This document shows positions 1 to 64,000 of a DNA stretch of 64,000 bases, piece by piece. Positions within the stretch are counted from its first letter, which is position 1. Each line of letters starts with the position of its first letter. Source of the DNA: Spirogloea muscicola (lineage: Eukaryota); NCBI GenBank assembly GCA_009602725.1, contig WELB01000007.1:1254310-1318309 (forward strand), in the 5' to 3' direction. The translations under genes and the position numbers were made by a program. The notes beneath the pieces are model-generated. The model saw nothing but the letters and a program-made list of their open reading frames with translations. It ran no database searches and was not told the origin of the DNA.

Positions 1-3000
1 ACCCTGCTGGTTCTGCATCCAGTCCTCCAATGTCAGGCACATCGAGAACACAACTTGTAATCTCTTCAAGCAGGATCTCGCTTGTAATAAGACCTGTTGT
101 TGTTGCCTGATATTCAGGTTCGCCTCGGGAGCTCATCAGCACGTGACGAAGGTGCCAGCACCGCAAACGCTGGTCAAGACCTGCTGAGAAAGCCAACCTG
201 CCGTCTGTCCAGACTCCTGCAGTGGCATGCAAAGAAGCAGATATTGCATAACGGACAGAAGGTCTTAGTCAACACTCGTCCATGTATGTATCCCAATGCA
301 AGTCTATGAGCAGCATGCACCTCATGCCAGCAATACATGCTAAAGTGGGCTATCTGCCACTCTGTGCTGCACCCTGTGCTGCAGAGCTTTTACTTGTGAT
401 GGTGAATTCATGGCAGAGCATACCTTTCACAGAAGACAAGTGCGCATTCGCAAGTGATCTGCGATGAATGCAGTGCACCACCATCTGCTGGGAGTCCAAG
501 CCAGCTTCAAGCAGCAAATGTTGGACATCCTGGCCTTGAGGAGCTGCCTGAGAAGCCATATTTTCGCAATTTACTTGCAGCACAGCCAAATGAATAGCTT
601 GGTCATCACCGCCAGTCACTAGAGTCAGTTGCCCCCCCGGAGTCATGAGCCCATCTTGCTGCTGGTTGTTTAGCTGCTTGCAGCTCAGGCTCCAATGAGT
701 GGGAGCCATGCTCAAGCTATTGATGCCCGACTGATGGATGCCGTCAAGGACCAGAATGGGCCTCAGCACTGTCACGCGTCTTCCTGTCATGGCGGACGAC
801 GTTGGACAGCCCACTTCAGCTGCCCCCTGCACTCTGACCATGAAAGCCAGCTCCTGAGTGCGATCGAGGCCAGCACCTGTGGCTGTCGCATCTACACTTC
901 CTCGCGTGCATGAACTGGCTGACTGTTTGCACCATCCTTTGTTCTCTGCAGAGCCCGAGGTTTGTACAGTGGTCTTGACATCAGCTTGAGCAGGACGAGA
1001 GAGTGGAATACCACCCGGGTGACTCTGCGCTTCCCTTGACAGATCATCCCCGTGCACATCTTCCAGGTGCTGTCTCTGCCAGACGGTACGGCGTGTGCGG
1101 GAGGCTTTGGGCTGGCTCCCACCTTGACTGCCTCGGCCCCTCAGGGGAAGCCTGGCTGAAGTGGGTGGCTCAGAAACAAAGGACTCAGTGTTCGACAGGA
1201 AGAAGTTGACAGAGGATGTAATGTCCCAGATGGCGGCAGCACCATCAGTGGCGCCGCTGCAGACGATGAATGCCAGATCCTCCAAGCGGTGCCCCTCTGC
1301 AGCAGAAGACAAAAAACACATGTAGGTACAGTCTTGATTAACTATTGTTATCACCATGCTCAATGCTTCTTCCAAGCTCAGCTGCATCAGGATGACCATG
1401 CTCACACAGCTCTTACCAAGCAGATCTTCATGAGGTTGCTTATTCAACACTTTGTGCTTCCTCTTGGAATATATGACGTGCGCGAGTGAGAGCACAGGAG
1501 CTGCATGATGACATAGTGCGGCAAGGAGGTGCCTGGCTCAAGGAAGACAAATACACACCCATGAGTAGCCCCTTGCGATACTTACGACATTGAGCTCAGC
1601 AAATGGACGACTAGCCATTAGCCTATGAGCCACATCACTAGTGTCTATTGCTCCTCCCACCCAACCTCTGCTTGGGCTTCTTAAGCACTTCATGTGGCAT
1701 AGAGAGCTCGCCTTTGCAGTCCACTATGGTGCAAGCTTTGGCTTGTTTGCAAGTCAAAGTAGCGCCCCTATTCTCAGCTCCTGGATTATATGGACCAGTG
1801 CTTCATGAGCAACAATTATCTTACCATGTATCTGTTGCAGCATGGAACACATGGAGTCGAAGTTGAGCGTCTGAGACGGCTGCAACGATGTATACAATCA
1901 ATGATCTGCACGCAGTGGCCAATATCCGTGCCCTCAGAAAGAGTAGTGCACATGACAGCAATAATGCACCCAGAATTATATGTCAATAGGAGGGTGAGAA
2001 TGTGCTTGGAAGAAGACACTGATATACCTACTCCTATTCGTTATTCAGGTCACTCATCAAGGTCCTCAACTGCGTGTCAGCAAAGAGTGTGACTCACCGG
2101 GACTGTATGCTGCCAATACTGAAAGCTGTAATTGCCATAATACGGTGGTCATTCTGCTCTTGCCTAGTGTTGGGAGCACTGTGAATGGGCGGCAGCTCTT
2201 GCTTTTTATATCCTGAACCTCCCTCTTTCACAGCATTGCCTACCTTGTGAGGTGAGCCCCCATCAGGAGAAGCATGTAAGTCGTCCACTGACATGCCCGC
2301 GGCTTTCAGTGTTAAGCTCTTCCTTGGCCTTGCTGGTCTGAAAGTGCTAACCCAACCCGAAACAAGCTGACAGGGTCGTGGCTTTAAGAGAGGGCTGACT
2401 TCCGGCATAAGCAAGCCGACATCTTCCTCTGCAACTTGCACCCACTCATGCGACCAGCAGGCCATGCCTTCCTTGGCTCCCGCGGTCACGGTGATCACGG
2501 ACGGTCTGATGGCCTGTCCATCTGCTGATGGCATCATATGAAATGGTACAACACTTCCACCTACCACATGGCCAATCTCTGCGGCCACAGCACTTGCTCT
2601 TACAGGTGCACCACCTGCCAGCTCTCCTAGCACTTTTGCTGAGCACAGCTTTTGCTGACTGGTCCTTGCATCTGGAATGTATCTTCACAAGCATGCACCA
2701 TAGTAGAGTGCACATCAGAGTAAGGCTTTTGACAACTTGCAAGATATGCAGATTGGAGTATACCAAGAAATTGTTCTTGGAAATACCAAGAAGATGGTCC
2801 AGCTATTCAGTATTGGGGTATCAAGTACGATAGACAAGGATAAGCATTTCCCACTCTGCATATGAATGTCAAGCATGCAGAGCCAATCATCTCTTGCTCA
2901 CTTGATGGTCCTCACTGTACCATCTTCTGATCCTGTCAAGATATAGGACATCTGAAGCTGGCCACTTCCTTCTGTACTGTGCCTTGCTGGTGGCCTTAAG

Positions 3001-6000
3001 AAGGAAGCAGTATGTATCTCTCTCCCATGATATTGGAGCTGAAAAGAACGTGGGTGTACAAGCTGCCCACTATAACAAGCTTCTTGGTGCGGAGGATTGG
3101 GCGGAGATCTGGGTACCTCACGATGTATATGAATCTTTTGATCCTGCCATGTGAATTAAATTAACTGCACATCATTAGTAGGAGTCAATAACTTGCCAAA
3201 TCATTCATTTGAAACAGCTTCTGAGTGCATATTCCATGTATCCTGTGCGGCTCTCCAACTCTAAGTAGGGTTATGGTCACAATGGTGACTGTATGTTGCT
3301 GTTGGTTGTGCATGTTCACTGATACTGTTTGCCAGTATGCTATAAAAATACATCAAAAAAGTTTGCATATTGCACGACTGATGAAGGTGCAAGCAAGTCT
3401 CAATTTTCTGCTATACAAAAAGGTCTTTGAATGAGAAGGAATGTGACACCATCTATAACGGCACAAGGAGTGAACCTTGAGATATGCAAAACATTGGCGG
3501 AAGGCTTGTATATTATCCACATTTATAGAATGTGGGCGATTCCACCCACCACAGGGGACACGCAGGAGCTTCACAAGAAACCACTGTGTATTAATGGCTA
3601 CCTGACCAAAACATCTGATGGACTGGATATCATTTCAAAGACAGTGATGCCCTGCCCTTTGTGGCAGGCTTCTTAAACAAGCTGCTGATTTAAAAAAAAT
3701 TCAGGAAGCAAGAATTACAGAGAGCAATCAGCTACATGAATCTCCGTCAGACTTGCTTACCTCAAGTTGGCTGGAAAGGCTCCAAATGACAAAATCAGAT
3801 GCAGAGAAGCCTACTGCCATGCGCTCATGATCATTCTCCTCTATCTTTGGCATGCCTCGTATTGTCACCACAGCTTCCACTACTGTGATCCCTGGCACCG
3901 GCTCGACCCTAAGACATGTCATTGCTGCCGGCTTTTCTGTAGATGCTCGACTGGAATAAACATGGTGGCATATGCAGCCATCTCTGCCCGTCTACGCAAG
4001 GTGATCAATACTGGGGATTAGCTGGCATGCAGGGAACATAGTAGGCCATAATGCTAATTAAGATGGTTCTGCAGATCAAGATATGGCACTCATGACTATT
4101 GCACAACTGCTGATAAAGTAGCTGCAACTCATGCTTGATATGATTTCTGTGCAACGAGCCTGCTCACCGAGGAAATGTTGATTTTCTCAACATCACGTAT
4201 GTTATTTGGAATTGCGACTGACAGAATCGCCGAAATACCATGTGCAGCTTTAGTCACGGCCACAAGTGTCGGCAGAGATTTGGCAAGCTCTGCAGCTGGG
4301 CAAGAGAACACAAGGATGTTGCTTTTCTGGTCGCCACAAACAAGAAGCTGCGCAAGGAAAGCAAGTGGAGGGTATCCTTGGGGCTGAGAGGATGACTGTG
4401 CCTCCACGAAGAATGACTGTAACTCCACCATCTAATAGCCAATCAGAGCAGACAAAAGCTTTGCTTGGCAGCCAAAATGCATCAAAGAGAAGCCCGCCTG
4501 CAAGTACCTAAGTGCAAAAACTCAAGGCCACAGCTATGTACCTCCTCATTCTTGCACACGTCCAGACACAAGATACGTGCCCCATAAGGCGATGAGAAAG
4601 TAAAAGCTCTTGTTGGAATGAGTAAGGGATGACGTTGCACAGTCTTCTCTTCCTCTGACTTGATAAGCCTCTCAAGTGCCCACCACGTCAATGTACCAAA
4701 AGGATCCGTGGTAAATACTGTCCTGTGAGACAACAAAGATCAACTTACATCATAAAGCTGTGGAAGCTAGAAATCTCATTCACCCAAAAGATCAAGCTGC
4801 ATATCAAGTACAACACTTCCAACCGGTAACGTAAGACTCCCCACTCTCGTCCTTGCTCCAGTGGCAGCAGTCCTCTAGCTCTATAGCTATTGCAAACTGA
4901 TGCCTTAGAAGAAGTAAGCAGACAATCACTACGCTCTCTCATGTTCTTGCGGCAGCCATCTCTTCGCTCAACACTCAACTTACAATGGCCAAAGCGAGCA
5001 AGCACTGATGTGCCTCATAGTAGGGACTTTGCAAACAGACTCACGACCTAGCACTGAAGAAGTTGGACTCGGACATGGAATGGTCTTCACCTGTTCCCTG
5101 CTTTCCTGCAGAAGAACGTCCCAAGAAGCTGCCGTTGGCCATAGCATTGCCACGTGCAACTCCAGATAATCTGAAACGCTGCCTCAGCACTCATGCAGAC
5201 GGCAGTTGCATACCCCATTCCATCTCCATAGGCGATTGTGTGCATCTCAGCAACACCTTCAGTTGACTCTCCAGGGTACGCAGGTGACCTCAGTGCAGCA
5301 ACTTTAATGCTGCAAGATTCTGTACATGCTGGAGCTGCTGACAAGTTGTGCTCATAACACCCATTGAGAACATCCATTGTGACTATGGGACCTCTCCCTG
5401 CCTCAAGAACCGCTGGTACAATTGTTGCCCACTGAGCTGTGGCAATTGTGTAGCGATGTAAGAGGCCCAGATTGGTGGCAACATAGAGAATATGATAATT
5501 TGCCAGCGCCAAGCACCGTACATACTCAGTCTTACTGCATAAACCATAACAAGCACTGATCGGTCTACATAATCAAGTATAGGCCTACTTCAGGTTGAGA
5601 TGTTGTAGAAGTTGCACTTGGCTGCTCAGACATGCACCTTGCAGTCACGACCAAGCAATAAACGGAGAGACCTCTACCTGCATTTATGCTCCACATCAGC
5701 TTCATGGTGCTCAGAAGAGCGGTCTACTTTGATTGCCAAAGGATCAGCAACAGAAATATGAAAATCAGCTGCTTTATGATGGCCTGACTGCTGATGTTCA
5801 GCTGTTGCAGCAGCAAGTGCGCCTGTAAGTGCCTGTGTGGTAAGGATGTGCACTTTAATGGAGGCATCTGCGCCCCCCGTCAGTAAGCAAGTTGTTGTAG
5901 GATCATATATGCATCTCCATATAGCTCGGCCCCTGCAGAAATTATCCAAGCCCACCTTGGTCTTCTGATTAAGATGGCCAATGGAGCTTGCTATACATGA

Positions 6001-9000
6001 AGTGATGCCAGAGTGGCCACCAGCTTAAGTACTTCACTGAACATGGACTTACTCAAGGCAGCAATCACTATAACAGTGTCATGTAAGAACGACAGTCGGT
6101 CAACATATCCACAGTATCCTGTGACAACCACTCATCAGTATATGAGTACACAAATATCTGAACAGAACCGTCAAAATGCTACAACGCACTGGTGGCCGCG
6201 GATGATGCGCAGGAGGTTGCCAGATCGTGTCCAGACCCGACAAGTGCAGTCCTCGCTGACTGTCACAGTAATCTGCATCAAAAATCAGCACCAAAAAGTG
6301 GCATGTAAGGGAGTACCATCTCTCCAACTACCTTGCAAAGGCGAAAGTGTCAGTGTCGGCAGTAAGGAAGACAGCAAGAGGGCTTTGTAGTGAGCACTTC
6401 AAGTCGACATTCTAGGGAGCAACAGACCTGCTCATTTACTGCACAATCCCAAAGTCGCGCCGAGTGTCCAAAGAGGGCAGGCCCTGGCTCGCAACTTGGT
6501 GCCTCCAATTGGCTTCCACTGAAGCGCCACATTCTTGCGCTGCATTTCAGCGCAAGAACTGTGTGAATCATGTGATCCCCATTACAAGCGTCAGGTGCAG
6601 ATGTGCGTGCTGTCTCTGATGAAGGCCATAGTTTGACATTTAGGTGCCACTGTTGTGACAAAGGCATCAACAAGGGTGCAACTTTACTCCTTCAAGTTAA
6701 AATGTTAGGCGACCCCATCGTTAGGAAGACAAAAGGTGCACCTAGTAAGAGGGATACAGTCACATTGACATCACTGAATACCTGCGATCATCTGAGGCTG
6801 ACCCCAGCAGACGCCCATTAGAGGACCAACTCAATCGGTGTATGGAGCCCTCGTGACCTTCTAGATTATGCAGTGGCACTGCGGTTCTCGTCATGCATGA
6901 AGACGCCCTTCTGGGTAGGGCCCCTTGGTGGAGCTTAAAGCTCCCCTCAAGATGTGAGGTGTTAGTTGTGAAGTCAATTCCTGTACAATCAAGTACGCCT
7001 CCTTGTGTTAGAGGTTTCTTTCCCAAGGTATGCTGGTCGATTTGGGAGGCTCCAAGAGCTGCTGCTACAACATTACCACCATGTGAGCCTGTGACCTTCC
7101 AAATTTGGACCTGCGCAACCAGAACCTCAACAATGAAATCAAGGAATGAGGAAGCGACCTTTCCTATGTTTCAAAGACTGGTAAGCACCAAGTGACATCT
7201 TGTGCAGTCCTGCCAAAAATTGATAGAACAACTGACTGTACCATGAAAACCTCATGTCACTTAGGATGCCTGCAGTACAACTTTCAGCTGTACTGAGGTA
7301 TAAGCTATCCGGTAAGCACAACTTGTCTGATGATGCATAGGTGGATGCGCCAACCTTGTTGTATATGGTCCCACCAGCGACTTTCAGTGACTCTAAAGAG
7401 GAACCCCACAAACTTAGCGAATACAGCAAACACGGCTCTGCAAAAGCAGTACAACATATGAGATTCTAGTCTTCCTTGACTTTGACTCCTGTCATATAGA
7501 CATGGCAGGTCATTGGGTGAGTCCACAGAAAAACAACCTCTGCAGACTACCCGCTGAGTCAAGAATTAGACTCAGCAGGTACTGCATTAGTTGAAACTAC
7601 GGAACAAGCTTGCCAGCACTGACATATACGTAGTCTACAATCTCAATCCATATGGCAATGGCATTAAGGACTAGTACTTCAATATTTCAAGCAAAGTGGC
7701 ACATGATGCAAAATTAGAATGACGAAGCAGTAGGAGAGCAACATTGTCTTGATTTGTTCATGTAGGCATTGCAGGCTCCTCTGCATCTGCCCAAATACGC
7801 AAAGGAAAACTCCTTGTTCCACTACAGCGCGACTATTCTGGATGACAGTACATAGCATGCTCACTTGCCAGAGCATGCCACTTGTAAGACTCTGCATGGT
7901 ATGGACCATTCCCAGATCTCAACGGTGTTGTTGGTCAAACCAACTGCAAGGAAGGGTGGCCACATTGCGCCTTCCTCGAGTACAGGCCAGTCGTCCTGAT
8001 TGATTGGAGACAAGCCAGGTCAATTAAGTCAACAGCAAGGTCTATTGATGCCATGGATGCAAGGTCACATGGCTGCGGGCCTTCTTGCGTATGCTACTAG
8101 CTAATAAAAATAACATGGTCTGATTGGCAAGGCATGATGCGACGTTGACCTGCTAATGTCTTAAGACAATGCATGGACGTGCCAAGGAATTTGCAGATAG
8201 TCAAGACCATTATCACGAGCATGACCCGGGCTTTCAGATCTGGACTTGGCAGACTGAACCATGATGAGTGGTGCTTGCAAAAGAGTTGGGAGTCTTGACT
8301 CACATACAGAAGTCTGGCGTCTAGGATCCAATGACTCAGCCTTGGCAAGCTACTCACTACCTCCAGCTCCTCCTCTTGGTCATAGCTATGTGCTGGAAAT
8401 ACTCCTACCATTTTCAGCTTCCTCTCTCCAAATACGACCACCAACTGCTTTCTCCTTGCTTTGCCCTCGCCTTGCCGACTTGGCGCAACACCTGTCCTCT
8501 CCTCAACGCTCTCCTTAAGCCCCCTCTCAGCCTGATCCCAAGTATGAGGGAAGGTCTCACCATTTCCAGGGCCATGTATACCATGTATGCGAATGCCACT
8601 GAATATCGAGCACGAATTCAGTAGCCGACCAGATTGAATGTGGTACCACAAGAGGTGACCTCCTACTCCTGCAAACAAAGAAAAGTCTCTCAGGGAATGT
8701 ATAATACTATAATTGCTCAAAGCACGTCTGCAAGCATCCCAATCACCAGAATCTCTGACCAGACCTACGACCTTCAAACCCTGAACCCTCAAACCCCTCT
8801 CATTGAAACCCCTAAGTTGGATCATACAAGGAAGGCTGTCCCAGGTGCAGTGAGTCCTGATTTAAGGCGAAATTATGACTGCTGCTCGTTGTGTGCGCCA
8901 GCTATTCATAACCGGCTAGTCTGGCCGACGAGGAAGGGGTCACCAGCTCCCAAACTGCACTCTTCAGCCTCAACCTGGACAAGAAGAGACTACTGTGCTT

Positions 9001-9146
9001 GAAGCATAGTGAGAAGGAATCAGTCACTCACCTGCTAGAAAAGTGAGCTCACGCGTTACGCTGTCCTGCTTTGTGTATGTCCAACTCACAAAACAGAGGG
9101 CGGAGACATCCCCAACATATTCGGAGTTGGTAAAACTCACAACCAT
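1..9146 (-). CDS. WDR6: WD40-repeat protein 6 / Trm734-like tRNA 2'-O-methyltransferase cofactor; multi-exon, 3' end beyond window
   Basis: Spliced exons give MVVSFTNSEYVGDVSALCF, LEGHEGSIHRLSWSSNGRLLGSASDDR, LFGHSARLWDC, GRAIWRC...LLTGGADASIKVH, FSSPYGARILCLD, VPCGGWNRPHS, HGREIH, HQSGINSL, GGDDQA and GVWTDGRLAFSAGLDQRLRCW, in the order seen in plant WDR6. The frame is still open at position 1. Confidence 0.85.
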
Positions 9147-9285
9147 TACACAAGCATCAAGAAAACCCCTCAGGGGACAGAACCCAGCCTTGATGCCCCT
9201 GAAGCTCCTCTGATTGAGCAAAGCTTCAATATCCGCGGGCTCAGAAGCTCCAGGTCGGCGCGCAAGTGCTCCCTCTGGGAGTACT

Positions 9286-10074
9286 ATGACTGGCCGGCAC
9301 ACAGGGGGCAATCAGCTGCAGCAAGCTGCGCCCGGCAGCACGTCGAGCTGTCCCAAGCTCCAGGCGAGCGCTCCAGCGTACCGGGGAGCTGAAGCGGGCC
9401 CGCAAGAGGCCGCCCGCGGCGGCGGCGGCGGCGTCGGCGGCGGCGGCGGCGGCGGCGGTGGCGGGGGCGGGTTTTGGTCCTGCACCGACGTCGCGGAGAG
9501 CTGCTTCGAGCGGCTGAGCCTGCGGTCGCTGTGCACCGCGGCGCTCGTCTGCAAGGCCTGGCACTCCATCTGCGGTGCGTCGACCGCCGCCGCAGCATTC
9601 ATTGCCGCCGCTAAGCCCAGTGCAGGCTGGACGACGAGACGTCAGATTGGTGACGTGGGTCACGTAGATTACCGTCGTCTGCTGCCGCACTGGCGGCCAT
9701 GACTGCCGGGCCCGTGTCGGCTATTGGCGGCCACCATCGAGTGCCAATGTACCAATGGCCATGCTGTTGCCACCACCATGGCAGGCTCGGAGGAGCTGTG
9801 GCGGCTCCAGCTGGAGCGGCAGCTGGGCCCCGACGCGCCGCTGCAGCTGCCGGAGCGGCGGCGCAAGGGCGGCCGCGGCGGCCACTGCCACTGGCGGCGC
9901 CTGGTGCAGGCGGCGCTGGGGCTGCCGCTGGGCCTCTCCGGCGATAGCGCCGCCGCCGCCGCCGCCGCCGGGCCTTGCCTCGCCGCTGAGGCCGTCGCAT
10001 GGTCCAGCCAGACCGACGACGCCCGCCGTGGCGCCGATGCCACGCTCGAAGACGACTCCTTCTGGGGCAGCAGG
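9286..10074 (+). CDS. F-box protein, first two exons only (rest not found)
   Basis: Exon 1 contains the F-box-like FWSCTDVAESCFERLSLRSLCTAALVCKAWHSIC. A GT..AG intron spans ~9575-9785. Exon 2 reads SEELWRLQLERQLG...AWSSQTDD...DDSFWGS, followed by a donor, a single N at 10176 and a retroelement remnant. Confidence 0.6.
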
Positions 10075-10176
10075 GTCAGCCTCGCTTCTGCTGATCGTCG
10101 CTGGCACTCCTCCTTCGCTGGCCTGCGACACCAGCATGTCCTCGACGTTGCGAACGCCGGCAACCAACCGGCCCGA

Positions 10177-10350
10177 NGCTTGCGCAGCGGGGTTGCTCTT
10201 CCTCCCCTCAGCTCATCTGACTTCCTACTGCTGACACGGGGGTATTGAGGGCGCCCTGTCTGCCTAGCCTTTGGCTCCGTCATGAACACCTGTATGCATC
10301 TGGCTGGCATTTCACAGCCGATTCTTTCATATCAGCAGCCGCTTCCTCCC
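10177..10350 (+). mobile_element. 5'-truncated 3' end of CRE-like non-LTR retrotransposon (family F5)
   Basis: Ends ...PPLSSSDFLLLTRGY* (stop at 10248), followed by terminal motif GGCTGGCATTTCACAGCC..ATATCAGCAGCCGC. The same terminus recurs on the minus strand at ~60680-60730. Confidence 0.7.
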
Positions 10351-11100
10351 CGATGGAAGTCGTTGCCAATTGTCGCCTCGTGGCCCGGGAGCGCTGACGT
10401 CGTCCTGGGCTGCCGGGTGGCACTCGGCGCCACTTGGGGCGAGCCGGCGCCTCACGGTGGGCGACGTCCAGAGCGGCGGGGCTACGGGGCGGGCTGCTTT
10501 CTCGTCTTCCGTTCGCTCCAGACGCGGGAGTCATTGGGGCGGAGCGCCGCGCACTTCCAAGACGAAGACGGGGCCGCTGTTGCGCTGGCCTCCGGCGGCC
10601 CCCGGGTCCAGGCTCCGCCGCCGCTGGCGCGGTCCATGCCAGTGCCGCAGCGGCGCTGACCCCCAGTCACCAGTCAGTGGCTCCCGCCAGTGGCTCCTCC
10701 CCGCCCGCTGCGCCGCTCCTTAGCCCGGCTCGCGCCGTGGATTGCCCCCGAGCTCCGCTTCTCGGCGCGATCCCCTTGCCCCGGCTGTGCCTCTGAGGCT
10801 CCCTCAGTGGCTCCCTTTCCGTCTGGAGCTACGGCGGAGCGGCATTGCGGTACTGCGTTGCAACGAGGCGGAGCCCCCGCTGGCACACCTCTCGCCTCCT
10901 CTGGGACCGTCCTTCAGAGTGACGCTCATGCTGGAGGTCGACTGACACGAGCCTGGCGGCCGGTTGCGAGCATGTCGTCGCGAGGCTCCCTCCTCTGCGG
11001 CTCCTCGGAACGGCCTGCTGCAGGCAGGACCCAGGCGCAAGGCTCGCGATGAGTGGCTGGCGGACCATCCAGAACGCGGCCAGAGAAGGGTGACTGTCCA

Positions 11101-14100
11101 ATGTCGTCATCATCACGGCGCCTCTCACACAAGAAGAGTGGCTCATGGCCAATGCCCCCTGGAAAACCAGCACGCTTCCTGGTTAGCAAACGATTAACCA
11201 CTTCCAATCAAGGATGAGTCTACACTTACGAGCTTCTAAGACAGTGTTGTACAGTCTGCTCTCTTTGTGATAGTGCTACTTGCCAAGCACTCATCTTCCC
11301 GGGAAATGCTGCCTGGCTCTCCAAAATTTAATCTTCTCTGCAAAGAAACACTCCTTTCCAGATAATTGTCCATGTTTGGCAGCTGCCGCTTACTTTCAAC
11401 TTCTGAGAGTAAATGCAGACAGTAAAAGGGTCAGGATGGCCCCCACAACAGTGTTGGAGGAGAAAGCTGAACTCCCATGCAAATTCACTCAAAGAGTTCT
11501 CAGTCACCTTCATGGAGGCTTTCAAGATGGTGAGCTGGTTGCTAGCCTGAAAGGGTCAGGCCATGACTTGGCGAAGCTATTGTGCCAGTATCTGTGCAAA
11601 AGTCACGTAAGACATGAACAGCTGCCAGGGGGGGGTGCATGCCTGCTGCATTGCACATTGCATGAAAGGGTGCTCGACACAGTCAGAGCACATGAATAAG
11701 CCTTGCTTGACCACTGCATAATTCGGAGCGACCTTCTTCCTGCCAATTATGCAGTTTGGACTTGGCCTGCGCTTATGGAGTTTTGTGCAGAGAGAGCGAT
11801 CCTTGGGGCGGGTGAGTTTGATCATGAGACCTGTAGCCAAGACCTGCTGCATTGAGGTCAAGTTTCTATTGCTTGCTCCTTGGGCTTGCAAAGTGAAGAA
11901 GATGTATCATGCTGGAGGACTTCAGAAGCTACTCTGTGATGTTATCAACTCAATCATGAATGTGGTAGTAGTGGTTTGCAACTGACTCTATGCTGCAAGA
12001 TTTTACGATCTTACTTAGAAGCTGACAGCAGTACAAGTGTTTTGCAGGTGCCTCCAATCGACCCTTTTAATCGTGTTGTCCAAGCACAGGCTTGTCACGG
12101 CGTACCATGTGGTGGGATGGGGTAAGAACATGCATGGCATGTCTTTGGACCTTCCTGAGTCTTTGTGAACAAGCTGCGGTGGTTGAGGTAGCTTGCCCAG
12201 ACTTGTCCATGGCCTTTCGACAGATGGTCATCATGACTAGCCCTGTTTGAGAAAGGTCTGTGTGAGTGGCGAACCGTCAACCATCTGTGTCAGTAGTACA
12301 GAAGCTCTGATTGTGGGCACCTGCAATGCTGAAGATAGCTTGCCGTGACATCTATCAGAGGGGGTAGCATGAGCCGCGGTTGGCGTGGAGATTTTCGTCG
12401 CTGGCAATTCATCCCAGGCGTTTGTGAGGAAAGTCCTGTCATGGCGGACCAGTTCTCTGTAAGCACTACTGCCTTCAAATAACTTTACTGCATGTAACTT
12501 CAAGGGACAGCCTGCACTTCACCTTCATAATGGACCAAGGAGATGCCGGTGTGTCCTTGTTTGAGTGCAATGGCATACCATGGGTTTTTTCCTCTAACCA
12601 GTACCTTAGGCCCTTGATGAGGAAGCACTGGCATCCTTAGTAAGGTGCACCATCTTAGGTGCTCAGCAGCCGCATTCCTTAGGTGCTGCAGAGTGATAGA
12701 GCAGAGGGATATGGTGAGGTAGCCGAGCACGATCATTCTAAGCAGTGCCTTCCGATGATCTGATAAGGTCTTCATAAAACGCAATAAAGGCCAGACAAAT
12801 GAGAAGACCTTTTCTTCAGTTCTCTACCCAGGAAGGCCCCCTGAAATGAAGTGAGTGATGAAAGGCAGGTCCTGAATGTGATTGTTCTGAGCATATTATG
12901 CATGACGCTGAATGCTGATCTCTCAAGTCAAGAGGCCTGCTTTCACTGTATTAGCAAATTCTCATATATTGGTAAGAGCGAGCTACTCTTGCTTGCAGGA
13001 AGGGAAAAGACGACGAGGGCCTAGGCTCATGGGACTGGAAGCTAGATGGACAGCGTTCAACATATCATGCCCTCTTCCCAAGAGCTTGGACAGTATATGA
13101 TGGTGTGCCCAAGTGCCTTTGTCAACTACTTCCTCTAGATGCATGCCTCGAGTGGCGGGGATGTCTCCGTACTTGGCCTGGAATTTCTGATCTGTAGTAT
13201 ACAACTCCTAAGTTAGAGCCTCGCCCAGGCTCCCTATTACACCTAGAAGATTGAGTGTTTCAGCACTGTCTTTGCTACCTATCCTAAAGCGTCCCGGTTG
13301 ATGGATCTGAAAGGTTCAGTGCAGAGGTTGGTGCTGTTTGAGACTTTGGGTGGTGCTTCTTTGTAAGTCGGTAGCTCTGACTGTAACTTCACCCCTTGTA
13401 CTGCTCAGGTGAACCTGATCCTGAGGTGGTGATCATGTGTACGCAAGTGTCACCTTTTTTGCCCCACAATTACAAGGAGAGCAGCTTACCAACATGTGCA
13501 TTTGCTTACATGGTAAAGCACTGCCCTTCTTGGCTGTGTGCAACTGAAGAAGGAGGAATATGCACCTTGAGGTGCAATAGCTGCTTTCATCAACTGACTA
13601 TTCGCATGCTGATGTCTGCAGCTGAACAATACTGGGAAGGACGATGCTGAGATAACTTTGTTGTTCACGTTCGAGGTTTGATCCAACGTGCTCCTAAGGG
13701 CCATCTTGGCCAGGTTGCTTAGCAGCAGTGAGCTTGTTAAGGTTACCCTGTTTCTCACAGCTTGGCAAGTGCGTTCCACAGAATTCCATTGGCAGCAATG
13801 CAACAGTATCCAGAGGAGGTCATTGCAATGAGGCTTTTGAGTAAGCCTTCAACATGGCTGCTTCCAACTGCTCGATTGCGCCTACGGCCTCACACTCCTC
13901 CAAGACACTAGGCCTAGACACTAGCACCAAATGTGTTCATTGTCTCATTCTCTTTTGTCAATAGAAGGAAGAGCATGAACCGTAGTTGCACTATTGGCAT
14001 GTAACTGAGAGCCTTTGCACATGTGGAACATGTTCTGTAGGCAACCTGATGGTGTGAAAGGCGTTATCCTACATCATAGGCAAGTCAGTCTGTCCCTTCT

Positions 14101-17100
14101 GCATCAGCTCACACTTAGGCTTCAACTCAGAATTGTATGAGCACATTGCAGTTCTGTCTCTGTCCACATGAATAAGTATGCTAGTCTGCACAACCTTCGG
14201 CAGAGGCAGCACTGCTGTCCTACGCAGCCTCCTAGTATGTCGTCCAAGATCTGTGCACCAGCCGTCAAGGTCTCAATGCACGGCACTCAAAGTTATCTCT
14301 CTCATTCTCTTTGTCCGCACATGGGTTTTCTCCTTCCCCACAAGTGCAGCGATTTTGAGCTGTATAAAGGTAACAACGATGGGAAAGGGAGCAATTGCTC
14401 AATGAACTGCAGGAGGTGATTTCTGGTTGTGTCTTGTCCTGTCTTTAGGTACTTGCATTAGTGTGCATTTGCTGGCCTGGAAGGTGAACCTGCATGTAGG
14501 TAGAGCATACTACAGGACTCATGCATGGTCGGTGACCCAGGCAAGGTCGTCCTTTACCACATCAGGCTGGATAGCAGTGGAGAGTAGGCTTTAGGGGCTG
14601 AATGTTACCCTGTTCCCCTTAGCCTCTCCTCCCTCTTAGTTCCTGGGAGATCTCGGTGACCTACATTCTGAGATCATGGACCTCTCTGAAGAACTTATGT
14701 ATTGTGCAGCCCTAAGGGAGTACGTGGAGGCATCCCCGTGACATTTGCTATTGCTGCACTTGAGCACGATGGAGTTCAGGTGTCACTCAAGCCATGCTTT
14801 TCGGTTTTGGGGGAGAGTAGAAACCCAACTGCCAAGGCCATGTGGAGCGAGATAAAGCAGGTACGCATTTGTTGCATCAACAGGTTTGAACGTGACTCTT
14901 CCTGAAAATGGAGTACAGATATACTTGCAGTTCAGTGGGGCTGCCAGAGTCTTCTCTTGTCCTGCTGAGCACCTTACAAGCATGTATCACAATGTCAAAT
15001 TGCAATTTCATGTTTCTCTTCACATCAGGAGGGCCGATTCAAGGATACAAGTCCAGGAAGGTCTGCTCAACCATCATATGAGGGCGAATGCATTGGGGCA
15101 GCTGTTGCAGCAACAGTCACTGTCCCAGCAAATTCAAGTAGAGAGGTTGTCTTCTCACTATCATGGGATGCTCCTATTGTGAAGTTCAGCAAGGGCAGTA
15201 CATACTACAGGTGAGGCTGTGGCTGCATTGACCGACCTGACGTGACCATGTTGGGACATTGTACATGTAGCAACTGTGGGCAAAAGCTTGAGAATTTGCA
15301 CGTCTGCTCAGCCGAAATGTGTTAGGTCTGTGACTGTACTTACCAAAAAAATTGCTGCAACGCCAGGCAAAACAAAAATGGAATTTACTCATATTTGAAT
15401 AAGAATTGATTGCTGCTTTGCCAGGCGCTACACCCAATTCTACGGCCATGATGGCAAGGCTGCCCCAAAACTTGCTCATGATACCCTTCTGAGTATGTGC
15501 ATGCTCTATTCTTTCTGGTCAAATGTTGTACCCTTGTACCCCTGCTTGTTGATCTGATGTTGGAAATTATCACGATCAAGCTCGCTCTCAGAGGCTTTCC
15601 TATTTGCCACTCTTTGAGAGTGAAGTAGATACCAGACTCCAGACAAATAACAGTAGGAGAAGGCTTGCCGTGTCAATCAGTCACATACCGCTCAGAAGTG
15701 GTGCTGCTGGATGGATAGATGGATGCATGGGTCGAATGCTTGCAGGATAAAGTCCAAATCTGACAAAAGCACGAAGGTGCATTTGTCCAGGATTCAAGGA
15801 TTGGAGCGATGAGATTGAGAAGTGGCAAAGTCCTATACTTTTAAATGAGACACTTCCAGAGTGGTATGTCCACCTTAGGAACAGGCTAGGACATTTCCAG
15901 TGCCTGCAGAATTTTTACAGTACATCTAGAGCCTTCATGATTGCCCCTGCAGAGCCCTGTTGAGCATCAAATAGTGTGGCATTGCTTGAGCATATCAGGC
16001 CAAGTCTTGTAAAGCAGATGGAAGTGGGACCAGTAGCAGTTACTTCATGTGGTTCATCCCTCTTGACACATTTTGTAGGTACCGAATAACATTGTTCAAT
16101 GAACTGTACTACCTCGTTGCTGGTGGCACCGTCTGGACTGGTCAGTAGATCCCATTGAGCTTCCTGCAGATGTCAGATTGAAAAAGTACCTTTGGAATGA
16201 TACGGCATGGCGTCATGTATTCGATTGGTTAAGTCACACAGACTCAACATTGTTGTTCCTTCACCCCCCCCCCCATCCCCCGCCCTCCTCCAAAGCATCA
16301 GCCTGTCGTGAAGCTTATGTTTCCCCTAATGCGCAACTATACTAGATCTTGAGACGACACAAAAATATTGATGGCCTGGTTGTTGTTGTCTTCTCGGGCC
16401 TTTTCAATCTACACACCTACAGATGGTGGACCGCGACTACAAGAACGCACAGCAGAGGAAGTGGGCCCTCTCAGTCGATGGGTGGGCCCAGTTGAGACAG
16501 AAGATTCAACCATCTCAGATGACAGCAGTACTGAGCACAGCGGCACCCTTGCCAATAGTACCGGGACCACTTTTCAGGGCATTGTCTCAACCATAGCAGG
16601 GCTTGTGACGCCTGCAGCAGAAGTCACACAACCATACGAGGAAGTGGTAGGAGATGCCATCTCTCCGGAGTCAGCTACTGTTGCTGGCAGTGCAGCAATG
16701 ACTCCTGATAATTTAGACTTCCACCTTTCAGAAGAGGAGGGCAGATCACGGAGGATAAATGGGGCTTCCCTTGTGACTAGTCTATCAATGACGGGCCTTG
16801 CAGAGAAGGTGCCAAGCGGGCAATTAGAGGCACTTGATCTAGCAAAGCCCCCCAGCAAGAAGGGTAGTAGGAAGCATGGCCTTCGTCAGTCACCATGGCG
16901 CAGGCATGAGAGTAAGAAGATGGTTTCCCCTGATAAGGACTTTGCCAAAGTAAGCAAAACGCCCAGTCGCAGCAGTAAGAGGGAGAAGCTGCGGATCAGA
17001 GGCAGCAAGGCTCGATCATTAGATGATACTTTGGCAGAGTCTGCAACTTGGAGGAACTCAAGCGGCGTATCCCTCCTGTCAAGTGGTGAAGAAAACGTTG

Positions 17101-20100
17101 GCCAATTCCTGTACCTTGAAGGAGTTGAGTACATCATGTGGAACACGTGAGATGCTCTTGTCCTGTGTCAGGCCTCCTTCTGACAACCTTATAGCATTGA
17201 AATTTGACACTTATTACATCCTAGTGCTGCTTTGCAGATGTGGGTGTGTACACAAAGAACTGTTCCCGATTAGTTTGCAATCAGTAGCTGCAGTACCAGC
17301 ACTTTTCGGCTGTAGCAACTGTTGTTGGTCTGTCTACTATGAGTGTTGGACTCATTGTCTTGCAGCTCAGCTTTGTTGCCTCATAGTCCTCATTCTAATG
17401 CTTTTAGTGGTGTGATTGCCCAGATATGACGTTCATTTTTATGCTTCCTTTGCCCTCCTGGCCCTCTTTCCAAAGATAGAACTAAGCATTCAGCGAGACT
17501 TCGCAGTGGCATGCCTCACAGAGGTGGAGTACCACCCTCTTTGCAATTTCGCCTCCACATGTGGAGGTGTATGTCATGTCCAGTCCTTGAAGTGGTTGCA
17601 AGCTTGTTGTCATGAATACTGAGGTGTATATTCGTCATGTCTAAGCTTTGCCACTTGTGTCTTCCTGCAGCTGAAAGGATTGACGAGGTACTTAGCGAAT
17701 GGTCATCTTGGCAAGAGTAAGGTCATGGGTAGTATACCGCATGATCTAGGGAATGCGGAGCCCTGGATTGAACCCAATGCCTACAACATCCACGACACCA
17801 GCCAATGGAAAGACCTAAATTGCAAGTTCGTCCTTCAGGTACAGAGGACACTCCTTAATACTCCACTTGAGCTGCATGCTACATCCATCTGCGTCATGTC
17901 AACACTCTTTTGCAAATTACTACCAGCAATGCATGGTGAGGCAGGTCATAAGCTGGCCGCTATGATTGCAGTGAACCTTTAGACTGGGGTGCAAGACGAG
18001 TAATTATCCATGTATTCGGCCCCTTGACTATGTGCTATATGATGCTCACTGGCTGTGCGAGATGAAGTGCATAATTGGATGTGCAGACCAATCCACATTC
18101 TTGAAACCTTCTCACAAGACCATCTTGTTATCACAGGTATACCGTGACGTTGTGGCAACAGGAGATATGAAGTTTGCCAAAGCCACCTGGCCAGCTGTGA
18201 GTTGGCCACTCACGATAACCTTGTATCATGGTCACTTGCGCTAGATGCTGCTCTGTCGCTTTCTCTTCACCTACCTGTTCTCATGCAGATTGTACTCTGA
18301 ACAGCCCTCGTGAAGCCCCTGCAGGTCCATGCTGCAATGCTATATATGGAGCGATTTGACAAGGATGATGATGGCTTGATTGAGAATGATGGCTTTCCTG
18401 ATCAGACCTATGATGCCTGGTGAGCATGTTGTCAATGCAGTGCTCTATTTCAAGCCAGTGGAATTGTAATGATGTGTTGCAGCTAAAGCAGGAGACAAGC
18501 ATGTGCTCCTGTATTGCAAATCTGTTTCAGATGGGTCATGGCTTGTCCTGGACAGGTCTGTCCATGGCGTGAGTGCATACTGTGGTGGGCTCTGGTTGAC
18601 CGCTCTCCAAGCAGCGAGTGCAATGGCTGAGCTGATGAGAGATGCAGATGCATCGAAGTACTTCAACGATCTGCTGCAGAAGGTCTTACAATCTGCTGCT
18701 ATCTAGCTGACAAAGATTGCTTAGACCAGGCAACAGCAGAGAGAAATGGCTACTGCCTGCCTACAGTGACTGCAGCTCATTGAAATCAGATCTTCCTCCA
18801 ATAGTTCTGCTTTCAGGCATCACTGCTCTGGAATGAAGGGTGCAGCTTGTCTATGAAGGCAGGAGATGGCGGACGACCTCATACTTCGCTGCGTACTGTA
18901 ACAGTTGCCTCATGCTGCATGCCCGTGTTCTCTTGACAGGGACGAGACTCCTATAAAAAGAAGCTGTGGAATGGCAGGTACGTTGAGGAAGTAGACTGGC
19001 AATGCCTGATTGCATCCTCATGTCTGCACGCGGGATGCGATGTCTTGCTTAAGTTGTAGCTACACTGCTGGAGCCTGTACATCTTTCCACTGCTTTCCAC
19101 TGCAGCTTTCCACAAAGCCAATGTGTCGCTTTGCTACAGGTACTTTAATTATGACAGTGGAACAAGTAGCAACAGCAACTCCATACAGGCAGACCAGCTG
19201 GCTGGACAATGGTACGTAGATTGATGTCAGCGTCTCTTTGCTTGTGTATCTTTCCCTGTGCCCAGCATACTGCCAGCCTAGGAGTATTAGTCCAATATTC
19301 ATAGCACATGCTCCAGAGTAGTCGTAGAAACACCCTCAGCAACATCACACTTGCACTTCCTGAACTGCAGGTATGGATGGTCCAGTGGTTTGCCGCCGCT
19401 CTTTGATGACTCCATGGCTCGGAGTTGTCTAAAGATGATATTTGAGTACGTGCTTACTGCTTTATTTGTTTAGCTGAGCTTACTGCCACAGCGACACTCT
19501 TGTTTCTTGATTGCACTGTTAACAATTGTACTGAGAACTGAGAAGCACTTGTGCTCATTACTGAGCACAAATGGGGCTTACTAGATAGAAGGTGACTTAA
19601 ATCTCACCAACTATCTCACCTTGATTTTGCTATGAGGTCTATGCAGTTATAATGTAATGAAGGTCCATGGTGGTAGGATGGGTGCAGTTAATGGCATGCA
19701 CCCCAATGGCAAGGTGGGTGAGGTGTGACCAGGAGCTACTGCCTTGCAAGCTCACTCCTTGCTAGACTGCAGCAAAGAGCCTCAGGCTCTTAATGCTCAT
19801 CAACTTTGTATATTCTGGAGTAGATTACTAACGACTTCACCTTGATTGCTTGTCTCTTGAGGTCCAGGTAGATGAGACATGCATGCAGTCACGAGAAGTG
19901 TGGACTGGAGTTACTTATGCAGTTGCTGCTGCTATGCTGTATGAGGTATGCGCCCAAGTGTGTCAGGTTGCTCAACATGCAGGATTGAGCAGGGCATATC
20001 CACATAGAAAGGTCTTATGTTGTTTTTCTACTGCATGTCGTGGCCCCAGAGTCTTGGCTCGTCTAAGGCTCTAGTGTTTGCAGCAGCACAGCTGAGCAAT

Positions 20101-20580
20101 CAGCAATCTGTAATTTCCTGTCTGTGTTCTAGTGCATTGTATGCCTATTACCAGGCATTGTCCTCCTATGCTTCTTGCTCTTGACCAGTTTGTATGGTTT
20201 CTGAGCATTAGGGCATGAGAAAGGAGGCCTTCACAACAGCAGAGGGGATATTTCAAGCCGGCTGGTGCGACCATGGGTGAGCTTCTCTCGTGGTGCACCA
20301 GTGGAAATGACAGTCCAATGTGAAGAGGGATAATTTGGTAAACCCTTCTGTTTGTCTTGACATTGAGATTGGGGTCATCTAGCTGTTCTGAGCTCATGGT
20401 GGAATTTGTCTATCACATAGGTACTGGTTTCAAACTCCAGAGGCGTGGACAACAACAGGTCGATTCCGCTCCCTAACGTACATGCGGCCACTAGCTATTT
20501 GGGCCATGCAGTGGGCATTAAGCCCTCCACCACGAATAGCCTTGGCCGCCTCAAAGTCCTCGCAGAGTCTCTCGGTATAA
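11101..20580 (+). CDS. GBA2: Non-lysosomal glucosylceramidase (GH116), multi-exon
   Basis: Exons: [46 protein letters not shown]...[95 protein letters not shown]...[14 protein letters not shown]...*. Confidence 0.93.
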
Positions 20581-21600
20581 TGTGCTCACTGGGTAGCCAA
20601 TACACCAGTTTTCGTTGCACATGACACAGAAGTCATTATTGTTTGTCACGATGGTGCACGCTGTCAACTTGCCTCTGAGCAGGACAGCAGCTCCACTATG
20701 GAGCCTTTAGTCTGTGCTCAGCAATTATTGCTAGAAGTCAACAGAGCTTCATGGCATTTTCATAGGACACTGCATACCTGGTCATGCGCGACACTAGACA
20801 TTTGAAGACATTGCACCTTGGCAATTGCTGCTCTGCCACTTGTACCTTTCAAAGTGTATAGATACAGAACATTCAACGAGTCATCAGCCATAGGCCATTC
20901 AAAGAGCTGGGCTGCTGCGTCCAGCATACTATGTTGGAGGGCACTTTTAACTGAGATGCAACTTGCCCATATTACATGTAACAGTCACAGTCTACCCTCT
21001 TTAATGAGGTATTCTTGACATTACTGCACAGGTTGTGTCCTTGGTAGAGATGGTTGTCGATTGAAATAGGACCCAACCAGTCAAGTATATTTGCTGTGTT
21101 AAGCAGCCAATTGCACTTCCTTGAAACAGCACAGAAAGCTGTGGCGCCCTATGACACTGGGTGTGACTGCAGAGGCCTGAAATTACTCAGACGCACAGCG
21201 GCACTTATAATGCCTGGGATACTGGCCTTTTAACAGTCTGGCGAGGTTGCTCATCTCACAAAGTCACGGTTACTGCCATTCGTGCGGGCCAGCCCTAGCC
21301 CTCAGTCCAGTTGCGATGTCAGCCTGCAGAGTATGAGCTGAAGGAGGGCGAGTTAGTGCTTCCTGAGGCTCCTTGTCTTCGACTGGGAGTCGCCCTGTTG
21401 GTTTTAGCATGCAGCTCTTCCCGTCCTTGTCTCCTATGAGAAGGAGCAGTTCTGCCAAAGTGGGGCGAGGCTACGGGAAAAAGCCGGCCCCTATCATACA
21501 CTACTAAACGAGATGCGAAGGGGTTTGACCACGGGATGCGCGCGGCCGGGCCGCTGATTGCGCGGCGCGCCTCGCCGGGGCGCGCTCCGGGCGCGGGGCN

Positions 21601-22648
21601 GCTTCGCAGCCGCGATGGACAAGGCCGCCTTCACCACCGCCTTGCTGCAGCTCTCGGAGGCGGACCTGCGCGGGCGTGCGAGACTCTACTCGGCCTCTTC
21701 CCCGGGGGCAGCGGCGTGGCTCCAGGCCCTCCCCCTCAACGACGCTCTCACTCTCCCGGACGACGTATTCCGCAGTGCCGTCCTCCGGCTCCTGGGCCTG
21801 CCGCCGCCATGCCTCCAGGGTGTGCGTCAGTGCGAATGTGGCGAGCGAGGGGCCGAGCCTGGGGAGCTGGCCGCTCATGTTCTGTGCTGTTCCCACGGCG
21901 GAGAGCGGACAGTGGCCCACGACTGCCTCCGGGATGCGATGCATGGCATCCTGGTGGAGGCTGGCTTCTCGGTGGCAGCGGAGAACTCCGCCGTCATGCC
22001 GCTCCAGCAAAGGGCCAACGGTCTCCATGCACGTCGTGTAGACCTTGTGGCCACCCCACAAGCCGGAGGGCCACGTCTTATCCTGGATGTGGTGACCACA
22101 GACGCATACGACCGCTCACACCTTGCCCAATGTGCCATCAAGGTTGGGTATGTGGTCGCCTGCGCCGCTCGAGCTAAGGAGCTCAAATATGCTGATCATC
22201 CGCGGGGAGACGAGTTCTTCCCGCTGGCCATCGACACGCATGGGGCGTTGGGCGCTCGGTGGCTCGAGCTGCTCAACCAGCTGGCCCGCCACGCCATCGT
22301 CCGCCGCTTCCATGGGGAGCCAGTAGACTTTCCTGCAGCCGGGTCGCTAGTGCAGGTGTACCGGACGCGCTTGGCCGTCTCGCTGCAGAGGTCTATGGCC
22401 CGCGCGCTGCTCCTGTGTGCCGGCAGAGCCCTCGCTGCTGCCTCTGGCTCTGGGCAGGGGACCCACTTCCAGAAGCCTAGCTTCTCTGACCTGAGGCTGC
22501 TTAGCAGGGTTTACTGCGTAATACGTAGCTGCTTTGTTTCTTGTTGTGCTTGTTTTCCTTAGCGCTTCCCCTGGGCCCCTTCTCGTACTTTGTTCCTTCT
22601 TAATGAGCTGGCTTTTCCAGGTATCCTCAATGGGCGAGCCCTTTCTTG
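21601..22648 (+). mobile_element. CRE-like non-LTR retrotransposon 3' portion (family F1b): zinc knuckle, RLE endonuclease ORF and 3' UTR
   Basis: Open frame with AWLQALP, CEC..H...C knuckle, AHD, RRVD..LILDV, KELKY, FFPLAIDTHGALG, RLAVSLQR, ending SDLRLLSRVY (TGC where the copy at ~36230 has TGA). The UTR matches 36196-36357 and ends in a hairpin plus CTTTCTT. It starts right after a single N. Confidence 0.85.
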
Positions 22649-23013
22649 TGAAAAGCCAGCCCAACCGTGGAATAACCGACGTGGATGCCTTTGGGCTGGC
22701 CTCTTCCAGCCACCAGTTAATCTGGCCGCGCTTGCTCTTTGGATGCAGAGTGAGTCGTGCTTCAGTCGGCTCCTAAAGAAGCAGCTCTCCTGTGAAAGAG
22801 TACAAGAAATGAACAGTGCTTCGCTTCGGGCGCCCAGCCGCACAGAGCCCCGGGTTTAAGTAGAGCCGGGGGGCGGGCAGACCATGGGGAAAGGGCACCT
22901 CCAAGGGGTAATCTAAGCGGCTGTTGGCTTACATGCACACCGCGCGGCCCAGCAGCACAGCCCGAAGCCCTTGCAAGCCGCGGCGAGAGGGTCAAAGCCC
23001 CGGCGCCGGCGCC

Positions 23014-26558
<3,545 letters not shown>

Positions 26559-27031
26559 CAGATAGTATTGAATCTGATGAGAGGTCATAATGGTCATGTT
26601 GGCTGCGGACGTCAAGCACATGTGTAAAGTACAATAGAGCTGCCCATGCGCCCTTTATCTCATCCATAACAAATTCGTTGACACCATGTCAATCTGATAT
26701 TGCCATCTCTCTCAGGGAGTATTAGAAGATGTAGCCGCACGCTGCATTTAATTCATGGCTGATGGCACCATTATGTGCCATCGGCTATGAATAGCTCCAT
26801 GAGACAAGACTTTGCAAGATGCAATGCAAGATGCAACGTTGCCAACTCACACGCACCACTGTGTTTTGCTTTTGCAGCAAGCCTCGCTAAACACCAGCCC
26901 AGACTCAGGGGCTAGTCATTTACATGTAGCAGTTACCTGAACAATGAGTGAACGAGGAAAAGAATGGAATGACTACAATTTTGAATGCAACTTTCACCCT
27001 TGGTGCAAGTGGAGGAAAGTAAGCAACGGCC

Positions 27032-28178
27032 TCATGTGCTACTTGTTTGGCCCTTCAATGCTTGATGATCGTGTGCCTTATGGTCAAGGACACCTGCCAC
27101 ATCCTTCTCCTCTGAGTGTTGATCATATGAACCAACATTTGCCTGCATCACACCACCATACAGACGTGACTCAAGGGCTGGTTCAGATCAGGGCGCCCCA
27201 AGGTCATGCTTCCAAGAAGAGGCAGCCTTGGCAACTGTATGTCATGCAAATATTGCCAGGAAGAGGCAGCCTTGGCATGTGTATGTCATCAGAACATTGC
27301 CAGGAAGCCATTGATTGGCGGAACATAGGCATATGCAGTGCAACTGTCCATGTAGACCACACCTCTACGCGCTGGCCCATCAGCAGGTAGCGCTCGTGCA
27401 GCTTCTTCCCGCCAATGTGCACATCTGTGTCGCACTGGACACATAGTGATGTACCATCTATTCCGCAGTAGAAAAAAGCTGGAGGCAACATGGAGCAGGA
27501 CGGCGTCAGGCTGATCATTCAGAAGCAATGACGAACACAGTGAGACATTTGGATTGATCTTGCTCTGGCAGCAACTGGGCGAGCTGCAGCATCTTCTGCC
27601 TGCTCTGTATGCCAAGGATACAATGACTGAATCCAGGGTCACAGCGTGACGAGAAGCAGCGAGATGCAATGCCACACCTGGTGCATTCTCGCATATGTCA
27701 CAGCGCGGGACAGCCCGCGCATCTGCTAGCGCCAGCCGCACGTGCCTGCTTGCCAGCTTGTTGCAGCCGTGGACCTGCATTCCACCGACAAGAGAGGGAG
27801 GACAAAGGGGGGAGCGGGAAGTGGGAGAGGGACCAGGAAGAGTGAGTATGGCAGCAAAGAGCTGGCACCCATGCACAATCCGAAGTGTCCAACTCAGGTA
27901 GGCTTGGCTGAGTGCACGAACTCAGCAGGACGGAGGTCAGTGGACTGAATGGCCTGCTGCGTTGGGTAGAGACCCTCTCCGCATGGTGCACAATCTATCC
28001 TATGCTGCAAGCCAACTGATGTGGCGCTGGGCAATGACCGTCCGGCGCTGGCGCCGGGCATGACGGGGGAGGCTAGCAGCAGGACCTTCTCGTCGCACTT
28101 GTCGCAGAGCGCAGCCTCGTCGGCGACGCAGAAGAGGCGCGCGGGCGCCACCTCGCAGACGTCGCAGAGCGCCCTCAT
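27032..28178 (-). CDS. Double B-box zinc finger protein (BBX18/19-type); last exon uncertain
   Basis: [31 protein letters not shown] / [26 protein letters not shown] / [39 protein letters not shown]: two B-boxes and no CCT domain seen. Confidence 0.88.
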
Positions 28179-28829
28179 GCCGGCCGCTGCGGCGCGCTCA
28201 TCCGCTGCCCGACATGGGCAGCGGCCGCGCCCGCCGGGCTTCCGCCATGCCCTCCGGTGGCGCTAACGAGGACGCGAGTGGCCGCGAGCGGGCCGAGCTT
28301 CTGCGGCCTCGGCCGCCGCCTCCCGGCACCGGTGCTGACGGCGAGGCGTGCCACTGGTGGTGGCGCGGTGAGCCTCCTAGGCCCGGGCCCAGTGGGGCTG
28401 CGGCGCCAGGGACGCCGGCCCCGACATTGTGGCGGGCCTCCGGACTGACGGCATTGCCCTGCCTTCTGGAGCCACCCGACGGACGAGGGCGGACAGCGGC
28501 GGCGGCGGCGGCGGCCGGCGGTCGCGGGCTGGCTGCCACGCGCGGAGGCGCCTGGCGGCAGGCAGGGCGGCGCCAGGAGGGCCAGGCGCGGCCGTCAAAG
28601 AGAGGCAATGAACGAGGGCCACCGAGAAGGCGAGAAGCCGTCAGGGGGGGGGGCCCCAATCCGGTGACGTGGCGGGGGCGGGTGGGCCGCCGGCCCTCGG
28701 GGAAAAGATACGGGCACTCCCGCCAGCCCGCTGCGGCCGGGGAGTGCGGGAACGCTGGGGAACCCGGGGCCCGCAGCGCGGAGCCGCACATCCACCTCCA
28801 CCTCCACCTCCACGCCCTTTCCCTAATGC

Positions 28830-30830
28830 GGATAGTTTTCCGGCAGCTAGCCCGTCGGATCTGAGGCTCCTCACTCGTAACTACTGAGTGATCCATCCTC
28901 CCCCTGCTCTGCAGGACGCGCTCTGGCCGCCGCCTCCGGGTCTCGGCGGAGCGCCTCCTTCCCCGCATCGAGCTATTCTGACCAGCTGTTGCTCACTCGT
29001 GGGTATTGAGCTTCCCTGGTGTGATGTTAGGCGACGTTCACGGACACGCTGCAGCTCCTCCCCGCAGGCGACGTGCGCGGCCGTGCTCGGCTGCTGTCGG
29101 CCGCCTCCCCCGGCGCGGCAGCCTGGCTCTCTGCGCTCCCACTGTATGATGCGCTCAGGCTGCCGGACGAGCTGTTCCGCACGGCCACGCATCGCCTGCT
29201 GGGCCTCCCCCCGCCCTGCCTGCTGGGCGTGCTGCAGTGCGAATGTGGGGAGCGGTCGACGGACCCGGCGGAGCTGGCGGCGCATCTCCTCCGCTGCGCC
29301 ACTGGAGGCGAACGAACAGCTGCGCACGACCTCTTGCGTGATGCTATGTTCGGGATCTTTCAGGAGGCGGGCTACACGGTGGCGATGGAGAACGCCTCGG
29401 TCATGCCCATCCTCGAGAGGGCTGACGGACACCATACGCGTCGTGTGGACCTGGTGGCGTCCACGCCGGGAGGTGGCGCGCGGATCATAGCCGATGTAGT
29501 CACCACCGATGTGGTCGACCGCTCCAACCTGGGGCTCTCTGCCTCGCGGGCCGGCCACGCTGCCTCGAAGGCCGCTCGCTGCAAGGCGGCCAAGCACTCC
29601 GACCACCCACCTGCCGACGAGTTCGTCCCCTTGGCGGTGGACGTGCACGGGGCTCTTGGGTCCCAGTGGCTTGACCTATTGGCTAGGCTTGCGCGGCGGG
29701 CTGTGTCCCGCAGACGCGGCGAGCCAGCCGACTTCAACGCCGCGGGCTCGTGGGCTCAGGTATATCGGATGCGCCTCTCTGTATCCCTGCAGCGGTCCAT
29801 GGCCCACGCTCTGCATCTGCGAGCTGGCCGTGCTCTCGCTGCGGGCTCTGGCTTTCGTCAGGGTGATAGCTTCCCGGCAGCTAGTCTGTCGGATCTGAGG
29901 CTCCTCACTCGTACTTATTGAGTGATCCATCCTCCCCCTGTTTTACCATTGCATCCTCAGGCCCCTTTGTAGCTGCTCACCGCTCTTAGGCCCCTCTGAA
30001 CCTTTGTGAATGCTTTTTGGGCTGGCTTTTCGCAGCCCTTGCCCCCATTGGGAGTGCCACTTCTTTCTTCTAGTGTGATGTTGTGTTTGGTAGAGTAGTC
30101 CTTCTTTGGCTTTGGACATTGTCCATTCTTTTTTTGGGGCTGGCTTTGCCAGCTCCTCTTCTCTATGGGAGAGCCCTTTCTTACCATAGCATCTTCAGAC
30201 CCCTTTGTAGCTATGTTGCTCACCCGGGGGTATTGAGCTTCCTGTGATTTCGTCGTGTCTTATTCTCTAGCTGCCTAGCTGTGTGTTTTTGTTATTTTCG
30301 GCTTTTGACATTGTCCATTCTTTCTGGGCTGGCTGCTCAATGCTTTTTCTTTGTCAATTCTTTTTTGGGCTGGCTTTGCCAGCCCCTCTTCTCTATGGGC
30401 GAGCCCTTTCTTTCTTTCTGCAGCCCTTGCCCCCATTGGGAGTGCCACTTCTTCTTTCCCTTATGTTCCTACGCCAGTGATCGTTTTCCGATGGGCGAGC
30501 TCTTTCTTCTTTCTTCTTTCCGGCAGGATCTGAGGCTCCTCACTCGTAAGTACTGAGTGCTCCATCCTCCCCCTGATCTGACATAGCATTCTCCGACCCC
30601 TTTGTAGCCGCCACACGCTTGTAGGCCCCTCCAAATCTTTGTCCGTTCTTTTTGGGCTGGCTTTTCGCAGCTCTTGCCCCCATTGGGAGTGCCACTTCTT
30701 TCTTTATGTTCCTACGCCAGTTCTGAGCTAGCTCGTTCTGGCCCCTTCGAAATTTGGCCCCTTCGAACCTTGTCACATCTTTTCGGGCTGGCTTCTCACG
30801 GCCCTTGCCCCCACTGGTAGAGCCACTCCT
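28830..30830 (+). mobile_element. Nested cluster of co-oriented CRE-like retrotransposon 3' ends (families F1 and F4)
   Basis: Five ORF termini (LTRNY* 28887, LTRGY* ~29009, LTRTY* 29921, LTRGY* ~30237, LTRKY* 30556) and about seven full or partial terminal hairpin modules. TSDs ctRgtgtgatgtt (29016-29028/30070-30082) and ttatgttcctacgccagt (30461-30478/30704-30721). Confidence 0.88.
29029..29921 (+). CDS. C-terminal part (zinc knuckle and restriction-like endonuclease) of CRE-like retrotransposon ORF, family F1
   Basis: Uninterrupted frame: AWLSALP, CECGE..AHLLRC, AHDLLRD, RRVDLV..IIADV, KAAKH, FVPLAVDVHGALG, YRMRLSVSLQR, SLSDLRLLTRTY*. Clearly homologous to the 21601-22520 ORF. Confidence 0.85.
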
Positions 30831-30837
30831 TACTGAA

Positions 30838-31020
30838 ACTTGGCCACCCAGGCCCTCCATCACTCAATACACACTCCAAATCCTTTCCCACGTCACCGTG
30901 CTTGCCCTTGTACTTGGCCACTCAGGCCCTCCGTCACTCAATACACATTCCACTCTTCGTTCCCACCGCCTTGCTTATGTACTTGGCAGCTCTGGCCCGG
31001 CCATCACCGAACACTCACCG
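30838..31020 (+). repeat. About 2.5 degenerate tandem units (~70-74 bp) related to the F2 3' UTR
   Basis: Units begin ACTTGGC at 30838, 30912 and 30981. GTGCTTGCC..TGTACTTGGCCAC..ATACACA matches the F2 UTR at ~36140-36180 and ~58470-58525. Confidence 0.65.
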
Positions 31021-34000
31021 CCGCCGCCCGCGCCTGCGCCTGCGCCTGCTCGTTGAGCTCCAGGCAGCGCAGCAGCACGCCCAGCGCCACACCCGCGCAC
31101 CCCGCCTCCTCCGCCTCCTCCGCCGCGGCCGCCGCCAGCGCCTGCCGCAGCGGCAGCAGCCACTCCCGCCTCGACCCCTCCAGCTGCGCCCCGCTGCGGA
31201 TGCCTGTCCAGTTGCTCCCTGCTGCGAATGCACACGCCGCCACGCGACACGTCTCACCAGGAGCTGCCGGCCAACGAGGCTCTGGTGCTAGCACAGGTTG
31301 TGGGCAATACACTGTTGAGCTTAGACCTTCGCGAGCAACATGTATTTGTATATGTGCAGCTGCCTATATTGTGCGACCTCCTTCTCCAACTTAGCAGCAC
31401 CTCGAGAATAAGAGTAGGAGCAGAGCTCAGATGTGCAAGTCAAGTGGGAGGAAAGGGTCTCACCGGCGCTCTCTCGCAGCAGGAGGAACCTGTACAAGTT
31501 GAGCGCAGCCATCACCTGCATGATAGGACAGCGCATTGAATGTTGTGCCAATATTAATGTCAGATCCTGCGCTAGAGGCTGTCTATCACAGGTGGACCAC
31601 TTCTGTGTCAAGAGATCGCGGCAATGGCTACCACCAATTCTGAATTTATACCATTCAAATGGTTTCCTTTGATGTAGGAATGCACTCAGGCAGCGGTCCA
31701 GGCATACGTACTGAGTCACATTCTGCCGTCAGGTCCAGGGGTCTTCCAGAAGGAGGGCACAGCACATGCTTAATCAGTGTGAGGATGTCTGCGGTAGCAA
31801 ATGGAGAAGAGACATTTTCTTTGTCTTGTCCTTCAGAACCTGTGAATGTCGCTCCTTGGCCAAGCGCAGCCACGCTGTCTGACTGCTCCTCCCTTGACGA
31901 AGTGTCGGGCGTGATGGGCGTCATGCTGGTCCGAGGCACCAACAGCCGTACTTGCAGACACTTGTCCGCCTCTTCTTTTGCAAACCTCAGCAACAGCGAC
32001 ACCTGCCAGTGGAAATAACAGATTTGAACTCCCATGAAAGTGGAAGACAGTCGTTCTGAAGGAGGAGCACTATACCCTAGTTGTCCTAGTCATGTAAGTA
32101 TGCACAAGAAAAGTGTGCCTCCTGCATTTAGTAACAGTCTCCACATGTCTGACACTCACCATCATAGGGTGAGGCGCTTGTACTATGAGGCTCCTGACAG
32201 CTTTGAAACGCTCCTCAGAAGTGTACATGACAAGAAGGACCTATATTGAAAAGATAATGAGACCGAGATCAAAAAGATTGCAAGCGAAGCTCGCAAAGCT
32301 TTGGCAAATGTAGTAGTGCCCAGGCCAGCTGTGGTGCTCAACAAGGTGAAGTACCTGCTGCAGAACTTCGAAGCAGCGCTTGGCCAGCGCAGCACTTGAG
32401 GATAATACCATCCGCAGCTGGAGAACCTGGAGAAGACACACAGCACGGCGTTTCACAAACACAAGCCAGATTAGCTATGTGAACAACACAGAAATAGAAC
32501 ACTTAATCAAAGTGTAGCAACAACTACACTGCTTCCATGGCAGATTGCATAATGTTGTGAAGGCTCAGCCCAGTAGCGACAATACAGCAACAACAATGGT
32601 AAAATCTAAGCACTCGGGCAAAAAGGAGAAACAAACCTGCAAGGTGTCTGTCAGCTTCTCGGGGAAGTGCTGTTGCATCTCTTGCACAGATCGTAAGCCT
32701 TGACGGCTGTGAATTACTGAGATGGCTGCCTCCATCAGATCTGCTGCATGCAGTGCTACCTCCTGGCTCTGTCGAAGCATGACGCCTGCAAGCACAATGA
32801 CATCCTCTGCTTGCTCTCGAGATAATTCTAGCAGATTGCCCTCCTTCACCAGCCACTGAAGTACTGACTGCCTGTCCACCATGTCTTCATCACTTTCTGC
32901 TTGGTCCGCTTGACCAACTTCGTTGCCCTCTGTGCTGGTTGAGTAATTAGTGCAGGCCACAATCTCCTCATTGTGGCAGATGATCCAGTATGCTGCATCT
33001 CAATCAAACAGGCAGTCCATTAAGATCTGCAAGGCCTATGCTGAAGAGCTTTAACTTGCAAAGATACACCCATCACGAAGCTATCATATTGCACGCACCC
33101 CCTTAAATCAATCACCCAGCACTATGACGGCGACAATGGAAGGAGTAAGCTCCAGCTAATGCATGTTGTCACCCGATGCAGAGTCTGCCAATCATATAAG
33201 AAGGGTTTTTGACATTCACCAGCCAAACCTGCCCCTAAGGTGATATCCATGCACAATTTAGCCTGTAAGTCCAGCTGCTCATCTTCGTCCTCCTCGTGTG
33301 CACTGGGTCTGTGAGGAACGAGCAGCTCTGGTCTGAGCAACTCGCTGAGGCTGACTTTACATTGGCAGAGGATGCTCAGCAGGGATAAGTTTACATCAGT
33401 CCCAGTGGCTGCTCGACTGAGATTAGGCATGAAGGAAGTCACACGCGAGAGCGCCTGCGAAAATGGGAACACACAGGTCCTTACCTCAAAAGAGACACAG
33501 AAAACCAAGACATGCTACCTGACAACTCAGTATGCAAGCCGTGAAGCTGTACTAGAAATGGTCAACACATGCATGCAGGCAGTACGGTACTGTACCAGAA
33601 GCTGGAGTGCGAACAAGACAATCTCTTGCCTAAGCTCTTTGTGGCTTGGTCCATCCTGGTAAACAGCCACAGTCAAAATAAAGTGTCATAATTCTCACTC
33701 AGATGTATCAGTCTTCATCATGACTCACCAGGAATGCTGCCTTTATGCAGAAGTAGGCTTCAGATTGCTACAAGCAGGAAGCAAAGGCAGCTTCCTTGGA
33801 CAGCTTGAGTTGCTTGCAATACCTGTGCAGTTTGTAGTATACAGCACACAGTCTGACACAAACGTACAGCCGCTGGCGCCATCTGCTGCCGGAACAAGTT
33901 CTGCTCTCGCGCTTCTGATCTTGCCGAGAGTGTGCCCAGGGAGTAAGGGCTTGCGAAGTCGCATACCACATCCTCATCTATCTCAGGCTTGTTCCTGGAC

Positions 34001-35751
34001 CTTGTGACGGACTTCAGTGTCTGCAAGATGATTGGCACTGCCTCGCTAAGAAATATGGCGTGCCTTCGCGGAAGCCTCCGAAATACTGCAGGTGTCCTGG
34101 GCATCATTGACAACGTCAGCGTAACCAGACTGAATCTCTCAAAGTTGACCATGCACTTTTCCAACTGCACAGAGTGCAAATTTGCGGCTGCCTTATCAAG
34201 GACTGGGCGCCGAGGAGCTGGATTCATTTGTTAAAGTAGTCCAGAGATGTGGCAATGATGTTCCATGATTGCAGCAACCCTGTCGTGCTCCTGGTCGGAA
34301 ATATATCACGAAAGAGGACTTGCCTGTTACTAGTGCATTGAGTGTCGCAAGCTGCAAACCCCAGGGTTCCGTATCATCCACTCTATTCTCAGGTTGCGCA
34401 GAACTGAGGACCTGGAGTTGCATGCTCAAGAAGTCAATAGTACGCATGCTCGTAGCAACAACAGTGCTAACAGAGTATGACGACGATCTCTGGACCTCCT
34501 CCAATCGATGATGAGACGAAAGACTGCGCATCATTTGTACAAGAGCAACCTTCAGGTGACAGGTCAATCATGATCTCAACAGCTCACACTGAAGGATCAC
34601 AAGAACATGAAAGTCAGTGGCAGACAAAGCGAGGGTGCGTACATCCAGAAAACAAGTGAACATCTCTCGTGGGTCGCACGCCTCTGCTGCAGCAATGAAT
34701 AGGCGACTTGAAGCTGCATGCCTCTCTTTGGATGCTCCAAACGAGCGTGCAACAATGTGCATTATCTCCCAGACTGTTCTATCCCATATAACCTGGTCAG
34801 AAGACAAGTCTTCCTTGAGAATATTGCAACACTCGAAGAGAAATATTTCTTTTCCTGTGAGAACAACAGAGCAGCTATTCGTGTGCACATAAGAGTCTAT
34901 GCCCGAAGCTTGACTTGAAAGTCTGGAGAGAGGTTAATGTGGACAGCAAAGGACGAGATAAATAGGATGATTATCACGTTTCCTACAGGGTAAGCAGGAG
35001 AGAAGCAAAGAGGTCTGTAAGGAGGAGATGGTGGTGGTGAACAATTACAGTCCTGCTCTGTGAATGTATTGGACCTGAGAGTGACTTGAACCCTCGAGGA
35101 GAGAGGAAGCTCGCTCAAGGACAGCAGTGCACACGTCCTCGGCGTCCTTATTCACTTGAAGAGCATCATTAAGTGCCACCTCGAAAGCTGAAACCTCGGG
35201 GTCTCCATCAGCAGCCTTCACTCATTTGGAGCAGACAGCGAAACACAGAGATCATGGTTATTTGCACAAGGCTTCTACTTAAGAGTCTCTCCTTGATGGC
35301 ACGAGCCAAAACGGGAACAGCGAGACTGTCAGATAATATAGAGACAAGCATGCACTAAAGCCTCAGCTGGACGTTGTAATGGACAGCCTGCAGGCATTGA
35401 GAAGCCTCTCATGTATAGCCAGGACTTCAGCTCTGAGTGGTGGAGACTGGCAAGATTCATGGCTGAACTAGTTCGCTGTGTTACATGCATAGAGCTGCAA
35501 GAGCTCGACCAGCTGCCTCGTGACCGACATCTTCGAGGCAAAGTTCTTGGATGCTGAGTCATTGGGACCCCTGAACAGGCTAGGCGTCCTGTAGCACTCT
35601 GAAAGAGTAGCAGTTTGCTGCATTTAGAGTACAAATGCCGTTGCATACTTACCGCGCAGCTTGCTGCATAGCCTGCTTCCAGCCTGGAGATGGCAGTCGC
35701 AGTGGCCTCCTCTGGAGGCGGCCACCAACCGCCAGTGTCGAGCACGCTCAT
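31004..35751 (-). CDS. ALF4: Aberrant root formation protein 4 / glomulin-like, multi-exon
   Basis: Exons: AAEACDPREMFTCFLD, VFRRLPRRHAIFLSEAVPIILQTL, LIKHVLCPPSGRPLDL..ECDS / VMAALNLYRFLLLRESAG / SNWTGIRS..REWLLPLR..VLLRCLELNEQ, matching the plant ALF4 C-terminal pattern. Confidence 0.8.
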
Positions 35752-36069
35752 GACTTAGAGGTCGAGCGCCGGCTGGAGGCAGCCCGCTGCGGGCTGCGCC
35801 GCGTTGCAGGAGGCGGCTCCGCCGGCGCTGGGCGGGCGCGTCAGAAGACGCTCGCTGCTTGGGGACGGCGGCCGGCAGCTCCGCGCGGCCTGAGAGCCGG
35901 AGGGGCACAGTGCTGGAACAGGGATGTCGCTTGAAGTTCTTGTATCAGGGGGCGTGGGACTGTGAGAAGCCAGCTTCCAGAAGTACGAGCAAGGTCGCTG
36001 CAGAGAGCTAACGGGTTGGTGTACATTCCTCGTTCCGGCTGCGCGTTGTCCATCTCTCTTTTTTCCGGT

Positions 36070-36369
36070 CTAGTGACCTTGTGCTGACTCGTGGTTACTG
36101 AGCGGGTCAGCTTAGCAGCAGATGATGTACGTCTGGCGATGTGCTTGCCTTCTGTACTAGGCCACTCGATACACACTCCATGCCTTTTCTTAGCCCAGCA
36201 TCTCTGATCTGCGGCTGCTTAGCAGGGGTTACTGAGTGTCTCGTAGCAGCTTTGTTTCTGTTACTTAGCGCTTCCCCTGGCCCCCTTCTCGTACTCTGTT
36301 CATTCTTTTTCGGGCTGGTTGTTCCAGCCCCTATTCTCAATGGGCGAGCACTTTCCTCTTTTCTTAGCC
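36070..36369 (+). mobile_element. Two CRE-like 3'-end remnants (F2, then F1b) in the ALF4/UFSP2 divergent promoter
   Basis: DLVLTRGY*-GCGGGTCAG (F2), then SDLRLLSRGY* with UTR and hairpin (F1b, 36196-36357) flanked by the 12-bp direct repeat cttttcttagcc (36184-36195/36358-36369). Confidence 0.82.
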
Positions 36370-36419
36370 GGCCCTGGATCCCAGCTACCATCCCCGTACT
36401 CTCACTTTCACTCGCCCCC

Positions 36420-39400
36420 ATGGCGGCGCCATCTGGCCGGGCGCGCGTGCTACAGGGAGTGGAGCCAAGCCTGCGCCGGCTCCTGGCCGCGCCCCGCAGC
36501 CAGGGCGCCGCTGTCGCGTGCGGCTGGCTCCTTGGCTCTGCTGGCACCCAGGAGGTGCCGCCTACAATCGCCAGCGCTGTCGGCTGCCTCGGCGGCGGCA
36601 TCGAAGCCGGCGTCGGCCTGGACGCCCGTGCGGAGGCGGGTAGGTCTCTGAGCTCGGCTAGACGCCGCTTGCATCCCTTGAAGGAGCTAAGGCCAGTGAC
36701 TTCTTTAGCGCGAGATGGCTTCTGCTGCATGGTGCACTACACAGCGCGAGGCTTGGCGGTAGTCGTCATGAGCTAGCTATCAGATCGGCAGGTAACACGG
36801 CTTGCTTCCGTGACCGCACTCTGTCACACTCGGAGAGTAACGGCCACGTACAGGCTGGTGCTCTTCGTGAATGCAGTGGCGCTTCGGTCACTTGTTCCAG
36901 CTGGGATTGACGTCCTCGGGGCCTACTTCACCTCCGAGGCCGAGACTGCTGTCCAGCCATTTCTCCAGTCAATTCAGAACGTCTTTGCGGTGCTATACGA
37001 AGGCGCAGAGTTGCCATGGCCGTTGCTGGCAGCAGTTGGCCCTTCCAGTGTCGAATACTACCGAGGCCATGCTGCTTCTGTAGCCAGCTGGCAGCCTCTA
37101 GATGTCGAGGTCCTGCCCCGGGACTGTGACTGGCTTTGGGGAGATCACAGTATCCTGCGCTGCAAGTTGGACGCTGATATATCACTAAGCTGCTTCGATA
37201 CCCTTGGAGGGGCAGGTAATAAACATAGCCTTTGCCTGCTCTAGATTTTAGCATGCATCCAAGATCTTATCATTTGGAGACCGTAGGAAATGTTGCTCAT
37301 CACCAAAGACATACCCTGCAAGAGGCCAGATCGGCAGTACGACACAGGAGCTGCTGTAAATGAAGTCAGTGCGTGCCACCTTCCGTGATCATGTCAACCT
37401 CCATGAGCGAAGATGTCGCGTGCGACCTTGCAGGTGTGCAGGCGAACATTGAAGCGGCTATGAAGACATTAGCAGCAGATCTTACGCGCTCAAACGTCTC
37501 ATTCTTGGTTCACGATGGGCACAATGAAAGGCCTATTTTAGTGCAAGCACAAGAGGTTGCGGAGCGACTGGCAAGTCATGGCCAAGCTTGTTCGAGTGGA
37601 GATAAGGTCAAGCCAAAAGGAGAACAAACAAAGAGCCCCAAGGACTCTCGTAGCACCCAAGTAAGAGCCTCGTCAACCAGCTCAAGTTCTCCTCCTCCTG
37701 TGCCTTCCCACTCGTATGGGTCAATCGCACTGATGCAGAATGGACAGACCCATGCTGCAACTTCTAGCAGCCTGGCCTGATGGACTTGCACAGGACTTAC
37801 TTGTTTAGTACATGACTTCAGGTGCCTGTCCCTTTCCACGTGAGTGTTATGATTCAGAGGTGTAAGACAGGGGGAGCCTTAGCTCCAGTTCTAAAGTTTA
37901 CGCCAGGTAAAGCTTCAGCATGCCCTCGTTCTCGAAATTAGTAATGTACTTTGGCTATCTCAGGCACTTTCTTGGCTCGAATATGCAAAGACTGCACCCG
38001 GCTGTCAAGCTCACCTAAGTGTAATTAACCAGAAAAACTTCCTCATACAAAGCTGCTTTTGAGCTTTATCAATGGCGGCTCTCCGGTTGTGCATGTAATA
38101 GTTGCAGGCTCAACGTCCATTACAAGGCTTCAACTTGGACTTGATGTTCTCTGCTGTGCACCCAAATCAATTTCGTTGGCTGCTGCCTGCTTCCGCCTCA
38201 TTATCCCTGCTGCTTGTGTGCAACTTAAGATCATGCAGCACCTTGCTCAGCAAGGGTCCTACCAGAGTATCAAGGTCCGGGGACTGCGCCTGACCTTTTC
38301 CAAATACTGCGAGCCAGAAGTTGCACCAATGTATCAGGTTCATCCGCATGTTCCCCATAGTCCACTGGTATATCTTATTGTGTTTTGGCTTGTGTTGACT
38401 TTTCCTGAAGGTGTCTGCTTACCACTTCATGCCTGAGGGCCTCCCTCATCCAGTGACAGCTGTGTACCCATTGTCCTATGGCGAGGTGGAGCAAGTTCCA
38501 GGTAATATAATGCTTAGGATGTGCCTTCGATATACTCAGGTCATTGTTTGCACTGAGTGAGGTGTGAGTATCATGAAGATTCCATGCATCTACTGATATT
38601 AGTCTTCCAAGTACGTCTGTGCAGTGGACATACGAATGGATTTGCATCGGCGTCTGGGACTTCCTATGGATCGACCCCTCCTGCGCACAGCAAATGCCAT
38701 GTCATTTAACGCAGAAGGGTCTCCTACCACGGGTAAAATGACCTACCTTCAATGACAGCTTCTGCTCAAGGTCTGAGCATTTGACATGCGGGTTCAAAAA
38801 CGTCATGAGCTTGACATCATACAGAATCTTTGCCTTCTTGGTTGTGGTCAGGCACTCGCCTGGTGGATGTGCATGTGGGCTTGCAACCATCAGGAGGTAT
38901 CACAAAATGTTGGACTGTGTGTTGCCCAATTGTTGGGGCCTCTTGCCATATTAGTTGAGTGGTTCGGTGCATGCTTTCATTTGAGCTTTGCCACTTAGCA
39001 TCGCCATCCTGAGTTGTTCACGAGCTTGCAAGTGTGTAGTTGTTGGAGGACAACCAAGCCTAGTTCAGGGCTCCTACCAGTACTTCCACTACATGCAGGA
39101 CCACATGGATGACAATGTAAGAAGTCTGATCTGGATAAGCAGCCAAACGTGCTCATTTTGGCTGCCTTCGGCTCCACAGGTTCTTGTCGAAGACTTTTTA
39201 GTTGCTATGCAGTCCTGCTGTTATATCAACATAGCAAGGGGCAGCTCAGCCCATACAGGCCATGCAGCGCTGTCATGTCCACCTCCCCAACAGCATACCG
39301 CTTGGGCAGTGTATGATCAGTCTGCCTTACCGCTTCTGCTTTCAGGGCTGGGGTTGTGCCTACCGTTCGCTGCAGACAATTATGTCCTGGTTCCTCCTTC

Positions 39401-40621
39401 AACATTATACAGGCCTAGCTGTTCCAAACCACAGGTATGCACCATCAATCTTGAGCACCAGTAAGTTGCTGTGAGAGTATTGCTAAGTTAGGCTCAGCAG
39501 GCAGCCGCTGGTCCTCTGCCTGTAATGCCTGTCACATCTGATGTGCTTGAACACCACTGCGCACATGAGCAGGTCTATACAGCAGACCTTGGTGGATCTA
39601 GGAGATAAGCCACCATCCTTTGTTGGATCTTGTCAGTGGATTGGGGCTATTGAGCTCTCATATATTCTTGATCAGCTGTTAGGGGTGAGTAGCGATTCCA
39701 TGCAACCAGCAGGCTACTGCACATCTATCATAGATTAAGAAGAAAGAGCTCGCCCATTGAGGATAGGGGCTGGAACAGCCAGCCCATCATAGATTTGAAT
39801 TCTACTTGCACAGTGATGGTCCAGTGCAACATGAAGTAGGTTCTTAATTGCATCTCATTGGGTGAACGTTTTAGGCAGTCTGCGAATTCAGACAAAGAGT
39901 GCCTGATTATCGTTCACAAGACAACAATAGCAAGGATCTTGTGGCATCCTCTGACATGTTGCTTATGTTGGTAAGCTGACATGCTAAGAAGTGATGGCAA
40001 ACCAAATTAACGAGTTTTTATATTTACTGCAGGTTACATGCAGAATATTAAATATACAGTCCGGTGCTGACATGCCAAGCAAGGGCCGAGAACTGGCTCA
40101 CCACTTTGACACTCAAGGCACTCCCGTTATGATAGGTGAGCTTGATATGGGTAGCAATTGCTGGATGAATCAAGCCAACAACTGTTTGCTAACAAACCTG
40201 ACGCAGAGGACATGTGTTGAAGAAGTGATGACTTGTTGCAAGTAGCAGCAGATGTTCTGCAAGGATGCTTTCTATGTGAGCACTTCATACTTCATTTCTA
40301 TGCGAGTGTCGGAGAGGAAGGGCCAAGCTCAGAATCGGGTCATCGGCAGAGCTTACGCTCAAGTCTGACAAGAAACATCTACTTGCTGAAGGTGGGGGAG
40401 TGCTTGCCTACACTCTTTTGGGAGTGGACTACAACGAAATGACAGGAGAGTGTGCTTTTCTGATACTGGATCCACATTACACTGGAGGGGAAGATCTTAA
40501 AACAATCAGGAGCGGGGGATGGTGTGGCTGGAAAAGCGCTGTGACTGAGAAAGGAAAAGACTTCTTCGTGCGGGATGCTTTCTACAATCTCCTCCTCCCC
40601 CAAAGGCCAGCAATGGTCTAG
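36420..40621 (+). CDS. UFSP2: UFM1-specific protease (peptidase C78), multi-exon
   Basis: [27 protein letters not shown] (catalytic Cys), [43 protein letters not shown] (DPH motif), [16 protein letters not shown]. Confidence 0.93.
39727..39795 (-). mobile_element. 49-bp retroposed terminal module of a CRE-like element with 10-bp TSD, in a UFSP2 intron
   Basis: Insert 39737-39785 reads GGGCTGGCTGTTCCAGCCCCTATCCTCAATGGGCGAGCTCTTTCTTCTT on the minus strand, flanked by atcatagatt at 39727-39736 and 39786-39795. Confidence 0.88.
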
Positions 40622-40843
40622 TTGGTCAAGTAAGCGGCGGTCAATGTTGCGAGCCAGCTTGCTTGGATCCTCTCAAAATTCTTTTGATATTGACCAGTAT
40701 GCTTCAGCTTGAGGCATTCAACATTGTCAATGTATGGAAGTAAAATGATTTTGAAGGACCAAACAATGATCCTTGTAGCAGCCGTACCCTCAGGTCCTGC
40801 ACAACGACGTCTTTCTCCCAGAACAACGTGAAGGCCTAAATAA

Positions 40844-43800
40844 TCATCTTGCAGACATTCCATGCATGCGAGCAACTCTTTCATATAGGTCTTGTGGCCA
40901 GTTTCTCTGCAGTGAATTAGCCACCGCTTGTATGATCTGAAAATGGAAAGCAGTGTTGCATCAAAAAGGAGCACCTATAGACCTCAATGCGTCAGCAAGC
41001 ATGATTACCATTCGGCAAAGAAGCTGTGAAGATGCTACGAAGTACCACAATATCATGTGAAGCAATAGTGCAGAGTGATTATTGGCAAAGACTATCACAA
41101 GGTGTTCCTCACCTTGGAGCGAAGAGTAGCAATGGAAGGGTCGAGTGGGGTAGACGAAGAGGCCAGCGTGTCCAGGCAGGAGAGGGCATTGCTAAAGAAA
41201 TCAGGAACTCGATCCTCAACGGGTCTGGTGAGACTTCGTAAGCACTCCAAGGACTTCTCTAAAGTCCTCCCCTCCAGTGGCAAGAAGGGCAGGCGGGTCA
41301 GCTGCCGGACTGCATCCAGGTACTTCCCTGACCGATTCAGTTGCTGGAAGTCAAGGATAACCTGAAGTTGGCGAAATGCTGCTTGTTGCACGGCTAGTGC
41401 CTCCCTGTCCTGGGTGCTGCAGAGAGAGAGAGAGAGAGAGAGGTGAGGTCAGACAAAAGCAACAGGAGATGTAGATCTCAGGGAGCAGGCTGTAGAATCA
41501 GCTGCATTCCTCACAGCTTCTTATATGCAGGGCTAGCAGCCTGGGTTGGACTATATATTATTGCAGCAAATAGGACTCAACATAGCAACCAGCTTTGCTG
41601 GTCACATAGGAGTTCAGAAGTGTGAGCTGCTCTCTATGTAAATATTGATCTCATTTTGCACATGAGGGAAGGGTCCTGTGCCTGCAGCATGCATTGGCTT
41701 AAGACTACCAGCTTAAGAAAGCCCAACTGTGCAGGTCCATGCATTGCACGCCCGCCTGGCATGCCCTCGGTGGCAGCAGATAAATACCAGTGAATGAGAC
41801 TGCTGACCTGCGAGAGCCAGTGTAGTCATGAGCATCCAGGATCTCGATGCCAGCCTCGAGCGCCGAGTTGGCCGGGGCATCCTTCTCACCAGCAATGGCC
41901 TCAGACAGCTGGCAATTGGCGACCTCCAGTGCCCGGGCAAAGTCGCCAGCCTTCCTGAACAGCTCCCTGGCCTGTTGCAGGACGACAAAATTTAACGAGG
42001 TCCTTAGCTCCACTCTGTGCCCGAAACTCTCTTGCATCAGCCAGACAAGAGTGATACATGACGGCATGACAATAACGGTCACCTCGTCCAGCTGGCCGGC
42101 GTCACGGCCCTCCGTCGCAGCCTGGAGGGTGAGCTGGCGCCTCGCTGCAGGGTCAGTGACGTGCCGAGACAAAGAGCCGTTGCCTGGCGGGCCCAGCAGC
42201 AGCGCCGCGCCGCCAGGCACTCTCAGAAGCTCCACAAGCAGCTGCTCCAGTGCGGCCTGCTGGCGCTGGGGAGCGTCAGCGCCACCGCCTTTGCCCATGG
42301 CTGACGCTGCTGCGAGATAGTAGTCGAGCGCGGCCCTCAGGTTGCCCCTTCGCGCATATGCCGCACCCTGCTGGCGCACGAGCGACGCCACGTACGCCGC
42401 TGCGTCGAGTCCTAGCACCGCCTCGGCTCTTGAGACACCCTCCTGCAGGGCGCCCCACTCGGCCAGCGCCAAGCCGGTATGACATGCCTCGCCCGGGCTG
42501 CCACCAGGCAGGTTCTCAGATTCCAGCTGTGCGAGGTGCGAGACCGCAAACTGAAGCTGCTGGCTGAGGATGAGCACGTAGGGGTACAGCAGGGGATCCT
42601 TGCCGCCCTTGACGTAGTAGCTTGCATCAAACTTGCGAAGGTACACCTGGAGAGCACCCAGGCTGCACGATCCGACGGTGGAAGCGGCGCCAGGGAAGCT
42701 GGAGGACGGAGCAGGCGCTGTGTCGTCCAGCACTGCGAGCTTGAACCAGAGGAAGTCCTCGATCGTAGCAAAGAGAGTGGGTATGTCGTGCGACAGTCGC
42801 TCAGGCAGCAGCTTGGCGCCCCCAAGCAGCAGGTGCAGCAACATCTTCTTCTTGTCGTAGAATGGCCGCCATGTCCCCCCGCCTTGCCTCTCGCCGCCGC
42901 CACCCCCAGACCTTGCAATTCTCTCGCACTCCTCGGCCATGGCCGAAGCAGTACGTGCCGACACGTGGCCACCAGTGTCCAACCACTCCTCCAGCTGCCA
43001 GATAGCAGTAAAAACTTGTCAGATGATCTGCTTCCTTGGCAGCTGACCTTCAATTACTGCTCAGTGGTTGTACCATCTTGTTTAAGCATGGCCAACAAAG
43101 TGCACCACATGTGCACATGAGAATGCCTTTGGGGGGGTTTTAGGAGGTACACTCCTACAAGTCACTTGTCACCGTGGTACTTACGATGCATCAAGCTCAA
43201 CAAGCTCAACAAGCTCAAGTCAGAGAAGGGTTGTGGAGCAAAGCTTACAGCTGAAGCGAAGGTGGCCCGACTGATACGAGAAGACTCAGCCACCTGCCGA
43301 GCCTCCTCATGGAATCCCGACCTCAGGCACAGATAGATCTGCGACAGTGCTTATCTTCTGAGAACAAGTCTCCACCTTTCTGTGCTGCGCTCAAGAGCAG
43401 TGCATGAGAGCAGTCACTGCCACATACCAACTCTACCAGCGAGCCTGCACACAGCTACCAGACCTGGTGCCATGTCGTGTCCAGGGGCGGTTGCCTTGGA
43501 TGTGGCCCAGCGTCAAAGTCCAGGAGCCCCTGATCACGCAACCTCACCTGCAGCAGGTCTGAGGTAAGAAGATGCGATGTCACATACACAGGGGTTGCTG
43601 CCCACTGCTACTTTACATATGGAGCTCAGACTTGAGTAGTGCCTCTGATTTGCTGCAATTGCTTCTGACAAATCTTCCTTTCAGTCTTTTGTGTTGGCGT
43701 GCTTGCACTCTTACCCTACTCAAAGAGACAGACAACCCAGCTAGCTGAAAGTAAAGAGTCCCATAAAACAACTGTATTTCTCAAGAAGGCTACTTCTCTT

Positions 43801-46314
43801 ACCCTAAGGAATGCTCGCACTCGTTGCAGGTTACTGGTGGATCCTCCTAGCGCAGCCTGCACAGTATGTCAATGCCAAGATTGGACCACTCAGTAGCAGA
43901 GCCAAGGAAATGCCAGCTCATCTGCACCCCCCTTTCCTTTTTGACTGACGGAGATGTCTGATCTAGCATGGTACCCATGCTATTCAGGCATATTCTTTCT
44001 GTTGAGTATAGTTGCATGATTTGGAAATTGCACATGCAGGACCTGCGTAGCATGGCCCTGTATGACAGTGAAGAGATACTGAGCATGCCCTTGCTCGAGA
44101 TGGCGCCTTGCCCCTCCAATAAGAGCTGCCCTGCAAGCAACCACATCGGATGGTGGCTTGTCCGCCAACATCGACTGCAACCAGGAGGACCTGAGTGAAC
44201 GGAGTCAATGTGACAGGAGCAGGTATGTACCAGCTCAAGTCAGGCCCAAAGGACCTGACGAAAGTGATTATGTGTACTCAAGCCTCAGCAAGCGACCAAG
44301 TGACTGCACAACATGGAGGTGGCTTGACCTGCACGAGCTGCCAGATCTTTGACATTGTGATGGCACGGGTCCCTGTAACGTCTTTGGTATACTTGTCATG
44401 CGCTTCCTTGAGCACGGATGCGAGCTGTGCACAAGTAGGGAGCAAAGAGAGATTGGCTTTTGAGTGTTGACACTAGCCACCTGCAATCTTTTGATCCAGG
44501 CAGTCATCTTCCTCTCTGGTCTTGCCTGACCAATTGCTCAAAGCAGCAGCATCAGAAGCTTGGACCTTTCAACTTACATCAAAGGGCGGATTATGCTCCA
44601 TCGCATCATTGTATGCATGTACAATCTCCGCGTATGCAGCCGCCTTTTGTTCTTGTACATTCTCTGGGGACTGGCCTGTCTGCAAGCCGGTCTTGGGGAC
44701 AGGAGGCAGCTGCCGCTGCCTGGACACCTGTCTGGCAGCAGCAGCCTTGTCTGTGGCAGGTGTGGGGAGGCGAGCAAGTGACTGGACAAATTGTCGCCTC
44801 GTCTGCTGGCGGTCTTCCTGTAGCACACAACCAGGAGTTACAATGATAAGCAAGATGTAGACCTCTGCCTGAAGAGTATAGACTGCCCTCTAGTGGGCAA
44901 GGAACAACCGGATCGAAGAACAGCAATGAAAGGGCCAGACCTCCGCAGCTCGCTGCATGAAGGCATCAAAGTTTCTCAAATTGTCCTTTTGAGCTTCTTC
45001 AATTGCAGACAGTATTGCCATCTCGTGGATCTGCACAATATGTGACCGCCATCACCACAGAGGGCTCCAGCCTCAATCAGGGTTTACAGCTTCAGCTGTC
45101 TTAGGCAATTCCTTATCTGGCATGGCATGAGCAACCTGCTTATAAGGGGGGTTTGCATTGCTTGCATAGCCACTGTGTGTTGCGCGGGTTTGTATAGTGT
45201 TGAGCTCTTCAAAGTTGCTCGCCGGGGCTCCGTCTAACAAATCTGACGAAAGGCTGTTGCCAACGCCGAAATACTACTAGATTCCCGAGGATGTTGGTAC
45301 CTGCTGAAGGTACTCAACCACAGACGTTGCTTCCACAGGGAAAACGTCCTCAAAAGTAGTCTGCCCTCAGCATGTATGGGTCGTCAGTGAGCGAGCACGA
45401 GCATGCCTGGAGCCTGATACACTGTGGTTGACATATTCATGCTACCGTGGGATTATCTCGTGTATCAAGCAAATCGCACCTTGAGCTCGAATGAGTGGAG
45501 GTCATGCGTCAGCTGGTCGGCATCAATGCCCTCCCTGGCCAGCAACCTGCAAGACCGCCAGCAATGGCCGGAGAGCAACTGAGATGATCACTCGCACTCT
45601 GCTTTTGTACTTAGTGAGGCAAGTGACCGTGCGTCCATGTTGGCTGGGCTTGCAAGGACTGAGCTTTAAGCCTTGACGAGATTAAGGCTTGCATCACAGA
45701 AATCTAAATCTTGAGCGACGGGACACCTCCTCCTGAGTCAGGAAGTGCCGCACAAAGGACGTGAATGTGAGACGTCGTGGAGTTCGGTATGCATGCTTAG
45801 GGCCGTGAGCATTGATGAGCACCATGAAGAGGCTGCAGACCAACTCATTGCTAGCTTGTAGCGGGGGAAGGTAGGGCAGGAGTCGACACCTGGTGGCAGC
45901 CATGGTCTCCCTGGCAGTGTCGCGGCGCGTTGTCTTTGCCTTGAGCTGGCGGGACAGGTTTTCGAGCTGGTCCAGGCTCCGCTGCCGGATGGGACGTCGG
46001 AGAACCACAGGTCGGCGCTTGTGTGAGTGGGAGCGCTCTTCTGCAGCTGTTCATGCGCTTCGCAACCACTGCTGCTGCTCCTCCATCGCTCGCGACGGAG
46101 CAGGAGCACCCGCCAGGAAGCGAAGCCAGCAGAGGCAGGGGACAGCGGCGGCGGCGGCAGCGGCGGTAGCGTGCCATGCTGCAGTGGCGAGCAGCGGCAC
46201 CTGAACGGGCGGGAAGTAGGTGTCGGCGGCGATGCCGTCCACCAGCTGCCGGCTGCGCTGCAGCAGCTCGTCCCATCCGCGCGCCGACGCGCCGCCGCCG
46301 CCGGCGCCGGCCAT
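40844..46314 (-). CDS. NUP93: Nucleoporin Nup93/Nic96, multi-exon
   Basis: WDELLQRSRQL, RSLDQLENLSRQLKAKT, QIHEMAILSAIEEAQKD, GARRHLEQGH, IYLCLRSGF, LFATIEDFLWFKL, GKDPLLYPYVLILSQQ, RLPFLPL, ANSLQRNWPQDLYERVA..*. Confidence 0.9.
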
Positions 46315-46329
46315 GGCGGCGGCGGCGCC

Positions 46330-46641
46330 NNNNNNNNNNNNNNNNNNNNNNNNNNNNNNNNNNNNNNNNNNNNNNNNNNNNNNNNNNNNNNNNNNNNNNN
46401 NNNNNNNNNNNNNNNNNNNNNNNNNNNNNNNNNNNNNNNNNNNNNNNNNNNNNNNNNNNNNNNNNNNNNNNNNNNNNNNNNNNNNNNNNNNNNNNNNNNN
46501 NNNNNNNNNNNNNNNNNNNNNNNNNNNNNNNNNNNNNNNNNNNNNNNNNNNNNNNNNNNNNNNNNNNNNNNNNNNNNNNNNNNNNNNNNNNNNNNNNNNN
46601 NNNNNNNNNNNNNNNNNNNNNNNNNNNNNNNNNNNNNNNNN
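46330..46641. other. Assembly gap covering the NUP93/NKAP divergent promoter and the NKAP start
   Basis: Run of N flanked by very GC-rich sequence and a T homopolymer. Confidence 0.98.
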
Positions 46642-46660
46642 TTTTTTTTTTTTTTTTTTT

Positions 46661-48597
<1,937 letters not shown>

Positions 48598-48953
48598 AGC
48601 ACCTCAGCGTGTCTGTATCCCCAACATACTTGCTATACTTGGCCGTCCAAGGACTGCTTTTAGACCCCTTGTTTCTGCAGTTGTGTGCTGGAAGTTAGGT
48701 ACACTTTTTATGTGTTTGGAGCTTCTTGTGCATGACAGACACTACATCGGTACCAATAGCACAAGGACAATGATTGGCACTGCCTGGTTGAGCTGAGTCG
48801 CTACTTGGCAGTACACACATCCTCACAAAGCAAGCCATGCAACAAGTCTGATGTGGCTTTCACTCTAATCGATAATATTGCAAAGTAATGTGTCATTGCC
48901 ACCTCATCAGATTGACCAATATTTATACATGACCACTGTTGCCCCGCCCATCA

Positions 48954-51900
48954 TCAGCTTTCGTCATCTCCAAATATATCTGTGAAACTTCCAAAAAACC
49001 CGTCACCACCACCCGTACTTTCACTATCTTTATCGCTGGTAGAGTCACCCCAGTCGAGTCCCTTGTCCCAGGTGTCCCCACCCAAATCGTCCAGTCGCTC
49101 ACCATCAAAAGGCTGCGGGTCAATGTCTGGTGACTGCTCGCTGGCCACCTGTCCGGCTGAGCCGCCTCCTGCATCTTCTGCACCTCCGCTGCGATCTGCC
49201 GTGTAAGTATGACCAAAAGCTCCGCCAATGGCCCCTCCAGCTGCAGGTCCTGCCATGCCTCCCGCTTCGGATGCCGAGGGAGGAGGCGTAGAGGCTGGAG
49301 CTGATGAGGCTTCGCTGGCTTGCTCTTCATGGCTGCTTGCTGCTTCAGAAGCCCCCCCAAAGAAGGGAATTGGCATCCCTATGCCCCCTCTGAGAGATGC
49401 ACACAGAAAAGGCTTAAGTCATATACTAAACCAACGGAGTGCATTCAGGCCTGCAGACTTGCATCTGTGACTGGATCACACGTTTATGGAACAGTCACAA
49501 GGCTGGTCAGCAGCTGGATGAAAGGCTAGTGCGAGGATTGCCCTCGACTGCCATGGGCCTGCGTAGCAGAACTTACCCGCTGTGACGGGAGAAGTAGTCG
49601 TTATCAAGTGATACAGCGAGGGCCATCGTGATGGCCCGTTCTGTCAGGGTGAGAGGTCTTATCACTTCAAGCTGGGGAACCTGTGGACAGATAATGGAGT
49701 ACCAATCACATTTCCAAGTAAGGCATGAAACGGTTGCAGCAACTTGTCACAAGCAGCAACACAGTGCTGCAATATGCTGGAGGCAAATAGCAAGCAAACA
49801 CATATTCAAGATCCAAGACTGTACAAAGACAGACTACAAGCGAATGATATATACATCCGACCCCTGCCCACATGTCTTTGTGCTTTTCGCAAGGTCACGC
49901 CTTAAATAATTCTTACTAATGTTCGTCTAAGGTGCAACTTGACTCTTGCCTGATATGCTTGCTGTTGAACAGGATCTAGTTGATCCCAATGTTTGCCTTG
50001 GGCTTGTGGACTGTGGCCCCCCGGGACAATGTCGCCAAAGCGCACCACATACTGTCCCGCATCTGTCAGGAACTGGCATTGTGCAGCATGACAATGTCAG
50101 ACATGCTACCGTTGTCTCAAATTCAAGGAGAGGCTATTACTTGGCACGTAGTGTAGAGAAGTAGATCTTACAGGTTGTCACACCCAGTATCTACATGTCT
50201 AGGTCCAAAGACTTACACAATCATGGGAAATGCATATATTGCTCGTTCCATATACAGCTCAAAGTAGTAGTGACTGCTTTGACTGCACTGATCAATCTGA
50301 GTTAGTAATTTTATGCTGATAAACTTATGCTGAAGCTACTGACCTCATAACCAATGCCTCGGAAATTGCGATCTATTTCTGCCAATTTCCGCTTCTCATT
50401 GTCTTCAAGGGTAAAAGTCCACCACCAGAATCCTGCATTCTCTAATGTAGCAAACTGTTTGTTCCTGCAATGCAGTATGGCGACAGTCTGAGTCAGGAAA
50501 GGGTAATCTGACTCCAGAAAGATCAGTTGCTTCTGAAGTCCAGGATGACATCATCATGGCAAGGTTGAACAGCTGGGATTCTGACTCATGTAGAGATTGT
50601 CATCTCTCATGGGAAGCAGCTTGCACCAAGGTACTATCCATCTTGGCGGGAGTTGCTTGCTCTGCTCACACACCCCAGGTACACATCGTAGATGCGCTTC
50701 CAGAGATGCCATCGTCTATGAACTTCTCCTACAACCTGCCAACGATGCCTGCCGTTGGTAGTGACCAGAGCAGGATAGCACAGCGGCGCAACAACAACAC
50801 GGGATCCTTTGCACAGCAGACAAAGATTGTGATGATGGTGCATGAGCAAATTAAGTGTGTGGAGCTTCAAGCTACTTGTTCAGCACACATGGATGTCTAA
50901 TATACCTCTCCATCGATCTCTATGTACATACGGCTATTGATCAACCAGAAAGGTCTCCTGATCTGCAAGCAGGGTTGTCAAACCATGCTGTGTTTCAACC
51001 ACATCTGAGCTTCTCAAGCTGCTAGTCTTGGCACGGCAACAGACGTGCACATTGCTGAATATGAGCCGACATGGCAACAATGGCAGTGCTATGCAAAGAT
51101 CACCTTACAGGTACACCCTCGTGCTTCAGGTATGGACTTACTGTTACGAGGGTGTTGCCAATTGCATCAGTCACAAGCGCAGTCAAAGGTCTACGAATGC
51201 CTACAAACTGGAAGCAGATCAATACTGTCAGCACTGCCTCTAGTACACGTGAATCAACAATGTGACCAGGATGGTTGAGGGCAATAAGTGTTAAACCCGT
51301 CCCACAAAGAACCAGTTGGCAATTGCCCTCGACAAACCCTGTAAAGAGCTGCAGATCACCAGCTAAACTTACCTGCTTCTTCATTGTTACCTCTTCAAAC
51401 CCACAGAATGCAGAGCAAAACACGCATACATACACCTGCTGAAGCAGAGCATATGAAAGATATACACACCTGTCGGAGCAGAAAGCTTCCGGGCTGTTCC
51501 ATAATGTGGCCCACAGGCTGCACATTGGAAATATTCATAACTTGATCAGCTACGTGCATGACCTGATCAAAGCAATATGACAGTGCTATGTTTATCTTCC
51601 ACAGGCTCTCAAAGCTGCCCTGACTGTAGTGTGTGCACTTGGAGCTGCTACTCCCTGGTCCCTCAGACAAATAGCTGCTTCTTGTGCATGAGCTATACCT
51701 CAGAGCCTTGCCTTGGATCAACGATATTGTACACATTCCTCTGGAGTACAAAAGAGGGATGAATTGAGTAAGTATGTCTGCCTTAACAGGAGTCAGATAT
51801 GTTGCGAGGGCTTGAGCTTTGCATGTAGGGCACGGAAGCGATGTGAGAAACTCAACAAACATGCCCAATGTCTCCAGCAGTGCTCGAAGGCTTCAGAAGA

Positions 51901-53212
51901 AGGCACAGAGAAGGACAAAGACAACCTGCTCATAACCAATCAAGACAGTTCCCCATTCAATCTGCCGAGTGATGATGAGATCAGGTCTGGCGAGTACTGG
52001 AGCCAAGCGTGCCTGCCAAAAAGAACAAGGAAGTGATTAAACTACAAACTTGTGATAGTACAGATAGCTGGCCTCGAATGTGCCAAGTGCAGAGGACAGC
52101 TCTTGCCTCCACCCTTGCAATCGCTAGTCAATAGACGTGATGTTGCTGCTAGGGCATTGCATGCACATCTTTGCAACAAGAATCCAGCGCAGATAGGGTA
52201 GTTCAGATATTCAGAAGCAGCAGAGATTAAGGCAAGGAGGTTTCCAGACTGATTGTTTCAGTCCTAGTCTCCTGCCATCCACACCATCATTGGTCAACTT
52301 GATGATGTGAAAGCTAACCTCCTGGGGCGAAGCTGGCTGCAGCTCTCCTACTAGTGGCTGTGATGGTGCAGGCTGAGTAACAGAAGGATTATCCTGCTGG
52401 CCTCTCAGAGCCTCTTTTAAAGGACTACCTGTTAAGGTTTCAGCAGATCCTTGACTATACAATTCCCAATTTTCGGCAGCTCTTGCCTCCTGCCTTGATT
52501 TTTTTCGCCTGGCAGCTGCTGCAGCTGCACGCTGCACTAGTCGTGCATCATCGTGGGCCAGTCGTACCCCACGCTCACAGCAAGTCGAAGGATAGAGATC
52601 CCTGAAACGAGTGCTGGAATGCCATGGTATCTCAGAGCTGGTAGATAAATGTCTGCTTGGCAAGCATGCAGTAACGCCTTCTAAGGCGCCTGCTGAAGTG
52701 GAGACCCCTCTAGGAGCAGATTGATGTCCGCCTCGACTAGCCGACACAACCTGGCCTTCCAAGCGTAAAGCATCATGCCAGAAAGTGGTGCACTGGTTTC
52801 CCTGGAGTGCGTTCTGCAGCAAAGAAAGAGAGTTTCTCTGGTCAATTAAGAAGTAAGTGGTGCCATGCGTCTTACCACAGGACAGCAGAACCTGAGTGCA
52901 CTTGAACAGCAATATCTGCAGAATTCCAGGGTGTCCAGGTGCAGCAAGAGCAATAGGGTGCTTCCACTTATACAGCTGTGCTAAGGGGAAGTTACAACTT
53001 TTTCTCCATCCCTCTGGTGGCCATCTTCGTTATTGCTAGTAAGTAATTTCCATTACTTGCATGCTTGAAGAGCTTGTTGACAAGACCAGTGCGACGGCAA
53101 GCCCGTTCCCAAGCTTGACTGCTCAGAGTGCAGAGCTGATTGTTACCTTCACATGTAGCACGACCTGCGTTCTCAACCTCTGGCCGCCCCTCCAGACGGC
53201 TCCATGGGCCAT
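48954..53212 (-). CDS. Phospholipid scramblase family / AIM25-like protein, multi-exon; start approximate
   Basis: Exons: LIITRQIEWGTVLIGYEQ, VVGEVHRRWHLWKRIYDVYLG, NKQFATLENAGFWWWTFTLED..LAEIDRNFRGIGYE, LEVIRPLTLTERAITMALAVSLDNDYFSRHSG, acidic Gly-rich tail. Confidence 0.82.
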
Positions 53213-53529
53213 CTTAAGGCCCGTCGACGCCGCCGAGGCGACCTCGCTGCGCAGTAAAGCTCACGGCGCTCCAGCTGCGAAGCTGCAGCATTTCGTAGCT
53301 TTATTGACCAAGAGCGGGCTGTCTGGATGACATGCTCGTGACCACCTAGGGCAACGTCCTCCGGCAGCAGCTGAAGCGACAAGCGTCCGACGCCGGCTCC
53401 GCCGGAGCAGCCACAGCGGCCGCCTCTTGCCGTCGCCGCCGCCGCCGCCGCGGTCGAGAGGAGGGCCGCCGAGCTGCCTGCGCATCTGGGTGCAGCAGGA
53501 GAGCCGTAGGCACTTCGCGTGTATGGAAA

Positions 53530-54720
53530 CAATGGAAGGCCAAAGTGGCCGAGTGCAATGGCAAGCACATCTGATGACGTACATTATCCGCTGCAATCTG
53601 ACCCGCTCAGTGACCACGGGTCAGCACGTAGAGGTCGCCAAATTGATGCCTGAATACCGGATGGCAATTTACAAGCCCTTCTGCCACCAACTAGAGCTTG
53701 CCCAGCTTTCTGGTGCAAAGAGAAGTGGCACTCCCAATGAAAGCAGGGGGCAAGGGCTGCGAAAAGCCAGCCCAAAAAGAATTGACAAAGAGGAAAGGGC
53801 TCGCCCATTGAGGATAGGGGCTGGACAAGCCAGCCCAAAAAAGAATGAACAAAGAACGAGAAGGGGGCCAGAGGAAGCCAGAGGAAGCGCTAAGAAACCA
53901 AAGCACACAAAGAAAGAAAGCAGCACAAAGGTTTGGAGGGGCCTACAAGCGATGGTGCAAAGCATGAGTCTGAGCACGCTGCCAAGAGGCCGACACACGA
54001 TAGCGCAAGAACGACAGAGATGCAGCAGGCAAACCCATCTCGGCCGGAAGCACATCTGCGCAACCGTAGGCGACAGTGTCAACTGCCTAGCTTACTATCC
54101 GGGCTGGCCTCACACTCCTCGCCAACTTTGGAGGAGATTACTTCTCAACTGCCGAGCGGAAGGCACGAGGGGGAAGGCGCGCGGTGCGCATGAAATTGAA
54201 AGGGAGGCCAATTCTAGCCTTACAAATGTCTTATTAACTGGGTAATGAGCTGGCTAAGGGGGACACTAATATCCCCGAGTGAGCACATGCATATCTGACA
54301 AGCTATACTGAGGAGCCAAACCACCCCCACGGAAGCCATTAGCCTGGGCTAATGCACGACCAGCACGCTGGTGGATTGCGAGTGCTTGAGAGCGCTGCAG
54401 ACTCAACGATAACCGCATTCTAAAGCATGCAAAACGAACGGACGAACGAAATGAACGAACGAACGGGCTGCTAACATTTGAGGGGCGGCTGTGAAAGCCA
54501 GCAAGTGAGAGGAGTAAGCTCTTTCTAAGGGGGCGAGGGCTGTGAAAAGCCAGCGCAGACAGAATGGACAAGGTTCAAAGGGCCGAAAGGCGCTAAAAGC
54601 GCACAGCTGTGCAAGTGCCTACAGCGAATGGGAGCTCGTGACCCCGAGTCAACAGCCAAGTGCATACAGAAAGAAAATTGGACTGAACCAAGCCCGTGCA
54701 GCACCCTGCAAAGGGCCACG
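53530..54720 (-). mobile_element. Nested cluster of CRE-like 3' ends (F2 containing F1 containing F1b; F3 adjacent)
   Basis: F2 ORF end HQKAGQALVGGRRACKLPSGIQAS; F3 ORF end RMRLSLSLQRSQALAIHQRAGRALA..SLSDMHVLTRGY* (54266). TSDs tggtgcaaag (53711-53720/53953-53962) and acaaag (53785-53790/53925-53930). Confidence 0.85.
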
Positions 54721-54926
54721 TATCAAGAAGGCCTTCAAGAACGCCTACGGTGCAGAGTCCCTAACACTCAGCACAGCCTGACAATGGTCACCTGCACGTT
54801 CTCTTGCTGTGCAGGAAACAGTGATCTCATATGTACCGTGCACCCATGACGTAGTGTCTGGCTAATAGTGACTCGTCCACAAGGCCAAGGCTGTGAGCCA
54901 CTTGCCCTGCTGAAGGGAGTGACTCA

Positions 54927-57348
54927 CTACTCTACTCTAATCCTACAGAAAGCACCAGCCGACTGGGCTGCCGACTGGGCTGGAAGCTCAAGTTTTACCA
55001 CTGATTTGCTACTCTGCTGCACTGAAGTCTCTACGTGACGAGATGAATTACCATTGTAAACCTGCCACCACAAGCCAACCAGCTGCCTGACCTCTGGTAG
55101 ATCCATGTGTTGCTCATCTGGGTGGAATTTCCATGGCTTGGACCCCTGCAGCACCAGCAGCGAAGCCAGTCTGAAATACTTTTCTTTGGCTATGCGGCAG
55201 CCGGGCCTACATATGGTTGGAAGATGGGCCGATACTAGCACCTGGGTACACGTAAATATTCAATAGCTGCTCACGCGCGCCAAGACATCGACATGAGAGG
55301 TAAGCTCAAATACTATCAGTTACACATAAAGCAGATGCTCTTATGCAGATCCTATCATTCTGTAACTGCAGCTATTACCTTAGCACAGAAGTGGACTATT
55401 TTCACCTTGGAGAGGTCCACCTTCTGTGGGTGGCGCCACAGAAAGGCAAGGACCAAGTTGTACTGCAATGGCAAAGGATGCAAATATATTCCTCGAAAGT
55501 ACTCATTCAGAAAGTCCTGCAAATACAGCGGTTGTGTTGGTCGCACTTGCTCTCTTCAGTAACACAAGGTGCACGCGAGCAGCGTATACAGTGGCGAAAA
55601 TGGGAAAAGCAAACCTGCTCGGCAAAGGGCGTGGGGGGCCTGCTCTTCACAATATTCATCATGTCATCATATTGTCCGGAGCTAGGGCTGAGAACAAGCA
55701 CCCCTGCGTTGAAATAAGGTGTGGGTCTGGCCTCCTCATTAAGCAAGAAGTGCTGTCCAGGTTCCTGCAACACGCATGGGCAGCAATAACGCATGTGTCA
55801 ACTTTGCATCGAGTCGGCTTGATGCATTCTCCAGTCAGTGATATGTGGAGCTACTTGAAGAATGTGCAAATATGTGATGTCCGACTGACGTCAAGAAGAC
55901 ACTGTATCGAGCCTGACTTGGCACTCTGGTTATGCTTGTCGATGGGGCCAGCAACTCACTTGCTGACAGTACTTCAGCTGATACTGGATGGAGCCACTCC
56001 AAGATGGCTCGCAGAAGCAGTCCAGCACTGCCGAGATGCCGAAGCTTGGTTGATCAAAGAGCTCATCGATGCTTTGCACAACCAGCACATCAGCATCCAA
56101 GTACACTAGCTTCTCAAAGTCATCAAACTGATTTGGAGGACAACAATTGAGCTTAGTCAAGGTGACGAAAGCGGCACTCATACCTGCCACAGTTAATAGG
56201 AGTATGTAACATGTGCCCTTACTTTCTACCTCTTCTGCAAATGACATGAACCCGCAAGCCCAACTAGCACGGTATGGCATAATGTACAGCAATGCTGAGA
56301 AGGTGTAAGAGTAGGCACAAAACCCGTCATGAACAGGATGCTTTGGGAAGGAAAATTAGCTCAGAGAAGTCACATCTACATCGTACTTACTTGCCAGACG
56401 CGCAGCTTAGTGAAGTTCTTCTGGTAATACGGCACAACAAATGAACATGGTTCCACTCCCTCTGGAGGCGAGACAGGCTCAATATCTCGTAAAAGGCAAC
56501 CGTGCTCCTGTCACCAGTACTGAGCGTTGTCAGCCTGTGTTGCAAGAGGTGGCTGCATGCACATACGACCAAGGCTTTACCTTTCAGTAAAGCAGGGAGT
56601 ACCGTTACAATCTAAACAACCCCACCACCTATTCAATGCTTTGAGCTAGCCTCTGTATCCCATATTTCCCCTGCCCAGCCTCTCATAATGTGAGTGTGAT
56701 AAGCTAGGCTAGAGTCAGATTTGCACAGGTAGCCTGATGGGGATGTCAAGAGCATGGGAGGTCGCAACCATGGGACGAACATGCAGATGGAAGCCAGCTT
56801 TGTCATGAGTGATACAGCAACGTGAACAGCAGCAGTCTTGCTAACAATCGGCCCTGCAAGCATGAGTGAGTAGCAAGAACTCGGCTTGATTGCTCTCTAC
56901 TCTTAAGACGTTAGGCGGCAAGGAAGAGAGCCTAGCCACAAAGCCTAGACCGCTGGTCAGACGAGGCTGTCTGAGCAAGCGGAACCTGGAAGCAAGTCGA
57001 GCAATCGCATCTTGCTGAGAGCTACATGCTTCCGGTCGTGCAACATGCAGAGGGGTGCTGAGGGAGCCAGCACATTACCTTCAGTGACTGCCTGTGGGCA
57101 GACGGCACGTCTGGCGTGACGGCGACAAGGAGCGGGTGCTTGCTCCCCACCGCCTCGAGGCTCTTGGCCAGCGCCACGACGCCCATGAAGTAGTCGCCGG
57201 CTCCCATGAGGAGCGTCACAAACGCCACGGGCCGGTGCCCCGGGTGCACGTAAGGGGCGTGCCGGCAGCCGCTCGGCCTGGACCGGCCGGCCGCAGCATC
57301 GCCCGCCAGGCCGGCGCCGAAGTCGGAGGCGACCTCGTTGCGCACCAT
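54927..57348 (-). CDS. GolS: Galactinol synthase-like glycosyltransferase (GT8), multi-exon
   Basis: AFVTLLMGAGDYFMGVVALAKSL, NFTKLRVW, LVYLDADV, AVLDCFCEPSW..QY..YCQQ, YFNAG, PTPFAEQDFLN, YNLVLAFLWRHP, VHFCAKGSKPW, LWWQVY. Confidence 0.85.
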
Positions 57349-59752
57349 GGCGAGCTCGCCGTGGCCGCGCGGCGGGCGGGGGAGGCGGAAGGCGGGCGCG
57401 CCAGCCGCAGCACCCCGCGGAGCTCCGCCGCGGCGCGGAGCTCTCCGTGTGTCCCCACCGACGCCGGGGTGCCGATTTCAGACCTTGTCCGGACCTTGTT
57501 CAGTCCTTCTCCCAGCCATCACTACCTTACATGGGAAGAGCTCTCTCTTTCTTCTTCCTTTCCCGCTGAGCTGCAGGCTTCGGCCTCTCCGGACGGCTGT
57601 GGGGGACACTAGGCCCACCTCTCCCCGCGAGGCCCCGGGAGCTGCCGGCGGAGTGGCCGTCATGGGGAGCGGCCGGCGGCGCGCGCGGAGCACAGCCGAG
57701 ACGGAGCGGCCCGCATCTTCCGTCCCCGTTGCTTGGCTTCGCAACAGCTTCCGCCTGAACAACGTGGTGGCTTGATCTGGCCTCCCTTTCAATTCATGCG
57801 CGCGCGCCTTCGCTTGCTTCGCTGATTGAAGCCTCGAGATGTGCACTTGCTTTTGCCCGAACAATGTAACGGCACAAATTGGCCACCCTTGCTTTCCCTG
57901 CGCACCGCGCGCCTTCATCTCCGCCAGCCGCCGTCGCGAGGAAGGCGGCCGCCCGCTGCCATGCATGGGGGCGGGCGGGCTGAGCGGGCCAGGCGCATGC
58001 GGGCCGCCCCGCGGCCCCACGTGCTCTCTGCACCCCCACTGGCTGCGCCTTGTGACTTCCGTGCAATTGAGGTGGCGGTAGCCGAGGCTCTCATTGGACG
58101 ATAGAAACTGGGGGTAACCCACGAGGCGGAGCCGTGGTGGGCCCCGCCGCCCAGCCCGGCGGCGCCAGGGCCGGCGCGGGCCCGCCGGCCCCAGCGGGGA
58201 ACCTCCCGCCTAATAACGGCCCGCTGACCGGGACGGAGACGAACGAAGGTTCGTCCTGCGAGAAGGCCGTGCTATGGCCGCCGCCTCTGCCAGCTTGTCT
58301 GCAGCGAGCTCAGGCTCATGCGTTGCATCAGAAAGCTGGTCGAGCCTTAACTGGTAGTTCGAGAGCTTGTCGATTGCCGTCCGGTATTCGAGCATCAGTT
58401 AGCGACCTCTATGTGCCGACTCGTGGTTACTGAGCGGGTCAGCTTAGCAGCAGGTGACGTACATTGGTCAATGTGCTTGCCTTTGTACTTGGCCACACAT
58501 GGCCTCACCATCTCTTCATACACACGCATTCTTCTGGGTCTCGGCGGAGTGCCTCGTTCCCTGCAGCCAGCTACTCCGACCCGATGTTGCTCACTCGCGG
58601 GCACTGAGCTTCCTTTGCATCGTTGTGTGGTTTTTGCCGTGGTTTGTAGTGTAGTCCCATTTCGGCACCTCTTTCTTTGGCTTTGGACATTGTCCATTCT
58701 TTTTGAGCTGGCTTTGCCAGCCCCTCTTCTCACTGAGCACTTTCCTTCGTCCTGGAGCCCTCAAGTCTGCTATTCCATTCTTTCTGGGCTTGGGCTTCTA
58801 TGTGGGCTGGCCAGGGTGGGTCTCTCTTCCGCTTACAGAAGTGGCACTCCCAATGGATAACAGCCATCGCCCTCTACTGGACGAGAGTCTTCCCCTTCCT
58901 TCCCTTTCTCTGGGCTGGCCGATCTCAGCCACCGCCCTTTCCTGGAAGCCCTCTTTCTTCTTTTCACAGCTGTCGTTCAGCGCCTTCCGGTCTCTTTCGG
59001 TCCTTGCCAATCTTTTCCTTGCTTTGGGCCCCTCCGTCATTTGGCCCGTTCGAACCTTTGTTCGAACCTTGTTCTTTTCGGGCTGGCTTTTCACAGCCCT
59101 TTGCCCCCATTGGGAGAGCCACTTCTTCTCAATCTTTTCGGGCTGACCTTTCACAGGCCTTGCCCCGTTGTTGGATTTGTTTGTGCTCACCCGTGGGTAC
59201 TACTGTCACCCTGTTACCTTAGGTACCTTAATATAGGGCTCCGTTTCATGTAGGCTTGTTTGCTTTGCACTAGACTCCGCCTGCACAATGTGTTGGCTTG
59301 AATTGGCCTCCCTTTCATCTCATGCGCTCCGCGCGCCTTCTCTCTTTGGGAGAGCCACTTCTTCTTTCACAGCCCTAGCCCCTTTGGAAGAGCCCCAATT
59401 TCACACAGTGGTTGCCCCGTCTGGAAGAACGATCCGAATATTTTGAAACAAACAAAGGCCAAATGGCCAAGTACAAAAGCAAGCAAATCTAGAGACGTTC
59501 ATCCCCTACATCAGATTGACCCGCTCAGTAACCACGGGTCAATACATAAAGGTCACTCGATGCCTGAATACTAGATGGCAGTTACGAAGCCCTTCTGCCA
59601 CCAACTAGAGCTTGCCCAGCTTTCTGGTGCAAACATTAGCCTGAGCACGCTGAAAACAGGCCGAAATACGTCGTCGCAAAAACGACAGATATGCCGCTGG
59701 CAGGCCCATCTCAGCCGGAAACACATCTGCACGTCGTGCATAGCCTAGAATG

Positions 59753-59797
59753 TAAGGTTTAGGGTTTTACGGTTTAGGCTTAAACTAAATCCTAAAC
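59753..59797. repeat. Short degenerate telomere-like repeats in inverted arrangement
   Basis: GGTTTAGGGTTTTACGGTTTAGGC followed by TAAACTAAATCCTAAAC. Confidence 0.35.
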
Positions 59798-61539
59798 GCC
59801 GTCTGGAAGAGCTGCACTTCCGCTGTGACGCCTCAAGTACTTCTTGACTTGAGGCTGCTAGCTAAGGATTACCAATGGTCAATCCTTCGTGGTACCTGCA
59901 TAGCTGTGTGATTTAGCGCTTCTCTGCCCAGGCTAATGGCTTCCGTGGTGGTGGTTTGGCTCCTCAGTATAGCTTGTCAGATATGCATGTGCTCACTCGG
60001 GGATATTAGTGTGCCCCTCAGCCAGCTCATTACCCAGTCAAAAGGACATTTTTAGGGCCAGGAATGGCCTCCCTTTCAATTTCATGCGCACCGCGCGCCT
60101 TCTCTCTTCCCTGCCCTTTTGGACCCTGTCCATTCTTTTCGCCCTGGCCTTTCACAGCCCCTGCCCCCTTTGGAAGAGCTAAACTTTTCCATGCATTTCA
60201 AATCCCAGCTGCAGGCAGGCCTCGCTTTGGATGCTGCTTCTGATTTCATCACGGTGACACTGTTCCGAATGCAAGCTACTCTAACTTACGGCTGTTGACT
60301 TGGGGTAATTGAGCACCCCTTCATGTTAGGCACTTGCGTAGATGTGTGGTTTTGGCGCTTTTGACCCTTGGGTTGGTCTTTCGCTGCCATCGCCTCGTTC
60401 GCCATTGCACCACTGGCCACTTCCGGGCAATGCTTTTCCGCCCTCTAGTTATTTTGATCTGCAAATGCTGACTAGTGGTCATTGATTGGAACAGCCTGTC
60501 ACCAAGAGGAGCAGACCAGTCTGCAACTTGGCAGGCTCTCCAGCCCAGGTATATCGCATGCGCCTGTCCGTACCTCTAGAGCGGTAAACGGCACACGCGT
60601 TGCATCTGCACGCCGGTCGCGCTTTGGCCTATCCTTAATGAGCGAGCCCTCTTCTCTTTGGCTGCTGCCTCTCGCTACAGAAGAATGCGGCTGCTGATAT
60701 CAAAGGAGCGGCTGTAAAAGCCAGCCATAGACATGGCTATAGACAGGGGACCCGCTGCCAGGAGACGAGATTCTCTGGCCTAGGGCTGCTCACTGGGGAA
60801 TATTAAGCACTCAGTGGCCACTTGAGTCGCCGTGTGCTTTTAGCGCGTTGCTGGCCCCTTCAAATGTTCATTCCTCTCCTGGGCTGGTCAACCACAGCCA
60901 TCGCCCTCTACTGAAAGAGTCCCTCGTTTATTGAGAGAATGAGAGAAAAACGCTTCCATGAGAGGGCGGTGGCTGTGAGAAGAAGTGGCTCTACCAATGG
61001 GGGCAAGAGGCTGTGAAAAGCCAGCCCGAAAAGAATTGACAGTGAGAGAGCCAGCCCAGATAAAATAATGAACAAAATCCGAAGGGGGCCAGGGAAAGTG
61101 CTAAAAGCTAGAGAAAGGAAGCTCCCCTATGTACTTGGCCATTTGGCCTTCGTTTGTTTCAATCACACGATATGTTCCCTTTGGAAGTGTCTTTCTTCTC
61201 TTTAAGAGCTCACTTCCTATTGAGCGTCCACTCGCAGATTCACGGCGAGTCGTTTCGTGCTTTTTGCGCCTTCCGACCCAGACCGTGAACATTCCTCTGG
61301 GCTGGCCTCTCACAGCCATTGCCTGAAAAGCGCGGCCGAATTGACTGGTGGCTGGGAGAAGCCAGCCCAAAAGGAATGAACAAGGTCAAGAGGAATTCCA
61401 ATGCAAGGCCATTGCCTTGCATTGGAAGAGCTGTTTCCGGAGCGGCCTCCTCGTCGCCCCCTTCAAAGAAGAAAAGTGATTTGAAGTGGTTTCCATTTTG
61501 CTTTAGCTCATATACGTGCGCTGCGCACCACGGCGGGCG

Positions 61540-61749
61540 GCCCACCCTGAGGTACTCCTGCCTAGCTATGCAGATGACACAACTTTGGTGGGCCCCCTTG
61601 CAGATGTCACCCGAGCCTTCAGCACCTTGAAGTGTGAGCTACACTCTCTCGGCCTCACAGTCCGCCCCGACAAATGTACGGCATGGTCGCCAGTCGGCAT
61701 CCCTCCCACCCTTCCGGTAGGGTGCCAGACCCCCCCCCTCGGTTATTGA
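61540..61749 (+). mobile_element. Non-LTR reverse transcriptase fragment (YADD region) joined to an F2 3' end
   Basis: HPEVLLPSYADDTTLVGP..AFSTLKCELHSLGLTVRPDKCTAWSP resembles RT motifs 5-6 of RLE-class non-LTR elements, and runs directly into GY*-GCGGGTCA. Confidence 0.8.
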
Positions 61750-61864
61750 GCGGGTCAATTTCCCGTGGTTATTGAGCGGGTCAATTTGCTGTAGATTAGG
61801 TAGGTCTTCAGATGTGCTTGCCTTTGTACTTGGCCTTTGGCCTTCGTTTGTTGCAAATACACGA

Positions 61865-63437
61865 AACTTTTCCTCGGCAACAGGTTATGGGCCCACGGGC
61901 CGCAGCTGCGCTTCACACAGGATATCCGCTTAGCTTCGTCCAAGCAGTCGGTTTCAGCTTTGGGGGAGATAACTTTTCCTTGTGGAGTCTGAAAGTTAGG
62001 ACGGTGCTGCAAGCCATTGGTTTGTGAGGGCATTCTGATGGGAGTCACGAACAGCCTGACCACACATCGCCAGAGTATGGCTTCTGGCGTAGTAGGGATT
62101 TCCAGGCTAGAGCAGTTGTTGTTCTCAACTTGGAAAACAAATCAATTGCATCATATCGAGTTGCTAGACACAGCAAAGTCCTGTTGGGACAGGCTAGTAG
62201 AGCTCTACCAGCCGCAATCTCATGCTAATGAGATGTTCTTGCTCAGAAGACTACTTGGTCTGGTGATGACAGAGGGAGCCTCACTACTGACCCATGTAGA
62301 TGCAATGAAGAGTCTAGGAAACCAGCTTGCTATCATAGGGGCTCCTGTTTCTGACAAGCACATGGCTTCTTACTTGCTGTCTAGCTTGCCTGTCTCCTAC
62401 GAGCTGGTAGTGACCTCCCTTGAAGGGAGAGAACCAGCTCCTTCGCTGTCCCAAGTCATTTCCAGGCTTTTATTGAAAGAGACCAAGCGGAAGGGGGTGT
62501 CTAGTAGTAGCTCCTATGATGCTTTGGCACTTCTCAGCACTACTGATATTCAAGGTCCTCCCATCTGTTCTTTTCGTCAGAGACCCAGACACACCTAGAA
62601 AACGTGCCGAACCCAGAACCCTCATCATCCAAAAGCATCCTTGACAATGTCTGTAGTCGCAGAGGAAGCCTTCATGGCTGTCTCTGGAACTAACACCACT
62701 AAGCTTGTGGACGATGATGTCTGGTTGATAGATTCTGGAGCAACTCAGCATGTCTGCTCCCAGAATAAATCGTTCGACAGCTTCAAACGTATTTCACCTC
62801 TTCCTGTTCCTGTTTTGCAAACGGAAGTGTGGGTCATGCTGTCGGTGAAGGTACAGTGAGACTTCATGCTCAAGTGAAAAACAGAATCACTCCCTGCATC
62901 CTGAAAAATGTCATGTATGTTCCCTCTTCAAAGACGAATCTCTTCTCTGTCTCAAAGGCAACGTCTCAAGGGAAGCAGGTGAAACTCTCTGCAGATGCAT
63001 TTGTTTTTGTCAATGTTTCCACCGGAGTCATAGTGGCTGCAGGAATCCGATATGGAAACATGTGTCAGTTGCTCTGCTCAATTGTTGAGCAGTCAGCATC
63101 TCATCGTCCTCGTGCTTCGGCAGAGAGGGCATGCACTAACCCGCTAATCGAAAACGTCCAAGTATTCATGGCTCAGTTTTCACAAGCTCGGCTACTCCGA
63201 ACATCATTGGAGAAATACCAATTTCAACAGCGGCGAAGCAAGTTGGAGTTAGACTGCAAGTTCAAGGAACAGTACATGCTGTACATGCAGCTGCTGTTCC
63301 TGTTGAAGCACCTGCTGCTACTTCTTGCACCTGCTGCTACTTCAACATCTTCCTCACTTGCACAGAATGCTTTCATGGCACGACAGGGGATCCTTCCTCT
63401 CTTGCTCGACCTCAGACTTATGTTGATGCTGTTTTGA
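61865..63437 (+). mobile_element. Degenerate Ty1/Copia LTR retrotransposon (PBS, gag, protease; integrase and RT absent)
   Basis: GDNFSLWSLKVRTVLQAIGL; gag segment WDRLVELY..LLSSLPVSYELVVTSL; protease WLIDSGATQHVC; GEGTV..LKNVMYVPSSKTNLFSVSK. Stops and frameshifts are present. Confidence 0.88.
61883..61896 (+). promoter_or_regulatory. Primer-binding site complementary to the tRNA-iMet anticodon stem-loop (hemivirus type)
   Basis: GGTTATGGGCCCAC lies immediately after the LTR-end-like CAACA and just upstream of gag. Confidence 0.8.
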
Positions 63438-63479
63438 GGCAGGAAGCCAACGCAAAAAACAGTTCTTGCATGCAGAAAA

Positions 63480-64000
63480 TGGCAGTTAGTGTCAATGTTT
63501 GGAAGGTGGCAAGGTTTGACATTATGGATATGATCCAAATTTCCCCTACCACAAGAGCCTTGCAAGCGGATGACTCCAGATGACATTTCGCCAACAGCTA
63601 CATAGATGAATGGACCTGTAGAGGCATCAAGCGCATCTTGAGGTTTCACCTTAAGGTAGACATAGTCATTGATAGTAATTGTCTGATGTTTCGGTTGGTA
63701 GCTAACACTACGAATAGTAGCGCAACACTGAGTATCACGATGTTGTGCTATGCGTAAATTATCCAAAGCAATAGGCATATGCCCTTTGAATAATTTGCCA
63801 CGCTCAGTGCAAACTTTGACCCACAGTTTTGGGCTATCAAGATCAACCACTCCCGCTGCGATAGCATGGAGACCCACAGAAATTACTGGATGACGACTAT
63901 ATAAAAGGAAGTATGGGCTACGCGCTGACAATGAAGTCTGTTTTGACATCCGGTATCCCATTGTTAGCCATGGCAAGAACTTATCCCACCTTTCCATGCC
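63480..64000 (-). mobile_element. Ty3/Gypsy integrase C-terminal fragment (continues beyond window)
   Basis: WDKFLPWLTMGYRMSKQTSL..SPYFLLYSRHP, ALDNLRIAQHRD, INDYVYLK, GPF, HIHNVKPC: end of the integrase core plus the GPY/F module. Confidence 0.8.

Follow-up and report, generated by a model that had tools for sequence, protein, structure and literature searches.

Retrotransposons with a restriction-like endonuclease (RLE) are the standard example of site-specific retrotransposons, and R2 gene-insertion tools are built on them. The described RLE elements mostly target fixed multicopy sequences, according to passages of PMC4640811. In one CRE-type non-LTR element (PMC7175516), Cnl1 of Cryptococcus neoformans, 27 of 51 selected insertions at FRR1 lie in the 5' UTR, a figure that stems from drug selection. 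A sequence-only reading of the DNA analysed here had taken fixed multicopy targets as the rule for the class; this matches the general description but does not extend to Cnl1, which is reported to insert into its own arrays, or to the CRE families of Ectocarpus, which are present in thousands of copies (2 families, 4821 copies; parts of PMC12477816).

In the window, i.e., the whole 64-kb stretch of DNA that was analysed, we found pieces of related RLE-type elements at all six gene-start islands that could be assessed. We think it rather probable that founding copies insert in open, unmethylated CpG islands at gene starts and that later copies land on earlier ones. Such an island preference would be an unusual habit for RLE-class elements.

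Results

Element pieces and their class

The window contains 50 tiles, assigned to about nine non-LTR families that are related to one another, are 5'-truncated and have a restriction-like endonuclease. In the tile map the pieces are concentrated at element 3' ends, and a motif search finds 16 element ORF ends. Forty-nine tiles lie in six clusters, at the positions where the sequence-only reading had seen clusters of 3' ends, and that reading was also right that a single 49-bp piece (39737-39785) is intronic. The clusters and the two long ORF remnants are:

10178-10348, cluster 1
21601-22739, cluster 2
28817-30998, cluster 3
36069-36357, cluster 4
53516-54665, cluster 5
57743-61864, cluster 6
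21603-22514 and 29031-29918, long endonuclease ORF remnants

Both remnants match the pattern C-x-C-x12-H-x3-C..HD..E..R-x-D..D, in which a CCHC knuckle is followed at the element C-terminus by a PD-(D/E)xK-type endonuclease. Among 38 sequences D140 is invariant and C72, H85, C89, H99, E120, D155 and K185 are conserved in at least 90%. A profile built from the window ORF and its relatives matches the knuckle and endonuclease of the R2 protein (8GH6, 9NL2) at E 1e-5. Truncated 3' ends and variable target duplications are the marks of target-primed reverse transcription, and the C-terminus, the 5' truncation and the variable duplications, as read from the DNA, identify the elements as RLE-type non-LTR retrotransposons. 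No reverse transcriptase (RT) was found in the window; a mosaic gene model, P0002, has RT and endonuclease (RVT_1 E 2e-4, below the curated cut-off; R2 E 0.005), and in a relative, P0036 (39% to the window ORF), the two share a single ORF. Klebsormidium, Chlorokybus and Closterium contain relatives as well. Likewise, the window lacks an N-terminal zinc-finger-like motif, and P0002 has C-x2-C-x12-H-x3-C upstream of its RT.

The endonuclease spacers of 19, 16 and 14 fall within published SLACS/CRE ranges, the departures being a knuckle spacer of 12 vs 7-8, AHD vs RHD and RVD vs R/KPD. Neither endonuclease ORF matches a Pfam model, Atlas matches are to unnamed clusters only, the RT search returned two proteins, neither of them a named CRE element, and the structure model is poor (pLDDT 51). 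Membership of the CRE clade in the broad sense is plausible; the tree built here covers algal and unnamed sequences only. Two narrower assignments were rejected: 1) strict trypanosomatid CRE, as the nine reconstructed empty sites have no common target motif and the tails are CTT/TTTC-rich, and 2) Zepp/ZeppL, given the RLE-type C-terminus and six clusters within 64 kb of gene-dense DNA. The metagenome contigs scanned gave no match.

Host genes and a broken F-box gene

Most gene names given in the sequence-only reading hold: Pfam supports GBA2, PRMT, BBX (B-box), UFSP2, NUP93, NKAP and GT8 (the GolS gene), and a scramblase weakly. ALF4 and WDR6 have no Pfam match, and we take over these names from the first label together with motifs. 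One gene had been overlooked, and it bears on the first cluster:

9286..10659, + strand, F-box gene, exon 1 9286-9574, exon 2 from ~9785
10178..10348, + strand, family D 3' piece (ORF end and 3' UTR) in exon 2 of this gene, with a 6-bp duplication that includes one base N

The gene starts with the ATG at 9286 and carries the Pfam F-box PF00646 (E 2e-6). The D piece, earlier assigned to the spacer before GBA2, thus lies 890 bp inside a coding region, and the true GBA2 spacer (10660-~10970) is element-free. The F-box reading frame continues once the D element and one 6-bp duplication are removed, and codon-position GC downstream of the element (0.76/0.65/0.80) is similar to that upstream (0.80/0.59/0.86), in a comparison that left out the GolS and PRMT control exons, which were out of frame. 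We call the downstream part coding from the frame and the codon-position pattern; it has no Atlas match (0.79, low recognition). All three forward frames are long in this part, which weakens the frame argument.

Nested insertions, orientation and tails

The remaining pieces that can be followed one by one are:

21601..22647, + strand, 5'-truncated family A copy with knuckle and endonuclease ORF (21603-22514)
22689..22739, + strand, family K 3' piece with a 7-bp duplication, ~270 bp upstream of the PRMT ATG (23014)
28817..30998, all + strand, cluster 3, with 12 tiles from about nine elements (families B, C, A/C, I and F)
29029..30072, + strand, young family B copy of 1044 bp with ORF 29031-29918 and a 10-bp duplication
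36069..36357, + strand, cluster 4, a family F piece whose tail carries a family A piece (36196-36357)
39737..39785, - strand, solo family A 3' end of 49 bp in a UFSP2 intron, with a 10-bp duplication and CpG-poor flanks
53516..54665, all - strand, cluster 5, five elements, a triple nest followed by E and I
57743..61864, mixed strands, cluster 6, 24 tiles (18 +, 6 -) with GC-rich host patches in between
60981..61041, - strand, 61-bp piece with a 6-bp duplication, inserted into the terminal hairpin of an older copy that has the same orientation

Nine target duplications of 6-12 bp were found. Of these, only the four that measure 10-12 bp can be relied on, as a search of this kind yields a duplication of 6-7 bp by chance in 3-10% of cases and the search covered 35 boxes. 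Five of the nine duplication-flanked insertions lie in or on an older copy, and by their duplications the nests are up to three deep. In cluster 3 the young family B copy, which has 3 differences in 795 bp to a contig of run X7 and is 98% identical to P0012, interrupts a family C copy (28911-29028 and 30083-30182) within its 3' UTR. In cluster 5, F (53516-54059) contains B (53721-53952), which contains A (53791-53924), with duplications of 10 bp around B and 6 bp around A. The 12-bp duplication of cluster 4 has letters partly in common with the tail. Because the clusters are nests of elements within elements, the number of independent founding sites is seven rather than fifty, so that the clusters cannot be counted as many independent choices, as they had been, and most pieces are explained without promoter sensing. 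The sample is therefore one 64-kb window with seven founding sites.

The family A copy in cluster 2 is older, and no target duplication was found around it; 12 of 15 listed C>T changes lie at CpG/CHG (58% expected), which indicates that decay operates. A 16-bp reversed tile adjoins this copy at 22647. Reads aligned to 20800-40300 showed no readable empty site among the joints listed (15; 1096 further), because repeat-to-repeat joints crowd the read-joint table, and none of the insertions yielded a homeolog empty site.

Orientation within clusters is biased: 12 of 12 tiles are + in cluster 3 (P 0.004), 7 of 7 are - in cluster 5 (P 0.06) and 18 of 24 are + in cluster 6 (P 0.02), the other six being reversed. 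Duplications starting with the tail-like CTTT or TCT occur in four of the five nested insertions and in none of the four others, and tail-like triplets make up 18% of the UTR sense strand vs 1.6% of the antisense strand. Later copies thus probably settle on the T/C-rich sense strand of their predecessors, where the CUU/UUUC-rich RNA tail would pair with the nicked DNA primer and thereby set the orientation. The same priming does not explain the island bias described below, since tail-like triplets account for 7% in gene bodies but for 3.5% in islands.

Most families end in a hairpin, GGGCTG..CAGCCC, which could suggest that the endonuclease reads DNA structure, nicking hairpins or cruciforms, and that GC-rich palindromic promoters and the element's own terminal hairpin are its targets, one cause accounting for both patterns. 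Parts of PMC6895275 describe cleavage of four-way junctions by R2-type proteins, two of eight element ends fold well (z -4.1 and -3.1), and two of the five nested insertions lie in a terminal hairpin or at most ~12 bp from it. However, the other three lie away from the hairpin, six of the eight ends fold no better than shuffles, and a palindrome would not dictate orientation; we regard this explanation as very improbable.

Placement relative to gene starts and CpG islands

In five of the six clusters the near edge is 30-640 bp upstream of an ATG; the earlier claim that clusters lie directly upstream of gene starts fails for the exonic D piece and for the far end of cluster 3. This cluster lies between the BBX ATG (28178, - strand), 638 bp away, and the stop codon (31004) of the neighbouring minus-strand gene. 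Cluster 4 lies 50 bp upstream of the UFSP2 ATG (36420), cluster 5 lies ~30 bp upstream of the likely scramblase ATG (53485), and cluster 6 starts 394 bp upstream of the GT8/GolS ATG (57348, - strand). Tf1-like tethering of an element protein to the transcription start machinery, with each insertion placed upstream of the start site, would give such a window, as Tf1 itself has (passages of PMC7175516). Against this stand the site 890 bp into a coding region, two empty 5' spacers, and the extension of cluster 6 to 4.5 kb from its ATG. Moreover, the distances are to the ATG and vary, and orientation relative to the gene is mixed, for which reason a fixed orientation was also rejected. Tethering is consequently an unlikely explanation.

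CpG content describes the sites better than a strict upstream-spacer rule, which is not supported. Gene bodies mostly have a CpG o/e of 0.3-0.5, and gene starts one of 0.8-1.0. At six of the seven independent sites the host flank is CpG-rich, as against 16-21% of positions in host DNA (P 1.1e-4 to 5.2e-4, with thresholds set after data inspection), and all six assessable gene-start islands are occupied. What remains of the proposed homing to promoter-proximal, CpG-rich open DNA is that the sites track CpG islands, including one in a coding exon, and shun introns. We rejected the possibility that the elements themselves created the islands, as host flanks and element-free first exons are also CpG-rich. 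Avoidance of convergent spacers, also claimed, is no more than chance: the three spacers (~1.4 kb) are element-free, which in comparison with the 4.2 kb of host 5' spacer gives P=0.23 with estimated spacer boundaries. The 139-bp WDR6/F-box spacer has no element, and the NUP93/NKAP spacer is an N gap (46330-46641).

Introns hold one piece in ~25 kb, a length estimated from gene spans and protein lengths. This copy, 39737..39785, demonstrates that insertion into CpG-poor DNA does occur, and in methylated introns a faster decay could lower the number of copies counted. The intronic copy suits the explanation that insertion is near-random, with purging or decay removing copies from exons and short introns and with the first spacer survivor serving as a neutral T-rich landing pad. 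The decay of the older family A copy and the nesting, which covers most pieces without a chromatin bias, fit as well, and in introns this short insertions may disturb splicing. But one copy has survived in a coding exon and others at 30-50 bp from start codons, where purging is expected to be strongest, and the CpG-poor spacer behind GBA2 (~1 kb) and GolS (0.6 kb) has no pieces, whereas both spacers are filled at their promoter ends. With such copies surviving and one piece in the introns, purging alone is hard to credit, and even harder because several similar gene copies exist (contigs ~88% alike); a triplication is described in PMC9237934. We consider purging alone doubtful, though the most serious of the alternatives.

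Of 32 named gene models from other parts of the genome, 12 contain pieces of at least two families (at least 70% identity). Among 11 models with a long non-element part, the piece lies before it in five, on both sides in five and after it in one, a small proxy (5 before-only vs 1 after-only) that detects same-strand pieces only. In two of the five before-only models the host protein is represented by a C-terminal part alone, a pattern that intronic insertion also fits.

Discussion

We favour entry through gene-start islands followed by nesting. The first copies likely enter unmethylated, open CpG-rich DNA around gene starts, CpG-poor gene bodies presumably being methylated and the islands not, and the bias would arise at insertion. 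A bolder version, which we offer tentatively, is that RLE elements radiated in a zygnematophyte alga, gave up sequence-specific targets, read unmethylated gene-start islands and colonise nearly every promoter with stacked nests, element ends now forming a large share of the host promoter-proximal DNA. If true, a high-copy RLE group that combines a choice of chromatin state with priming by its own tail would show how specificity is lost and what replaces it. The idea is directly testable, as the three host gene copies offer empty sites for most insertions. Many public gene models of this much-used land-plant relative also have the pieces fused into them, with distorted protein starts and promoter analyses as a result.

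Among described systems, R2 differs from the window elements in being strictly 28S rDNA-specific. Tf1 of fission yeast shares the bias upstream of Pol II genes (PMC7175516, in part), but it is an LTR element whose integrase is tethered by Atf1/Sap1, with 3-4% of insertions in ORFs and no nesting by priming. Zepp/ZeppL of green algae likewise form 3'-end arrays by nested insertion into existing copies (passages of PMC8226300); they belong to the L1 clade, are non-RLE, and form one centromeric cluster per chromosome. CRE1/2, SLACS, CZAR, MoTeR and FoTeR have, like the window ORFs, a knuckle and an endonuclease motif at similar spacing (PMC12857005, in part) and variable duplications (PMC12278014, in part). 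In contrast to the window elements, which have no common target, they target spliced-leader genes or telomere repeats; their knuckle C-to-H spacer is 6-8 rather than 12, and trypanosomatid CRE elements generally end in poly(A) rather than in a CTT/TTTC tail. In the Ectocarpus CRE paper (PMC12477816), the main text does not use the word 'promoter', and the passages used here describe no island bias. Cnl1 shares truncated copies (from 25 bp), duplications of 0-13 bp and a reported insertion into its own copies (parts of PMC12810828 and 10.1101/2021.08.11.455996); its arrays are subtelomeric and of a single family, whereas the window has small multi-family nests at ordinary gene starts.

Element content

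Self-comparison and tiling of the window gave 50 pieces of 5'-truncated non-LTR retrotransposons with a restriction-like endonuclease (RLE), belonging to about nine families. Six clusters hold 49 pieces and an intron holds one; a looser element search of the window added only chance-level matches of 17 and 27 bp (E ~0.04).

9286-10659, F-box gene with glycine-rich N-terminus, 139 bp head-to-head with a WD-repeat gene
10178-10348, cluster 1 (F-box gene)
21601-22739, cluster 2 (PRMT)
28817-30998, cluster 3 (BBX)
36069-36357, cluster 4 (UFSP2)
39737-39785, solo piece in a UFSP2 intron
53516-54665, cluster 5 (scramblase)
57743-61864, cluster 6 (GT8/GolS)

Each of the two long ORF remnants codes for a CCHC knuckle as well as a PD-(D/E)xK-type endonuclease, with motif ranges taken from excerpts of PMC12857005 and PMC12278014, and this region matches R2 structures (E 1e-5). 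Neither reverse transcriptase (RT) nor an N-terminal finger was found in the window; both are present in the public gene model P0002 and in relatives. The word-search relatives of the endonuclease ORF at 29031-29918 are all gene models sharing one id format (25 of 25, up to 98-99% identical). Seven further models in this format are labelled Spirogloea muscicola, which makes this zygnematophyte alga, or a close relative of it, the likely host. Relatives also occur in Klebsormidium, Chlorokybus and Closterium. In a tree of the endonuclease region (45 rows, omitting those with fewer than 185 aligned residues and short distant ones), the Spirogloea rows group together with two unnamed rows as a single starred clade of 11 (95/93).

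Summed contig depth over the clusters is 1e5-5e5 versus 50-74 for single contigs, which, with the tool's warning that summed depth is not copy number, points to thousands of element copies. The copy at 29029-30072 is young (3 differences in 795 bp from a contig of sequencing run X7), and that at 21601 is older (68 in 464 from a contig of run X5). Run X7, listed under another organism, contains 29029-30038 nearly intact, with 0 differences over 245 bp and 3 over 795 bp, and covers next to none of the host genes; the cause could be an element that is shared, or high-copy reads that were carried over.

Host genes and CpG landscape

Pfam backs the GBA2, PRMT, B-box, UFSP2, NUP93, NKAP and GT8 genes, the scramblase weakly, and also the F-box gene at 9.3 kb, which was absent from the earlier gene list. 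No Pfam match was found for the genes provisionally called ALF4 and WDR6. Contigs covering the window genes are ~88% alike, and a triplication is reported for S. muscicola in an excerpt of PMC9237934. The CpG observed/expected ratio is mostly 0.3-0.5 in gene bodies versus 0.8-1.0 around gene starts, as would be expected if gene bodies were methylated and gene-start islands unmethylated.

An internal NUP93 exon (42001-43000) is CpG-rich (GC 0.62-0.67, o/e 0.7-0.9), far from any gene start and element-free. The N gap at 46330-46641 (312 bases), followed by a run of T, spans the NUP93/NKAP divergent promoter and conceals the sole unassessed gene-start island. In run X1, 26008-26658 has a summed depth of 814 versus ~250 in adjacent bins; element searches gave no match there, and the peak may reflect a small repeat, located either in the convergent spacer or in the final intron of PRMT.

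Location relative to genes and islands

All clusters had been described as lying in spacers upstream of gene starts. Five do begin 30-638 bp before an ATG (~270, 638, 50, 30 and 394 bp), and the far end of cluster 3 also coincides with the stop of the gene on its other side, a gene with a CpG-rich last exon. The 10.2-kb piece, formerly assigned to the GBA2 spacer, departs from this description: that spacer is empty, no element was found in the 139-bp WDR6/F-box spacer, and judging by reading frame the piece sits within F-box exon 2. With the element and one 6-bp duplication set aside, the frame open from 9787 to the element resumes and reaches a stop at 10659, and codon-position GC is 0.76/0.65/0.80 downstream of the element in this frame only. 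For the part behind the element, neither homolog nor empty site backed exon insertion. With its exon 2 interrupted, this F-box copy probably no longer functions.

Avoidance of the three convergent spacers had also been claimed; none of the elements was found there, but these spacers total ~1.4 kb and the absence therefore has P=0.23. The location signal that survives checking is CpG context. A CpG-rich 200-bp host flank is found at 6 of 7 independent sites versus 16-21% of 52,458 host bases (P 1.1e-4 to 5.2e-4, copia end and N gap excluded, thresholds post hoc), and all six assessable gene-start islands are occupied.

Random insertion followed by purging keeps a minority share of our confidence, because the intronic copy shows that insertion into gene bodies does occur, and there are only seven sites. 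What speaks against it is that copies persist, in a redundant genome, inside a coding exon and 30-50 bp from start codons. We lean somewhat towards a two-step mechanism, in which founders, the first copies at independent sites, would enter open, likely unmethylated islands without fixed distance or strand, and later copies would pile onto earlier ones.

Nesting and orientation

Duplications abut the element ends in nine insertions (35 boxes searched, plus one pair spotted by eye): four measure 10-12 bp, with a chance of at most 0.3% per box, and the other five 6-7 bp (3-10%). Five of the nine went into or onto older copies, among them a triple nest at 53.5-54.1 kb (family A within B within F); this nesting was overlooked in the sequence-only reading. 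The nine empty sites have no common motif. A tail-like start, CTTT or TCT, is found in 4/5 nested duplications versus 0/4 others, and tail-like triplets make up 18% of the UTR sense strand versus 1.6% of the opposite strand (elevenfold). The pattern fits a putative base-pairing step between the RNA tail and the nicked primer; shared tail letters can also extend an apparent duplication. Tail priming cannot explain the islands, since these are poorer in tail-like triplets (3.5%) than gene bodies (7%).

Orientation is common within clusters (12/12, 7/7, 2/2, 2/3 and 18/24 matched pieces, some being halves of a single element) and mixed relative to the nearest gene, to which some clusters run sense and others antisense. 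Reading of hairpins by the endonuclease is the least probable explanation that we considered, and fits less well than the two-step mechanism or purging.

Within 21535-22664, the family A copy has on its two flanks what may be the halves of an older opposite-strand terminal hairpin; if they are, the copy is a reversed nested insertion. Directly behind cluster 6, a degenerate Copia LTR element (61993-63437; gag PF14223, Pol beta-barrel) may form the border of a region rich in repeats, which could account for the size and mixed orientation of that cluster.

Gene models beyond the window

At least two families match at 70% identity or more in 12 of 32 named gene models, some possibly as cross-matches. 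Among 11 models with at least 200 residues of other sequence (P0002 excluded as a frameshifted element), pieces precede it in 5, follow it in 1 and occur on either side of it in the remaining 5. This small sample, biased to same-strand pieces, is in keeping with stacks in numerous spacers and leans towards 5' ends. Model P0001 has nine identical 83-residue repeats of an endonuclease end across 8 kb, which would be either a single truncated copy arrayed in tandem or an error of assembly.

Comparison with known systems

The earlier observation is partly confirmed and its interpretation partly supported. The literature covered, mostly without subscription papers and Repbase reports, held no account of these families or of RLE elements with an island bias, which is weak evidence of novelty. 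In excerpts of the sources, four RLE clades including CRE are described as inserting mostly at specific targets, some of which are transposons (PMC4640811); self-insertion is reported for CRE-type Cnl1 (PMC12810828; 10.1101/2021.08.11.455996) and L1-clade Zepp (PMC8226300); Ectocarpus has high-copy CRE families (PMC12477816); EhLINEs are untargeted (PMC1635306); and the LTR element Tf1 homes to promoters (PMC7175516). Tethering of the Tf1 kind seems improbable here and also fits less well than the two-step mechanism or purging. In the way they work, the elements resemble a CRE-type TPRT element whose specificity has been relaxed, their placement in the CRE clade being provisional.
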